The position numbers and the translations under genes are program-made. DNA of 64,000 bases. Origin: an uncultured delta proteobacterium. GTDB taxonomy: Bacteria > Desulfobacterota > Desulfuromonadia > Desulfuromonadales > BM103. The notes under the pieces were generated by a model. It did not search any database, had not been told where the DNA came from, and was given only the letters and a program-made list of their open reading frames with translations. The stretch lies in the NCBI GenBank assembly GCA_963715335.1, contig CAVQRZ010000009.1, forward strand, positions 32,001-96,000, written 5' to 3'. Below, piece by piece: positions 1 through 64,000 of the stretch. Each line of letters starts with the position of its first letter. Position 1 is the stretch's first letter.

Positions 1-202
1 AGCCTTGCGCAGGGGTGGTGTTCAGCGCATCTATACCGGAAATATCAAAACCGGAGAGCATCAAGTTCGGGTGAAGCTGATTGGCGAGTCTGAAGGGAGT
101 GCCTTCGAACGTTCAGAAGAATTCATGGTTCAAAAGGATGTGGGCCCCAGCATTGTGGAAATAAGCGTGGCTCACCAGGCAATAACCTTTAATGACAGGT
201 AG
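1..202 (+). CDS. 3' end of a conserved hypothetical protein at the head of the TPR/ExbBD operon (partial)
   Basis: Open frame from the window edge (GGVQRIYTGNIKTGEH...); ends 3 bp before the next ORF. Confidence 0.6.
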   Translation, partial: ALRRGGVQRIYTGNIKTGEHQVRVKLIGESEGSAFERSEEFMVQKDVGPSIVEISVAHQAITFNDR

Positions 203-205
203 TCC

Positions 206-2098
206 ATGTTGCGGCTGGTAGTAATTCTGACAAGCCTATGGTTACTGGCGTCATCTGCGATGGCCGCCAGTACAACTGCACCGGAAGAGTTGGCGGATCT
301 CTATTTTGGCGAGACCCTCTTTTACGCTTTCCAGGAAGATTGGTTCGATGCCATCGCCCGGCTCGACACCGAACTGGCGCAGCATCACGGACTCGATCAG
401 CCCGAGCTCGACAGCCTTTTTCAGCATATCGGTCTGGCCGAGTTTGCTGTTGGCGACTTTGAATTGGCTTATCGTATGCACCAGCGCGCCGGGCGCGCCA
501 TCACAGCGGTTATTAATGGCAATGTCGCGGCAGAAACCCGCAACGAAGCGATCTTCCGCCTGGCACGGATCTACTTTCAGAAAGATCAACCGGTCAACGC
601 CCTGCATGCCCTTGAGCGCATCACCGGGGACGTCCCCGCAGCTATTCGCGATGACCTGGCGTTCCTGCGATCGCAGGTCCTTATGGCGACCGGCCGTTTT
701 GCCGAAGCCGCAACAATTCTGACTGAACTGGAGGATGTCAAGGATCTGCAGGGCTTTGTCGGCTACAACCTCGGTATCGCCCTGATCAGGGATGGTCAGG
801 AGCAGGCAGGTCGCCGTCAACTTGAGCTCAGCGGCCAGTTGATGAGTGATAACTCCTTGACCCTGGCGATCAGGGACAAGGCAAACCTCGTGCTCGGCGA
901 CATGTTGCTGAAAGAAGAAGATTACGCCGGCGCCAAGCTGGTACTTGACCGGGTTCGCCTTGAGGGAGCGTTCTCCAACCGGGCATTGCTCGGTTCAGGG
1001 TGGGCCGATGCCTCAGTAGAAAACTTCGAACAGGCGCTGGTGCCATGGAGCCTGTTGGTCGGGCGCGAAGTGACCGATCTTGCGGTACAGGAAGCCATGC
1101 TCGCGGTTCCCTATGCCTATGGCAAGCTCGGGATCTATGGCAAGGCGGCGCTGATGTACGGCTCTGCCCTGGGCTCGTTCAAAACGGAAATCGCCAGGCT
1201 CGGCGCATCCATCAAAAGCATACGCGAGGGCAAATTCCTCAGCGCTTTGAAGCGGGAAGAACTGAAACAGGATTCCGCATGGGTCGTTAAGCTGCGCGAG
1301 CTGCCGGAGGCCCCGGAGACTTATTATCTCCTCGAATTGATGGCCGCGCACGATTTCCAGGAATCGCTGAAAAACTACCTGGACCTGGAGCAGCTGCGCA
1401 GGAAACTTGAGCGCTGGACGGAAGACCTGGACGCCTTCGAGGAGATCATTGCGATGCGCCGGGCTTATTATCAGCCGCTGCTTCCCGAGCTCGACGCCAA
1501 GTTCCGGCTGCTCGACACGCAGATGCGTCTGCGCCTGGAGCAGCGTGAGCGTATCGAACAGCGTCTGCAGGCCATGTTGGTTGCACCGCGTCCAGATTAC
1601 CTGGCAACCGCGGAAGAACGCATTTTCGGTGCAAAAATTGCCCGGCTTGAGCAGGCGCTGAATCCCGACAACCCGGCCATAACCGCGGCTGCCGAAGCCC
1701 GGCTCAGACGCCTGCGAGGGATTCTGGACTGGAACATCTATACCGATTATGACAGGCGCCAGACAGAAGCCCATACCAACCTTTACGCATTGAACAGGGT
1801 TATTGAACGCCTCAACCGGCAATACTCATCATTTGTACGCATTCGCCAGGTCGCCACGCAAAGCTACCAGGGTTACGCAGAAACGATCCGCCGGCAGCGC
1901 ATCCGCATCGCTGCAGCCAAGCAGCAGGTAACGATCCTGCTGGCCCGCCAGGGCCATCTGCTGGAAGCCATGGCGGTCAACGAACTGGTCGGTCGCCGCG
2001 AGCGGCTTGAGGCCTTCCAGGTCAAGGCCCGTTTCGCAATGGCGGACAGCTTTGACCGCGCCGCACGTGTGCAGGAACAACAAAGGGTGGAGCCATGA
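206..2098 (+). CDS. Secreted TPR-repeat protein (GltC-like)
   Basis: 630 aa, signal peptide, TPR-like helices, C-terminal coiled coil; ATGA overlap with next gene. Confidence 0.75.
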   Translation: MLRLVVILTSLWLLASSAMAASTTAPEELADLYFGETLFYAFQEDWFDAIARLDTELAQHHGLDQPELDSLFQHIGLAEFAVGDFELAYRMHQRAGRAITAVINGNVAAETRNEAIFRLARIYFQKDQPVNALHALERITGDVPAAIRDDLAFLRSQVLMATGRFAEAATILTELEDVKDLQGFVGYNLGIALIRDGQEQAGRRQLELSGQLMSDNSLTLAIRDKANLVLGDMLLKEEDYAGAKLVLDRVRLEGAFSNRALLGSGWADASVENFEQALVPWSLLVGREVTDLAVQEAMLAVPYAYGKLGIYGKAALMYGSALGSFKTEIARLGASIKSIREGKFLSALKREELKQDSAWVVKLRELPEAPETYYLLELMAAHDFQESLKNYLDLEQLRRKLERWTEDLDAFEEIIAMRRAYYQPLLPELDAKFRLLDTQMRLRLEQRERIEQRLQAMLVAPRPDYLATAEERIFGAKIARLEQALNPDNPAITAAAEARLRRLRGILDWNIYTDYDRRQTEAHTNLYALNRVIERLNRQYSSFVRIRQVATQSYQGYAETIRRQRIRIAAAKQQVTILLARQGHLLEAMAVNELVGRRERLEAFQVKARFAMADSFDRAARVQEQQRVEP

Positions 2099-5000
2099 AC
2101 AGGTTGCAACTCTTTATTCTAGCCTTTTCGGCGATTATTGCCGCTTGTTCTCCGGTTAATCAGCACGGAACGATTGCTCAGCTGCGTGGTCAACGGGTCG
2201 AGATCACGGATCAAGAGATCACCGGCGGGATCGATGAGGCGATGGCAGGTTATCAGCAATTCCTGGCGGAGACGCAGGACCCGGTGCTGGCGCCAGAGGC
2301 GATTCGCAGGCTGGCCGATTTAAAGGTCGAGAAAGAGTATGGGCTCATAGAAGATCATCGGTCGGCAATCGACGACTCGCCGGCTTTGACCGCTCCGGAA
2401 GCCGGGATGCGTGCGGAGAGAAATCCGGAAGAAGGACCATCGGTACCGACGCAAAATGAAACCGAGGCAGCGTTTGAACAGCGCACGACGATCAACCCGC
2501 CTCTCGGCCTGGCAGACTCGGCAATAACCGGAGCCGGTCAGGCGATCGATGACCTGGCCAAGGCGGGACCGCTTGAGGCGATCAGCCTGTACCAGAAACT
2601 GCTCAGCGAATACCCTTTATACACGCGCAATGATCAAGTGCTGTACCAGATGTCGCGCGCTTACGAGGAGCTTGGCCGAATTGAAGAGGCCATGGAAGTC
2701 ATGGCGATTCTGGTCCGCGAGTTTCCGCAATCACCTTATCTTGACGAAGTACAATTCCGGCGCGCCGAATACTTCTTTACCCGGCGAAAGTACCTGGATG
2801 CAGAGGATGCCTACAGGAATATCGTTGATATCGGTGTCGGCTCAACTTTCTACCAGTTGGCCCTCTATAAACTGGGTTGGACATTCTATAAGCAGGAACT
2901 TTACGAAGATGCCCTGCATAATTTCATTGCCCTGCTCGATTACAAAGTTGCGCTGGGCTATGACTTCGAACAGACCGAAGACGAGCAGGAACAGAAACGT
3001 ATTGAGGACACCTTCCGGGTCATCAGCCTGAGCTTTTCCTATGATGGCGGCGCCGATACGGTGGTCGATTACTTCTCCGATTACGGCCATCGTCTTTACG
3101 AGGACAAAGTCTACAGCAACCTCGGTGAATACTATTTCGCCAAGCGCCGCTACAGCGATGCGGTTGCCACTTACGGCGCTTTCGTAAAGCGGAATTCGTT
3201 GCACAGAAAATCACCGCTGTTTCACATCCGCATCATCGAAATCAATACCGCCGGTGGTTTCCCCAGCCTGGTTATCGATGCGAAAAAAACCTTTGCTACG
3301 GATTACGGCCTGCAGGCCGACTACTGGCAACATTTTGAACCGGTTGAACGGCCGGAAGTCATCGCTTATCTGAAAACCAATCTTACCGATCTGGCGAACC
3401 ACTATCACGCGCTCTACCAGAAACCGAAACTGGCCGCTGAGAAACCGGTGAATCTTGCCGAGGCTCTGCACTGGTACCGTGACTTCCTCGACTCCTTCCC
3501 GAAGGAGGAAGAGACCCCGGCCATCAATTACCAGCTCGCCGATCTGTTGCTGGAAAACCGTTCCTATACTGAAGCGGCCGTGGAATATGAAAAGACGGCC
3601 TATGCATATGAACCGCATGAACAATCAGCCAAGGCCGGCTACGCGGCGGTTTACGCCTACCGTCAGCAGCTTGAGCTGACACCTGACCAGGACAGTCTTC
3701 CGTTCAAACAAGACGTTGTGCGCAGCTCGCTGACCTTTGCCGAGACCTTTCCAGAACATGAGAAAGCTGCCGTCGTCCTAGGCGCTGCAGCGGATGATCT
3801 GTACGACATGGGTGAGCACCGGCCGGCGCTGGCAGCGGCAGAAAAGCTTATCGGGGCATTCCCCGCGGCCGATGTGAACGTCAAACGTGCCGCCTGGATG
3901 GTGGTAGCGCATTCATCCTACCAACTTGAGCTCTATCGCGAAGCTGAAGCGGCATACGTCGAAGTCCTGGCGCTGCTGCCCGGCGACGACAAGTCGCGAG
4001 CGGCCTTGATCGACAACCTTGCGGCAGCAATCTACAAGCAGGGCGAAGAGGCCAGGGCGCAGGAGGATTACAGTACGGCGGCTGATCATTTTATGCGCAT
4101 CGGGGTGATGGCACCGACTTCGGGTATCCGGCCGACCGCCGAATATGACGCCGCTGCAGCACTGATCCAGTTCGAAGCCTGGGGTCGGGCGGCGACGGTC
4201 CTGACCGGGTTCCGTAACAACTTCCCGGGCCATGAATTACAGCCGGAGGTGACCAAGAAAATCGCCTACGTTTACAAGGAGGACGGAAAACTGTCGCAGG
4301 CGGCTGAAGAATACGAGCGGATCGAAACAGAGTCCGACAACATTGAGGTCCGCCGAGAAGCATTGCTGGTTGCGGCTGAGCTGCACGAACAGGCGAGTGG
4401 AAAGTCCCGGGCGCTGGTGGTCTATCAGCGTTATGTCGACTATTTCCCGAAGCCGGCCGGGATCAATTTGGAAACCCGCAATAAAATTGCCGAGATCCTT
4501 AAAGGCCAGCAGAAATGGGAAGCCTATCTGAATGAGCTCAGGCAGATCGTCGCGATTGATGCTGGCGCGGGTGAAGAGCGGACCGATCGAACCCGTTTCC
4601 TGGCGGCACAGGCGGCCCTGGTCCTGGCTCGGCCGAATTATGAACAGTTCGTTTCGGTCGAGCTGGTCATGCCGTTTGAAATAAACCTGCGCAAAAAGCA
4701 GAAACTTATGAAAACCGCGATCCAGGAATTCAGCCAGCTGTTCGATTACGAAGTCGGCGAAGTGACTGCCGCCGCAACTTTCTATCTCGCCGAGATTTAT
4801 GCTCATTTCAGTAAATCACTGATGGCATCCGAGCGCCCCGCCGGGTTGAACCCCATGGAGCGTGAGGAGTACGAACTGGCCATCGAAGAACAAGCTTACC
4901 CTTTTGAGGAGAAGGCTATCTCGGTACATGAAAGTAATCTCGAACTGATTTCCCTGGGCGTCTACAACGAGTGGATCGAGAAGAGCCTGCAGGAACTGGC

Positions 5001-5223
5001 CAGGTCAGTCCCCGCACGCTATGCACGGCCCGAGGAAAAGAGCACGGTCATCGCTTCGCCCGAGTCCTTCAGCTTCGAAATTGTCGGCCCTGCAGCGTCG
5101 ATTCCGGCGGAAGTCCAGTCACTGCCGACCGCTGAAATGCCAACTGATCAGGTTGCGCGCGACAGCAGCAAGGCCGGCGCATCTCAGGACACTGTTCCGG
5201 GAGAAGGGGAGGTGAAAGAGTGA
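2095..5223 (+). CDS. Large TPR lipoprotein (GltD/AgmU-like)
   Basis: 1042 aa, lipobox IAAC, many TPRs, C-terminal LEEQAYPFEEKAI-type motif. Confidence 0.75.
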   Translation: MNRLQLFILAFSAIIAACSPVNQHGTIAQLRGQRVEITDQEITGGIDEAMAGYQQFLAETQDPVLAPEAIRRLADLKVEKEYGLIEDHRSAIDDSPALTAPEAGMRAERNPEEGPSVPTQNETEAAFEQRTTINPPLGLADSAITGAGQAIDDLAKAGPLEAISLYQKLLSEYPLYTRNDQVLYQMSRAYEELGRIEEAMEVMAILVREFPQSPYLDEVQFRRAEYFFTRRKYLDAEDAYRNIVDIGVGSTFYQLALYKLGWTFYKQELYEDALHNFIALLDYKVALGYDFEQTEDEQEQKRIEDTFRVISLSFSYDGGADTVVDYFSDYGHRLYEDKVYSNLGEYYFAKRRYSDAVATYGAFVKRNSLHRKSPLFHIRIIEINTAGGFPSLVIDAKKTFATDYGLQADYWQHFEPVERPEVIAYLKTNLTDLANHYHALYQKPKLAAEKPVNLAEALHWYRDFLDSFPKEEETPAINYQLADLLLENRSYTEAAVEYEKTAYAYEPHEQSAKAGYAAVYAYRQQLELTPDQDSLPFKQDVVRSSLTFAETFPEHEKAAVVLGAAADDLYDMGEHRPALAAAEKLIGAFPAADVNVKRAAWMVVAHSSYQLELYREAEAAYVEVLALLPGDDKSRAALIDNLAAAIYKQGEEARAQEDYSTAADHFMRIGVMAPTSGIRPTAEYDAAAALIQFEAWGRAATVLTGFRNNFPGHELQPEVTKKIAYVYKEDGKLSQAAEEYERIETESDNIEVRREALLVAAELHEQASGKSRALVVYQRYVDYFPKPAGINLETRNKIAEILKGQQKWEAYLNELRQIVAIDAGAGEERTDRTRFLAAQAALVLARPNYEQFVSVELVMPFEINLRKKQKLMKTAIQEFSQLFDYEVGEVTAAATFYLAEIYAHFSKSLMASERPAGLNPMEREEYELAIEEQAYPFEEKAISVHESNLELISLGVYNEWIEKSLQELARSVPARYARPEEKSTVIASPESFSFEIVGPAASIPAEVQSLPTAEMPTDQVARDSSKAGASQDTVPGEGEVKE

Positions 5224-5885
5224 ACGTCCCGTTTATGCAGAAGATAAACGCTCTGACGCTGATGATCGTTCTGACGCTGCTCGCCGGATGCACCACCGGT
5301 GTGACGGTCGAGCCTGAGACCGGAGCCTTGAGCCGACCCGTTGCCGATGGGTCGACAGTGTCGCGCTTCGAAAATGGTCGCAAAGGGTTCGTCCTTACGG
5401 AAACAGCAAACCTGAACGCGGCCTCACGCCATGACTTCGACCGTGCGGTCGAAGCGATGAGCCGTGGTGATTTCGACCAGGCTATTGAGTTGTTTAACCG
5501 GGTGCTCGATGTTTCACCGGGAATTACCGCACCCCACATCAATATCGCGATGGCTTACAGGAAAAACGACAAACCGACACCGGCTGAAGAGCACCTGAAA
5601 ACGGCCCTGGAACTGGTCCCGGGCCATCCGGTGGCGAGCAACGAGTACGGCCTGTTGCTGCGCCAGTCCGGTCGATTCGCCGAGGCGAGGGATATCTACG
5701 CAAAGGCGCTGACGAAGTTTCCGGAATATTATCCGGCCCGCAGGAACCTCGGGATTCTCTGCGATCTATATCTGAACGACCAAAAATGCGCCCTCGCCCA
5801 ATACGAGTTGTACAGCGAGGCCAGGCCTGACGATGAACAGGTCAAGCTGTGGATTTCAGAGCTGCGCCTGCGGCTCGGCCAATAG
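5220..5885 (+). CDS. TPR lipoprotein (GltE/AglT-like)
   Basis: Lipobox LAGC, TPRs, NLGILCDLYL motif. Confidence 0.75.
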   Translation: MNVPFMQKINALTLMIVLTLLAGCTTGVTVEPETGALSRPVADGSTVSRFENGRKGFVLTETANLNAASRHDFDRAVEAMSRGDFDQAIELFNRVLDVSPGITAPHINIAMAYRKNDKPTPAEEHLKTALELVPGHPVASNEYGLLLRQSGRFAEARDIYAKALTKFPEYYPARRNLGILCDLYLNDQKCALAQYELYSEARPDDEQVKLWISELRLRLGQ

Positions 5886-5933
5886 CCAGATTGTTTTGTC
5901 GAACATGCAAGCAACTCTGAAGGGAAGCTGAAT

Positions 5934-6245
5934 ATGAAACAAAAACTTGTCATCTGTTTATGCATGGTCCTGCTGACGGCCGCTGCGGCAACAGCCGTAG
6001 AGCAGGGATCGGCTGAACGCAAGCCGGGGATAGATCAGGCGAAGGAACTTTCGGGCATGTCAATCGTCGGTAACGACGAAGCTCCGAAGTCACTGTATAT
6101 CGTGCCCTGGAAGAGCTCCGAAATCGGAGTCGAGACCAGCCTGGACATGATGTTGAATAAAGACGCCGTTCCGGTGGATCGGGACGTTTTCAAGAGACAG
6201 CTGGACTTCTATGAAGTCAGCACTGCTAACAGATCTGGAGGATAA
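5934..6245 (+). CDS. Small secreted protein (GltF-like)
   Basis: Signal peptide, IVGNDEAPKSLYIVPW motif, position upstream of the TolQ-family gene. Confidence 0.6.
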   Translation: MKQKLVICLCMVLLTAAAATAVEQGSAERKPGIDQAKELSGMSIVGNDEAPKSLYIVPWKSSEIGVETSLDMMLNKDAVPVDRDVFKRQLDFYEVSTANRSGG

Positions 6246-6249
6246 AGTC

Positions 6250-6903
6250 ATGGAAAGTATTTATTCGGTTATTGGTTTTTTTCAAAAGGGTGGCCTGTTC
6301 ATGTACCCGATTCTGCTGGTTCTTACGGTCGGGATGGCGATCGCTGTCGAGCGTTGGATCCAATTGAGCCGCACCCGTAATGACAACCGTAAAATGTGGG
6401 CCCGGCTGCAGCCGATTCTGGTCGGTGGGGAGTTTGAGAAAGCACGGGAGATGGTCAACAAGGACAAATCTACGATTGCGCAGATGCTGTCGATGGGCCT
6501 GGCCCGTCAGGGTGCGGTCAGACGGCGTGAAGACATCGAGATCGCCATGGAAGAAAGCATGATGGAAATTATCCCGCAGCTGGAAAAGCGCACGCCGTAC
6601 GTCGGCCTGCTTTCGAATATCGCCACTCTGCTGGGGTTGCTCGGGACGATCATGGGCCTGATCGAGGCTTTTACTGCCGTTGCCAATGCGAACCCTGCCG
6701 AGAAGGCCGATCTGCTCTCAGCCAGTATCTCGGTCGCCATGAACACGACGGCCTTCGGTTTGATGGTTGCGATCCCGTTGCTGCTCACCCATGCCAAGTT
6801 GACTTCGACCACAGGTCAGATTGTCGACAGCCTGGAAATGGCTTCGGTCAAGGCATTGAACAGTATCTCAAACTTCAGCAAGCGCCAGCATCCGACAGGC
6901 TGA
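6250..6903 (+). CDS. MotA/TolQ/ExbB proton channel (AglR-like)
   Basis: TLLGLLGTIMGLI and ISVAMNTTAFGL motifs; GGAGG RBS before ATG 6250. Confidence 0.9.
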   Translation: MESIYSVIGFFQKGGLFMYPILLVLTVGMAIAVERWIQLSRTRNDNRKMWARLQPILVGGEFEKAREMVNKDKSTIAQMLSMGLARQGAVRRREDIEIAMEESMMEIIPQLEKRTPYVGLLSNIATLLGLLGTIMGLIEAFTAVANANPAEKADLLSASISVAMNTTAFGLMVAIPLLLTHAKLTSTTGQIVDSLEMASVKALNSISNFSKRQHPTG

Positions 6904-6905
6904 TT

Positions 6906-7403
6906 ATGACCAGACGACAAAATTACCGGAAACGCAGGGGTCTGAGAGAAACTCCCGATCTGGATATAACCACGTTTATGAACCTGATGGTTATCCTCGT
7001 CCCGTTTCTGCTCATAAGTGCCGTATTCTCACGGGTCACGATCCTCGAGTTGAGCGTGCCGACGGCAGCCGGCGGGTCGGCGATCGTCAAGCCCAATTTC
7101 ACGATTGAGGTCGTTGTCAGACAGGCCGGGCTGGAGCTCGCCAACGGCTCGAATGTGGTCGCGGCAATACCTAACCAGGACGGCCGACACGATCTCGATA
7201 AACTGTCCGAGATCCTGGTCCGCCTGAAAAATGATTATCCGGAAAAAGAAGACGCGACGGTTTTGATGGAGCCGGACATCGAGTACGACCTGCTGATTCA
7301 GGTCATGGACAGGCTCCGGCAGATCGAAGTGACTGATGAGGCGAGTGAAGAGGTCCTGAAACGGGTACTTTTCCCACTGATATCGATCGGAGACGCGCCA
7401 TGA
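6906..7403 (+). CDS. ExbD/TolR family protein (AglQ/AglS-like)
   Basis: LDITTFMNLMVILVPFLL TM segment plus periplasmic domain. Confidence 0.85.
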   Translation: MTRRQNYRKRRGLRETPDLDITTFMNLMVILVPFLLISAVFSRVTILELSVPTAAGGSAIVKPNFTIEVVVRQAGLELANGSNVVAAIPNQDGRHDLDKLSEILVRLKNDYPEKEDATVLMEPDIEYDLLIQVMDRLRQIEVTDEASEEVLKRVLFPLISIGDAP

Positions 7404-7894
7404 GGGACAGCAGACGCATCAGACGCATGGACCGCAACAGGAAAAAGCTGACGGGGTTAAACCTGACCTCGCTGATGGATGTGTTCACCATCCTGGTGTT
7501 TTTCCTGCTTGCCAACTCTTCCTCGAGTGAAGTTTTGACCTCGCCCAAGCAGATCAAGCTGCCCGACTCCGTGGTTGAAGCAAAACCAAGGGAAACGGTG
7601 GTCATCCTGGTCAGTCCGGAAGCCGTGATGATTCAGGGTGAAATGGTCGTCGATACATCAGAGCTGCTCGCCTCTACCAACAGTTCGATACCGGCGATTA
7701 CCGAGCGGCTGAGCCAGATTGAACGCAATATTATCGGGATAAGTACCAGGGAGATTGTCGAGAGCAAAGAGATCACCATCCTTGCCGATAAAACGATCCC
7801 CTTCCGGGTGCTTAAAAAAATAATGTCAACCTGTACGGGCTCCGGATACGGGAGGATTTCTCTCGCGGTCATCCAAAGGGCCTCGCAAACCTGA
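7400..7894 (+). CDS. Second ExbD/TolR family protein
   Basis: LNLTSLMDVFTILVFFLL with conserved Asp; ADKTIPF motif. Confidence 0.85.
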   Translation: MRDSRRIRRMDRNRKKLTGLNLTSLMDVFTILVFFLLANSSSSEVLTSPKQIKLPDSVVEAKPRETVVILVSPEAVMIQGEMVVDTSELLASTNSSIPAITERLSQIERNIIGISTREIVESKEITILADKTIPFRVLKKIMSTCTGSGYGRISLAVIQRASQT

Positions 7895-7905
7895 ACGGGA
7901 ATTCC

Positions 7906-9357
7906 GTGGATACTTCTTTATTGTCACAGGAATTAGAGCCTCTGAACGCACAGATCGAGTTGCTGCAGCGAGCTGTCGTGCAGTTGGAAGACGAATTGCG
8001 GGTTGTCGAAGCAGAGCTTGATACGTTTGCCATCGACCAACAGCACTTCGACCTTGTGCAGGAAGCCTGCAGTGCGCTTGAGAAACTGCAGGAACTGGGG
8101 GCAGGGGAACTCTTCTGGGATGGTCTGCCGGAGGGCGCAGACAGCACCGGGCACAGTGCAAGGCTGCGGTCTCGCATCGCCGCTTTCGAAGAGGGGACCC
8201 GGGGTATTCAAGAACAGCGTGAGTCTCTCCGGGAACAGATCGATCAGCATCTCGATACGCTTGATGTCCTGTTTGATGAAGTTCAGCAGGCCCATGCCCG
8301 CGAGGAGCGCCGTCAGGAAGAGTTTGTCATAGAGCGGGAAATAGTCTCTCTGCCATTCCGGCCGATGGTCATGCCCTGGGCCAAGGATATCGAGAGCGAG
8401 CGGCGTTTCCGTCGGACCCTGCTGGTCTCGATGTTCTGGAGCCTGGCGCTGGGGATCCTGATTCCCATGATCACGGTGCCGGTTCAGGACCGATATGAGA
8501 GCGTAATTGAAATCCCGGAGCGTCTGGCCATGCTGGTTAAACCGCCACCACCGCCGGTGCCATTACCGGAAAAGCCGCAGCAGCGTGAGGAAGTCAAACC
8601 GGACCAGAAAAAAAATGCTGAACCTGACAAAACAGCCAAACCCAAGAAGGCCTTGAAAAAGAATCGTCCGGAAACCAAGCCCGATGGCGGCGAGACCAAA
8701 GTCGCAAGGAAAAAAGCCGCAAACACCGGGGTCCTGGCTTTCAAGAGCAGCTTTGCCGACCTGATGGATGAAGTCCCCGTTGCGAAACTCGGCGCTGAAG
8801 CACGCCTGAAAAAGAACGACCCAAGGGTCCCGGGGCATTCCCGCGCCCAGCGTTCGCTGGTGGCGATGCAGGCCAAAGGTGGCAGCAGTGCAGGAATTCG
8901 CAACTACGAGGTCAGTCGCAATCTTGGCAATGGCGGGCAGGGCGGCGGCAGCGGCTACGGCAACGCAGGAGCGATCGGTGGTGTCGGGACGGCAAAAGTC
9001 GAGAGCGCCATGGCAGGGCTTGCGGAAGAAGCGGGCCGGCCGCTGAGTGACGGCCTCGGCGCGGCCAGAACCGACGAGGAAATCCAGATCGTTTTCGATC
9101 GTTACAAGGCAACGCTCTACCGGATCTACAACAAGGAACTGCGCAAGGATCCGACTCTGCGCGGCAAATTGCTGTTGCGATTGACGATTGAGCCGGGTGG
9201 AGAAGTGTCTTTTTGCGCAGTGGAATCAACGGATCTCGCTTCGCCTGATCTGGTCACCAGAATCGTCGACCGGGTCAAGAGGTTTAATTTCGGGCCAAAG
9301 GAAGATGTGCCACAGATCACTATTCTTTACCCGATTGATTTTCTGCCTGCAGGGTAG
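7906..9357 (+). CDS. TonB-like energy transducer with AgmX/PglI-type C-terminal domain (GltG-like)
   Basis: N-terminal coiled coil, single TM, Pro/Lys-rich linker, Gly-rich region, C-terminal IYNKELRKDPTLRGK...YPIDF. Confidence 0.8.
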   Translation: MDTSLLSQELEPLNAQIELLQRAVVQLEDELRVVEAELDTFAIDQQHFDLVQEACSALEKLQELGAGELFWDGLPEGADSTGHSARLRSRIAAFEEGTRGIQEQRESLREQIDQHLDTLDVLFDEVQQAHAREERRQEEFVIEREIVSLPFRPMVMPWAKDIESERRFRRTLLVSMFWSLALGILIPMITVPVQDRYESVIEIPERLAMLVKPPPPPVPLPEKPQQREEVKPDQKKNAEPDKTAKPKKALKKNRPETKPDGGETKVARKKAANTGVLAFKSSFADLMDEVPVAKLGAEARLKKNDPRVPGHSRAQRSLVAMQAKGGSSAGIRNYEVSRNLGNGGQGGGSGYGNAGAIGGVGTAKVESAMAGLAEEAGRPLSDGLGAARTDEEIQIVFDRYKATLYRIYNKELRKDPTLRGKLLLRLTIEPGGEVSFCAVESTDLASPDLVTRIVDRVKRFNFGPKEDVPQITILYPIDFLPAG

Positions 9358-9473
9358 ATTTTGGTCGGGGTCATCCTGGATGGCCTCATGATCTTGGTCA
9401 CTTATGGGTGGGTGCTTGCGGGCGATGAAGCATGATTGGAGTTAATTTTAACCATCAATTCAGGAGAGACATC

Positions 9474-10247
9474 ATGGAAACCTTCAGTTATCAAATGACA
9501 TTACCGTCATGTACATTGGGTAAAGCGCTGCTGGTTGAGCTCGAGAAACGATTGCGCTTCGGTATCCCTATCCTCGCCCAGGAGGGCTTGCGGAAAATCT
9601 CCATGGGCCTTGGATTTGAAGATCATAAGAAGCTTGAACATTACATGATCATCGTCGAGTCGAAGAAAGAAATCCTTAATTTTAAATGTACCAAGGAGTT
9701 GCCTTTACCCTATTTCGAGCGCCAGCCCAAAAAGGTAAAAGTCGAGTACGATCTATGCGCGTCCAAATTCATAACAGTCCGAATCATCTTTACCCCTGAC
9801 GAACGTCCACGGGTTTACATGAAAACCCAGAATCAACAAGTCAAGAAAATGCTCCCCAAGATCGCCGACGGGCTGTGCGCAACTATCGAAGCATACGGTA
9901 ACCGCCATAAGGCTCTGCATAATCCTTTCGTCCAGTCACTGCCACTCTTGACCATCCCACTTATGGTGATGGCTTTCGGCATCTATAGCGAAATCGATCT
10001 CTTCCTGCTTTGCAGCAGCCTTGGCTGGCTCTGTCTGCTTATGCTGGGGTTAGTCAAGTCTTTGCCTCAACTGTTTCCGTGGGTGACCTTTGCATCAAAG
10101 CATCGTTTCAAGTTAAATCGCCTGCCGGTTCTGGCAAAGGTTTCTCTGCTCTCAGTCGCTGTTGCTTGCTACATTGCCATGGTCCTTCTGTATATGCCTC
10201 GTGCAAACAATGCGGACGCCATCATGTTGGCAAGCTTGTTCGGCTGA
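9474..10247 (+). CDS. Hypothetical membrane protein
   Basis: GGAG RBS before ATG 9474; about three C-terminal hydrophobic segments. Confidence 0.55.
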   Translation: METFSYQMTLPSCTLGKALLVELEKRLRFGIPILAQEGLRKISMGLGFEDHKKLEHYMIIVESKKEILNFKCTKELPLPYFERQPKKVKVEYDLCASKFITVRIIFTPDERPRVYMKTQNQQVKKMLPKIADGLCATIEAYGNRHKALHNPFVQSLPLLTIPLMVMAFGIYSEIDLFLLCSSLGWLCLLMLGLVKSLPQLFPWVTFASKHRFKLNRLPVLAKVSLLSVAVACYIAMVLLYMPRANNADAIMLASLFG

Positions 10248-10519
10248 CCCAAAGCCCTGCGACCCTGAATCCGGGCCGCCTGGCAGGCGCCCGACAAGAG
10301 CTGCCTGTCATAAAGGGTTTAAGATCTTGCCTGTCACTTAGAAATGGCACACTTCTGCGTCGGTACGGGATTCGGCTTTGGTGACGCCAACTGGCTGGTA
10401 GAACAGTAAGTGCTGAATCCTTTGATGTTTCTGAAAATTTTCTGGTTGAGATGTTTTTTGGCTTGTTTCCTGCTAAATACTCAGGTAACCGAAGCCCTCA
10501 TTGTGAAAAGGATAAAAAA

Positions 10520-11302
10520 ATGACAAAGAGTCAGAGTGTAAAACCATCAACCAACTTTACAAAACCTGCGGTGTCATTCGATGGATCGAAGAAGAAAATA
10601 CTCCTGGTTGACGATGTGAACTTGTTCATAGAGCTAGAAAAAACCTTTCTCCAGCGCAAGAAAGACTTCGAGATTCTGACTGCGAAAAGTGGCGAAGAGG
10701 CCTTAAGGATTGTCGAAGTTGAACGACCTGACCTTGTTTACCTGGACCTGCATATGCCGGGAATGAACGGCGATGAATGCTGCCGGCTGATCAAGGCCTC
10801 AGAGGGTGGCAAAAATACCCCGGTCGTTATGGTCACCTCAGATGGCGGCGAGGAGGTTAAATCCCGCTGCATCGCGGCGGGTTGCAACGAAATCATAACC
10901 AAGCCAATCAATCGGTCCTTTTTTCTTTCTTTTGCAAAAAGGTACCTCGATATTCACGAAAGGAAAGAGCCCAGGTATGCTTCACATATAAAAATAAAGT
11001 TTGGTCTGCAGAGGGATAATTTAGTGACCGACTATACGGTTAATTTCAATACCGGCGGTTTATTTACATCCTCGCCCAGATTGCTGCCGGTCGGCTCAAA
11101 ACTTTTTGTTGAATTCAGCTTGCCTGGGGATGACAAGATCATTTGTACCCAGGCCCGAGTCGCTTGGGCCAATGAAGGAGTGACCCCCCTAAAACGCGAT
11201 CTTCCTGTCGGTATGGGGATGGGCTTTGTCGGTATCAGTCTTGATGATAAGGGTGTCATCCGGCAATACATTGAGAATAATGCTCTCACCGCAGACTGGT
11301 AG
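10520..11302 (+). CDS. Response regulator receiver fused to PilZ domain
   Basis: ILLVDD...LDLHMPGMNG...KP receiver; RKEPR and NFNTGG PilZ motifs. Confidence 0.85.
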   Translation: MTKSQSVKPSTNFTKPAVSFDGSKKKILLVDDVNLFIELEKTFLQRKKDFEILTAKSGEEALRIVEVERPDLVYLDLHMPGMNGDECCRLIKASEGGKNTPVVMVTSDGGEEVKSRCIAAGCNEIITKPINRSFFLSFAKRYLDIHERKEPRYASHIKIKFGLQRDNLVTDYTVNFNTGGLFTSSPRLLPVGSKLFVEFSLPGDDKIICTQARVAWANEGVTPLKRDLPVGMGMGFVGISLDDKGVIRQYIENNALTADW

Positions 11303-11334
11303 AAAGATGCTCTCAAAACGTTTATAGCCAGCTG

Positions 11335-11754
11335 TCAGCTGCAGTTGTCTTTGCCATAACAGTTTCCGAAAAAATCTCCCGAGGCGATTACTGGCAACCC
11401 TTCTGTAGGCCGGTTATATATATAGACCCATGCCGTCAGCTTTTGGCCGGTGCTAAGGACTACTTCCTGCTTTACGCGAACATACTCCGTAGGTTCAGTG
11501 AAGCTTGGGCCACACTCTTCATACTGGTCCAGAGCAGATAATCCTTTGGCAGGCTCATGGAGGGAAAATACCTCACCTTTTACCTGCCGGGTTGGATCGT
11601 CTGAAGGCACGATGCCAGGGTAGTCATCGATTCTGTACAGTCGACCTTGATATGTTGCCTCGCCCACAAAAACCGCATAGCGAGCAAGGAGATGGTACAT
11701 CTCGCTTTCAGTATCTCTTCTCAGGGTTCCATATACGAACAAGTAGTCCAGCAT
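11335..11754 (-). CDS. Gamma-glutamylcyclotransferase family protein
   Basis: LFVYGTLR, YPG, GEV, LDQYE, AWVY motifs. Confidence 0.85.
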   Translation of the reverse strand: MLDYLFVYGTLRRDTESEMYHLLARYAVFVGEATYQGRLYRIDDYPGIVPSDDPTRQVKGEVFSLHEPAKGLSALDQYEECGPSFTEPTEYVRVKQEVVLSTGQKLTAWVYIYNRPTEGLPVIASGDFFGNCYGKDNCS

Positions 11755-12014
11755 TATTTCTTTTCCTTCAATCATTACACTTCTGAACCGAGGGAAGACC
11801 AGCCCTCGAAGTCCTTTATTTTAGCTGAACTACAATAATAATGGCCACCAGGAATTGATCCTCGTGGCCATCGTTTTATTGATTAACGAGCGTCTGAAAT
11901 ATCTCTATCAATAACACGCATGTGTTGTCTGGATGTTGTGTATCAGGAGAAAGGCCCTGATCCGATTCATAATATTAAGGTCTTTTATGTTTTATTAAGT
12001 GGTGCCGTATTTGC

Positions 12015-12031
12015 TGTCGGATAAGTTTACA
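12015..12031 (+). promoter_or_regulatory. Putative enhancer-binding-protein site TGT-N11-ACA ending in TTTACA
   Basis: TGTCGGATAAGTTTACA about 60 bp upstream of a sigma54 motif. Confidence 0.5.
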
Positions 12032-12090
12032 GTTCAATGCAGTAGCCGAGATTTGGCGAATAAAATACTGTAATTATTGTATAAAAAGTA

Positions 12091-12106
12091 CGGCATAATA
12101 ATTGCT
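12091..12106 (+). promoter_or_regulatory. Putative sigma54 -24/-12 promoter
   Basis: CGGCATAATAATTGCT: GG-N10-GC spacing with TTGCT. Confidence 0.65.
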
Positions 12107-12176
12107 GACTACTTAAGTCAGGTACTTTGAGTCATCATTTAAAAGCCCTCAAAGAGGGTATAGTCAAAAAATCAAT

Positions 12177-13082
12177 ATGACGATTTGTCGTTCAATAGTG
12201 AGACTGTCGGTTTTTATTACACTTTGTCTGGCTCTGTCTGTGGCTCATGGGGCTGTTGCCAAAGATGGGCCTACTGTCGACATCCGGTTCCAACAGGGGC
12301 TGATATCGGTGCAGAGCGAAAACGCCACCCTGGCCGAGGTGTTACGGGCCGTCGCCGGGGAAACCGGTATTCAGCTGCATATCCGCGATGAGGATTTCCA
12401 GCAGAAGAGTCCATGGTCTTTAGTCGACCGGCCTCTTCTGGAGGCGATCAGGCAGCTGGCAGGAACCCATAACATGGCGATTACCTTCGCAGACAGATCA
12501 AGCCAAGAGACAGCCAGACGGATTTCAAGTCTCTGGATTTTTGGCAACACGGCAGCATCACAGGCAGCACTTGAAGCTGCCATGGCCGTGGCGAGCCCCG
12601 ACACAGCTGAGCAGGTCCGAGCAAAAACCCATGAGGAGCTCAGCGATCCTGATCCGCTGGTCAGGCTCGGTGCGATCCAAAGGCTGGCCGACTCGCAAGA
12701 TCGGAATGATGTGATGATCCTGACCCGGGTCATGTTGGAAGATGATGACCCCGCGGTACGGGAACAGGCCCGTTCTGCCCTCGAAAAACTTACGGGCGAA
12801 GCCGCTGCTGTAACCGTTGAAAACGGTTTGGGCGACGCCGATTACCTGGTCCGGGCTGAGACCGTCCGTTTCCTGGCGCAGGCCGAACAGGGCCGCGTCA
12901 CCCCGAGCCTGGGGCAGGTCTTGTTCAGCGACCCGGACCCATTGATTCGCCTCGAAGCCGTACTGGCGATCGCACAACACCACGGCGAAGCGTCGCGGGC
13001 CTTTTTGCAGGTTGCGGCCAAGGATGAAGACAGCATGGTGAGAGAAGCTGCACTTTACGCCCTTTCTGAACAGGAAGAATAG
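12177..13082 (+). CDS. Secreted HEAT-repeat protein with STN/secretin-N-like N-terminal domain
   Basis: Signal peptide; ATLAEVLRAVAGETGI segment; repeated DPDPLVR-type HEAT units. Confidence 0.75.
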   Translation: MTICRSIVRLSVFITLCLALSVAHGAVAKDGPTVDIRFQQGLISVQSENATLAEVLRAVAGETGIQLHIRDEDFQQKSPWSLVDRPLLEAIRQLAGTHNMAITFADRSSQETARRISSLWIFGNTAASQAALEAAMAVASPDTAEQVRAKTHEELSDPDPLVRLGAIQRLADSQDRNDVMILTRVMLEDDDPAVREQARSALEKLTGEAAAVTVENGLGDADYLVRAETVRFLAQAEQGRVTPSLGQVLFSDPDPLIRLEAVLAIAQHHGEASRAFLQVAAKDEDSMVREAALYALSEQEE

Positions 13083-13141
13083 CTGTCATTATAAGTTTTA
13101 GATGCACAATACAGATCACAACCAGCCAAAGGAGGTACAAG

Positions 13142-13991
13142 ATGAATCTAAAAGCAATCAGGGGGCCGCTGGTCCTAATCTTGGGCCTGTTTCTCATGAC
13201 AGTCCTGGCCCCGGCTACGGCCACTGCGTTTACGGATTTAAACATTTCCGGCAGCATAACGTTTGATGACGGTAATACATTTGCCGATGACACGGTCACT
13301 GGATCGGGGAGCATGGACGTGTTTCAGGAGGAGTGCCATCTTCAACCACTTTTGATGGCAGCAGCGGCGTTTTACCGGTGACAATCCATTGACTGGGAAC
13401 CTGACCAATGTTGGCGACGGCTTTGGTGGTTCAGCCGAATTCTCTCGGGAGCGATTTCGCTGAATTTCTTACCGGGCTGGGATCTTGACCCTGAATCTCG
13501 GTAACAGTTCCGGAACTGACAGTCTTACAGGTCTAGTTTCCAGGTCGACTACGACAATAGGTCAACAGCAGTGGGCGGACGCCTATGGCCGCTCGGAGTT
13601 TTCTTGGCGGCACCAGTTTGGAGACGATGACGTTTTTGCAGACGTTCCTTGTCTCGGACACTCTTAACGGCAATGAGAATACAGATGGCTCTAGCGATCC
13701 GGTTTTGGTGGACTGCTCGACCGAGTCTGGGCTCCTTCTTTTTGATCTCATGCTTGCATCCGCTGACGAACTTCGAGCCTCTTTGGCTCTGGAACAGCTT
13801 GTTGGAGGAGTCTTTGATGATTCAGAACTGGTACGTCTTTGGCCAGCATCGACTCCTTCATCAGCATCACCGGAGTCGAAAACCTGACCGCTCCTCCAGC
13901 ACCGATTCCGGAACCGAGCACGGTGGCCCTTTTGGGCTTCGGCCTGGTCGGTCTGGGCATCATGGTCCACAGACGTCGCAAGAACTCTTAA
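13142..13991 (+). pseudogene. PEP-CTERM sorting-domain protein broken by several frameshifts
   Basis: Signal peptide at 13142; C-terminus read by hand ...APIPEPSTVALLGFGLVGLGIMVHRRRKNS* (stop 13989-13991); middle part split across frames. Confidence 0.8.
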
Positions 13992-14009
13992 CACGTAAAG
14001 GAGATGATT

Positions 14010-14627
14010 ATGCTAAAAGGAATAAAAAAACTCACTCTGGGCGTTGCAGTGATCGCCCTTCTGGCCACGACCACGCTCTGGAGCGCACCTGCCCAGGCAT
14101 CGGAGCCTTTCATCGGCCAGATTATGATAGTCGGATTTAACTTCGCGCCGCGAGGCTTTGCCAGTTGTGATGGGCAACTGCTGCCCATCTCGCAAAATAC
14201 AGCACTTTTCTCACTTTTAGGGACCACTTTCGGCGGTGATGGACGCACCACCTTTGGTCTGCCTGACCTCAGAGGACGCACTGCGGTAGGCGTAGGGACT
14301 GGACCGGGAATCTCTACCATGTCTTGGGGAGAGAAAGCTGGAGTTGAAAATACCCTGTTAACTGTAGCTAATCTTCCATCCCACTCCCACAGCGTTTCCG
14401 TCAAGGGGACGGCGACAAGAGGTAATTCTGAGATTCCCACCGGCAACACTTGGGCCAGTCGCTCACGGGACAATGATTACAGTAATGCGACCCCTGTCGT
14501 TGAAATGAAAGCCGGTTCAGTATCAATTGGCAATACAGGTAATGGCACGTCATTTACCAACATGCAGCCATCCCTGGGGCTCTGGCATGTCATTGCCTTA
14601 GTAGGGATTTACCCGTCACGGAGCTAA
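14010..14627 (+). CDS. Phage tail collar domain protein with Sec signal peptide
   Basis: EPFIGQI...GFNFAPRGFA.CDGQLLPISQNTALFSLLGTTFGGDGRTTFGLPDLRGR; C-terminal IALVGIYPSRS. Confidence 0.9.
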   Translation: MLKGIKKLTLGVAVIALLATTTLWSAPAQASEPFIGQIMIVGFNFAPRGFASCDGQLLPISQNTALFSLLGTTFGGDGRTTFGLPDLRGRTAVGVGTGPGISTMSWGEKAGVENTLLTVANLPSHSHSVSVKGTATRGNSEIPTGNTWASRSRDNDYSNATPVVEMKAGSVSIGNTGNGTSFTNMQPSLGLWHVIALVGIYPSRS

Positions 14628-14661
14628 AAGTTTTTGTGGCTGGATCGCTTGTTGTCAAAAA

Positions 14662-15649
14662 ATGAAAATAAAGATATTCCAAATACTTGCTCTGGTCCTG
14701 CTGTTGGTCGCCATTCCCTGTTACGGAATGGCGGCCAATAGCCGTTCAGACATGAAGCGTGCTGAAAAAGCTCTTGCTCAATCTGATTACCAGACGGCTT
14801 TTGCCATCTATCAGCGCTATGCGGTTGATGAGAAGGACCCCTTGGCGCAGTTCACCTTGGGGCTTTTCTACGAAAATGGCTGGGGGAAGCCGATAGATAG
14901 AAAAAAGGCCTGCGAATTGTATGAACAAGCGTCTGCAGGGGATATCCCTGCAGCCGCTCATCTTGCCGCTGAATGTGTCTTGGCCGGAGTTCACCGACCA
15001 TCTGCTCCAGACGATGCCGCAGCCCTGCTGGAACAGGCCGGCAATCAGGGACACTATCTTTCTTTCTGTTCCCTCGGCGAGCTGTATATGAAAGGTCAAG
15101 GCGTTGCCAAAGACCCTGCCAAGGGTCTGGAGTTTTGTGCGCAAGCAGCCAACCAGAATGTCCCCAAAGCGAAACTGCTAATGGGTCAATTCCTTTTGGA
15201 AGGTGATCCTGCAATCCGTAACTATGGAGAAGCGATCAATTGGTTCCAGGCGGCAGCTCAGGATGATTTGCCAGAAGCGCAATATTCTCTTGGCATCATG
15301 GCCCGCGATGGCCTCGGCATGGAGAAAAACCGCCAGGCGGCCATCAACTGGCTGGAACAAGCCGCCAGCCATGGTTATGCACCGGCCTACCTGCCGACGG
15401 GTCAACTCTACATCACCCCGCCACCCGGTGCCGAAGACCTTCAACCCCCGGCAGAAGAACTGGCCAAAGCCTATCTGTGGCTCTCGGCAGCCAAAGCAAG
15501 CTCTTCGCCCCAGGACCGAGATAGAGGCCGAAAAAGCCCTGCAGGACGTGCAGAAGATCATGCCGGCCAGCTGGGTGCCAGAGCTCGACCAGAAGGTCGC
15601 GCAACACCTCGCGGAATTCCCCCCGCAGCAGCAACCAGGCTTGAAATAA
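14662..15649 (+). CDS. Secreted Sel1-like repeat protein (frameshift near 15515)
   Basis: AQFTLGLFYENG and AQYSLGIMARDG Sel1 repeats; plausible helical C-terminus continues in the 15203..15649 frame. Confidence 0.8.
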
Positions 15650-16813
15650 TCAGGCCCATTTCCTGGCAAGACGCATGACCGGCTTTTCAATGAGCAGGTA
15701 GGAAATCGTCGCCACCAGCAGGGACAGTCCCAGGCTGACGCTGCCAAACACTCCCCACTGCACGCTGATATCTATACCTTGCCCGCTCAGGTAGCGATAA
15801 ACCAGGTTCAGACAGGGCACATGGAACAGGTAGAGGCTGTAGGATATCAGTCCCAACCAGCGCAGGGGAGGACTGTCCAGCAGGCGTTTGGCATGGCGGC
15901 TGAAGGGGATGCAGAGGATCATCAGCGCCAGCAGCAGCGGCACACCGGGAAAACCGTAAGGGCCCGACGGCAATTGCAGGAACTCTTCCCAGCCGGTCAG
16001 GATCAGCACCAGCGCCCCGCCAAACAAACCCCATACGCCGATTTCGCAAAGCCACTGGAATTTTTTCTGTATCATCGATGCCTTTCGCTCCCGGATCCGC
16101 AGGTAGAGATACCCGGCCACAAGCCCCAGCAGGAACAGCGGCAGCTGCCCGGCAAGGGAATGGTAAAGAACGGCACCATTGGGTCGCAGCCAGATCAACC
16201 AGGGATTGGACGGCCAGAAGACCATCGCGTCAACTGTGCGCATCAGCCAGAAATGCAGCAGGTAGGCGGCCATGGCCATGGTCAGTATCAAAAGCACCCC
16301 TTTGCGGACCGACAGCTTGCGAATCAGCAGAAAGATCAACGGCAGCAGGAGGTAGAATTGCATCTCGACGGCGATGGTCCAGAATACCGGGTTGATGCTG
16401 AAGATGCTGAACTCGGCGAAATTGAACAGAAAGGTGTAATGCAGGGCGATATCGGCGCCCGCCCCGGGTACGCGCCAGAGGCCATCCATGTAGAGCAACA
16501 GGGTCAGGGCAACATAATAGGCCGGCAGAATTCTCGCCAGCCTCCTGACCGTATATTTCTTCAGGTCAGGCAACTTCTGGTTATCGGCCTTGGCCTGCCA
16601 GAACAGAACACTGAGCAGCAGCCCGCTCAAGGTGAAGAAAACCGAGACGCCGCGCTCGCCGTTGGCCAACAGGGTGGCTACGTCGACCGGCCCGATGAAC
16701 ATGTCGAACTGGACGTTCTGGTTGAGATGCACCCCGAAAACCGCCAGTGCGGCAAGGCCCCGCAGACCATCCAGGCCGCCGATGTGTTTGATCGAACTTC
16801 GTGAGCCCATCAT
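15650..16813 (-). CDS. Acyltransferase-3 (OafA-like) membrane O-acyltransferase
   Basis: LDGLRGLAAL, FFTLSG, RRLARILP, WTIAVEMQFY, SYSLYLFH, IEKP motifs. Confidence 0.9.
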   Translation of the reverse strand: MMGSRSSIKHIGGLDGLRGLAALAVFGVHLNQNVQFDMFIGPVDVATLLANGERGVSVFFTLSGLLLSVLFWQAKADNQKLPDLKKYTVRRLARILPAYYVALTLLLYMDGLWRVPGAGADIALHYTFLFNFAEFSIFSINPVFWTIAVEMQFYLLLPLIFLLIRKLSVRKGVLLILTMAMAAYLLHFWLMRTVDAMVFWPSNPWLIWLRPNGAVLYHSLAGQLPLFLLGLVAGYLYLRIRERKASMIQKKFQWLCEIGVWGLFGGALVLILTGWEEFLQLPSGPYGFPGVPLLLALMILCIPFSRHAKRLLDSPPLRWLGLISYSLYLFHVPCLNLVYRYLSGQGIDISVQWGVFGSVSLGLSLLVATISYLLIEKPVMRLARKWA

Positions 16814-17091
16814 AGTTACCCGTCAGATTACATCGATAAGATACCTCAATATAAGCCTCTCGGACGTTGGGGTCAAAGTGGATGAAATCTTTATTTGTAC
16901 TCTTAGTTTGACGATCAGGAAGAGGGGTAGGGTGTAGTAGCTTCTTGTGGTGGTCTAGACACAAACTGATGACCAGGATCTCTCAGCTATAAATGTTATA
17001 ATATCATATATATATCAATTACTTATGTTTGACAATTAATGTTTTAAATTAGGTATATAGTCCAGGGGATGGTGAATAAAAAATTATCAAA

Positions 17092-17467
17092 ATGCCGAAA
17101 AGAGCAGTGTCCTTCACAAGGAGACGATCGCGGAATGAAGGCACTGTCAAAGTATGGCACGCTCTGAATGAATGTTCAAAAAAACACCGCAGCACTAACG
17201 GCCAGGCACAGTTGAGTAGAAAGGGCAGTTCGGTCAGAATCGCAATGCTTATCGAGATGATGAAATCGTGGTGCAATAGTGCAGAGCGGACTGATCCTGT
17301 GGTTGTCATTCTTTAAGGAGAGCCTTTGGTTATCAAGATTGGCTGAGGGTTACAACTGATTTACGGATCTTGCAGACATCTATGGATACTCACATCAACG
17401 TCAAATCCTGAATTACCTGTATGTGCAACTTGATGGAACTCTTGATGCTTATATGAAAGAGGTTTGA
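17092..17467 (+). pseudogene. Degraded tyrosine recombinase C-terminal half
   Basis: Across three frames: LSRKG...MMKSWC / CHSLRRAFGY / IYGYSHQRQILNYLYVQ...AYMKEV*. Confidence 0.65.
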
Positions 17468-18250
17468 AATTAGATATTTTGCTGGCGCTGAAATTTGCCC
17501 TCTAAGCTGCGATCTCTATCCGGCGAAGGGGAAAGTATGGACATGATGGGAGTCGTTTGGCCTTTTTTTTGATCCAGGGCAGCATGAAGGGTTGATACCG
17601 ACTTTTATCACTTTCTATGCGCAGATTCAATTTTGGTCTTTGCCTATACGACTCATGCGTTTTCCATCCCCATAAGTTTACATAATATATATTATGCGAC
17701 GTTATGTGTAGATATGGCCGGAAATAGACAAAACATGATCGCCCTCTTCTTGAGCAGTCGATGAAGCAATAGCAGCCAGATCTGGACAACTGACTTGAGT
17801 CGACAACATCTCTTGATCCTGTTCGGAATCAAAAATAAACGAAAAAAGCTATAAAAAGACCATGCTTTGCCCTTCTGCAGATAAAGATCGTGGCTTGGAG
17901 GGCAAATTTGGACGTTAACCAAACTTCCACCTCTAATCTCCTTCATGCATGCAGCTTGAACTTCATCAGGCTCACCCTCTTCTATATATCCTCCAGGAGC
18001 ACATCGTTTAACTAAACGGTCTGTGTCTACCGGTAAATAGTTAAATTGACAGACATTGTCGAGCTTGGTCTTTGATCTTTTGAAAGAGGATGACAAGTCC
18101 AGTAACAGATAATGTCACATTGAATATCTTTGAAAAAGAACGTTTTATGATGGAAGTATTGCATATAAAGCTATGTATTCTGGTTATTTAGAATCTTATA
18201 GTTAAATTGAATTCGAGCAATATTGAGTTCACTGAAAGGTCGAGCTGAAC

Positions 18251-20362
18251 CTAGCATTTAACCACCAGCAGAGTGAGGTCGTCTTGCAGCGCCAGTGCAC
18301 CGCGGAAGCGGTTTTCCGCCGCAAGCACAGCGGAGAGAATATCTTCTGCTGATCCGGTCGCGTTGTTCGCCACGACCTCCTGCAGGCGTTCGATGCCGAA
18401 CATCTGGCCGTCGGCAGCGCGGGACTCCCAGATACCGTCAGTGCCGATCAACAGGATATCGCCGGTCTCAACCAGGTTCGGTCCCGAGCAGCCGAATTCG
18501 GCATCGGCGAGGATGCCGAGCGGAATGCCGGTGCTTGCCAACTCCTCAAATTGTCTGGTGCGCCAGTGATAATGAAAAGCAGGCCCGTGACCGGCTGAAA
18601 CCCAGCTGAAGGTTCTGGCCTCGGCATCCAGAATGCCGTAGAAAAGGGTCATGAACAGGTTGTCCGCGGTGTCCAGCTCGAGGTGGCGGTTCAGATCGGC
18701 AAGCAGGCCCCCTGGGTTTTGCAGGTCGGGCGTGGTCTGCGAGCGTAGAACGCTTCGGGCGGCAGCCATCAGCAGCGTCGAGCCGATGCCGTGACCGGTG
18801 ACATCGCCGACCACCACGGCCAGGCGCCGGCTGTCGATGGTGATGTAATCAAAGTAGTCGCCGCCGGTTTCGTCACAGTAGAAAGTTTTGCCGGCGATAT
18901 CGAACCCCTGCAGGAATGGGGCGGCCTCTGGCAGGAGCCGTTGCTGGATCTCCCTGGCGGCCAGTAACGACCGCTTCATCGTTTCGCGCTCCTGCAGATG
19001 AGGACCGACATCATTAAAGGCATCCCCCAGGGACTGCAGTTCGTCGCCGGTGTCGATCTGGACCTTGACCGAGTAGTCCCCTTCCGCAAGCCGGCTGGCC
19101 GCCTTGGCCAGCACCTTGATCGGCCGGGTAACGATCCGGGCGCGAAAGTATGCCGTCAGGACCACCCAGACAAACACGACCAGCAGCAGCAGGCTGCTGA
19201 TTTCAAGGGCCGAGACAATCTTGTCGCGCAGATAGTTCTCGACCTTGACCGATGGCGCATACAACAGGCTCACAGGAACGATGACCAGTGGAAACGGTTC
19301 CCCGGCGATTGCCGAACTGTAGGCGACCAGGCTGTCTTCTCCTCGCCAGCGCATCGCCCGGACCCCGCTCCGCCCGGCCAGGATATCCTGTTGCAGGGCA
19401 AGCAGGGGCTCCTGGTCGGGGGACTCAAAAGCTAGTTGCTCCGGCGGCCGCTGCCAGTCGGCGCTGGCACTCTGTTGATGGGCTCGTAACAGGATCTCAA
19501 CGGTGACTTTGCCGGAGGGGTCCGGGCGGAGCGTCGCAACCAGCGTTTCTGATGCCTCACGCCAGTTTTCGGGGATTTCCCAGTCGGCGAAGAACTGTTC
19601 GTAGGCGACATCGATGGCGGTGACGCCGGCAAAACTCCCGTCCGGCCGATACACCGGCTGAGACAGGGTCAGAATCGGCTTACCGGTTGTGGCGTCGGTG
19701 ACCACCTTGCGAACCTGGGCGCGATCCTGCCGGGCTTCGAGATACCAGCTGCGCTTACGCGGGTCATAGTCGGCCGGGTATCCGCCATGCCCCGGGTAGC
19801 TGCTGTGAATGCCGGTTTCCAGTGCGGTGTACTGCCAGTAAAAGAGCTCGGGACGAATCTGGTTGATCTGTCGGTAAACCTCGGTCAGGTGCGAGATCCG
19901 CGCCAGGTCGGCGTTGAGCTGTTGGTTGGGCTTTTCCGTCAGCAGCACGACCTGTTCCTGGTAGCTGATCAGCATTGGCTCAAAGGTGCCTGTCTGGGCA
20001 AGGCGTAAATGCCACTTGGACGGCTGCAAGCCGGGCGGCTCCGGGTCGAGGCGGTCATAGCTGGCAGCCAGGTAAACCGGAGCACTTTCGGCTGGCTGCG
20101 CCGCGAGTAATTGTTCAACTTCGCGGACCTGTGAGGTCAAAGCCAGCTGCAGGGTCTGTTGATCGCGCTGCAGAATCCGTCGGAAATCTGAGACTTTGCT
20201 GAGCAGAATCTGTTGGGCCGAGTCCTCGAGCAGGAGGCGGATGTCGCTCGTCAGCCGGTTGCCGAGGCGCTGCAGGACGTACTGGTTCAGCATGGCACTC
20301 AAGCCAAGTGGAACCAGCGCGATGACCAGGAGCAGGACCAGCAATTTTGCGCGGATTTGCAT
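18251..20362 (-). CDS. Cache-HAMP-PP2C (SpoIIE/RsbU-type) sensor phosphatase
   Basis: Two TMs, YDPRKRSWY Cache motif, HAMP, GGDYFD, GDVTGHG, GTDG, DDLT. Confidence 0.9.
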   Translation of the reverse strand: MQIRAKLLVLLLVIALVPLGLSAMLNQYVLQRLGNRLTSDIRLLLEDSAQQILLSKVSDFRRILQRDQQTLQLALTSQVREVEQLLAAQPAESAPVYLAASYDRLDPEPPGLQPSKWHLRLAQTGTFEPMLISYQEQVVLLTEKPNQQLNADLARISHLTEVYRQINQIRPELFYWQYTALETGIHSSYPGHGGYPADYDPRKRSWYLEARQDRAQVRKVVTDATTGKPILTLSQPVYRPDGSFAGVTAIDVAYEQFFADWEIPENWREASETLVATLRPDPSGKVTVEILLRAHQQSASADWQRPPEQLAFESPDQEPLLALQQDILAGRSGVRAMRWRGEDSLVAYSSAIAGEPFPLVIVPVSLLYAPSVKVENYLRDKIVSALEISSLLLLVVFVWVVLTAYFRARIVTRPIKVLAKAASRLAEGDYSVKVQIDTGDELQSLGDAFNDVGPHLQERETMKRSLLAAREIQQRLLPEAAPFLQGFDIAGKTFYCDETGGDYFDYITIDSRRLAVVVGDVTGHGIGSTLLMAAARSVLRSQTTPDLQNPGGLLADLNRHLELDTADNLFMTLFYGILDAEARTFSWVSAGHGPAFHYHWRTRQFEELASTGIPLGILADAEFGCSGPNLVETGDILLIGTDGIWESRAADGQMFGIERLQEVVANNATGSAEDILSAVLAAENRFRGALALQDDLTLLVVKC

Positions 20363-20507
20363 AACGCCTCGTTTTGCAAATTATAACAGCAGGAGATTGT
20401 TTGCAAAGTCGTCTGCAACTTTTGGAGGTTTCCGAGGATCGACTCTGGGAATTCACAACAGGCAATAAAGAGATATTCAATAAACCGTTATCAGATAACC
20501 TGTAATC

Positions 20508-20533
20508 GGGGGCACTTGTTTTCAAGTGTCCCC
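20508..20533. repeat. REP hairpin copy
   Basis: GGGGGCACTTG-TTTT-CAAGTGTCCCC. Confidence 0.85.
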
Positions 20534-20766
20534 GGCCCCTCATCGCCCTACTCTGCTGCAATTTTACAGGACATAAAATTGCAATTATTTTTTACCCCCA
20601 CTTGCGGACATACGTTGCTTGCTATATATTACTAAAACAGTCAGGTATGGGCATCAAACATAGTCCCGAAAAACGGGGCTGGTCTGAACATTTGACTCAA
20701 GTTGAATGAAGCAGAGCCCAATTGGACACCCATAACCACAACCTTACAAGCAAGATGGAGAATATT

Positions 20767-21591
20767 ATGTCTTTTCTAACCAGAGTTTGGCGTACCTTGA
20801 TACCCGTGATCCTGCTATCGTTTGCAGTGACACCAGCCATGGCCAATGAGCCCGGCACCCTGCAATGGTACGGTCAGGCCGCGTTTAAAATTACCACCCC
20901 GGGCGGCAAGATTATCGTCATCGATCCGTTCATCACCAAAAATCCGAAAACTCCTGCTGAACTCAAGGATCTCGCCAAGCTCGGCAAGGTCGACCTGATC
21001 CTGGTTACCCACGGTCACGGCGACCATCTTGGCGATACGGGAGAATTAGCCAAGTTGACCGGCGCCAAAGTCGGGGTGAATGCTGACATGGGAAGTACCA
21101 TGGATGTCCTGGGCATCGTGCCGGCGGAGCAGCTGATCCGCTTCAACAAGAGCGGTCCGATCAAGCCTCTCGAGGGCATTACCGTGACGATGGTGCATGC
21201 CGAACACAGCTCGAGCATCGTGCACAGCGATCCGGTGACCAAAGCCAAGAGTGTTCACAACGGCGGTGAGCCGGCTGGCTATATCATTGAACTCGAGAAC
21301 GGTTTCAAGCTCTACCATGCTGGTGATACGGGGATTTTCTCTGACATGCAACTGATCGGGTCCTACTACCAACCGAACCTGGCCCTGTTGCCGATTGGCG
21401 GCCATTTCACCATGGATCCGGCCCACGCCGCCTATGCGGCCAGGGACCTTCTCAAGAGCGGCCATGTCATCCCGATTCATTACGGCACCTTCCCGCCGTT
21501 GAAGGGCACTCCGGAAGAGTTGCAGGAGGCACTTAAAGGAAGTTCCGTCAAGGTGACTGTGATGCAGCCGGGCGATATATTGAAATTCTAA
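20767..21591 (+). CDS. Secreted metallo-beta-lactamase-fold metal-dependent hydrolase
   Basis: Signal peptide, THGHGDH, HAGDT, PIHYGTF. Confidence 0.9.
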   Translation: MSFLTRVWRTLIPVILLSFAVTPAMANEPGTLQWYGQAAFKITTPGGKIIVIDPFITKNPKTPAELKDLAKLGKVDLILVTHGHGDHLGDTGELAKLTGAKVGVNADMGSTMDVLGIVPAEQLIRFNKSGPIKPLEGITVTMVHAEHSSSIVHSDPVTKAKSVHNGGEPAGYIIELENGFKLYHAGDTGIFSDMQLIGSYYQPNLALLPIGGHFTMDPAHAAYAARDLLKSGHVIPIHYGTFPPLKGTPEELQEALKGSSVKVTVMQPGDILKF

Positions 21592-21623
21592 ACCAACCCG
21601 GTTGCTTCCGCGCCTGTAAGCAG

Positions 21624-21652
21624 AAAAGCCCGGCTGCATAGCCGGGCTTTTC
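21624..21652 (+). terminator. Intrinsic terminator, probably bidirectional
   Basis: GAAAAGCCCGGCT-GCAT-AGCCGGGCTTTTC between convergent genes. Confidence 0.8.
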
Positions 21653-21664
21653 ATTTGCTGTTAC

Positions 21665-21690
21665 GGGGACACTTGTTTTCAAGTGTCCCC
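21665..21690. repeat. REP hairpin copy (perfect)
   Basis: GGGGACACTTG-TTTT-CAAGTGTCCCC. Confidence 0.9.
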
Positions 21691-21698
21691 GCTTCGAT

Positions 21699-22520
21699 TC
21701 ATCGCCAGGTAATCGGTGGCGTTTTACGCTTGGGGATCCGGTGATAACGAAACTGCGGATAACCGAGCATCATCGCCCCACAGCATTGATGTCCTTCAGG
21801 CAGGTCCAGGGCCTGCTGCAGCGGTGGGAAAGTACTCGCAGCAGCATTAAAGTAACCCGCCCAACAGCCGCCAAGGTCCATGCCGGTTGCGGCCAGCTCC
21901 AGGTAGGTTAAAGCAATCGTGCAGCTGGTCAGGCTGACCTGATCATCTTTGGGTGCATGAGCAACCACCAGCACCGGAGCGCCACGCAGAACAACATCCT
22001 CGCCCTCTTCCAGCCTGCGCAGGGCATTATCAAGGTGGTAGGTCAAAGCGACCTCTTTCATGTTTTCCAGCATCCACCCCATCCACTGGCCAACCCCCCG
22101 GATCAGCTTGTTCAATTCATCACGATCGCTCAGCACCAGCCATGCCACCGTTTGCGTGTTATGTCCGGTCGGTGCAAAACGAGCCGTTTCAATCAGCTTT
22201 TGCACGGTTTCGCGAGGTACTGCTTGATCGCGGTAATTACGAATAGACCGGCGGCCCCGCAAGAACTGTTCACACTGCTCGGCAGATAACGACAGCTCCG
22301 GTTGCATGTCCGGGCACTCGGTTAATGGCATCTCGGCATGCAACAAGCTGCCGGTTTTGCAAACCGCAACGCAATGGCCACAGCGAATACAAAGTTTCTC
22401 CGCCGCATCAATCGGGGTCGGATATTCGCCCCTGGTGAAGGTGATTAGCTTGGCCGGACAAACCGCGCTACAGAAGCCATCTTTGTTGCAGGTTTGCTGG
22501 TCGATTTCGATAAAATTCAC
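21699..22520 (-). CDS. Nitroreductase with N-terminal 4Fe-4S ferredoxin domain
   Basis: CNKDGFCSAVCP and CIRCGHCVAVC; RRSIRNY, APTGHNTQ, GGCWAG. Confidence 0.9.
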   Translation of the reverse strand: MNFIEIDQQTCNKDGFCSAVCPAKLITFTRGEYPTPIDAAEKLCIRCGHCVAVCKTGSLLHAEMPLTECPDMQPELSLSAEQCEQFLRGRRSIRNYRDQAVPRETVQKLIETARFAPTGHNTQTVAWLVLSDRDELNKLIRGVGQWMGWMLENMKEVALTYHLDNALRRLEEGEDVVLRGAPVLVVAHAPKDDQVSLTSCTIALTYLELAATGMDLGGCWAGYFNAAASTFPPLQQALDLPEGHQCCGAMMLGYPQFRYHRIPKRKTPPITWR

Positions 22521-22600
22521 GGCTTTTCTCCTTAGGCGCTGATTGCCGCAATGACTGGCAGCATAGCTCTTGATAGCTCAGTGGAAAGCTTCTAAGAGGA

Positions 22601-22635
22601 ATTGTAGCAATGATGAATACGAAGGGCAAATGACT
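22601..22635 (-). promoter_or_regulatory. sigma70 promoter TTGCCC-N17-TACAAT (extended -10), identical to 36764-36798
   Basis: Reverse complement AGTCAT TTGCCC TTCGTATTCATCATTGC TACAAT; points into the nitroreductase gene. Confidence 0.7.
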
Positions 22636-22640
22636 TACAA

Positions 22641-22665
22641 GGGACACTTGATTTTAAGTGTCCCC
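22641..22665. repeat. REP hairpin copy
   Basis: GGGACACTTGATTTTAAGTGTCCCC. Confidence 0.85.
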
Positions 22666-22771
22666 GAATCCTGATCGTCTCACTGTACTCCCTTAAAAGA
22701 ATGTTATCAGAACATTAGAATTGCTATTATGACCCCAGAGTCACACCATCCGTCCTGTCCCGGAGATTGAT

Positions 22772-23173
22772 GTGAACCGCACGGCATTCGAACGACTGGT
22801 TGAAAAAACCCTGGCAACACTACCGACGGAGTACGCCGGCCGGCTGCACAACCTGGTCTTTTTGATCGAAGACTGGGCCGACCCCGCAACTCTTGCCGAG
22901 GTTGCTATCGACGATCCGGCCGAACTGCTCGGCTACTACAACGGCACGCCCTTGACCGAGCGGTCTCATGACCAAATCGATCCAGGACCCGATCGGATCA
23001 CTCTCTACCACGGAGCCATCGAACTGCAAGCCAGGTTGAGCGGGCTACCGATCCGCCAAGTGATCCGCGAAACTCTGTGGCACGAAATCGCCCATTACTT
23101 CGGCTTCAGCGAGGAAGAAATGGACCGTATCGAGGATTTCTGGGCGGATCAAAGTTTTCCGGAATCACGCTAG
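22772..23173 (+). CDS. Minimal zincin-like metallopeptidase family protein
   Basis: LLGYYNG, PDRITLY, HEIAHYFG. Confidence 0.85.
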   Translation: MNRTAFERLVEKTLATLPTEYAGRLHNLVFLIEDWADPATLAEVAIDDPAELLGYYNGTPLTERSHDQIDPGPDRITLYHGAIELQARLSGLPIRQVIRETLWHEIAHYFGFSEEEMDRIEDFWADQSFPESR

Positions 23174-23316
23174 AGTTGTTGCAACGCGGAGTTTGGGGAC
23201 ACGCAAAATAGAGTGTTTCCTCGCTGGAAAGGCTGGAGTCACACGGCCCGGAAAGAAAGAATGCACCATCCAACTGGACGGTGCACTCTTTCATCTCTCA
23301 GGTCGTATCGACGAGA

Positions 23317-23883
23317 TTACATAGGCATAGTGATACTGAATGCACCGAGTATCTCGCCGAGTGAGAAACCAACCGATTGATCTGCAGGGTACATTTCATT
23401 CAGTTTGGTTTTCAGATCGCTTGGTATTTGTTTGCCGTGGCAGGTCAGGCAGGGTTCGCCAACTGGAATGGCCTTCATGTAACGGAAGACTTGTTTCCCG
23501 TCAACAGTCAGAGCCTCATAATGTTCCATTTCTCCAACGGCCTCACCATTCCCCCTTCTCTCCTCAAATGACTGAAGGATTCCTTGCTCCCAATTGTCGG
23601 GGGCATTCTCAGGATTCCTATATTTGAGACTGGTCCTCGCGATTATCAGGTCTCTCCCTCGAGAGAGATTTTCTGCAATCCCAGGGGCTTTTTGGCTGCA
23701 GACGGATACGGCATTCAATGGGCCACCTTGTTTTAGGGAGGAAAGCAATTCGGCTTTGAGTTCGCCGCCAAATTGTTTGATAACCTGCCTGCTCTCGGTT
23801 AGGGGGTTATTCTCAACCGAAAATGCTTCTGTCACCATAAATGCCATTGTCAGAACAATCGCCAAGAGGCTGATTTTGTGCAT
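23317..23883 (-). CDS. DUF3365/Tll0287-like monoheme c-type cytochrome
   Basis: Signal peptide, RTSLKYRNPENAPD, CLTCHG, GAFS. Confidence 0.85.
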   Translation of the reverse strand: MHKISLLAIVLTMAFMVTEAFSVENNPLTESRQVIKQFGGELKAELLSSLKQGGPLNAVSVCSQKAPGIAENLSRGRDLIIARTSLKYRNPENAPDNWEQGILQSFEERRGNGEAVGEMEHYEALTVDGKQVFRYMKAIPVGEPCLTCHGKQIPSDLKTKLNEMYPADQSVGFSLGEILGAFSITMPM

Positions 23884-24003
23884 AGCTCCCAACCTTTCAT
23901 TAAAGTAGCGCCTTCAAATCTGAATCCTGATTGATATCGGTAAAAAGAGGGCCGAGTTCCTTGCCGGCGTCGCCCCCCTGACGACTGCTGCGACCATATT
24001 CGA

Positions 24004-25374
24004 CTAGTAACTGACGTTGGTTTGTGCGGCCGCCATTTCGACACTGACAACCGGCGGTAGACGCTGTCCGGTTCGATTGAAAACTTCATCCAGAGAATGC
24101 TGCGTCATGGAACGGTACATGAGCCGCGAGGTAACCTGGTATTCGCCATTGTCGGGCAGCGGGATGCGATAGATTTCACTGTCCTTGCCATTGGCGGGGA
24201 TGCGCCTATCGTAACCGATGCCGTGAGCCAGCCAGCTCTTGCCCGTCAAATGACCCTCGGCATCTTTAAAGAGAACGCGGAAGAAGACCGCGTCCGGGTC
24301 GACGTGGTTTTTGTCGTCGACATGGCCCGAGCTGTAGACTATCTTGCCAGCGCTATCGACCACTTCAACCTGCAGCCACATAATACGAATATAGGTGGTG
24401 CCAGTGGGAATCTTGTGCCCGGCACCAACGTTGTGAACATCGACTGTCAGTTCCAGGGTTCCGTCATCTGTGATGTTATTGGCAAGCTCGATCTCTGCGG
24501 CGGCGCGCAGGAATTCGCGCGACATTTCGGCTTGTTCCTGATTCCCCAGTTCATCCTGAACATAAGAACTGCCGCCAATAAATCCATGGAAGGGAAGGTT
24601 CTCACGCCTTTTGCCCATGAGTGCGGCACGGCCAGGTCTCTTGGTGACACCAGGTGTAGGGGTCATGTGACAATCCTGACAGCGAATGCCCTGTTTGCCA
24701 TATTCGTTGTTCTTCCAGTCATCCCAGGTGTCTATGATGTGGGTCCCGGTCGCGGGATGAATGACCATGTGACAGGAGCCACAGAAGTCTGCTTTGGTAT
24801 GAATCTCGGTAAATTTCACCTCATGATAGAGTGATCGGCCATCACCACGAGGACCTCGTTTTACCGGGCCCGGTTCCGAAATATGACCCATATTGAACAT
24901 CTGCCCGACCCCGGAAACGGTGTGGCAAAAATCGCAGGAGATTCCCCGACGCGATGTGGCATCAAACTGGCTACCATCGGCGGGAGGCAGTAAGCCGGTA
25001 CGTGCCGCAATAGGCGCATGACAGGCGCCACACAAAAGGTCTGTGGCACCGTCCGTTTGCTGATGCGCCAGGATATAGTCGGGTTGATACCACTTGTCCT
25101 CCCAAGCATTGGCATGCATGGACTTTGACCATTCATTATAGATGTCGCGATGACATGATGAGCAGACCTTGGGGTCCTCAAAAGAACCTGGCTCAAATAT
25201 CTGGGGCATAATGTTTTCCGCCACGGCGGAGGGATTTTCCTCAGAGGGCTTCGGTGTCTCGCCAACGGCAACAGCCACAACCGCGTCTTCCTGATCCGGA
25301 GCGGGTGGAACTGCACAGCCCATAAAAAAATTAAAGAGGCATATCGATATCACAAAAGCGATAAAACATTTCAT
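24004..25374 (-). CDS. Multiheme c-type cytochrome lipoprotein (5 CxxCH)
   Basis: CSSCH, CGACH, CDFCH, CGSCH, CQDCH; N-terminal Cys after a hydrophobic signal; GAGHKIPTG. Confidence 0.9.
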   Translation of the reverse strand: MKCFIAFVISICLFNFFMGCAVPPAPDQEDAVVAVAVGETPKPSEENPSAVAENIMPQIFEPGSFEDPKVCSSCHRDIYNEWSKSMHANAWEDKWYQPDYILAHQQTDGATDLLCGACHAPIAARTGLLPPADGSQFDATSRRGISCDFCHTVSGVGQMFNMGHISEPGPVKRGPRGDGRSLYHEVKFTEIHTKADFCGSCHMVIHPATGTHIIDTWDDWKNNEYGKQGIRCQDCHMTPTPGVTKRPGRAALMGKRRENLPFHGFIGGSSYVQDELGNQEQAEMSREFLRAAAEIELANNITDDGTLELTVDVHNVGAGHKIPTGTTYIRIMWLQVEVVDSAGKIVYSSGHVDDKNHVDPDAVFFRVLFKDAEGHLTGKSWLAHGIGYDRRIPANGKDSEIYRIPLPDNGEYQVTSRLMYRSMTQHSLDEVFNRTGQRLPPVVSVEMAAAQTNVSY

Positions 25375-25592
25375 CTGTTCTCCCTTGGGCTACTCTATTA
25401 GATTCAGCTAATATTGAAATATACAGGAGGCCAGTGGATTGTCAAGACAACGAGGGAAGCATTAAAAACGATGGGCGATCCACAAGCACAAGTTCTTTTT
25501 ACAAACCGAAAGAACTCCACCTAAGGCACGTAACCTGGAACCGGCAGTTCAGCCAAAACGGTTGTTAGAATATTATGCGAACGTTGGCCATT

Positions 25593-25656
25593 GGGGACAC
25601 TCAAAAGGGACACTTGTTTTCAAGTGTCCCCGGCTGCTTGAGTGTCCCCGGCTCCG
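25593..25656. repeat. Compound (nested) REP
   Basis: GGGGACACTCAAAA-GGGACACTTGTTTTCAAGTGTCCCC-GGCTGCTTGAGTGTCCCCGGCTCC. Confidence 0.9.
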
Positions 25657-25660
25657 GCCC

Positions 25661-26509
25661 CTATTCGGCTTTGACAATATGCACATCCCGTTGTGGGAAA
25701 GGGATACTGATTTGCGCTTCGATTAACGCTTTGTGGATCGCCAGGTTCACTCGGTAGAGCAGATTAAAGTACATTTTGGTCGGCACCCAGTAACGCAGGC
25801 CGATATTGATTGATGATTCCGCGAACTCTTCGATACCAATCTGCGGGGCCGGTTCCTGAGTAATCTCCTCAAAACCGGTCAAGACCTGTTGTAAAACTTC
25901 GATGGCTTGTTCCGGGTCATCCCGGTAAGAAATCCCCACGCTCGTCTCAATGACCCTGTTCTCAAATGAGTTCACCAGGATTTCGCCTACGATATGCTTG
26001 TTGGGGATGGTTATCTGTTCGCCATCCTCGGTGTCAAGCAGGGTCGCGGCCAGACGGATCTCATCCACTACACCTCTGACCCCCTGCACCGTGATGGTGT
26101 TGCCAACCACAAAGGGGCGAGTCAGAATCAGGGTCAGTCCGGCACCGTAGTTGGATAAAGGACCCGCGATGGCAAAGCTGCTACCAAAAGCCAGGGCACC
26201 TAGAGCGGCGATAAATGGCGCGATGGAAATACCAAACTTGCCAATGGCTATAATGATGACAAACATCATCACTATAAGTTTGACGCTGCTAGCGAGGAAT
26301 TTCGACAGCGTGATGTCGATATTGCGCTTTTCGCAGACCCGCAACACCAATCTCGACAGCCAGCCAGAAAGCTTGAGGCCGATAATCAGAATAATCAGCG
26401 CACCGACGATCTGGAAGCTGTACTGAATGCAGAACTCAACTACCACGTCGATGATCTTCTGCAGTATCTGGAGTTCTTCGCCGATCAACGCATTGGCTTC
26501 AGGATTCAT
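25661..26509 (-). CDS. mscS: Small-conductance mechanosensitive channel
   Basis: Three TMs, RPFVVGN, IPNK, IPFPQRDVH. Confidence 0.9.
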   Translation of the reverse strand: MNPEANALIGEELQILQKIIDVVVEFCIQYSFQIVGALIILIIGLKLSGWLSRLVLRVCEKRNIDITLSKFLASSVKLIVMMFVIIIAIGKFGISIAPFIAALGALAFGSSFAIAGPLSNYGAGLTLILTRPFVVGNTITVQGVRGVVDEIRLAATLLDTEDGEQITIPNKHIVGEILVNSFENRVIETSVGISYRDDPEQAIEVLQQVLTGFEEITQEPAPQIGIEEFAESSINIGLRYWVPTKMYFNLLYRVNLAIHKALIEAQISIPFPQRDVHIVKAE

Positions 26510-26570
26510 CTGAGTACCTCCCAGGTTCGTATGGAGTTAGACAAAGCGATCATTGATTAAGGGCTTTTGG

Positions 26571-26631
26571 TTTTGAGTGTCTCCGACTCCCAAGTGTCCC
26601 CGGCTCCTTAGGATAGGGATTGTGTCCCCCG
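26571..26631. repeat. Cluster of REP right half-sites
   Basis: TTTTGAGTGTCTCC, CAAGTGTCCCCGGCTCC, TGTGTCCCCC. Confidence 0.65.
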
Positions 26632-26650
26632 ATTTACACTTGCTGATTGG

Positions 26651-28351
26651 CTATAGCCTCCCCGAACGGATGATGGAGATGACCAGCCACAAGCCGAGAA
26701 AGGCGGCGATGCCGAAGACGATGAAACCGAGGGCCGAAAAGCCGTAGAGGCTCGGCCCCACCTTCAGGGCATGCATGATCGCAGAACAGAGGAGCATGGC
26801 GCTGATGATCATCGCCATGACGATGCGGTTGATCGAGCGGTCGAAATCCTTGATGATCGGATCCAGCCCCTTGATGGTGATCTTGGTGTTGATATCATCA
26901 CGCAGCACCTTGCTGATAATCCTCTTCAGCTGCTTTGGCAGTATGGCCATGAATTCTGCGCCTTCGTGGAGATGTTTGATTGATTTTTTGGCGATCCGCT
27001 CGGGATTGGACTTTTCGGTCGCTGCCCGGTCGAGGTACGGACGGGAGGCGGTCACAATGTCGAACTCAGGATCAAGCATGGTGCCCATCCCCTGAATCAG
27101 GAGCATCGCTTTGTGGATCAAAAGCAGGTCTGACGGAATCTTCATCTTGTGTTTTATGATGACCTTCAGGACCGCGCCCAGGTATTCAGCAAAGTTTACT
27201 TCACTCAGAGGCAGGCCTTGCATGGGCTCGATAAAATCGGCAATGTCCTCCTTGAAATCCCTCCGGTAGGCATCGATGTCGATATCCTCGGGGATGAAGC
27301 CCATCTCTATGTGCTGGTCGATCAGCAGATCGAAATCCCGGGTGATGAAGGCCAGAAAGATGTTCACCAGGATCGCCTTCAACTCGTCGTTCACCGTGCC
27401 GCACATGCCGAAATCCATGAAGCCGAGACAGCCGTTCGACATGACCATCAGATTGCCGGGGTGGGGATCGGCGTGGAAGAAACCGTCCTCCAGCACACTC
27501 TTGAAATAGGCATCGACACCAACCTGGGCAACTTTTTTCCGGTCCACCCCCATGGCGGTGATCCCCTCCAGGTCATCGACTCTCACCCCGCGGATCCGTT
27601 CCATGACCAGCACCCGCTCGGTGGTGTAATCATGGTAGAGCAGAGGGATGTGGATCCCTTCGAAATCCTGAAACAGACGGCGCAGGCGGATACAGTTGCG
27701 CCCCTCCTCACGGAAGTTCAACTCCCTGCGGATGGTCCTCTGGAACTCCACCACGATCCCCACCGGGTTGAGGAAACGGCTATCCGGGATGTGGGCTTCC
27801 ATGAGGCGGGCCACGGTGAAGAGGATCTCGATGTCGGTTTGGATGGTGGTGGCGATGTCCGGTCTCTGGACCTTGACGATCACTTCGCTGCCGTCGAGCA
27901 GGGTGGCCGCATGGACCTGGCCGATCGAGGCAGCGGCCAGCGGCACCGGGTCAAAGTCGCGGAAGATTTCGGCATGCGGCCGTTTGAGCTCTTCTTCGAC
28001 GATGCGCAGGGCGATTTGAGCGGAGAACGGCGGAACCTGATCCTGCAGCAGCTGGAACTCGTTGGCGAACCGGATAGGCACCAGGTCAGGCCGGGAACCG
28101 ATGACCTGGGCCAGCTTGATAAAGGTTGGGCCGAGTTCGGTAAATGCCGTCCGCAGACGCTGCGGGGCATAGGGCCCGCGCAGGATCGTCGGCCAACTGG
28201 TGAATGAACCGAGGCGTCTGAAGAAAGGGATGAACCTTCCCAGGTGAATCTGGTCGATGAAGTTGCCGAAACCGTGTCTGATGAAGACATTGACTATTTT
28301 GCGGAGACGGCGGGCAATCCGGTAATTTTTCGACAGGTACAAAAAGCTCAT
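26651..28351 (-). CDS. ABC1/UbiB family atypical kinase
   Basis: LGPTFIKLAQ, AAASIGQVH, VKVQRP, FFHADPHPGN, DFGM. Confidence 0.92.
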   Translation of the reverse strand: MSFLYLSKNYRIARRLRKIVNVFIRHGFGNFIDQIHLGRFIPFFRRLGSFTSWPTILRGPYAPQRLRTAFTELGPTFIKLAQVIGSRPDLVPIRFANEFQLLQDQVPPFSAQIALRIVEEELKRPHAEIFRDFDPVPLAAASIGQVHAATLLDGSEVIVKVQRPDIATTIQTDIEILFTVARLMEAHIPDSRFLNPVGIVVEFQRTIRRELNFREEGRNCIRLRRLFQDFEGIHIPLLYHDYTTERVLVMERIRGVRVDDLEGITAMGVDRKKVAQVGVDAYFKSVLEDGFFHADPHPGNLMVMSNGCLGFMDFGMCGTVNDELKAILVNIFLAFITRDFDLLIDQHIEMGFIPEDIDIDAYRRDFKEDIADFIEPMQGLPLSEVNFAEYLGAVLKVIIKHKMKIPSDLLLIHKAMLLIQGMGTMLDPEFDIVTASRPYLDRAATEKSNPERIAKKSIKHLHEGAEFMAILPKQLKRIISKVLRDDINTKITIKGLDPIIKDFDRSINRIVMAMIISAMLLCSAIMHALKVGPSLYGFSALGFIVFGIAAFLGLWLVISIIRSGRL

Positions 28352-28568
28352 CAGGTGATCCTTTGCATGGAGGCGGCTCGCTCTGGGCGCGGCTGCCGGA
28401 AAGTCTTCGAGGCAGGGTGCCGCCCTTGACTCAGGACATTTAACGGTTTGGTTTGTCCGATGTCAAGGTCTGAGCCCTTTTCCGGGCTATAATTGGCGAC
28501 GGCTGTTGCGATCTACCGGGAAAACACTAATATTGTACTTGTTTGCGACCACAAGGGAGGGCAACAGG

Positions 28569-29360
28569 ATGAGCCAGCAACGGCTTTACCACATCGGCTT
28601 CGGCCGCAAAGACCTCGGCGCGATGCCGCCGACCACCGCCCTGCTCTGCGGCGACCCGGAGCGGGCACGGCGCATCGCCATGCAGACCGACGGCGTCAAA
28701 TGCCTGGCGACGCTCTCGGAGAACCGCGGCCTGCACAGCTACCTGTGTGAAAACGCCGACGGTCGCAAGTTCGTCGCCAGCACCAGCGGCATGGGGGCGC
28801 CATCACTGTCGATCGTCGTCAACGAACTGGTCGCGGTCGGTATCCGCACCATCATCAGGGTCGGCACCAGCGGCGGCATCGGCCAAGAGGTCAAAGCCGG
28901 CGATCTGGTGATCTCCAGCGCCGCACTCTGCCGTCAGGGCGCTGCCCTTGATATCGCCCCGGCCGAGTTTCCTGCCGCCGCGGACCCCTATGTCACCGTG
29001 GCCTTGACCGGTGCGGCGAAAAAGCTCGGCATCGCTGCGCACCTCGGCGTTACGGCGAGCGTCGACACCTTCTACGAGGGACAGGAACGCAGCGACTCGG
29101 CCAACCCGCACCTGTTGCGCTGTCTGCACGGGATCAGTGAGGAGTACCGCCAGCTAAGGATTCTCAATTACGAGATGGAGGCCGGCACCCTGTTCAAAAT
29201 GGGCCTGGTTTATGGCTTTGCCGCAGGCTGTGTCTGTGCGGTGCTGGCTGAACGGTTGGTGGCGGAGTCTGTCGACCTGGCTGTCAAGCAGCAAGCCGAG
29301 CGAGATGCGGTACGGGTAGCACTGGGGGCTCTTCAGGATTTGGGGAACGGGGACACTTAA
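28569..29360 (+). CDS. udp: Uridine phosphorylase / nucleoside phosphorylase
   Basis: GDPERA, SGMGAPS, IRVGTSG, FYEGQER, NYEMEA; stop codon lies inside a REP. Confidence 0.85.
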   Translation: MSQQRLYHIGFGRKDLGAMPPTTALLCGDPERARRIAMQTDGVKCLATLSENRGLHSYLCENADGRKFVASTSGMGAPSLSIVVNELVAVGIRTIIRVGTSGGIGQEVKAGDLVISSAALCRQGAALDIAPAEFPAAADPYVTVALTGAAKKLGIAAHLGVTASVDTFYEGQERSDSANPHLLRCLHGISEEYRQLRILNYEMEAGTLFKMGLVYGFAAGCVCAVLAERLVAESVDLAVKQQAERDAVRVALGALQDLGNGDT

Positions 29361-29426
29361 AAGGGACACTTGTTTTCAAGTGTCCCCAGCTCAAAAGGGA
29401 CACTCAATTTTGAGTGTCCCCGGCTC
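29343..29426. repeat. Compound REP with two hairpins; first 45 bp identical to 30070-30114
   Basis: GGGAACGGGGACACTTAAAAGGGACACTTGTTTTCAAGTGTCCCC-AGCTCAAAA-GGGACACTCAATTTTGAGTGTCCCCGGCTC. Confidence 0.9.
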
Positions 29427-30071
29427 TGAGCTGGTGAAAAAGGGCGGTTTCCGGACAGAAACGAATTAGCTGATACCCGCTTCTTCCTGCAGCAGAGACA
29501 CCCAGGCGGCCAGGCGCTGCTCGGTAAGCTGGTCCTGATTTTCGACATCAAGGGGCAGACCGAGGAAATAATCCCCTTCAACCGCGGCGGAGGCAGAGTA
29601 ATCGTAGCCTTTATCCGGCCATTTGCCGATGATGGTCGCTCCGGCCGCCACCGCCAGATCATGCAGTGCCTTCATCCCGTCGACAAAGGCATCGGGGTAA
29701 CCGACCTGATCTCCGACCCCGTACAAAGCGACCTTTGCCCCCTCCAACTGTGCCTCGCGCAGGCAGTCATAGGCGTCGTTCCAGTCGTTTTGCAGGCGAT
29801 CCCCCTCATCATGCCAGCTTGAAGTGCCGAGAATCAGCAGGTCACAGCTTTCCAGATCCGCCCGGGTTGCGTTGGCAATGGGATAAAGGCGTGCGGTGGT
29901 GATTCGCTCCGCAAGACGTTGCGCGATTAAGGCGGTATTGCCAGTGCTGCCGCCGTAAAATATTCCGATTTTCATGATGACTCCTTTATCGACGAAGATA
30001 AAATCAATTTAAAACGTTAACCAGTTTGACATGTTAGCATATCAGCGCGGTCAGAGTGGAGTGGGATCAGG
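29413..30071. repeat. 659-bp direct repeat, copy A (copy B 34860-35518)
   Basis: Near-identical by eye; four substitutions seen. Confidence 0.9.
29466..29975 (-). CDS. fldA: Long-chain flavodoxin, copy A
   Basis: IGIFYGGSTGNT, GTSSW, GVGDQVGYPDAFVDG, GLPLD. Confidence 0.88.
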   Translation of the reverse strand: MKIGIFYGGSTGNTALIAQRLAERITTARLYPIANATRADLESCDLLILGTSSWHDEGDRLQNDWNDAYDCLREAQLEGAKVALYGVGDQVGYPDAFVDGMKALHDLAVAAGATIIGKWPDKGYDYSASAAVEGDYFLGLPLDVENQDQLTEQRLAAWVSLLQEEAGIS

Positions 30072-30125
30072 GAACGGGGACACTTAAAAGGGACACTTGT
30101 TTTCAAGTGTCCCCGGCTCCGGCTC
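30070..30125. repeat. Compound REP
   Basis: GGGAACGGGGACACTTAAAAGGGACACTTGTTTTCAAGTGTCCCCGGCTCCGGCTC. Confidence 0.9.
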
Positions 30126-30148
30126 TAGATGGGCTCCCATTTTTCGAA

Positions 30149-31297
30149 TCAATACCCGGTCAACTCAACATAGCCGACACCACCGAGCGGACTGTCACGC
30201 TGCGTGCCTTGCACAGAGACCGCACCTTCCCAGTAGCGCACGGTTGTCTGCAACTCCTGGTCAGCCAGAACCGGGGTTATGTCCAGGCTGATGCCTTGTT
30301 TGACCATGTCCAGCCTCCATTTGGCCGGATACCTTGCGCCGCTCTTGTCACTCTGCCAATGCTCAAGCACCTTGATTTGCAGATCACCTGGCTGCAATCT
30401 CCGGGTCGCTCCGTCTGCCTCGACCAGGACTCCGCTGCTCAAAGGATCGGGCGTACCGTCCTGCAAACGAAGCTGGTAATACATCAACTCGCGGCCGTCA
30501 TCGAATTGCAGACTGAACCAGTCCCAGCCAATCTGGTCTTCGCCCAGGGCACTCGTGCTCCACTCGCGATCCAGCCAGCTGGTGCCGGCAACCTGAAAGG
30601 GTTCCCCCGCAATCACAATCCGCCCGGAGGTCGCCAAACGGGTCATGGAATAGTAGTAAGACGCATTGCCGGGCTGAGCGCTTTTTTGACTCAGCCCGTT
30701 CTGGCCCTGCAAAACGATCGGCTTGGCACTCTGCAAATGCAAATCGATCGCGACGTCATCTTCGCTGGCGGAAAGCCTCATCGGCAAAGGTTCGCCCTGC
30801 CCGCCCTCGACACGCCAGTCTTCCAGCCAGACCTGGAAAGGTTCGGCCTGGGCTCCGGCCAGCCCCAAAGAGTCGCGGCTAAAGCGCTCAAAATAATAAA
30901 ACCGCCCGCTGACCGGGTCAGTCAGGGCGAAGTGGCCCATGTAGACCTGGTTGGTCGCCCAGCTGGACGCCCGCTGCGGCGGCTCGGGCGTCAATGCGGT
31001 CCGGAAAAAGGTCAACTGGTAGCCGAAACGGCGCTGGTTTGCGGAGAGCAGGTTGCCCGTGTAGTACCACCATTCGGTTTTGAAGCGGGGGTGCGGACCA
31101 TGATCGAGCGGGAAGCGGAACTGCCGCGGCCGGTCGGCTCGCGCATAGTCCCCCGCCTCGGCACCGCCCAGCAGCTGATCGACGCTCAGCGCCTGCCCCG
31201 GCTTGGTCTCGGCAGGCGCTTGCCCTGCCAGGCAGAGAAGGCCGGCCGCGGCCAGCGCGCAGCCCAGAACCAGAGAGATGAAGAGCCGTGTATTCAT
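30149..31297 (-). CDS. AttH/CrtC-like lipocalin-domain secreted protein
   Basis: FPLDHGPHP, EWWYYTG, SYYYS, WLDREWS, GWDW, YWEG, GYVELTGY. Confidence 0.88.
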   Translation of the reverse strand: MNTRLFISLVLGCALAAAGLLCLAGQAPAETKPGQALSVDQLLGGAEAGDYARADRPRQFRFPLDHGPHPRFKTEWWYYTGNLLSANQRRFGYQLTFFRTALTPEPPQRASSWATNQVYMGHFALTDPVSGRFYYFERFSRDSLGLAGAQAEPFQVWLEDWRVEGGQGEPLPMRLSASEDDVAIDLHLQSAKPIVLQGQNGLSQKSAQPGNASYYYSMTRLATSGRIVIAGEPFQVAGTSWLDREWSTSALGEDQIGWDWFSLQFDDGRELMYYQLRLQDGTPDPLSSGVLVEADGATRRLQPGDLQIKVLEHWQSDKSGARYPAKWRLDMVKQGISLDITPVLADQELQTTVRYWEGAVSVQGTQRDSPLGGVGYVELTGY

Positions 31298-31300
31298 GAG

Positions 31301-33844
31301 CTACTCGTAGCGCATCGCCAGCGCCGGCGAGGTCCGCGCCATGCGCCAGGCCGGGTAAATGCCCGCAGCGAGTGCGGCAAGCACGGACAGGGCCAGCGCC
31401 TGGAGCAGGACGCCGGGATCGATGGAGATGGCCATGCTCCAGCCGAAGGAGCGCTGGTTGATGACCAGGATCAGGGCCAGGGCCTGCAAGATGCCAAGGG
31501 GCAAAGCGAGCAGCCCGGCGATCAGGCCGACAATGCTCGTCTCGGCGATGACCAGGCGCCACAGCTGCTGCGGCGTCAAGCCGTTCGCGCGCAGGACCGC
31601 CAGCTCCCTGGCCCGCTCTATCTGCATCGCCATCAGGGCATTGAGGATGCCGATGAAGGCCACCAGCACCGCCAGCATGCGCAGGACCGAAGTGACGGCA
31701 AAGGTGCGGTCGAAGGTCGCGAGCGAGGCTTCACGCAGGCCCCGGTTGGAATAAACCATGACCTGCTGCTTCCCCGCTGCGGCGCGCCTGAGCTGCTCGG
31801 CAATGCGCTCTGCATCATAGCCGTCTTCAAGATAGGCGGCCAGGGCATCGACCTGATCATCAAGCCAGTATTTCTGGTAGAGGTGACGGCCCATGGTGAT
31901 GCGTCCGCGGTCGGAGCCGTAGTCGGTGAAGACGCCGGCGACCAGGAAAGACCGCTCGCCCTGGTCGGTGCGCAACGAGATGCTGTCGCCCTGCGCGAGG
32001 TCGTGATGAAAGGCGTAGGGTTCGGACACGATGACGGCATCGCTCTGCAGGAAGGTCTGGTAGATCTCCTCCGGCTCGCCCTCGGCAAACCAGTAACTCA
32101 GGAAAGTCGCGGGGGGGATTTCGGCGACAAACAGGTCACTGGTCCCCTGCGCGGATTCCAGGGTGATGTGGCGGGCCGCGACGATCCGCGCGATGCCGTC
32201 GATCCGGCGTGCTGCCCGCAGATAGTCATCCTGCAGAGGCTGCCGTCCGGGGCCGAACGTCGAGCCCGATGTGGACACGTAAATATCGGCCTGCAAATAG
32301 CTTTGCAGCCAGGTCTCCACGGTTGAGCGGAAGCTGTTGATCATCAACCCGACGCCAACCGTGGCTGCCACGGCAATCACCAGGGCCGAGGTCGCCACGC
32401 CGGTCCGGCTCAGCCCGCCCAACAGGTTGCGCACCGCCAGCTTGCCGAGGATCCCCGAGAAACGGCCCAGCAAAGGCTGGATTTTCCTCAGGATCCATAC
32501 GAACGCGCCGGGGACGATCAGGGCATAGCCGGTAATCAGCAGGAACATGAAGAGGAAACTCGCCGGGATGCTCTTGCCGGGGACTATCAGGCCGAACACG
32601 CCCAGGGCCATCAGCCCCAGCCCGCCGCCCACGCCCCAGGGAAGCAGCCTGCGCTGCCGGCTTTCGACGTTGGAACGGAGCAGCGCACCGCGCGGGGCGG
32701 TCCTGGCCGCCTCCAGCGCAGGCATGAGAGCGGCCAGGGTGGTCGCGCCAAGGCCGAGCAGAAGCCCCTTGGCAAGGGACAGGGGGGTCACGAAAAGAGT
32801 CTGGATGTTGAGGACGAAATACAGGTCGTTGATGGTGCGCGTGACAATGGCGAGCAGCCCGTTGGCGAGCAGCACCCCGGCCGCGAGCCCCAGCGCCGTG
32901 CCCACGGCGCCGATCAGGAAGGCCTCGACCAGGACCATGCTGAAGATTTCGCGGCGGGTCACTCCCAGGGTGCGCAAGGCGCCCAGCAGCCCCCTGCGCT
33001 GCAAAATCGAAAACGTCATGGTGTTGTAAATGAGAAACATCCCCACCACCAGGGCCAGCAGGCTCAAGGCGGTGAGGTTGAGCTGAAAGGCCCGCGTCAT
33101 CTGCGCCATGGTTTGCGCGCGGCTGTCGGCAGGGAGGATTTCGGCGTTGGCGGGGAGCAGCGGGCGCAGCGCGTCGAGGCTGGCCAGGCCGGCCGCATCG
33201 AGGGGCACAATCAAATCGATGCGGGACAGCCGGCCCTTTTGCGAAAAGAGCTCCTGCGCGGAGCTGAGGTCCATGACGACGAGGTTGTCCAGGGCCCTGG
33301 CGGTGACCTGCTGGCGCGGTTCCAGCAGGCCGACCAAGGTGATCTCACCGGGCTTGCCGCCAATCGTCAGAGGCAGCCGGTCCCCTTGACTGAGACCCAG
33401 TGAACGGGCTGTTTCCCTGGTCATCAAAGCCGCGCCCGGCTCGGTGACCAGGCGGCCCAGGTCGAGCCGGCGGTCGGTGGCCGGCGCATAGTTGCGAAAA
33501 GGCCTTTCGGCGAAGGGGTCGACCCCCAGCAGCTTCAGGGTGAGGCCGGGTTGGCCCGGCACGGTTGCGTAGCCCTCCACGACCGGCGCGCTGTTGCGCC
33601 AATCGCCATTGAGCCGGATCTGCCGGTAGCTGTCCTCGGGCAGGCCGTTGGAACCGCCGACAATCATGTGGGTGGTGCGGCCCGTCAACGCCTCGGCCGA
33701 GAGGTTGAAGGCGCGCTCGGCGCTGCTGTTGGCCAGGTCGATCGCAACGACAACCGCGACCCCCAGGGCGACGCCGATCACCGCAAAGACAAGCTGCAAG
33801 GGATGGCGCAGAAGATATCGGAAGCCGGCTCGCCACAGGATCAT
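31301..33844 (-). CDS. MacB/FtsX-like ABC transporter permease (AttF/G-like)
   Basis: 847 aa with duplicated FtsX architecture; QRRGLLGALRTLG and ERARELAVLRANG. Confidence 0.9.
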   Translation of the reverse strand: MILWRAGFRYLLRHPLQLVFAVIGVALGVAVVVAIDLANSSAERAFNLSAEALTGRTTHMIVGGSNGLPEDSYRQIRLNGDWRNSAPVVEGYATVPGQPGLTLKLLGVDPFAERPFRNYAPATDRRLDLGRLVTEPGAALMTRETARSLGLSQGDRLPLTIGGKPGEITLVGLLEPRQQVTARALDNLVVMDLSSAQELFSQKGRLSRIDLIVPLDAAGLASLDALRPLLPANAEILPADSRAQTMAQMTRAFQLNLTALSLLALVVGMFLIYNTMTFSILQRRGLLGALRTLGVTRREIFSMVLVEAFLIGAVGTALGLAAGVLLANGLLAIVTRTINDLYFVLNIQTLFVTPLSLAKGLLLGLGATTLAALMPALEAARTAPRGALLRSNVESRQRRLLPWGVGGGLGLMALGVFGLIVPGKSIPASFLFMFLLITGYALIVPGAFVWILRKIQPLLGRFSGILGKLAVRNLLGGLSRTGVATSALVIAVAATVGVGLMINSFRSTVETWLQSYLQADIYVSTSGSTFGPGRQPLQDDYLRAARRIDGIARIVAARHITLESAQGTSDLFVAEIPPATFLSYWFAEGEPEEIYQTFLQSDAVIVSEPYAFHHDLAQGDSISLRTDQGERSFLVAGVFTDYGSDRGRITMGRHLYQKYWLDDQVDALAAYLEDGYDAERIAEQLRRAAAGKQQVMVYSNRGLREASLATFDRTFAVTSVLRMLAVLVAFIGILNALMAMQIERARELAVLRANGLTPQQLWRLVIAETSIVGLIAGLLALPLGILQALALILVINQRSFGWSMAISIDPGVLLQALALSVLAALAAGIYPAWRMARTSPALAMRYE

Positions 33845-34545
33845 GGCAAACCCTTTGCTTCTGCAACCTGTTCGACCAGGATCCCGTCGCGGATCGTCAG
33901 GACGCGGTCTGCCAGCCGGGCGATTTCCGGACTGTGCGTGACCATCAGGGTGGTCATCCGGTTGGTTCTGATCAGTTGACTCAACAGCTTGAGAACCTCT
34001 GCGCCGGTCTCGACATCCAGGTTGCCGGTCGGTTCGTCGGCCAGCAGCAGCAGCGGTTTGTGGATCAAGGCCCGGCAGATGGCGATGCGCTGCTGCTCAC
34101 CTCCGGAAAGACGGTCCGGATAACTGTCGGCACGATCGGCGAGGCCCACCTGGCCGAGGATGTCGAGGGCCTGTTGTTTTGACTCGGTCGTGATGCTCTT
34201 TTTCAGCTCCAGCGGCAGGAGCAGGTTCTCGATAACGGTGAGCGTCGGGATGAGATTGTAGAACTGGAAGACAAAGCCGATGTGGTCGCGCCTGAAGAGG
34301 GTCCTCTGCTGCTCGGTCATGGTGGTCAGGTTCTGCCCACCGATCCGAACCTCTCCTGCGGTAGGCAGATCGATGCCACTGATCAGGTTCAGCAGGGTAG
34401 ATTTCCCCGAGCCGCTCCGTCCTAACAGGACGACAAAGTCACCTCTGTTGATCGATGCATCAAGCCCATGGAAAACCACCCGTTGACTCTCGCCTTCGGC
34501 AAAAGTCTTGCTCAGATTGCAAATTTCGAGGATTTCATCAGACAC
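33841..34545 (-). CDS. ABC transporter ATP-binding protein (LolD-like)
   Basis: [26 protein letters not shown]. Confidence 0.92.
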
Positions 34546-34843
34546 AGGCAGAAGGTCCTTTTGAAGTCGGTGTCATCGGGGTCCGGTGTCAGGCTTGACT
34601 GATGGGTATTTCGCATACCACCTCTCCGGCAAAAATAAAGAGGAATGCAACGCCTGAAACAGCGTCACAGCCCCCTCCCGTAAAAATAGACGACATATTA
34701 GACCAGACTAAAGCACCCTGTTAAAAATACCCTTTCAACTGTGATTGTCAATTATTCTGATGACCTGCCAAAAGCAACCGGCACCACCCGGATCATGAAA
34801 TCGGGACAGGCCGCGGCGCAGCAGCCGCAGAGCCAGGAGTCTA

Positions 34844-34873
34844 GGGACACTTGTTTTTAAGTGTCCCCGGCTC
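34844..34873. repeat. REP hairpin copy
   Basis: GGGACACTTGTTTTTAAGTGTCCCCGGCTC. Confidence 0.9.
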
Positions 34874-34912
34874 TGAGCTGGTGAAAAAGGGCGGTTTCCG
34901 GACAGAAACGAA

Positions 34913-35422
34913 TTAGCTGATACCCGCTTCCTCCTGCAGCAGAGACACCCAGGCGGCCAGGCGCTGCTCGGTAAGCTGGTCCTGATTTTCGACATCAAGG
35001 GGCAGACCGAGGAAATAATCCCCTTCAACCGCGGCGGAGGCAGAGTAATCGTAGCCTTTATCCGGCCATTTGCCGATGATGGTCGCTCCGGCCGCCACCG
35101 CCAGATCATGCAGTGCCTTCATCCCGTCGACAAAGGCATCAGGGTAACCGACCTGATCTCCGACCCCGTACAAAGCGACCTTTGCCCCCTCCAACTGTGC
35201 CTCGCGCAGGCAGTCATAGGCGTCGTTCCAGTCGTTTTGCAGGCGATCCCCCTCATCGTGCCAGCTTGAAGTGCCGAGAATCAGCAGGTCACAGCTTTCC
35301 AGATCCGCCCGGGTTGCGTTGGCAATGGGATAAAGGCGTGCGGTGGTGATTCGCTCCGCAAGACGTTGCGCGATTAAGGCGGTATTGCCAGTGCTGCCGC
35401 CGTAAAATATTCCGATTTTCAT
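34913..35422 (-). CDS. fldA: Long-chain flavodoxin, copy B (protein identical to copy A)
   Basis: Identical 169-aa translation in the ORF track. Confidence 0.88.
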   Translation of the reverse strand: MKIGIFYGGSTGNTALIAQRLAERITTARLYPIANATRADLESCDLLILGTSSWHDEGDRLQNDWNDAYDCLREAQLEGAKVALYGVGDQVGYPDAFVDGMKALHDLAVAAGATIIGKWPDKGYDYSASAAVEGDYFLGLPLDVENQDQLTEQRLAAWVSLLQEEAGIS

Positions 35423-35509
35423 GATGACTCCTTTATCGACGAAGATAAAATCAATTTAAAACGTTAACCAGTTTGACATGTTAGCATATCAGCGCGGTCA
35501 GAGTGGAGT

Positions 35510-35559
35510 GGGGTCAGGTCTAGAAATTTGAATTGACTCAAGATTAACGACCTGACCCC
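35510..35559. repeat. Second palindrome type GGGGTCAGGTC-N28-GACCTGACCCC
   Basis: Perfect 11-bp inverted repeat, followed by REP half-sites to 35587. Confidence 0.75.
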
Positions 35560-35589
35560 GTCAGGAGTGCCCCCGACTCAGTGTCCCAA

Positions 35590-35958
35590 TTAATTATCCC
35601 GACTCTTAGCCTTGTATTCATTGTATTTTTTTGACGAGCCTTTGACCTGCTCGGCAGGATATTTCTGTTCATTCAGCGATATCTTTTGCTGGGCGGCCTG
35701 AACCAAATCAACCCCTAACTTTTCTGACATGCGCAGCAGATAAACAAAAATGTCGGCAAGTTCCAAACGCACCTCCGCCAGCTTGTCATCTGACAAATTA
35801 TAGCTCTGTTCTTCGGTTAACCACTGGAAGTGTTCCACCAGTTCAGCAGCCTCGGCGATCAGAGCCATGGATAAATTTTTCGGCGAGTGAAACTGGTCCC
35901 AATCACGTTCGGCAGCGAAACCGTTTATTCGTTCAATCAGTTCAGTAAGTTCTGACAT
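35590..35958 (-). CDS. MazG-like nucleotide pyrophosphohydrolase (dCTPase-like)
   Basis: ERDWDQFHSPKNL, EAAEL, ELADI, KYP. Confidence 0.9.
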   Translation of the reverse strand: MSELTELIERINGFAAERDWDQFHSPKNLSMALIAEAAELVEHFQWLTEEQSYNLSDDKLAEVRLELADIFVYLLRMSEKLGVDLVQAAQQKISLNEQKYPAEQVKGSSKKYNEYKAKSRDN

Positions 35959-36025
35959 GACTATCTCCAGGAACAATCATTGAATATCCTTGCTTAAAAG
36001 GGGCTCTCTGCTTTAAGTGTCCCCA
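35942..36025. repeat. 84-bp direct repeat, copy A (copy B 36951-37034), flanking the RAYT gene
   Basis: Contains the mazG start/RBS region and a degenerate REP ending TTTAAGTGTCCCCA. Confidence 0.9.
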
Positions 36026-36058
36026 TTTCCAAATAAATCTGCAAGAGAAACATTGATT

Positions 36059-36083
36059 GGGGACACTTGTTTTCAAGTGTCCC
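36059..36083. repeat. REP hairpin 2 bp downstream of the RAYT stop codon
   Basis: GGGGACACTTGTTTTCAAGTGTCCC. Confidence 0.9.
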
Positions 36084-36085
36084 TT

Positions 36086-36718
36086 TTATAATGTGCGGCC
36101 CAACAATTGTTCAAGCTTCAGCAACATTGCGGGATTACACAAAGGGCGCCCACTTCGGGTCGCCTGATCAATCTTTCTCCTCACCTCCACATCCGCCTCC
36201 AAAATAAACTGGCGATAATCATGTCGCTCATCCTCTTTGAGCCAACCAGGACATGACAGTAGAGGATCTGCACGACCTTCAAGATGGAAGCGGGCACTTG
36301 ACCAAAGATACTCGGCAGCGGTCGGTACCAGGCCCGCTTTCACAGGATTGTTCTCTATATACCTTGCTACTGACCAGAGATATTCATCGCTATCAACAAT
36401 GCAGGAATAGAAACGGTTCTGCCAAACACGACCAGAGCGCAAGTACTTGCGGTTTACATATGTCGTATAAACCTGATTTGTCCGCCCGATACCCAGAGCC
36501 AAGGCCCCGGGCTCTTGAGGGACCGCCAACAGATGGACGTGGTTTGGCATCAGGCAATAAGCCCAGATATCAACCTGAAATTTTTGAGTGTAATGTTTAA
36601 GAAGGTCAGTGTAGATCAGCCGGTCTTGATCATCGAGAAATACCGGCTCGCGGTTGTTGCCACGTTGAGTGATATGATGCGGATAGCCGACGGCCACCGC
36701 GCGAGCATTGCGTGCCAT
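36086..36718 (-). mobile_element. REP-associated tyrosine transposase (RAYT/TnpA-REP, Y1 HUH family)
   Basis: HITQRGNNR, AYCLMPNHVHLL (HUH), WQNRF, YIENNPVKAGL (catalytic Tyr), WSS; REPs on both sides; no tnpB. Confidence 0.9.
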
Positions 36719-36763
36719 GTCCCCCTCCATTAAAAGTCATAACAAAACAAATCTAATGTTGGG

Positions 36764-36798
36764 ATTGTAGCAATGATGAATACGAAGGGCAAATGACT
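36764..36798 (-). promoter_or_regulatory. sigma70 promoter of the RAYT gene, identical to 22601-22635
   Basis: TTGCCC-N17-TACAAT on the minus strand, about 45 bp upstream of the ATG. Confidence 0.7.
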
Positions 36799-36950
36799 AT
36801 TATGGGGACACTTGAAAGGGACACTTGTTTTCAAGTGTCCCCGGGCCTGAAGGCAAATGACTAAATGGTGACACTGAAAGGGACACTTGATTTAAGTCCC
36901 GGCTCAAGGCAAATATTTGGGGAACTGAAAGGGAACTTTTATTCGTTCCG
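36784..36950. repeat. Three tandem, progressively decayed compound-REP units
   Basis: Units begin GAAGGGCAAATGACT / GAAGGCAAATGACT / AAGGCAAAT, each followed by a GGGGACACTTGAAAGGGACACTTG variant. Confidence 0.8.
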
Positions 36951-37037
36951 TCAGTAAGTTCTGACATGACTATCTCCAGGAACAATCATTGAATATCCTT
37001 GCTTAAAAGGGGCTCTCTGCTTTAAGTGTCCCCAATT

Positions 37038-37820
37038 CTATTTCTTAGTTCTGGGTGGAGAAGATTCCAGGATCCCCCTGCTGCGGAGTGCCAGCCAGAC
37101 GGGTGCTGCACCGAGATCGTGCCGGACTTCGAAAAGCTCCATCGGGACGACACCGGCGGCATACTCGTTAATCGCTTTGCGCCAGTTTGCATCGTCTGTG
37201 AACGGGGCTCCCGCATCACGGATGCCCTCGTCACCGGTGAACCCCAGATAAACCAGGATGACAGGGATGCCGAGGCTACCCAACTTCCAGGTAAAAGCCA
37301 GCCGGTTCGCAAGTTGGTAATGCGAGTCGCGGGAGATGTTGACGTGTGGATTGATGCGTTGCCAGGCTTTGCATGCTTCGTCGATCGCATCGCCAATACG
37401 CTCGTGGTTCTCGATCCCTTTAGGTGAAGACGTCTTGTCGAGTCGCTTGCCAGCCGCACCCAACTCAGGCCAGTTCGCTTTCGCTTCAACAAGGACGAGT
37501 CCAGCTTTCCCCTCGATTTCACAGGTCGCAGCGATATCCCAATTCGGCGTATTTGCGCCGCGTCGATGAGCCAGCCACCAGTCCTGCAACTGTTCCCAAA
37601 CAGCATGCCCTGGCATGACTGCTGGCCCGAAACGCTCAAGACGTGCTTCCATTGGATCAGTGTAACCACGGGGCATAAAAATGGTGTCAGGTGGGAAATG
37701 GACGGGGAGCGGGGCAAGAAGTGATGCAAACTCCCTGAGGAAGTTGGGGCTTTCGGTCCAGTCGAGAACGTGTTTGCGGCTACCTCTTTCCAAAATTCCC
37801 TCTATTTTCTTAGTCTTCAA
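37038..37820 (-). CDS. Hypothetical protein, putative PD-(D/E)XK nuclease fold
   Basis: PNWDIAA...LVLVEAK and YQL motifs; defence-like context. Confidence 0.55.
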   Translation of the reverse strand: MKTKKIEGILERGSRKHVLDWTESPNFLREFASLLAPLPVHFPPDTIFMPRGYTDPMEARLERFGPAVMPGHAVWEQLQDWWLAHRRGANTPNWDIAATCEIEGKAGLVLVEAKANWPELGAAGKRLDKTSSPKGIENHERIGDAIDEACKAWQRINPHVNISRDSHYQLANRLAFTWKLGSLGIPVILVYLGFTGDEGIRDAGAPFTDDANWRKAINEYAAGVVPMELFEVRHDLGAAPVWLALRSRGILESSPPRTKK

Positions 37821-37821
37821 T

Positions 37822-40800
37822 TTAATTGGGACAAAAACACAGTATCAAGTTTCTGGGCCACTTCATTATTAAAGGGACAGTTGTTTTTAAGTGTCCCCGG
37901 TTCCGTCCTCTGGAATCAGTCCAAACCACCTCAAGAACCGGCACTTCCCAACTATCAACCTTGAGCAACTTTTTAAAGTCCAGGTCCTTCGAATCGTCGG
38001 GACGACGTTCGATCATTGCAATGACCTTGACGCTCTCAATCTGCTCATTTGCTGCCGCCCATTTATCTCTGGCACTTTTGGACAATATCCCAATGGGGTA
38101 ACCGGCCGAGTTGCAGATTTCAAGCTTCTCGCCTGAAATCTTGAAATGGACAGGATCGCCGACATTGATCTTTTCCAGATGCTTATGAACGGGATTCGTC
38201 TCAGCCAATTTCCCTGCGAAATCAAGGTAAACATCCTTCATGCCGATGGTGTCATAACGTCGTTGCAACACTGAATCAGGTATCGACTTTTCTCCAGGTG
38301 GAAATGTCACCAGTTGGTCCCCGCTCAGTTTGCTCTGCAAAGTTTCACAAAACGGGTTTCTCTCATCGGCACGACGGAAGAGACTCAAGCGTCTGCTTGG
38401 CCCTAGTTATCGCCACGTAATAGACGCGCCGTTCCTCTTCTTCTTCTCCTTTGCGTGGAGCCCAGCCACCATCTGCAATGAATACGTGATCGAATTCTGT
38501 ACCCTTCGCGAAATGAACTGTGCTCAGGAATACGCCCCGTCCCATAAAGCGATCACGCTTCTGTTCGACCAGGGCTTCCCAAAGATAATCGATAGCCTGC
38601 TGAACCGGTAGCTCGGAATTCCCTGTCTCCACATGCCAGGCTTGAAGACAAGTGGCCAGGAGACTCCACCAGGGTTGCTGCGGTACGACTTTGGTTCCGG
38701 CGGATTCGACGAGTAAGGTTTCCAGTTCTGTGGCGCGCTTCAAATCGTGCCGCATTGGTTCCAAGGTCGCAAAAAACTGGTGGATCTCACGTACTCTGCC
38801 AATCGGTAGGCTCAAGTCCTGTCGAGCATAAGCGACAGGTATGCCGACATATTCAAGGGCAGCACGAATGGTTGCAAGTTCTTCGTGGGTCCGTGACAAC
38901 ACGGCGCAGTCAGACCACTGCAACGCGGGATTACACTTCTTGAGTTTTTCCAGTTGCGAGACAAGGGCCTTGGCCTGCGCATTGCGATCAGACACCTGAA
39001 GAATCTGAACACGCCCTTTGGCAAACGGGTCAAGGTGTGTCCAATCGCCACCTGGCACCAGCCGCTCTCGTCCTTTGTTGATCCGGATGGGATACTCAGT
39101 TTTCATCCGATCGCGGTTCTCAGAGATATGAGCATTCCCCGCAGCAATGATATTGGCTGTTGAGCGGAAGTTCTCAACCAGGTGATGAAAGCGGGCCTGG
39201 TAATCCTTTTCGAATTGCCGAATGAAGGCGACATTAGCCCCACGAAACGTGTAAATATTCTGGTCGTCGTCCCCCACAGCCATGATCGTCAGCTTGGCGT
39301 CGTCGTCTTCCAATGTCCGCCCGGCAATGGCAGAGACCAGATCATACTGACGCTGATCAATATCCTGATATTCATCCACCAAAATGTGCTGATACCCGGC
39401 CAGCAGCCTATCGCGAAGTTCATCTTGCACCAAGCCAGGCAGGTCCTCCTCGCCTTTCAGCAAACGGATCGCCTGATCAATCAGGGCATCGAAATCGATC
39501 CCTTCATCCCCTTCTTTGGCCAGTCTGTCGGCAAAGGATGTCCCGGTCAGCCGCATCGCCAACCCGTGATAAGTGAGGACCGTCACTCCGATGGCATCGG
39601 AGCCAACCAGTTCCCAGAGCCGATGCCGTAATGAACTGGCGGCCTGACGATTAAAGCAGAGAATGAGGACGCTACTGGCTGGGACACGAGCGACACGCAA
39701 CAGATAAGCGCAGCGATGCACGACGACACGGGTCTTTCCCGAACCTGGGCCTGCCAGCACCAACATGTTTTCGTTGACAGGAGCCGACACGATGGCCATC
39801 TGCACCGGGTTTTCCAGATTGTCGACGATCCGCCGGTAGGAGTCCTGACTGGTTGCCCGATCCAGAATCTCTTTGCGACCGGCAAAGAAGCGTTGTACGA
39901 AGTCACGTTTATCCATGGCGAAGTAAGCCGCAACCAAACCAAGCGCCTGCTTGATCTTTTCCACACCGAGGCGGGCGTACTCGTTCATGACGTGCACCTG
40001 GAATGTCCGCTCTTTATAGTGGTGCTCCAGTGGGTTGTAGTCCCCCTTGGTGTATTTCCGTTTGCTTTCAAGCAGACGGATCGTCATGGCCTGACGAAAC
40101 ACGGCCAGACCTTGTTGAAGGACGATCACCTTCTGCTCATGCAGAAACATCAAGGCTCGCTCAATCGCAGCCAGCTCATTTTTAACCTGGCCGGAGAGGA
40201 ACATGTCGCCTTTCAAGGCGGCAACCAGATCATCGAGAGAGAACTCAACCAGGATATCTGCACCAGCCGGGGTTGATTGAGGGATCTTGTCGATAATGGC
40301 CTCAAGGAGGACTTTTGCCAGACTGGAACGCAATTGCGAGGTCTTGATCAAGGCCTCCCAGTCTCGATGCAACTTGACCAGATAGTGCTCCGCATTGCGA
40401 TAAATCAGATCAAGGCTGCCTCGCTGACCTGCCAAGGCCCTTCCCGTCCCGGGCTAGGCTGCTCAAAATGGACAGTAAAAATTCTGGGACACTGGCAAAG
40501 TTCTGATCCAGGAGGCGCTGGTTCACCCGGCGTGGCGAAAGATGCAACCAACCCTCGGCATCTGGTTCTTCTTCCTGAAGCACCTTCAATAGAGCAGTTT
40601 CCAGCTCACAGACCTTGTCCAAGGCCAACAGGGAGTGATTGGCAATTTTGTAGCGTACAAAGGCCGTAAGCAGCAGGTCCCGCTTAATCAAGCCCGCTTC
40701 AGCCATATCATTCATTGTTTTGAGAATGCGCTGGGAATCCGCCATGCGTATTTGATGACCGCCCTCAGCGACCTGTTCAGGCGGGTCTATGAATTCCGGC

Positions 40801-43117
40801 AACTCGGCCAGTTGATCAGCACTCAAACCCTCATCGGGATTGGCATTCATCAGCGCCGTGAGGATTGCCATCCAGCGCCGCTTGGTCAGGACCGGCAAAT
40901 TCAAACTGGAAATTTTTTCCTGCGCTTCATCCAGATTGCGAATCGCCGGACGCCCCTGAAACACGCCAGTGCTATTGTGATTGCGCTCGACAAATCCGGC
41001 CCGCTCAAGCCAGGCAACTGCGGTTTTCACCTTGGTGTCAGCCTGACTGTCGTCGTACTCAAAACTGGTATCGACAACATCGCTCCGGAGAATTTCTCCG
41101 GTCGTGATTACAATTTCACCGTCTCGGTTCTTCTTAGCCAGCCGCAGCCCACGCAATATCTGCCAGATATCTCGAAGACTCAACTCCGACATTGCACCCA
41201 TCTTGAACTGGGTCTCGATATCCTGTTCGTCGTAGAGGAGAATGCACTCAGCATCTTTCTGATCACGACCGGCTCGTCCTGCTTCCTGAAGATAGTTCTC
41301 CAACGACCCGGGAATTTCAGCATGAATGACCAGGCGCACATTGTCCTTGTCGATCCCCATGCCGAAGGCATTCGTCGCAACAATCACCTGAATCTGCCCG
41401 GCAATGAAATCTTCTTGTATCTGTTTTTTGATCGGAGCCTTCAACCCGGCATGGAAGGCAGCAGAAGAGAGCCCCTTCTTAATCAGATATTCATTGATGT
41501 TTTCGGTCTGGCGCCGTGTTGCGGCGTAGACGACCGCAGCACCTTCCGGGGTCAAACGTTCGGCGAGGAGATCATAAACCCGCTCCATCTTCTCGGCACG
41601 GCTGACGGTCTGGACTTCGAAATGCAGATTGTCACGATCGACACCACCTTCGAAAAGTCGCAATTCCTGACCAAGCTCACGTCGGAAGTAATCAACAATC
41701 TCCTCTTCCACAGCCTTTTTCGCGGTGGCCGTGAAACAAGCGATTGCCGGAATCGGCACCCCCTGATCTTTGGAGAACTCACGGATAAACCGTGCGGCAT
41801 AGAGATAATCAGTGCGGAAGTCATGTCCCCATTTCGAAAGACAGTGCGCCTCATCGAAGACCCAGCAACCGATCTCACGCTGACTGATGACTTCCTTAAA
41901 CGAGCGATTGCGCAACTGTTCCGGGGAGACATAGAGGATGGCGGTATCGCCCAGGCGAACCGATTCGAGCACCTGCCCTCGCTCAGGCGGTGTCAACATC
42001 CCATAGAGGGCTGCGGCAAAAGGAGTGCCGGTTTTGGCAACCAGATTGTCGACCTGGTCCTTCATCAATGCCTGAAGGGGTGAAATGACAATCGTCAGCG
42101 TGCCACGTCGGTAGTTCCGTACCAGAGCAGGCAATTGAAAGCAGAGGGACTTTCCACCACCGGTGGGCAAGATTGCTAACTGTGCCTGATCACTCATGCC
42201 GTGCCGAACGATCGCTTCTTGCAGGCTGGTCCCATCTGGTGTGGAGGGCTGTGGACGGAACGCTGAAAACCCAAAATAGCGCTGCAATTGACCGACAGGA
42301 TCATGATTTAACCGGCAGTATTCACAATTCGGGTCTTCGCAGGGAACATCGCGCAATTGTCTGAGGATCGATACCGTACCAGCGAAGTTCTTTCTGACCC
42401 AGGGTGGCAGGACGGAGTTGTGCCCAGAGACCCTCAGCCAGGCAACACAGTATGCGAGGGTGGCGCACTCATCCGGGTCCCAGATGTACTGTTTGGAAAC
42501 GGTTCTCAGGGCCGACTTACAAACTTTCCCATCTGTTATTTCATTCAGAAGCTTGATTGAATCTTCGAGCTGAATTGGCTGTGCACCAAGACTCTTGAAA
42601 ACCTCGCGAAGCCCTACCCACTTGGTCGTCTGCTCATCCGAGTTTTCAAAACAGAACCGGTAGAAATCCAAAACCCGGGGGCTGTGCTGATGGAGTTGTT
42701 CAAATGCTTCCCATTGATCAGCAAAGATCGATGCTGCAAGTTGGGCGTCTGCAACGGGGTCGTTTACTGATTGACGAACCAGTTTGTAGTCTTTGACAAG
42801 ACGGTGGTAGGGGTTTTCCGGAAAAGCGAGAGGAGAAAGATAGAGGGTATCGATGACCGGCTTTTTCAGCAGGTCAAGTTGCGGGGCGATATGTCTCCAG
42901 TAGCGGTAAGTCGTGGCCAAGGATGATTGTGACCAAGGACATAGGTTGCCTCGGCACCGAACTGATCAAGTTCAGACAGAGCTTCTTTAAGGTTGAATCG
43001 GCCTTGTCTCTCAAAAGTCTGATCCTGAAAAACAGCACCGATTTTGAAGATTTTCCCTTCAGGGGTGGTTTCTAGATCAAGAAGCAGAGATTTTGTGAGA
43101 AGCTCTTGTAATTTCAT
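37822..43117 (-). CDS. Large exonuclease-like/RecQ/UvrD fusion helicase, split by at least four +1 indels
   Basis: DLET and restored GHNILGHDLP (DnaQ-like); PTGGGKS, DEAHC, QEAGRAGRD (RecQ); AGPGSGKT, DEYQD, VGDDDQ, YVAITRA (UvrD); indels near 42925, 42897, 40435, 38389. Confidence 0.85.
37874..37898. repeat. REP hairpin copy within the last codons of the helicase ORF
   Basis: GGGACAGTTGTTTTTAAGTGTCCCC. Confidence 0.8.
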
Positions 43118-43190
43118 TCAGTATCGCAATCTATAAAAATTTCCAACTCACTACAACAAGGACAAGACAATGGTCAGCCTGACATCCAAT

Positions 43191-43235
43191 GGGGGACACT
43201 TAAAAGGGCCCCTTGTTTTTAAGTGTCCCCGGCTC
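43191..43235. repeat. Compound REP (rightmost copy seen)
   Basis: GGGGGACACTTAAAAGGGCCCCTTGTTTTTAAGTGTCCCCGGCTC. Confidence 0.85.
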
Positions 43236-43266
43236 GAATTGCACAGGTCAATCTTCAGAAGTGTTA

Positions 43267-45240
43267 TTACAAAACTGAGAAACCAATTCTGCGGAGGTAA
43301 TTAAATGTAGTGTCATAATAATCTGGATTCCGTGTCACATCTTCTGCATCTCCTGGCGGAATGACGATCACCATGCCTTGGCGGGCTCTTGTAAGCAAAA
43401 CTCGATAAGCATTTTTAAGGTAAGATTTACGCTCTTCCTTGTTGATGTTGCACCATTTACTGCCCCTGAAAGACTTGCAATCCCAACCTTCTCGTGAAAA
43501 ACGAAAATCAGCATCCCACGTCACACACACCCAGTCTAACTCAAGCCCTTGAACATGAAATTCCGTTGCGACAGCTTCTAAGTAATATGAGGATCTGACA
43601 TCGCTTTTACCATCAAGAAACCAGTTAACAGGATTCATTGGCGAGCGAACATCTATAGCATGCGGCTTGAGTCGTTCGGCTTGCGAAGAAACTACAATTC
43701 CATAACGTTCCGTACCGCGGGCTTTCAATTTTAACCATTTTTTGGCTTTATCAATATCGCGGGTAATAACAATAGGATATTTTTCCGTCACACAGTTCAA
43801 TGTCTCGCGAGCGCCTTCAATATCTATATCTAAGATCTGCTTTACCAACAGAGATACATGCTCGGCGCGAAAGGACCTCATTGATACCGAAAGATGCAGG
43901 TCATCATTGAAAAATACATTTTGTCTTGATGACAAATTCATCAAGTTAGCTTCAGCAGAGTATTCACTGTCTGATAGTTTCGGTGAAATATGTACATGCC
44001 ATTCAGGAAATTGATCATTCAGGGCCTTAATCCATTCCGTAATACCAGCTTCACCAGTATTAATTTCTTGTCCTCCACCAACTAGGCAGATGATCACAGC
44101 CCAATCATTGTGTCGATCTAGACAGGAGATTAGAAACTCCGGTTCAGATCGATTAAAGTCAGGCATATTTTTTTTGCGGCGCATGAAAAAAGATGTCTGC
44201 TCAACGTCCCAAGCACGTTGAGCCTCATCAAAAAGGACCACATGTTCGATAGGCGGAGAAGAGTCCTTAAGACACTCGTCTCTGAAATGATGGACATTTT
44301 GGATGAACGCTTTGACTTCACTCAATGCGGTAGACTTTTTTAGTTTCACTCCTTTCTCTTTGGCACGAGTAACCTTGTCTCTGGCTAAAGCTTCGCAAAG
44401 AATTGACACAAGGGGGCCATTACCAGAGAGAAAAACGCTATAAAGATCATCTTTTTTCTCAATATGTTTGGTCGCTACATTTAAGCCGACCAAGGTTTTC
44501 CCTGCACCAGGTACACCAGTTACAAAGCATAGGGCCTTATTTCTGTGTGCCCTTGAAACTTTAATCACTTCATCAATAGCATCTGATGTTTTCGTCAAGT
44601 TTATAGCTGTTGCATCACTACGTGAAATATCAGCTACAGAATGCTCGTTGTATAAAGCAGTAGCAGCCTCAATAATTGTAGGTGTAGGTTTATATTTCCC
44701 CCCTTCCCAGTCATCCCTATCAATGGGCACCCCATCAACAAATGACAGCACATTCTCTATCACAGAGTTTAGTAATGACGTGTTAGTCACAATAGGAGAA
44801 AGCAACCTGTCGTCTTGATGTGTGAAGGAAACTAATGGACTGCAAGAAGAGGCTTCTGTGGCAACAAGTATTGGGACTACATATTTTTCATGACTAGTTT
44901 CGTGGAAATTTTTTAAATCGAGGGCATAATCCCAGACTTGATCAATTGCATGCGCCTTAAATTCTGTTTCACCGACTTTAAATTCAAGCACAAAAATTGC
45001 TGGCCCAATCAATAAAACAGTATCTATTCGACGCCCCATTCGAGGGATAGCATATTCGAAATAAATACTCCCTTCGTATGCTTTAGTCAGTTGTTTCAAG
45101 ATTTTAATTTGTTCTTCCCATGCATACCTTTGGGTTTGTTCAATAGCGAACTCACTATTCGATGCAAGAGCACCAAGGACCTCATGAATTGGTGAGGTTT
45201 GAAAGGAATTGATATTGTCTGAGTAATAGGCGCGTTTCAT
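43267..45240 (-). CDS. DUF2075 / Schlafen-group-3-like helicase with N-terminal nuclease-like domain
   Basis: RRIDTVLL...[37 protein letters not shown]; visibly AT-rich. Confidence 0.85.
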
Positions 45241-45264
45241 ATGATGTGATTACCTAAGAAGAAT

Positions 45265-45672
45265 CTAAACAAGACGACCAATGACAGTCAAATATGTCGA
45301 CAAAACCGGCAGGTCTGCTTCTGCCCAATCAAGCTCGTGAAGTTTCTCTGGGGGCTTCCAATTTACAGCAGCATGCTCATGCAAAACGATCTCACCGCTT
45401 TCAATGAAACAGATGAATGGGTACAGAGTTATCGTAAAATCCGGGTAGTTATGCGTGTGTCTCGGAAGAGCCTTTTGGATGTCCACTGCAATACTCATCT
45501 CTTCAAACATCTCTCGCTTCAAACACTCCTCAGGGGATTCACCCTCATCGATTTTCCCTCCAGGGAATTCCCATTTAAAAGGAAGCTTCATATTTGCCCC
45601 TCTTTGAGCAGCAAGCACAAAACCACCATTTTCGACAATTGCACAAGTTACATGAAGATGTTTATGTTCCAG
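45265..45672 (-). CDS. MutT-like Nudix pyrophosphohydrolase (start uncertain, possibly CTG at 45672)
   Basis: WEFPGGKIDEGESPEECLKREMFEE Nudix box; HVTCAIVE strand lies upstream of the track's start. Confidence 0.85.
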   Translation of the reverse strand: MEHKHLHVTCAIVENGGFVLAAQRGANMKLPFKWEFPGGKIDEGESPEECLKREMFEEMSIAVDIQKALPRHTHNYPDFTITLYPFICFIESGEIVLHEHAAVNWKPPEKLHELDWAEADLPVLSTYLTVIGRLV

Positions 45673-46062
45673 TTAATAACCCATCTTCCCAGGCACACAT
45701 CCTCGTACCCCACCACGCGGATCAGCAACATCCCCTGCTCGTCTCGGAATCAAATGAATATGCGCATGCATCACTGTCTGCCCGGCAACTTCGCCGCAAT
45801 TCATCCCTATATTGAACCCTTCGACACAGGGATCGTCCTCCAGAATCTTGCTCTTAAGTATGAACAACAAGGATTCCGCATCACGACGCTCACGCGACAT
45901 AGCGAAGAAGTCATGCACGTGTCGTTTGGTGATGACAAGATGATGCCCTTCAGTGACCGGAAACTTATCGCGTACCGCGCAGACCGTGCCATGCTCGACG
46001 ACCACGCGGGGGCCATTAATCAAGTCACAGAAAACACAACCGGATTCAGTGACAGCACTCAT
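45673..46062 (-). CDS. HIT family hydrolase
   Basis: CVFC, DKFPVTEGH, AGQTVMHAHIHLIPRR. Confidence 0.92.
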   Translation of the reverse strand: MSAVTESGCVFCDLINGPRVVVEHGTVCAVRDKFPVTEGHHLVITKRHVHDFFAMSRERRDAESLLFILKSKILEDDPCVEGFNIGMNCGEVAGQTVMHAHIHLIPRRAGDVADPRGGVRGCVPGKMGY

Positions 46063-47042
46063 GCGCTCAACCTGAACTCTTTACGATGCCAGCCAAGAAA
46101 CTCCTGTGCCGGCCATAATTCACGATCAGCAGGCGGTAAAACACCTCGCCCTGCCATGGTCTGCAAAACTCCAGGCACATTCGGATCGGCACCGATCTGT
46201 CGTGAGGCAATCACATTGTAATCGCACGACACACCGACCACGCCGCGATCAAATGCCCAGTGACAGAGTTTGCAGAGCGCCATACCGTTGCGCACATCAT
46301 CGTTCCGGCTCTTGCTCCAGGGGACAATATGCGCGGCATCGACAGCCGTATGCCCTTCAGGCGTGATAATGCGGAGTCCGCACAAGGCACAGCGATGATC
46401 GTAGGCCGCAACCACCACACGGCGGAAACCCTGGTCACGCACAGCCGGCTTGTAACTGTCTGTGTCAACGATGTCCTTGACGAGTGGTTGGTGGGCCTTT
46501 TCGTACAACACCTGGCTGTAAACGTACGCTTCGTCGTTGATGGCGATCTGTTCGGAAAGGGAAGCCTGGGCCTCAGTCGAAAAGCAAGACATCAACAAGG
46601 TGTTCCTTAACGCCTCACGACTTTCAGCAATCTGCATGAAGCGAAAAAGCTCTTCATCAACCTGGGCAGCCACAGCATACTTGCGCAACTGCGTTACATT
46701 GTTGATGCTATTCAGAACAGCGGGTTCGAAGGGCTCGCCACTTATAGATACCAACGTCCAAAAAGGTTCATTGTGCAACCGTGAAAAGGGAAAGGCGATA
46801 CTGCTGGTATGTCCAAGTGGAGCAACACGACGCCAGTAACCATTAAACAACTCGTTGGCTTCAACCAGGTCATCAGTGACACCCAGCACCGGCGAATCAA
46901 ACACCCCACGACTGACCAGATCGATAATCGACAAGAGCAGGATTGGCTTGTGCGGTGCACGCTTCAACGTCGCCTCGTTCCAAATTGGACCGGGCGCACG
47001 GTTGAGTTGTGCAAACATTTGCAGATATGTGTCTAAACTCAA
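46059..47042 (-). CDS. HNH endonuclease with SBD-like N-terminal domain (putative modification-dependent restriction)
   Basis: APHKPILLL, FPFSRLHNEPFW; RDQGFR...CALCG...AAHIVPW...NGMALCKLCHWAFD. Confidence 0.8.
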   Translation of the reverse strand: MSLDTYLQMFAQLNRAPGPIWNEATLKRAPHKPILLLSIIDLVSRGVFDSPVLGVTDDLVEANELFNGYWRRVAPLGHTSSIAFPFSRLHNEPFWTLVSISGEPFEPAVLNSINNVTQLRKYAVAAQVDEELFRFMQIAESREALRNTLLMSCFSTEAQASLSEQIAINDEAYVYSQVLYEKAHQPLVKDIVDTDSYKPAVRDQGFRRVVVAAYDHRCALCGLRIITPEGHTAVDAAHIVPWSKSRNDDVRNGMALCKLCHWAFDRGVVGVSCDYNVIASRQIGADPNVPGVLQTMAGRGVLPPADRELWPAQEFLGWHRKEFRLSA

Positions 47043-47591
47043 AATCCCAACCTTAGCTATTCACAGACATTCCAACAAAAAACCGTCTCTCCAGATACAC
47101 TGGCTCAGACGGTCGACAAAGTTTTAGCTCTCTCCCCCTGCTATTACCATAAATCCCTCAAAAAACAAAAAGAGCACCGGCAATAATGCGCAGCACCCCC
47201 CTTTTTTTGAATCAAAAAAAGCAACAAAAACGTATCTTCCAAAGTGAAGACAACTCGTTGAAAATACTCTTTTGGTTTCGATACGTCAAGTTGAACAAGG
47301 CCGCGTAACGCGGGACGAGAAACACGACAACCTATAATTCTAGGGGCACCCCACTTAATACCTAATGCCAGCTTCTTTATAAAAAACCTGAGCATAGAAA
47401 AATCCCAGCCTCCTTGAGAAAACCGGGATTCCTTGCCAACTAATGGTCAATAATTGTTCGAGTCCGGCACGGCTCCCCGAGCTGGACGATAATGGGCACT
47501 GGGATGAAGGATTTGAAATCTGAGCCTTAGGACCTAATTAGCCGGCAAGAGAGAGAGTGCCATTCGGCTGAACAAAGTATCCAGGAACCGA

Positions 47592-48857
47592 CTAATTTTC
47601 TACAAGAGAGAAGGAGTTTAAGAATTGTCGGCGCCACATCAGTCCTCTGTCGATTTCGCTCAATTGAGCTTCGTCGCAGACATCTGCCCAATTATTCTCT
47701 ATGACCTCTTTTTGCCTATCAAAAATCGTTCGGGCATCGTCCTCTGAAATCAGGAAATTATGTGCTGTTGCCAGGCAATTTTTCAATTGGCTTAGGTTGT
47801 TGTTACCACAGATCAACATGGCCTGTGATGCTTCATTACCAGAGCGCCCTTGTGGGCAGATATCGTAGGCAGGTGTAAGGCTAAGACTTTTGCCGTCCCA
47901 AAAAGCGGCATGGTTGCGAGCGTGGTCATCCGTATTGCCACACAGGACATTAAAAACAAGCCTTGAATACAACTCTTTTAACGTCTTCTTTGGTTCAGCG
48001 AATCGATATCGGACAATTTCTGCAAAGGTTTCATAGCTGGCATAGCGCGCCATCATATCATCCAGGCCAAACAAGGTTAATGCTGAAACCATAGCTTTCC
48101 GTGTCCATTCATTATTTATTTTTTCCCGATCGAACCTTTCTATGAGCAACACGTCTTTGTGTGCGGCCCTCACCAACCTAACAGGCGCAACATCTAAATC
48201 TATAAGTGCAGCGAGTTTCATAGCAATAAATTCCGCCTTAACAACGCTGTACAAATCAGAGCGAGAGGAGAACTTGGCAACGTACTTCTTGCCTTGGTCC
48301 TCCACTAAAGCCTTGGGTCGCGCGCCGCCGATAGAGCTGCCGTGAAACAAAGCTTGATCAAGGTCTGGGGTTAACGGCACACCTTTTTCTACTCTTGCCG
48401 CAGACTCAAGGAGTTCTTCCAGCGTGGCATTTGTAGATAAGCGAGGCACATATTCTGTCGGTGAGACTTGAAAATCCAGCGCACCAATTCGATCAGAGCC
48501 CGACTCGAGAAGGTATGTCAATTCATCAAGCACTGCGGTATCTGTCTCGGCGCTCTTAAGTCCCAGTTTTTTATTGATGATGACACGTCGCCCCCACGCA
48601 TCCGGGGACGCGTCCCTGATGCATCCTGGCATTTTAAGACCGTCCAGCAAAGGGAGATCTCCGGCCTTCAGGGGAAGTTCAGGTTCATAAAGGGATATGG
48701 CAGGCGTGGTGCTGTTAACTCGGTCCAGATAACTTTTACCATAGTTAAACAGAAGAGTGTCTTTGTTCGCTTCCAGCCTGCCGGCAACAACAGGCCTGGT
48801 TGCTCCGGGCAACCAGACCCAGACATAGGCTTCATCATACTGACCATTAGAAGTCAT
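47592..48857 (-). CDS. hipA: HipA family kinase toxin
   Basis: DASPDAWG, GSSIGGARPK, ERFDR, NTDDHARNH, LTPAYDI. Confidence 0.9.
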   Translation of the reverse strand: MTSNGQYDEAYVWVWLPGATRPVVAGRLEANKDTLLFNYGKSYLDRVNSTTPAISLYEPELPLKAGDLPLLDGLKMPGCIRDASPDAWGRRVIINKKLGLKSAETDTAVLDELTYLLESGSDRIGALDFQVSPTEYVPRLSTNATLEELLESAARVEKGVPLTPDLDQALFHGSSIGGARPKALVEDQGKKYVAKFSSRSDLYSVVKAEFIAMKLAALIDLDVAPVRLVRAAHKDVLLIERFDREKINNEWTRKAMVSALTLFGLDDMMARYASYETFAEIVRYRFAEPKKTLKELYSRLVFNVLCGNTDDHARNHAAFWDGKSLSLTPAYDICPQGRSGNEASQAMLICGNNNLSQLKNCLATAHNFLISEDDARTIFDRQKEVIENNWADVCDEAQLSEIDRGLMWRRQFLNSFSLVEN

Positions 48858-49179
48858 CTCGGATTTCCCTCTTCTTTCCTTGGGTACGTTTAGGCAACAA
48901 CGCAATTTTGTCTCTTGTCTGATTGAGTTGCATTGACAAAGGCGATTCATCACTTTCAAACAGAGGGAACCCGACCAGGGCGGCAACTTCAAAATACGAA
49001 CCGATGGCGCAACTCACTTCGCCATTTTCAATTTTCTGCAATGTTGCTCTGGAGATACCGGCGCGTTCAGATAGATCGCGCTCCGACCAGTTCCGTTGTT
49101 TGCGTCCCAATTTAATTTGTTCCCCAAACAGAGAAGCTGCTTCTTGAGCGTATTTTGAATGGATTTTCTTCTTTCCCAT
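48847..49179 (-). CDS. XRE-HTH antitoxin (HipB-like)
   Basis: LSERAGISRATLQKIENG; overlaps the hipA start. Confidence 0.85.
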   Translation of the reverse strand: MGKKKIHSKYAQEAASLFGEQIKLGRKQRNWSERDLSERAGISRATLQKIENGEVSCAIGSYFEVAALVGFPLFESDESPLSMQLNQTRDKIALLPKRTQGKKREIRDDF

Positions 49180-49228
49180 TTCAGCACCTTTCAGGATTGC
49201 CTATTTTATTAGTCATAGGATGCGCCTG

Positions 49229-49335
49229 TGACCATTATGTTGGTCAATATTGCATTAGCAGTAACCATTGTCAACACAATTGACCATTATAATAGCCTTT
49301 ATGCGGCCATATGGACAATATAATGGTCAATTGTG
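49229..49335. promoter_or_regulatory. Putative antitoxin operator array
   Basis: TGACCA-N6-TGGTCA at 49229-49246; 17-bp inverted repeat at 49275-49291 and 49319-49335. Confidence 0.65.
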
Positions 49336-49653
49336 CGTTTGGCGCTGCGCCCCCTGAACGCCTCAGCGGAAACTCAGGCCCTGAGGCTTGTCACCGTTTA
49401 GCCCCCACTCGCACAGGGTTTTACAATTACAAACGTCCATTTTAACAAGCATTTGTCTGCGTTTAATCCAAAAGGGTGTTTGCTTTGCAACGGCTATATC
49501 CCACCAGCTAAGCTTCGTTGACTGGCTATACACAAAGGGCCCAAGCTTTTTCACTTGGGCCCTTGCCAAATTTCCTGCGAAAATTGGCGATTCATATAAT
49601 TAAGACTGGAATCCCACCCTCTGCAAAGTCCCGCTTTGCGTAGAAACAGACAG

Positions 49654-50600
49654 CTATTCCCTTAATTTTGGCAGCATGCCGCTAAATCCTTGACCAATCA
49701 CCAGTCTTCCCAGCTTGAGAATCCCCCAGAGAAACAGCAACGGCAACGCAATCGTGCTCAAGACAAACACAACGATGAGATCAACCAGCCGGTCAACCAG
49801 TTCCAGGGCCGCTTTTTTGATCGCTTCAATCTTCACCTTGACGTCCAAGATTTTTTTACCTTGATCGAATAAATCGCCGATCACGGTTTTTTGGCGATCA
49901 AGCCAACCATTCTCTTTGGTCGGTTGATTGCCGCCCTGATTTTCCAAAGGTGTTGCCACCGATTCGTTGAATTCCTGGGCCTCCAGCTTTTTGACCGTTT
50001 CGCCCAAGACCTCCACCGACTGATCATGTCTATTTTCAAGAAACGCCACATAAACTTGTTGATTCAGATAAGACATGGCCGGAACGGCAAATCTCAACAA
50101 GATTGCCGAAAGCAAGTAGAACTCTGCCGAGTTGCGAGAAATCGTAGCGGATTTTCGCAGGAACCCATAAGCCAACCAGCAGAGACAACAGCGCCAGCAC
50201 CAAAACGATTTGCACACTCACAAAAGGTGTGATCTCAATCAGGACTTTCTGGATGCCAAGCGAGGTCAAGCTGGCCAGCATCACCCAGGAAAAGCGCTCA
50301 ACCAGATCATTTACCGGATCCAGGGCCTGGCCAAGCGCCAAAGAGACCCCGACACCGCCGGGCTCAAGCTGCAACTCGCTCTCCTGGAAGACCGAGACGA
50401 TGGCGTTGAAACTACGCGCCATGACAAAAGCGGCGGTCGCGCGCACCAAACCATCATCAACGTACTCTGTGGCTTTTTTATCAACCAGGCTGAAAACGGA
50501 TTTTTCGAAAAGCAGGTTTCTGGAGGTGGGAATAAAAATCAGCGTTAAAACGACCAGGATAATAATGGTCCAAACCGCTCTTTTTGTGATGAGATATCAC
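49654..50600 (-). pseudogene. Hypothetical membrane protein with apparent frameshifts (at the start and near 50100)
   Basis: GGAGG plus GTG at 50600 out of frame with the body; ORFs 50036..50449 and 49654..50217 join into one membrane protein. Confidence 0.6.
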
Positions 50601-50790
50601 TTTCGACCTCCCACTCAACCATGGGGCCTGAAATTCAGGGTGCCGTTTTCAATAACTCAGATATTCGACAAACAAAAACCGCTGCAAGCAGAGAGTCGAA
50701 CAGCGGTGCATAATCCGCAGAAAATGATTGCCTGGCAGAGGCTCGCCTGCGGCAACGACATTAACCGGTCTTCTGTGCCCCGCTTCGAAA

Positions 50791-51954
50791 TCAATCCTGA
50801 ATATAATCGAGCGTCGTCGTCCAGAAGGACAGCGCGTTGCGGGTCTTTTCGTAGATCCGGACGTTCATGATGGCGACGCCGGCAATTTCAGCGAGGGCCG
50901 AGAGGAAGGTGATCTCCTCCTGGCTGTACTGACGCACATCGGCGCTGTAGAGCCGCAGCACCCCCACCACCCTTTTTCGCGCGATGATCGGCATGGAGAG
51001 GATCGAAGCGATCCCTTCGGCAACCGTCTCTTTCGGGAACTCGAGTCGCGGATCGTTGGCGGTGTCGGTGATCAGCACCGGTCGTCCGGTCAGGGTCTCG
51101 CTGATGCTCTGATCGGTGTGCGGCTGCCCCTTGGCCAGGAACGTTTCGCTCAAGCCGGTAGTGGCGATCAGTTCCAGCTCGTGGGTGGTCTCGTTGCGCA
51201 GGCGCAAGGCCCCCGCCTTGACCTTCATGATGGCAACCGACTTGTCGACAATCAACTGGATGACTTCGTTCGAATCGAGCGTCGACAGAACCGCCCTGGT
51301 CACCTCGTGCAGGGTGCGGAAATACGCCAGGCTCCTGGCCGGGTCGATGGTCTTGACGACGGGGGTTACAAATTCCGAGACGAGCACCTCTTCGGCCAGG
51401 TGCATGTCGACACCGATCTCGTCGAAGAGCGCCGCGAGCTTATCGTCCTTGTCCTGATACTGACGGGCGTTGGCAATCGCCATGCCGCCCATCTCCGCCA
51501 GGGCCGAGACGAACTCGATGTCCTCTTCGTTGTAGTCGCGCTGCTCCGTACTGTAGAGTCGCAACACCCCGACCACCTTGTCGCCGACGATCACCGGCAC
51601 CGAGAGCACCGCAGCGATCCCCTCGGCGACCATCGCCTCGGGATACTCGATGCGCGGGTCACTGCCGGCGTCCCTGATGTAAACCGGTTTGCCGTCGAGC
51701 ACCTCGGGGATGCTCTGGTCGGCGTGCAGCGCGCCCTTGTTGAGGTAGCTGTCACTCAGTCCGTAAGCGGCGGCCTGCTTGAGGAGATTGCTCTGCTCGT
51801 CGATCAGGCGCAGCACGCCGCCTTTGACCTCGAGTGCGGCGACCGTGCCCTGCACCAGGGAATCGAGGGTCTTCTGCAAGTCGCGGGCGGAAATGATCGC
51901 CTGGGCGGTTTCAAAGAACAGGCGGAAATATTCGTTGGCATTTGCCTGGAGCAT
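50791..51954 (-). CDS. Tandem-GAF domain protein with no output domain
   Basis: Two homologous repeats ending VVGVLRLYS...FxSALAE. Confidence 0.85.
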   Translation of the reverse strand: MLQANANEYFRLFFETAQAIISARDLQKTLDSLVQGTVAALEVKGGVLRLIDEQSNLLKQAAAYGLSDSYLNKGALHADQSIPEVLDGKPVYIRDAGSDPRIEYPEAMVAEGIAAVLSVPVIVGDKVVGVLRLYSTEQRDYNEEDIEFVSALAEMGGMAIANARQYQDKDDKLAALFDEIGVDMHLAEEVLVSEFVTPVVKTIDPARSLAYFRTLHEVTRAVLSTLDSNEVIQLIVDKSVAIMKVKAGALRLRNETTHELELIATTGLSETFLAKGQPHTDQSISETLTGRPVLITDTANDPRLEFPKETVAEGIASILSMPIIARKRVVGVLRLYSADVRQYSQEEITFLSALAEIAGVAIMNVRIYEKTRNALSFWTTTLDYIQD

Positions 51955-52177
51955 GTCTCGGGCCCTCCTAAAGGGATACAGCGCAAGAACAGAAGATTAA
52001 ACTATAGCCGATAACCGGGAAAAATCGAAATGATAACGTCTGTGTTCTCCCTCGCGCCAATCTTTACATAAACTTTACCGTTCCATTAAACGGGCTTTAA
52101 ACAATTCCGCTATGCTCCTGGCCAGAGCAAGATCCAATCGGATCTGCAACGACTCAAACTAAAGAATGGAGGCCACA

Positions 52178-52930
52178 ATGAAAACCATGACGATCGCAAT
52201 CCTCAGTTTAACCCTGGTCATGCTCGGATTTCTGCAGGTGCAGAGTATGGCTATGGACGACACCATGACCAAGCCCGGCGACATGCAGATGAAGTCCGAC
52301 GGCAAGGAGATGAAGCCTGATGAGATGAAGGGCGACATGAAGATGGAAGCCGACGACATGAAGGGCGACATGGAGATGAAGCACGATGACATGAAAATGG
52401 AATCTGACGACATGAAGGACGACATGAAGATGAAGCACGACGATATGAAGAAAGACGAAAAGATCATGGAGGGAGACCCGATGAAAAAGAGCCAGGCCGT
52501 CATCCCGACCGATGCAGAGCTCCGCGATCGATTGACCCCGCTGCAGTACAAGGTCACCCGCAAGGACGGCACCGAGCCTCCGTTTAACAATACCTACTGG
52601 AACAACCACGAGGCGGGCATCTATGTCGACATCATCTCCGGAGCACCGCTGTTCAGCTCGACGGACAAGTATGAATCGGGGACGGGCTGGCCAAGTTTCA
52701 CCAGACCCTTGAATCCTGACGAAATCGTTGAGAGAGAGGATCGCAGCTTCTTTTCGGTGCGCACCGAAATCCGCAGCAAACAGGCCGATGCGCATCTTGG
52801 CCATCTGTTTACAGACGGCCCGGCCCCGACCGGCTTGCGCTACTGCATGAATTCGGCATCCTTGCGCTTCATTCCGAAGGACGCTCTGGAAAAAGCAGGC
52901 TACACAGAATACGTGGCGTTGTTTGAGTGA
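52178..52930 (+). CDS. msrB: Exported methionine-R-sulfoxide reductase with Met/Lys/Asp-rich N-terminal repeat
   Basis: [26 protein letters not shown]; signal peptide. Confidence 0.9.
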
Positions 52931-53041
52931 TAGACAAACATCGCCACCCGGCTAGATCGCCAGGAGCTTAAAGCTTACCGGGAATCGTCGACGCTGGGGC
53001 CGTCATATGCACCATGACAACGCCGAAAGACGATGGCGTGG

Positions 53042-53977
53042 TCACTGCCGGCGCAGTTTCAGGAGCCGGACAAAGGCCAGGTCGCGACTACGGATTTTGT
53101 CAGCAATGAACTCCTCGGTCGGGTAGATGTAGAAACCCTGTCCGGACTTGACGCCGAGGTGACCCTGCCGGTTAAGCTCCTTGATCACCTCGGGTGCCGA
53201 GCGCGCATCGTTAAGCTCTGGTGCCAGGTTGTTCATGACGCTCTGCCAGGTGTCCAACCCGCCGAAATCAGCCGTTTCCAGCGGGCCGATGGTCGACCAG
53301 CGGAATCCCGGCCCGCAGGTCATCGCCGTATCCACATCCTGCATGTCAGCGACGCCGCTTTGCACCAGGTGCAAAGCCTCGCGCAGCACTGCGGCCTGCA
53401 GGCGGTTGGCGATAAAGCCCGCCACCTCCTTCTTCAGGACCACCGGAACCTTGTTGATTTGACGCAGGAAAGCCAAAACATCGGAGAGCATTTGGCCTGG
53501 CGTCGCTTCAGCCTTGATCACTTCCACCAGCGGCACCAGATGGGCCGGGTTGAAAAAGTGGGTGATGATCATTCGCTCCGGCCTCGCCAAGTGCCTCGCC
53601 AGATCGGATAAAGGTAATGTCGAGGTGTTCGAGGTGATGATCGTGCTTTTGCTCGAGAGTTCCTCGATGCGGGCAAACACCTGCCATTTCAGTTCCAGGT
53701 TTTCAGGAACCGCCTCGGTGATGAACTCGGCCGAGGCGACAGCCTCCCCCAGACTTGCAGTGGCAACGATATTGTCGAGAATGTCCCGGCACCTGGATGC
53801 CGGACACAACCCCTCTTCTACCATCACTTCAAGATCGGCCCCGATGAGACCTTTGGCCATCTCCAGGGGTTTAATCTCAGTATCGAACAGGCGCACTTTG
53901 CAACCGTTCATGGCATACACAAGAGATATCCCGCGGCCCATGATACCGGCACCGATCACTGCTGTATTGTTAAACAT
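53042..53977 (-). CDS. 3-hydroxyacyl-CoA dehydrogenase family protein
   Basis: GAGIMG, EAVPENLELK, SNTS, HFFNP, GFIANRLQ. Confidence 0.9.
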   Translation of the reverse strand: MFNNTAVIGAGIMGRGISLVYAMNGCKVRLFDTEIKPLEMAKGLIGADLEVMVEEGLCPASRCRDILDNIVATASLGEAVASAEFITEAVPENLELKWQVFARIEELSSKSTIITSNTSTLPLSDLARHLARPERMIITHFFNPAHLVPLVEVIKAEATPGQMLSDVLAFLRQINKVPVVLKKEVAGFIANRLQAAVLREALHLVQSGVADMQDVDTAMTCGPGFRWSTIGPLETADFGGLDTWQSVMNNLAPELNDARSAPEVIKELNRQGHLGVKSGQGFYIYPTEEFIADKIRSRDLAFVRLLKLRRQ

Positions 53978-54482
53978 CACACATTCCTCCAGATAACCGG
54001 ACAACGCACTACAGGGTTGCCGCCCCTTCGAAAGCAGGGCTTTGACCACACCTTGCATGCATCACACATTGCTCAAAGCATTAAGGAGGTTACACAAAAA
54101 ACCAAGAACAAACAATATTTTAAAATACATGTAAATTGCCATGAAAATGATTTCATATAATCTGCTGTGTGTAAATCCCCACGGGTTTCCAAACAAAAAA
54201 CAGTAATTATATTTTCAACAGTTATTTCATTATGTTGTAATACTATTAATCCGCCATATTTGCGTTTGACTTACATTCTTTGGTGTTGTAGAACAGTGTT
54301 TCACGTCTTCGTGCTTTGGTGATAAAACCACTCACATCTGGCATAGCCATGGTACGGCACGTCAGCAAACAGAACGCAATCCGTCACAACGCGAACCTCT
54401 CCAAGCTACTCAAAGAAGAATTGGAGGGTATACTTGACGGCGTAAACTTTCAGTGCACGGCCAAAGAGAAACAACGACAAGC

Positions 54483-55238
54483 ATGAATACAGAGTACATC
54501 ATCGAAACGCGCAGTCTGACCAAGGAGTTCTCAGGATTCATCGCCGTGAGAGGTGTCAATCTCAAGGTTCGCCAAGGCACAATACACGCCATGATTGGCC
54601 CCAACGGCGCAGGCAAGACCACAGTCTTCAACCTTCTGACCAAATTTCTCGAGCCCAGTTCCGGGCAGATTTTCTACAAAAACAAAAACGTCACAGGCAG
54701 AAACTCCGCGGCCCTGGCGCGCCGAGGCCTGGTGCGCTCTTTCCAGATCTCAGCAGTTTTCCCTCACCTGAGCGTGTTGGAAAACGTCAGGGTCGCTCTG
54801 CAGAGAGAGACCGGAACATCCTTTCACTTCTGGAAATCTGACCATAGCCTGAACAACCTCAACGCCCAGGCAATGGAGGCGCTTGAAGAGGTCGACCTCG
54901 CGGATTACGCGAAAACCATCGCGGTGGAGCTCCCATACGGCCGTAAACGCGCTCTGGAACTGGCCACCACCCTTGCCCTCAAACCTGAGGTAATGCTGCT
55001 CGACGAGCCCACATCGGGGATGGGTCATGAAGATGTGGGAAAGGTCATGGAGCTGATTCGCAAGGCGGCGGCAAATCGCACGGTCCTCATGGTCGAACAC
55101 AACCTCAAGGTTGTGGCAGACCTTTCGGACACCATCACGGTGCTGCAGAGAGGCCAGATTCTGGCCGAGGGGAGCTACGCGGAGGTCTCGGAAAACCCGG
55201 CCGTCCTCGAGGCTTATGTTGGAGGCCAACATGCATGA
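54483..55238 (+). CDS. livG: Branched-chain amino acid ABC ATPase
   Basis: GPNGAGKT, LPYG, DEPT, EAYVG. Confidence 0.88.
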   Translation: MNTEYIIETRSLTKEFSGFIAVRGVNLKVRQGTIHAMIGPNGAGKTTVFNLLTKFLEPSSGQIFYKNKNVTGRNSAALARRGLVRSFQISAVFPHLSVLENVRVALQRETGTSFHFWKSDHSLNNLNAQAMEALEEVDLADYAKTIAVELPYGRKRALELATTLALKPEVMLLDEPTSGMGHEDVGKVMELIRKAAANRTVLMVEHNLKVVADLSDTITVLQRGQILAEGSYAEVSENPAVLEAYVGGQHA

Positions 55239-55944
55239 TGTTCCCAACGAAATCCTGCGTGTTGTCGACCTGCACGCTTTTTACGGCGAATCCCACGTGC
55301 TCCACGGTATCGACTTCAACGTCGGCGAGGGAGAGCTGGTCACCCTGCTCGGAAGGAACGGCGCCGGCCGCACCAGCACCCTCAAGTCAATCATCGGGCT
55401 GATCTCCAAGCGTTCCGGTTCGGTGATGATCAACGGGCACGAAGCGATCAGCCTGCCGCCCTACAAAATCGCCCCTCTCGGGATCGGCTACTGCCCTGAA
55501 GAGCGCGGCATTTTCGCCGGGTTGACCACGGAAGAGAACCTGCTTCTGCCGCCAGTGCTGCATAGCGGCGGCATGGAACTGGAAGAAATCTACACCATGT
55601 TCCCCAACCTCAAGGAACGTCGATCAGCTCAAGGAACACGGCTCTCAGGTGGCGAACAGCAGATGCTGGCACTGGCCCGCATCCTGCGTACCGGGGCCCG
55701 CCTGCTGCTGCTCGACGAGATCACCGAGGGCCTGGCCCCGGTCATTGTCGAAGCCATGGGCAATGTTATCTCAATGCTCAAGGAACGTGGCTATACCATT
55801 GTCCTGGTCGAACAGAACTTTCATTTCGCCAAAGGCCTGGCAGATCGTCACTACGTACTCGAACACGGTCGCATCGTGAAGATGATTATGAATCATGAAC
55901 TAGAAGCCAATCTCGATGAGCTGCATGAACTTTTGGGCGTGTAA
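55231..55944 (+). CDS. livF: Branched-chain amino acid ABC ATPase
   Basis: GRNGAGRT, LSGGEQQML, VEQN. Confidence 0.88.
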   Translation: MHDVPNEILRVVDLHAFYGESHVLHGIDFNVGEGELVTLLGRNGAGRTSTLKSIIGLISKRSGSVMINGHEAISLPPYKIAPLGIGYCPEERGIFAGLTTEENLLLPPVLHSGGMELEEIYTMFPNLKERRSAQGTRLSGGEQQMLALARILRTGARLLLLDEITEGLAPVIVEAMGNVISMLKERGYTIVLVEQNFHFAKGLADRHYVLEHGRIVKMIMNHELEANLDELHELLGV

Positions 55945-55973
55945 CACGCCCAAATCAACCAAGGAGAAAGAAC

Positions 55974-57191
55974 ATGAAAAAGAAACTATTTTTATCGGCA
56001 TTTGGCACCGGACTTGCCCTGGTCGTGGCAGTTTCCTTAGCATCAGCGGCCGGTCTAACTGACGGTGTGCTCAAGGTCGGCGTCATGACCGACATGTCCG
56101 GGGCCTACTCGGACCTCAGTGGCCCGGGCTCGGCGCTTGCAGCGCAGATGGCTATCGAGGACTACGGCGGCAAAGTACTCGGCAAGAAAATCGAGTTTGT
56201 TTCAGCCGACCACCAGAACAAAGCCGACATTGCTGCCAACAAGGCCCGTGAATGGTTCGACTCTAATCAGGTCGACGTCATAGCCGACCTGTCAACATCG
56301 TCCACGGCACTGGCCGTTATGGAGATTGCCAACCAGAAAAACAAGGTCACGCTGATTTCGACCGGCGGCTCGACCAAGATCACCAACGACAACTGCATCG
56401 CCACCAATGTCCACTGGACTTATGACACCTACGCACTGGCCGTCGGCACAGGCAAAGCGGTCGTCGCCAACGGCGGCGACACCTGGTTTTTCATTACCGC
56501 TGACTACGCCTTTGGCCATTCGCTCGAAGGTGACACGGCCAACGTCGTTACCGCCAGCGGCGGCAAAGTGTTAGGCAAGGTGCGTGCTCCTTTCCCGAAC
56601 ACAGACTTCTCCTCCTTCCTGCTGCAGGCCCAAGCCAGCGGCGCCAAGATTATTGGCCTGGCCAACGCCGGCGCCGACACCATCAATGCCATCAAGCAGG
56701 CCAAGGAATTCGGCATTACAGAGAACCAGACCCTTGCCGGCCTGCTGATCTTCATCACCGACATCAACAGCCTCGGCCTCGAAACCGCCCAAGGGATGAT
56801 GTTGACCACCGGCTTCTACTGGGATCGTGATGACGAAACCCGAGCCTGGTCCAAACGCTTCGAGGCGCGTCACAAGAGCATGCCGACCATGAGCCAGGCG
56901 GGCGTCTACTCTTCACTGATGCACTACTTCAAGGCGGTCGATAAAGCCGGCACAGACGAAGCTCTGGCGGTCATGGCAGCCATGAAGTCGTTACCGATCA
57001 ACGACATGTTCGCCAAGAACGGCTACATCCGTGACGACGGCCGCATGGTGCACGACATGTACCTGGTGCAGGTTAAGAAACCTTCTGAGTCCAAGGGCCC
57101 CTGGGATTACTATAAAGTTTTGCGGACCATCCCCGGCGATGAGGCTTACATATCGCCTGAGAATAGCACCTGTAAATTGCTGAAGAAGTAA
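55974..57191 (+). CDS. LivK-like ABC substrate-binding protein
   Basis: Signal peptide, ADHQNKAD, ADYAFG, DGRMVHDMY. Confidence 0.88.
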   Translation: MKKKLFLSAFGTGLALVVAVSLASAAGLTDGVLKVGVMTDMSGAYSDLSGPGSALAAQMAIEDYGGKVLGKKIEFVSADHQNKADIAANKAREWFDSNQVDVIADLSTSSTALAVMEIANQKNKVTLISTGGSTKITNDNCIATNVHWTYDTYALAVGTGKAVVANGGDTWFFITADYAFGHSLEGDTANVVTASGGKVLGKVRAPFPNTDFSSFLLQAQASGAKIIGLANAGADTINAIKQAKEFGITENQTLAGLLIFITDINSLGLETAQGMMLTTGFYWDRDDETRAWSKRFEARHKSMPTMSQAGVYSSLMHYFKAVDKAGTDEALAVMAAMKSLPINDMFAKNGYIRDDGRMVHDMYLVQVKKPSESKGPWDYYKVLRTIPGDEAYISPENSTCKLLKK

Positions 57192-57225
57192 GCCAGGGAG
57201 TGGTAGCGAGCACAAAGGGTATTTT

Positions 57226-58116
57226 ATGATGATTCAGGTTTTCGGCATTCCGATCCAAGCCCTGCTGGGGCAGCTGCTTATCGGGCTTATCAATGGGTCA
57301 TTCTATGCAATCCTCAGCCTGGGGCTCGCCATCATTTTCGGCCTTCTCAATGTCATCAACTTCACGCACGGTGCCCAGTACATGCTGGGAGCCTTTCTCG
57401 CATGGATGAGCCTCACCTACTTCGGTGTTAACTACTGGGTGGGGCTCATCCTCGTACCCCTCGCCGTCGGAGCTTTCGGCATCCTCATGGAGCGCCTCAT
57501 GCTGAGGCGCCTCTATCACCTCGACCACCTCTACGGTCTGCTGCTGACTTTTGGCCTGGCCCTGATCCTCGAAGGCCTCTTTCGTCAACTATACGGCGTC
57601 TCCGGTCTCTCCTACCCGATCCCGGATATTTTTCAGGGCGGGGTCAACCTCGGCTTCATGTTTCTCCCCTACTACCGAGCCTGGGTCATCGTCGCGTCGC
57701 TGTCGGTGTGCTTTGCCACCTGGTACGTCATCGAACGCACCAAACTCGGATCCTACCTGCGTGCCGCGACGGAGAACCCGGAACTACTTCAGGCATTCGG
57801 CGTCAATGTGCCGTTCATGATCACACTCACTTTCGGCTACGGGGTCGCCCTGGCCGGGTTTGCAGGGGTGCTGGCCGCTCCCATTTACCAAGTGACTCCG
57901 GTAATGGGCTCCAACCTGATCATCGTCGTGTTCGCGGTGGTGGTTATCGGCGGCATGGGTTCGATTTTCGGTTCCATCGTCACCGGTATCAGCCTGGGAC
58001 TTCTCGAAGGTCTGACCAAGGTCTTCTATCCCGAAGCTTCCGGCATCGTGGTTTTCGTCATCATGGCGCTGGTTCTTCTCATCCGCCCGGCCGGCCTGTT
58101 CGGGAGAGAGAAATGA
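57226..58116 (+). CDS. livH: Branched-chain amino acid ABC permease
   Basis: INFTHG, VVVIGGMGS, RPAGLFG. Confidence 0.88.
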   Translation: MMIQVFGIPIQALLGQLLIGLINGSFYAILSLGLAIIFGLLNVINFTHGAQYMLGAFLAWMSLTYFGVNYWVGLILVPLAVGAFGILMERLMLRRLYHLDHLYGLLLTFGLALILEGLFRQLYGVSGLSYPIPDIFQGGVNLGFMFLPYYRAWVIVASLSVCFATWYVIERTKLGSYLRAATENPELLQAFGVNVPFMITLTFGYGVALAGFAGVLAAPIYQVTPVMGSNLIIVVFAVVVIGGMGSIFGSIVTGISLGLLEGLTKVFYPEASGIVVFVIMALVLLIRPAGLFGREK

Positions 58117-59066
58117 TCCTGAAAGGCAAAATCAATCGCCCATTGATCGGCGCGACAGTAATGCTTGCAATCCTGCTGATCGCTCCTCAACTGGTCTACC
58201 CGGTGTTCCTCATGAAGGTGCTCTGTTTCGCGCTGTTCGCCTGCGCCTTCAACCTGCTGCTCGGCTACGTCGGCTTGCTCTCCTTTGGACACGCGGCGTT
58301 CTTCGGTTCAGCCAGCTACATCACCGCCTACTCGGTGAAAGCCTTAAATTTCAGTCCTGTCATAGGCATCCTGCTCGGTGTCGCAGTGTCATCCCTGCTC
58401 GGGCTCGTCATCGGTTGGCTGGCGATTCGCCGCTCCGGCATCTATTTCGCCATGATCACGCTCGGCTTTGCCCAGGTGGTGTACTTTCTCAGCCTGCAGC
58501 TGCAATTCACCGGCGGCGAGGACGGCATTCAGGGTGTGCCGCGCGGCACGCTGGTCGGTCTGATTGATCTCAAAGACACCATGTCAATGTACTACTTCGT
58601 CCTGGTAATCTTCCTCTGCGGTTTCTGGCTGATTTACCGGACGATCAACTCGCCTTTCGGCCAAGTTCTCAAGGCAATCCGCGAGAACGAGCCGCGCGCC
58701 AGATCCCTCGGCTACGATACCGACAAGTACAAACTCATGGCATTCGTCATCTCGGCTGCCCTAAGCGGCATGGCCGGAGGCACCAAGTCACTCGTCTTTC
58801 AGCTCGCATCGCTCACCGATGTCAGCTGGCACATGTCGGGCGAGGTGGTCCTGATGACACTCCTGGGCGGCATGGGTACAGTGCTCGGACCGGCGGTCGG
58901 CGCCCTGCTGGTCGTGACCCTGAATAATTATCTGGCCGGCTTCGGCTCTTGGGTCACCATCATTATCGGTGTGATCTTCGTGTCCTGCGTGCTGGCCTTT
59001 CGCAAGGGGATCGTCGGCGAAATTTTGGAAAAGTTCAGAAGCTGGGACTCAAAAGACTCGGGATGA
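58113..59066 (+). CDS. livM: Branched-chain amino acid ABC permease
   Basis: GLLSFGHAAFFG, YFAMITL, TGGEDG, AIRENE; ATGA overlap with livH. Confidence 0.88.
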   Translation: MILKGKINRPLIGATVMLAILLIAPQLVYPVFLMKVLCFALFACAFNLLLGYVGLLSFGHAAFFGSASYITAYSVKALNFSPVIGILLGVAVSSLLGLVIGWLAIRRSGIYFAMITLGFAQVVYFLSLQLQFTGGEDGIQGVPRGTLVGLIDLKDTMSMYYFVLVIFLCGFWLIYRTINSPFGQVLKAIRENEPRARSLGYDTDKYKLMAFVISAALSGMAGGTKSLVFQLASLTDVSWHMSGEVVLMTLLGGMGTVLGPAVGALLVVTLNNYLAGFGSWVTIIIGVIFVSCVLAFRKGIVGEILEKFRSWDSKDSG

Positions 59067-59150
59067 TCTTGCCGAAATCGGAATCGGGGGACATAATACC
59101 TATTCTAATGTTTAATCTCTTCCTCAACCCCCATCCAACACCCCCAACCC

Positions 59151-59900
59151 CTAATCCTCCCCCTTCTCCTTCCCCCCCGCCTTCGGCGCATGGGCCAAAA
59201 TCCGGTCCGCCAGACGGCTGAACGGCAAACTCTGGATCCAGACCCGGCCATGGCCGCTCAAAGTCGCCAGGAACAGGCCTTCGCCACCGAAGAACATACT
59301 CTTCAGGTTGCCGGCCCGCTCGATGCTGTAGTCGATGCTCGACTCGAAGGCGACCAGGCAGCCGGTGTCGACGCGCAGCGTTTCGCCCTGCATCTGCCGC
59401 TCGACGATGGTGCCGCTGGCGTGGACGAAGACCACGCCGTCGCCCTGCAGGCGCTGCAGGATAAACCCCTCGCCGCCGAAGAAGCCGGCGCCGAGCCGGC
59501 GCTGGAAGGCGATGCCGACCCGGGTGCCGGAGGCGGCACAGAGGAAGGCGTCTTTCTGGCAGAGGATCTCGCCGCCCAGCTTGCCCAGGTCCATCGGGAT
59601 GATCTTGCCGGGATAGGGCGCGGCGAAGGCGACATGGCGCTTGACGCCGCCCCGGTTGCTGAAGTGGGTCATAAAGATCGACTCGCCGGTCAGGGCGCGC
59701 TTGCCGGCGCCGAACAGCTTGCCCATCAGGCCGGACTCGGCCTCGGAGCCGTCGCCCATGCGGGCCTCGAAGACGATGTCGGGCTCCATGTAGTTCATCG
59801 CCCCGGCCTCGGCGATCACCGTCTCGCCGGGATCGAGCTCGACCTGGACCATCTGCATATCGTCGCCGATGATGGTGTAATCAACTTCGTGACATTTCAT
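59151..59900 (-). CDS. TIGR00266/AIM24 family protein
   Basis: AEAGAM, TGES, FFGGEGF, VDTGC. Confidence 0.88.
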
Positions 59901-59979
59901 GATTCAACCTCCGTGGCACTAGCGCGAGGTGCGAGGCGTGAGGCGCGAAAAAACTCTGCGCTCCTGCGCTACGCAACAT

Positions 59980-60174
59980 TTACCCTTTGGCGACCAGGAA
60001 CACCCCCGCCACCCCGCAAGCCGCGCCGCCAATATACCGATACATCACCTCATCGGGCAGCGAACCGGAAATCGTCGCCGTCAACTGCGCGGTCAAGGTC
60101 TCTGAAATCTGGTAACCCCAGTAGGCGAGGCCGACGCCGATGACGACCAGGGCCAGGCCGAGAGCTTTGTTCAT
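59980..60174 (-). CDS. Small two-TM protein (DUF3185-like)
   Basis: 64 aa, two hydrophobic helices. Confidence 0.65.
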   Translation of the reverse strand: MNKALGLALVVIGVGLAYWGYQISETLTAQLTATISGSLPDEVMYRYIGGAACGVAGVFLVAKG

Positions 60175-60268
60175 TTATGTAAACCTTTCTTGGTTCGTAG
60201 ACATTTCAACACCTGAGGCGCGAGGTGCGAAGCGCGAAACATCACTTCCCACTTCCCACTTCCCACTT

Positions 60269-60766
60269 TTATTCAATCGTGATCCCGGCTTCTTTCAACC
60301 GGACCTTGAGCCGTTCAAGCAGCGCCTGCTCGAAATTCTCATTCCACAAGCGCACAAACTGCTGGCCTTCAGCGGCAATCTGGCCGCTGACCCGGATCGA
60401 CTTGCGGGCGACCTCGGTCTGGTAAAAAGACAACAGCTGGTGGATCTCGTCGGCCGTATAGTAGCGCCGGAAGATCGGCACCAGGGAGTCGAGCAGGCGC
60501 TGGTGCTCCTGGTCGGCGAGGGCCTGGAGCTCCTCCTCAATCAGCTTGGCGGCGTCCTCGGCCGACACCTTTTGCGCGGTCAGCACCGCGCCGAGCTGGT
60601 TGACGTAGTTATCCTGGATATTGGTCATGATCCGGTCGGTCAGGCTCAGCCGCACCAGCTGCTCCGCCTCGCGAACCTGCTCCGCCTCGTCGGTCGGCAC
60701 CGCTGCGGCGGCGAAAACATTGACGGACAGCATGGTGGCAAACAGTAAAATAATCAGAAAACGCAT
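60269..60766 (-). CDS. DUF2059-like secreted protein
   Basis: Signal peptide; YYTADEIHQLLSFYQT. Confidence 0.75.
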   Translation of the reverse strand: MRFLIILLFATMLSVNVFAAAAVPTDEAEQVREAEQLVRLSLTDRIMTNIQDNYVNQLGAVLTAQKVSAEDAAKLIEEELQALADQEHQRLLDSLVPIFRRYYTADEIHQLLSFYQTEVARKSIRVSGQIAAEGQQFVRLWNENFEQALLERLKVRLKEAGITIE

Positions 60767-60871
60767 AGGGTTGGTCCTTTCTACAGTTTATTATTCGAGG
60801 TGCGAGGTGCGAGGTGCGAAGCGTGAAATATCACTTCTCACTTCCCGCTTCGCGTCTCCCACTTCCTGTTT

Positions 60872-61936
60872 TCAAACCTTAGCCCGCTCGTACTGCACCG
60901 GCCAGGGATGCTCGGCCTTGAGTTCGGTGGCGGCATGGATCGGCCAGTAGGGATCGCGCAGCAGCTCGCGGGCGAGCAGGACCACATCGGCGGCTTCGGT
61001 GGCGATGATCTGCTCGGCCTGCACCGCGGCGGTGATCAGGCCGACGGCGCCGGTAGCGATGCCGACTTCCTTGCGGATCGCAGCAGCAAACGGACTCTGG
61101 AAACCGGGCGCGGCCGGGATCACCGCATCCGGGACCAGGCCGCCGCTGGAACAATCGACCAGGTCCACCCCGAGCTCTTTTAAATGCCGGCACAGTTCCA
61201 GCGACTGGTCCAGATCCCAGCCGCCGTCCACCCAGTCGGTGACCGAAAGCCGCACCATGACGGGAAGGTCCTCGGGCCAGGCCGCGCGGACCCGGCGCAC
61301 CACCTCAAGCGGCAGGCGCATGCGATTCTCCAGGCTGCCGCCGAACGCATCGTCGCGCCGGTTGCTCAAGGGCGAGAGGAACTGGTGCAGCAGGTAGCCA
61401 TGGGCCATGTGCACCTCGACGACCTGGAAGCCGGCCTGCAGGGCGCGCCGCGCCGAGGCTTCAAAGTGCGCAGCGATCTGATCCAGTTCGTCCTGCCTCA
61501 GTTCGCGCGGCTGCGGCGAGCCCGGACCGAAAGGCCGGGCGCTGGGCGCGAGCGGCTGCCAGCCGCCGGCATCTTCCGCCGCGGCGCTTCCACCCTGCCA
61601 GGGCGGCAGTACCGAAGCCTTGCGGCCGGCGTGGCCGAGCTGGATCGCCGGCACCGCGCCCTGCTCGGCGATAAAGTGCGCGATCGGCGCAAACGCCTCG
61701 GCCTGGGCCGCGTTCCAGAGACCGGTGTCGCGCGGGCTGATCCGCCCTTCCGGCGCCACCGCGGTCGCTTCAACGATCACCATCGCCGCACCGCCGACCG
61801 CCCGGCTGCCGAGGTGGACCATGTGCCAGTCGTTCGGCAGACCGTCCTCGCAGGAGTACTGGCACATCGGCGAGACGAAAATCCGGTTGCGCAGTGTCAG
61901 CGAGCGCATCTGCAATGGAGAAAACAACTTACTCAT
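60872..61936 (-). CDS. NADH:flavin oxidoreductase (old yellow enzyme, YqjM/NamA-like)
   Basis: SPMCQYS, HAGRKAS, HMAHGYLLHQFLSP. Confidence 0.92.
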   Translation of the reverse strand: MSKLFSPLQMRSLTLRNRIFVSPMCQYSCEDGLPNDWHMVHLGSRAVGGAAMVIVEATAVAPEGRISPRDTGLWNAAQAEAFAPIAHFIAEQGAVPAIQLGHAGRKASVLPPWQGGSAAAEDAGGWQPLAPSARPFGPGSPQPRELRQDELDQIAAHFEASARRALQAGFQVVEVHMAHGYLLHQFLSPLSNRRDDAFGGSLENRMRLPLEVVRRVRAAWPEDLPVMVRLSVTDWVDGGWDLDQSLELCRHLKELGVDLVDCSSGGLVPDAVIPAAPGFQSPFAAAIRKEVGIATGAVGLITAAVQAEQIIATEAADVVLLARELLRDPYWPIHAATELKAEHPWPVQYERAKV

Positions 61937-62023
61937 GACAAGCTCCTTAAGCTGGAGGTGCGAAGCGCGAGACGCGAGACGCGAAAAAAATCACTTCACA
62001 CTTCACACTTCGCACGTTCCTCT

Positions 62024-62473
62024 TTATCTTTTATGCGCCGACCGGAACACCAGGATCGTCTCCTGGTTGCCGTCCATCAGGCGCACCATCTTCATGTCGT
62101 AGCCGTCGAACTTCGGGTAGTAATGCGGCGTGCCGCCCTGCCGGATGAACCGGATCTCGTCCTTGTTGGTGGCGATCTCGGTGACCGTGGCCGGCCACTG
62201 TTTGCCGAAGGTGCCGACGCGCAGGAAACCCGCGGCGAGCTGATCGTCAACCAGCTCGGTGTGCGAGGCGAAGCGCGCCCCCACCGCCAGGCGGCTGGCG
62301 ACTCTCGGCGCCGCCTGGCGTGCCGGCTGCGACTGCTGCAGCGGCCGGCTCTCCGCCTGGTCACCGTAGACCGGGTCGAGGGAGACCTTTTCCACCGAGC
62401 TGAACTCGACGTACAGCGCAAAGCTTAAGGCGATGACCAGAAAAGGCAGCCAGATTTGGATGAGCTTGTTCAT
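62024..62473 (-). CDS. Hypothetical membrane-anchored protein
   Basis: ATG 62473 followed by an N-terminal TM; GC3-rich codons. Confidence 0.6.
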   Translation of the reverse strand: MNKLIQIWLPFLVIALSFALYVEFSSVEKVSLDPVYGDQAESRPLQQSQPARQAAPRVASRLAVGARFASHTELVDDQLAAGFLRVGTFGKQWPATVTEIATNKDEIRFIRQGGTPHYYPKFDGYDMKMVRLMDGNQETILVFRSAHKR

Positions 62474-62725
62474 AACGGCCGGAACGTTTTTCGTGTCGAC
62501 CCGCAAATGAAAAAGAGCATCGCGCTGAGCATGCGCAATACCCTCCATGTGGCCCGACAAAGACGGCAGAACCGTGTCTGCCCAATTCAGTTTAACGTTT
62601 TGAAAGTACTTCTTTTCGACGGGACCGTCAAGTTTACTCGGGATGCGGGACGAGGGATGCGAAAACCGATAAACCTGTTTAACGCAAAGGTGCAAAGAGA
62701 ATCCGTCTGTATCTGTTTATAAAAG

Positions 62726-63502
62726 CTCTGCGTCTTTGCGCCTTGAGTGAGCAAAGCGAACGGCGTTAAGCGCGGGGGCTGGAAGCTGGGGATTGGGGGC
62801 TGGCGTAAATCCCCTGCATCCCTGTGCATAATTGTTCTCAAGGGTGCGCTTTTTCGCGTCTCGCACTTTCCCCTTATTTCTCTTCACGAAAATTTCGCAA
62901 AATTTTCACGATCACATTACTGATGGGATTCTATCATTGCGCCTGTATCAGGAGATGGTTTTTCCTCCTGAAGCACTGGCAACCCAACCCATCAAGGAGA
63001 AAACGATGAAAAAGTTCTTCAAGGCCCTGCTTTCGATTTTTTGCGCCATGAACGTCGCCGCGCCGGCGGCAGTGCTGGCAACTCCAAGCCAGAATTTCGA
63101 AGAGGTCAGCGAGGAGTGCGAGACCAGATCTGCCGATGCTGACGATTACACCCTGACCTTTCTGAATGCGGATTTCGGCTTGAGCCAGGACCGCAGCAAT
63201 ATCCGCGACCAGGCCGAGTCGCTGGTCATCTTCATTGCCGACCCTTATGGCAAAATCGTCAAGGATGCCCAGGTGGTGACGACCATCGTCGGGCCGCACG
63301 GCTCCCAGTTGATGCGCCGGGCGCACCCGTACAAGGGCGGCTACGTGATCAACACTCAGACTCTGGCCCCCGGCAACTACCGCCTGGAAGCCGAAATCAT
63401 CACCAACGGCTCGCTGTTCACCGATGAGTTCAACTTCCGGCGAACATAAGCCTTAAAACTCTGCGTCTTCGCGCCTTGAGTGAGCAAAGCGAACGGGCGT
63501 TA
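62726..63502. repeat. 43/44-bp direct repeat (62726-62768 and 63459-63502) bracketing one gene
   Basis: CTCTGCGTCTTYGCGCCTTGAGTGAGCAAAGCGAACG(G)GCGTTA. Confidence 0.85.
63006..63449 (+). CDS. Hypothetical secreted protein
   Basis: AAGGAG RBS, signal peptide, Ig-like C-terminus (PGNYRLEAEI). Confidence 0.65.
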   Translation: MKKFFKALLSIFCAMNVAAPAAVLATPSQNFEEVSEECETRSADADDYTLTFLNADFGLSQDRSNIRDQAESLVIFIADPYGKIVKDAQVVTTIVGPHGSQLMRRAHPYKGGYVINTQTLAPGNYRLEAEIITNGSLFTDEFNFRRT

Positions 63503-63574
63503 GGGGCGGGTTAGGGGCGGAGGCTGGGGGCTGCTGGGGGCTGGACCAGAAAAGCGGATAAAACCTGGAACATG

Positions 63575-63604
63575 AAAAGGGGATCGAATGATTTCGGTCC
63601 CCTT
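63575..63604 (-). terminator. Intrinsic terminator after the small-protein pair
   Basis: AAAAGGGGATCGAA-TGAT-TTCGGTCCCCTT. Confidence 0.65.
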
Positions 63605-63618
63605 GTTGTCTTTAAATC

Positions 63619-63765
63619 TTAGTTGAACAGCTTGGCGCCGAGGTAGGCCAGGGCCGGCCAGGCGATCAGCACGGCAGAGATGATGGCGAAGATGCCGAGG
63701 ACACCCATAACGGCGATCGTGTAACTGGCTTTGACGGAATTGATGATGTTGGCTGCGCTTTGCAT
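63619..63765 (-). CDS. 48-aa membrane peptide, paralog 2
   Basis: AGGAG RBS; MQSAANIINSVKASYTIAVMGVLGIFAIISAVLIAWPALAYLGAKLFN. Confidence 0.8.
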   Translation of the reverse strand: MQSAANIINSVKASYTIAVMGVLGIFAIISAVLIAWPALAYLGAKLFN

Positions 63766-63821
63766 GATGTGTCTCCTATGGGTGTCTCGCGCTTCAAGCG
63801 ACGAGGTTAAAGTGAATAATC

Positions 63822-63968
63822 CTAGTTGAACAGTTTCGAGCCGATGTAGGCGAGTGCCGGCCAGGCGATCAGGACCGCCGAGATGAAGGCGAAGATGCCG
63901 AGGGCGGCAATGACGAGAACCAGGTAAGAACTTTTTACGGTATCCATAAAGCGGCTTTGAGTTTTCAT
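63822..63968 (-). CDS. 48-aa membrane peptide, paralog 1
   Basis: GAGGAGG RBS; MKTQSRFMDTVKSSYLVLVIAALGIFAFISAVLIAWPALAYIGSKLFN. Confidence 0.8.
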   Translation of the reverse strand: MKTQSRFMDTVKSSYLVLVIAALGIFAFISAVLIAWPALAYIGSKLFN

Positions 63969-64000
63969 GATGTCCTCCTCTTTGTTAGTTCTTCTTGATT

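Follow-up and report, generated by a model that had tools for sequence, protein, structure and literature searches.

The segment from about 20.5 to 43.2 kb of the window (the whole 64,000-nucleotide stretch of DNA analysed here) is an array of gene blocks whose edges lie at GGGGACAC hairpins, and the reading of the sequence that we favour, with somewhat better than even confidence, is that a TIRYT-type HUH transposase excises these blocks and reinserts them as single-stranded DNA. The hairpins recur, the blocks between them are reordered and shared across genera, one transposase clade is linked to the hairpin, and hairpin polarity follows dif; movement of the genes by the array's own transposase is what we infer.

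A search with the hairpin 24-mer (three or fewer mismatches) gives 11 matches in the window, all on the + strand (20509, 21666, 22641, 25607, 29363, 30090, 34844, 36060, 36818, 37874 and 43206; the mean in shuffles is 0.00), and an arm scan recovers, as 15 clusters at 20.5-43.2 kb (20508 to 43230), the hairpins that an earlier sequence-only reading had placed across 20508..43235; half and compound forms near 23195, 26575, 36000 and 37009 are included. That reading also held the hairpins to be confined to the array, and outside 20.4-43.3 kb the scan finds just four arms, each single and with one mismatch, at 11-16 kb, a number at the background level (gauged from 388 clusters across 3.3 Mb), plus a half repeat of a different GGGG type at about 47343-47366. 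The T-rich loop lies on the + strand in 14 of 14 full hairpins. Loop composition miscalls the orientation of A-loop variants and was therefore replaced by leader/tail scoring, by which 11 hairpins are + and two receive no call, while the hairpin at the transposase stop (36060) is reversed; the claim of one shared polarity is largely borne out. Hairpin folding z values range from -3.2 to -8.1, and Rfam gives no match in the window. With gene ends set by hand, arms are present in 14 of 16 gaps longer than 50 bp and at none of five operon-internal junctions, in agreement with the proposal that they sit at gene or operon boundaries; the 14 include hairpin 37873, which falls within the final codons of ORF 37822-38388, and the stop codon of uridine phosphorylase is inside the 29349 element.

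Across the present 3.3-Mb assembly (G000) the 24-mer occurs, with up to four mismatches, at 20 loci, 11 in the window, five on a second array-bearing contig (C10) and four as single copies, and 16 of the 20 are thus in two clusters; a looser arm scan of the whole assembly finds 37 multi-arm clusters. Among 88 asymmetric elements a T follows the 3′ arm in 76, G/A/G is enriched at positions -5 to -3, and the commonest foot tetramers are GGAG (15) and AGAG (11), not GT[AG]G. The lack of a GTAG foot and the local clustering are as first described; the repeats are not a new type, since they conform to the GGGGWSAS type of repeat that accompanies TIRYT transposases (PMC3733652, PMC6006769). Hairpins are also duplicated together with 6-80 bp of flank.

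The chromosomal dif (XerC/XerD) site (17675..17702, minus strand) lies outside the array, 2.8 kb to the left of its first hairpin (20508..20533; 24-mer match and arm scan), which like all the elements below is listed on the + strand. A metallo-beta-lactamase-fold metal-dependent hydrolase (20767..21591, +; profile matches) is separated by a hairpin at 21665..21690 (24-mer, arm scan and folding) from a 4Fe-4S nitroreductase (21699..22520, -), which, like the MscS and MazG units, was identified by profile match and block comparison. The segment 22598..22666 (+) is a copy of the promoter-like region upstream of the transposase together with a hairpin (22640-22665); it matches 36761-36843 at 78% and gives a similar promoter-like match. 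There follow a zincin-like metallopeptidase (22772..23173, +), whose right-hand neighbour varies between loci, a degenerate hairpin (23195..23220) that is intact in the C10 copy, and a unit of a Tll0287-like protein and a multiheme cytochrome c (23317..25374, -; profile matches). The compound element at 25593..25649 has a leader, a hairpin and one more right arm, and looks like one hairpin nested inside a second; beyond it lie an MscS channel (25661..26509, -), two right arms, or half elements (26575..26601; arm scan), and a divergent pair, ABC1 kinase (-) and uridine phosphorylase (+), with no arm between them (26651..29360). A full 39-nt element and second hairpin (29349..29421; arm scan and folding) adjoin flavodoxin copy 1 (29466..29975, -), across which 29343-29392 is duplicated at 30070-30119; 29396-30071 is 98.8% identical to 34843-35518, the region of flavodoxin copy 2 (34913..35422, -), a gene present in seven of 44 family genomes and four genera. 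Between the copies are a full 39-nt element (30076..30114; 24-mer and arm scan), an operon of CrtC-like lipocalin, FtsX/MacB permease and ABC ATPase (30149..34545, -; 98% identical to C10 32897-37630) and a hairpin (34843..34868; 24-mer and arm scan).

To the right of flavodoxin copy 2, a second type of terminal inverted repeat (GGGGTCAG...CTGACCCC) followed by array-type half arms (35510..35587) precedes a MazG-like pyrophosphatase (35590..35976, -). A variant hairpin (36000..36024) travels with the MazG unit, 35924-36029 being duplicated at 36938-37038, where the second copy of the variant lies (37009..37033). The Y1/HUH transposase (36086..36730, -) stands between a hairpin 2 nt from its stop, with the reversed leader/tail asymmetry (36059..36084), and, at 36804..36888 (arm scan and folding), a 39-nt element of full length, its 14-bp stem perfect, accompanied by a single left arm. 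Next are a 260-aa protein with no match in Pfam, NCBIfam or PADLOC (37038..37820, -), a hairpin (37873..37898; 24-mer and arm scan), a RecQ-UvrD helicase fusion, here split into several ORFs (37822..43117, -), and the last element of array type, full length with mismatches (43192..43230; 24-mer and arm scan). A probable further unit of Schlafen-3 helicase, NUDIX, HIT and HNH genes (43267..47366, -) lies outside the limit first drawn; its homology with G002 stops at the half repeat of different GGGG type. The cargo consists largely of stress/redox and defence-like genes, and many units retain long 5′ regions with promoter-like matches.

The transposase is intact and hairpin-flanked, as the sequence-only reading had it: the 214-aa product matches Pfam PF01797 (E 3e-14) and NCBIfam NF047646 (81.5 bits against a cut-off of 80), and GGGGACAC arms flank the gene on both sides, giving a GGGGWSAS repeat context without GTAG REPs. 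Its motifs (H64-V-H66, W103-Q104, Y124 in YIENNP, and WSS) agree with those listed for subclass 2.1 in Table 1 of PMC6006769 (NHVH, W[EQ], Y-x-x-x-NP and a conserved SS past the core); its C-terminal extension of about 70 aa has no Pfam HTH match, and the basic C-terminal tail of relatives is absent. In a tree of sequences fetched for this analysis, rather than the published subclass 2.1 reference set, 13 members of a 14-member clade (support 100/98) have a hairpin upstream of the gene, compared with none of the 20 sequences outside it. Nine of the 14 have hairpins on both sides, mostly in direct repeat, the outermost arms being formally inverted because each hairpin is palindromic; strict inverted-end geometry is found in 10 of the 20 relatives outside the clade, the nearest of which (54-57%) have GGGACACT terminal inverted repeats. 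dN/dS is 0.05-0.15 in the nine of 21 pairs that have measurable dS. The transposase itself moves as a block, and the C10 transposase block has other neighbours in locus L202 and in G006. Of 27 hairpin-bearing genomes, 18 yielded no clade enzyme, and in four congeners (83-96% complete) no Y1 transposase above the cut-off was found.

Array blocks recur in other orders on C10, in congeners, in other genera and on metagenome contigs; they are gained, lost, duplicated and reordered with edges at repeats, so that the opposite pattern, an even spread of repeats with conserved gene order, is not what is seen. The hydrolase precedes a CDP-alcohol transferase on C10 and follows it in loci L206 and L213, and flavodoxin precedes MazG in the window and L218 and follows it on C10 and on contig C5 of G002. 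Blocks keep their strand while their order changes, with the exception of a flavin oxidoreductase unit that is found in both orientations. The flavodoxin gene is 95.7-98.2% identical in G006, G011, G018 and G051, and a 1.75-kb SelO block shared by G024 and G010 has 94.7% identity, with all four of its ends 4 bp or less from an arm; gyrB identity is 77.9-79.1% (pairs G000-G006, G000-G011 and G010-G024), and the gyrB locus is colinear in four of four genomes tested. The joints 23202 to 29427, 36024 to 30119 and 34839 to 36805, in contigs of four runs and with sides that are short or of unstated length, run through repeats and are in weak agreement. Blocks also occur apart from arms: the cytochrome c gene is found with no arm nearby in G002 and G004, and the G045 flavodoxin without arms. 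The wider region is rearranged even where arms have decayed, and in G002 a 4.7-kb block is missing at a junction without a hairpin. A candidate empty site, where contig C33 has a 5.8-kb insert and G004 one element, is not clean evidence because tRNA-Ala and tRNA-Leu adjoin it and the polarity is opposite, the C33 copies pointing against the one that G004 has there. As to vectors, the exact pattern was found in 0 viral contigs, and plasmid homologues are at most 47% identical; neither result shows that such a vector is absent.

Alignments of shared blocks end within 15 bp of an arm at 62 of 86 ends, against 30.1 expected from intergenic positions, a count in which the ends are non-independent and shared repeats also lengthen the alignments. 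At 26 of the 62 hairpin-associated ends the arm is in only one of the two loci, and recombination between repeats cannot produce these; at 36 of the 86 it is in both, which fits host recombination in repeats, and 24 have no arm. Block ends are scattered over tens of bases: in nine copies of the flavodoxin unit the left end shifts by as much as about 45 bp, and no one cut site accounts for the junctions that were inspected. A C|T cut at the leader was considered and not established, as CT precedes the leader in only seven of 20 shortened leaders.

Of 44 family genomes, 28 have the dif core, in most cases as one copy, and the window dif resembles the Geobacter sulfurreducens dif tabulated in PMC2731167. 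Among hairpin copies from both sides of dif, 42 point away from it, two point toward it and 26 have no call; these calls come from six contigs, four of which may be one locus. Hairpins pointing away on both sides are what lagging-strand transposition predicts, and the same orientation bias is reported for IS608-type transposition in the available part of PMC5027513. GC skew turns at about 34-38 kb, within the array, and not at dif.

In the mechanism that we propose, the transposase would bind the hairpin on the A-loop strand and cut nearby; the candidate cut is C|T in the 3′ foot and would be guided by a (G/A)GAG-like sequence that lies two bases 5′ of the stem. A hairpin-plus-gene circle would be freed and would insert next to a further hairpin; in this way arrays would gain blocks and change their order, each block staying on its strand; transposition would probably take place on the lagging-strand template near the terminus, and the transposase would be a block that itself comes and goes.

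A different division of labour, which we consider rather unlikely, is that the transposase does no more than spread the hairpins, which would be small non-autonomous elements entering intergenic gaps in a hotspot at the terminus, and that the host shuffles the genes by RecA or slippage between repeats and by homology-facilitated uptake from relatives' arrays. The 36 ends with arms in both loci speak for it, as do the hairpins duplicated with flank, the arrays that persist where the enzyme was not found, the imprecise block ends and the rearrangement of the wider region even at decayed arms. It would nevertheless have to account for single blocks of 0.65-1.75 kb that are 95-98% identical amid non-homologous neighbours in other genera, where the homology on offer is just 25-39 bp of variable repeat, and also for the 26 one-locus ends and the strand that blocks keep despite changed order. 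It is very improbable that horizontally gained genes keep the hairpins as portable terminators or as 3′ structures that protect mRNA, with a polarity that mirrors gene orientation only. Ten of the 15 clusters lie 2-50 nt past a minus-strand stop (37873 left out), and 16 of 19 array ORFs in the window are on that strand; however, polarity is kept in G024 and G011, where ORF strands are mixed (13 of 24 and 13 of 23 on that strand), a terminator scan calls only one cluster within 20.3-40.2 kb, on the other strand, and reordering, nested copies and the link to one transposase clade go unexplained. Predicted terminators number 23, against 20.3 in shuffles, with only one on a hairpin, and this reading was rejected.

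Artefacts of strain-mixed metagenome assembly could in principle give differing orders, as contamination of G000 is 6.87%, many contig ends overlap at 83-99% identity, and C10 ends inside a repeat and may stem from a co-binned strain. We give this explanation very little credence, for the window and C10 copies differ by 1-29% with distinct junctions, and separately assembled genomes and metagenome contigs show other orders as well. It is just as hard to credit that the array is an integron (IntI/attC) or Xer/pdif-module system merely colonised by hairpins. The array does adjoin dif, XerD-like half sites abut hairpins in G024, G006, G012 and G018, and G002 has an IntI; that IntI is on another contig, none scores above the cut-off in G000, G006, G011 or G024 (the best TIGR02249 score in G000 is 88 bits against 265), neither G000 array contains a dif-like site, the chromosomal dif being the only match nearby, and the long 5′ regions that many units retain, with their promoter-like matches, also argue against it.

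The transposase-driven movement of hairpin-bounded blocks that we propose is close in part to the integron-like platform first proposed: blocks do change order with edges at repeats, and no IntI above the cut-off was found in this assembly, whereas a fixed platform and precise ends do not hold. Most array-bearing relatives yielded no copy of the enzyme, which is itself a moving block, and this means that it is not a fixed platform; nor was a fixed entry site identified for the array, and because the shared polarity follows position relative to dif, none of the integron kind is needed. More tentatively, at a little less than an even chance, the TIRYT clade may have begun as an IS-like element with inverted ends and become a cassette recombinase, acting in trans, that captures, reorders and spreads hairpin-bounded accessory genes across this Desulfuromonadales family, an HUH counterpart of the integron that builds arrays at the terminus. 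This bears on what RAYT-family enzymes do for their hosts, a question that the arrays make directly testable: they suggest gene-cassette traffic as a concrete function and come with defined substrates, natural junctions and a strand predicted to be active. If true, there would be a route of horizontal gene transfer missed by IntI/attC searches, and accessory genes would be swapped without an integron integrase; the small enzyme and its 26-39-nt site could serve as a gene-shuffling tool.

Among the closest known systems is the TIRtron with its TIRYT (PMC3733652), probably the same as TnpA-Y1 subclass 2.1, which occurs in about 15% of surveyed strains (PMC6006769, Table 1). The array enzyme shares its NHVH, WQ, YIENNP and WSS motifs, and the arms that fit GGGGWSAS, the lack of a GTAG foot and the prevalence in deltaproteobacteria also agree (PMC3733652). 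Unlike TIRtrons, the array clade is flanked by whole hairpins, mostly in direct repeat, and not by an inverted pair, its enzymes have neither the basic C-terminal tail nor a Pfam HTH match, and its repeats delimit exchangeable gene blocks. A term search of the available text of PMC3733652 and PMC6006769 found no gene-cassette or integron reading, and no report on the function of subclass 2.1 enzymes was found in the literature. The TIRYT motifs and GGGGWSAS-type arms are already known and the comparative picture of moving blocks is new; no description of HUH- or TIRYT-driven cassette arrays was found in the literature searched, in which subscription journals are thinly covered and two works use the word TIRYT.

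ISCR elements capture adjacent DNA with variable ends. The array resembles IS91/ISCR gene capture in this variable-ended capture of neighbouring DNA (PMC3333891, in the part available), and IS200/IS605 peel-and-paste transposition in its Y1 chemistry and lagging-strand orientation bias (PMC5027513, likewise); it differs from such elements in that the assembly has no multi-copy insertion sequence, its two transposase genes being just 66% identical. With integrons and CALINs, as described in the accessible portion of PMC5371416, it shares a polar array of unrelated accessory genes with single-strand hairpin sites between them, reordered, common to several taxa, often without the enzyme, and with an orientation tied to replication; unlike them, it has no IntI found, no fixed entry site or shared promoter identified, imprecise ends, and a candidate enzyme that is HUH and not a tyrosine recombinase. 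Acinetobacter pdif modules, in the descriptions available, likewise have modular accessory genes near Xer sites, but the array's block boundaries are hairpins, not XerC/XerD sites. In the E. coli REPtron/BIME system, so far as the available text of PMC3333891 and PMC8266576 goes, an HUH Y1 enzyme (TnpA-REP) also lies beside strand-asymmetric hairpins; it cleaves and recombines REP DNA in vitro, capture of flanking genes has been proposed (PMC3333891), and the published model, in which a circle is excised, inserts close to a repeat already present and captures flanking genes, fits the observations made here. REPs, however, have a GTAG foot and hundreds of dispersed copies with the enzyme a stable resident (PMC3333891, PMC8266576), whereas the array system has about 20-35 clustered copies rather than high-copy genome-wide repeats, a patchy enzyme, and whole genes exchanged between genera.

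The hairpin positions proposed in the sequence-only reading are borne out both by 24-mer matches and by a scan for the arms (stem halves). The 24-mer matches the window 11 times, always on the + strand, and shuffled sequences give no matches; the arm scan resolves 15 clusters from 20508 to 43230. The full element has a 14-bp stem, in which GGGGACACTYAAAA pairs with TTTTRAGTGTCCCC, and an 11-nt loop that contains a second GGGACACT; a shorter 26-nt form and compound forms are also present. Hairpins occupy 14 of the 16 gaps between transcription units and none of the five operon-internal junctions (gene ends were placed by hand, and one of the 14 gaps overlaps an ORF end). The same reading proposed testing whether copies cluster around transposase genes, and they do: in the assembly (G000; 3.3 Mb, 43 contigs, the window belonging to C9), 16 of 20 copies lie on the window or contig C10, and each of these clusters has one Y1 transposase. 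The two enzymes are 66% identical and are the only matches in a PF01797 search of G000. A third, small hairpin cluster on contig C33 (L003:8068-14000) directly follows tRNA-Ala and tRNA-Leu genes and includes cytochrome c, MarC, radical SAM, and DJ-1 genes. G000 also has a ~450-bp repeat family (71 masked intervals of at least 250 bp, including C10:1-490, none in the window) that is found in genomes G001-G004 as well.

The window transposase (36086-36730, - strand) carries H64-V-H66, W103-Q104, Y124 within YIENNP, and WSS, which agree with the motifs that Quentin et al. list for subclass 2.1 (PMC6006769); those authors tentatively equate this subclass with the TIRYTs described by Di Nocera et al. 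(PMC3733652). TIRYT repeats have the consensus GGGGWSAS (PMC3733652), with which the array arm GGGGACAC is consistent; thus, neither the enzyme nor the motif is new. The closest solved structure is E. coli TnpA-REP (4ER8, E 0.006), and the nearest transposase relatives in the species collection are labelled Desulfuromonadales, Geobacteraceae, or deltaproteobacterium. In a tree of 34 proteins, which we chose from 49 aligned, the enzyme falls inside a 14-member clade (support 100/98). Of the 14 members, 13 have a full hairpin upstream of their transposase gene, versus 0 of the 20 others; the basic GRP-type tail that a pattern search found in 13 of those 20 is absent from the clade, and 10 of the 20 have plain inverted ends. 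Transposase dN/dS is 0.05-0.15 (nine of 21 pairs, the unsaturated ones only). Of 44 family genomes, 11 have a clade enzyme, and nine of these 11 show the hairpin pattern. Clade enzymes were not found in 18 of the 27 pattern-positive family genomes, many of them incomplete. A stricter hairpin pattern occurs in 14 of 24 family genomes versus 0 of 16 genomes of other families. At L088:10706-18161, a sphingomonad transposase (41%) and four GGGACAGT hairpins share an 8-kb stretch that may be a parallel array with a different motif.

Reshuffling of repeat-bounded units, which the initial interpretation had proposed to look for by synteny, is evident in the differing orders on C10, G002:C5, L206, L213, and L218. 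Naming shared units only (Fld, flavodoxin; Y1, transposase), the window reads hydrolase, nitroreductase, zincin, cytochrome, MscS, kinase, phosphorylase, Fld, ABC operon, Fld, MazG, Y1, ORF260, and C10 reads hydrolase, CDP transferase, RluA, nitroreductase, zincin, ABC operon, MscS, MazG, Fld, Y1, ORF260; their common units are reordered, with block edges at repeats. G002:C5 has zincin, MscS, MazG, Fic, Fld, ORF260, and locus L218 has zincin, Fld, MazG. On L206 and L213 CDP transferase precedes hydrolase, L202 has the ABC end, Y1, and another unit, plus a second Y1 of C10 type, and in G003 the left-flank gene is followed by a hairpin and immediately by MazG. G000 is strain-mixed, and C9 and C10 may be two loci or two strains; the reordering conclusion is independent of this ambiguity because other genomes show it. 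Unit strand is conserved at nearly all loci, the exception being one oxidoreductase unit found in both orientations.

Several individual units deserve description. In both G000 arrays, the gene for a 260-aa protein with no Pfam, NCBIfam, or PADLOC match (37038-37820 in the window) sits 5' of the transposase gene. Next to it in the window is a RecQ-UvrD fusion helicase spread over several frames (37822-43117), which is a single 1578-aa ORF in G002. The transposase upstream segment is repeated before the nitroreductase gene (22598-22666), likewise on C10, and is also found after MazG in G003. A second TIR type (GGGGTCAG) is attached to the flavodoxin unit at 35510-35559; in G006 it flanks the flavodoxin gene on both sides, so this unit may have been mobilised first by another TIRYT family.

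The flavodoxin unit is present in seven of 44 family genomes, in four genera. Copies of the flavodoxin gene in four genomes from other genera show 95.7-98.2% identity, versus ~78% for gyrB in the two of those pairs measured, and the gyrB locus is colinear in 4/4 comparisons. When shared blocks (minimum 300 bp and 85% identity) were compared within 15 array spans that we set, 62 of 86 block ends fell no more than 15 bp from an arm, versus 30.1 expected; the ends are non-independent, so a binomial P value overstates the case. An arm is present at both loci for 36 ends, at one only for 26, and at neither for 24. At 43267-47042, probably a further unit, a Schlafen-3 helicase gene (PADLOC PDC-S41, E 8e-291) is followed by NUDIX (PDC-S07), HIT, and HNH genes, and a HipA-family kinase gene (47592-48992) lies just past the array. 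The G002 copy of the helicase gene is ~100% identical, versus 92.5% for gyrB from that genome.

A chromosomal dif site at 17675-17702 resembles the published Geobacter site (PMC2731167) and lies between 50-bp inverted repeats (17491-17540 and 17860-17909, 82%). An identical second dif core is on contig C16, apparently an alternative allele from another strain. Eight contigs carry both dif and hairpins, and of their hairpin copies 42 are oriented away from dif, two toward it, and 26 are uncallable; six contigs yield calls, two for the XerD side and four for the XerC side. It follows that the A-loop strand runs toward dif and, if forks meet near dif, is the lagging-strand template, which IS608-type elements use (PMC5027513). 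Two facts count against this polarity reading: the turning point of the GC skew falls within the array, and the copies next to the two tRNA genes on C33 have the opposite orientation to the G004 copy. On the A-loop strand there is a (G/A)GAG-like word two bases 5' of the stem, and in 76 of 88 copies the last arm is followed by a T (19 of 31 with T-runs excluded), features that resemble the guide sequence and C|T cleavage known from REP enzymes (PMC8266576); a guide and C|T-like cut here are predictions. In four relatives, the XerD half of the local dif (TTATGTAAA) comes immediately after hairpins, at L043-L044 (G024), L047 (G006), L048 (G012), and L053 (G018); this arrangement was not found in G000.

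The best reading of these sequences is that a TIRYT would peel and paste hairpin-tagged single strands. Repeated cutting near hairpin feet by this enzyme would fit the presence of hairpins nested in one another, of tandem additions of 13 and 6 bp, and of target hairpins in duplicate. The main rival, less probable but plausible on the sequence evidence, holds that the TIRYT would only spread hairpins and the host would move the genes. Integron, pdif, terminator, and assembly-artefact readings all fit poorly.

The TIRYT enzyme and the GGGGWSAS repeat class are already known; our literature search did not find TIRYT-type hairpins marking the edges of gene cassettes that are reordered and shared horizontally. 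That the array is a distinct gene-cassette system has, in our judgement, a near-even chance. This case contributes a comparison of identity across genera with a core-gene control, a connection with dif, and a defined enzyme clade. For BIMEs, Ton-Hoang et al. modelled peel-and-paste, with capture of flanking genes predicted (PMC3333891), and it is this model of single-strand mobility that is applied here to TIRYT hairpins.
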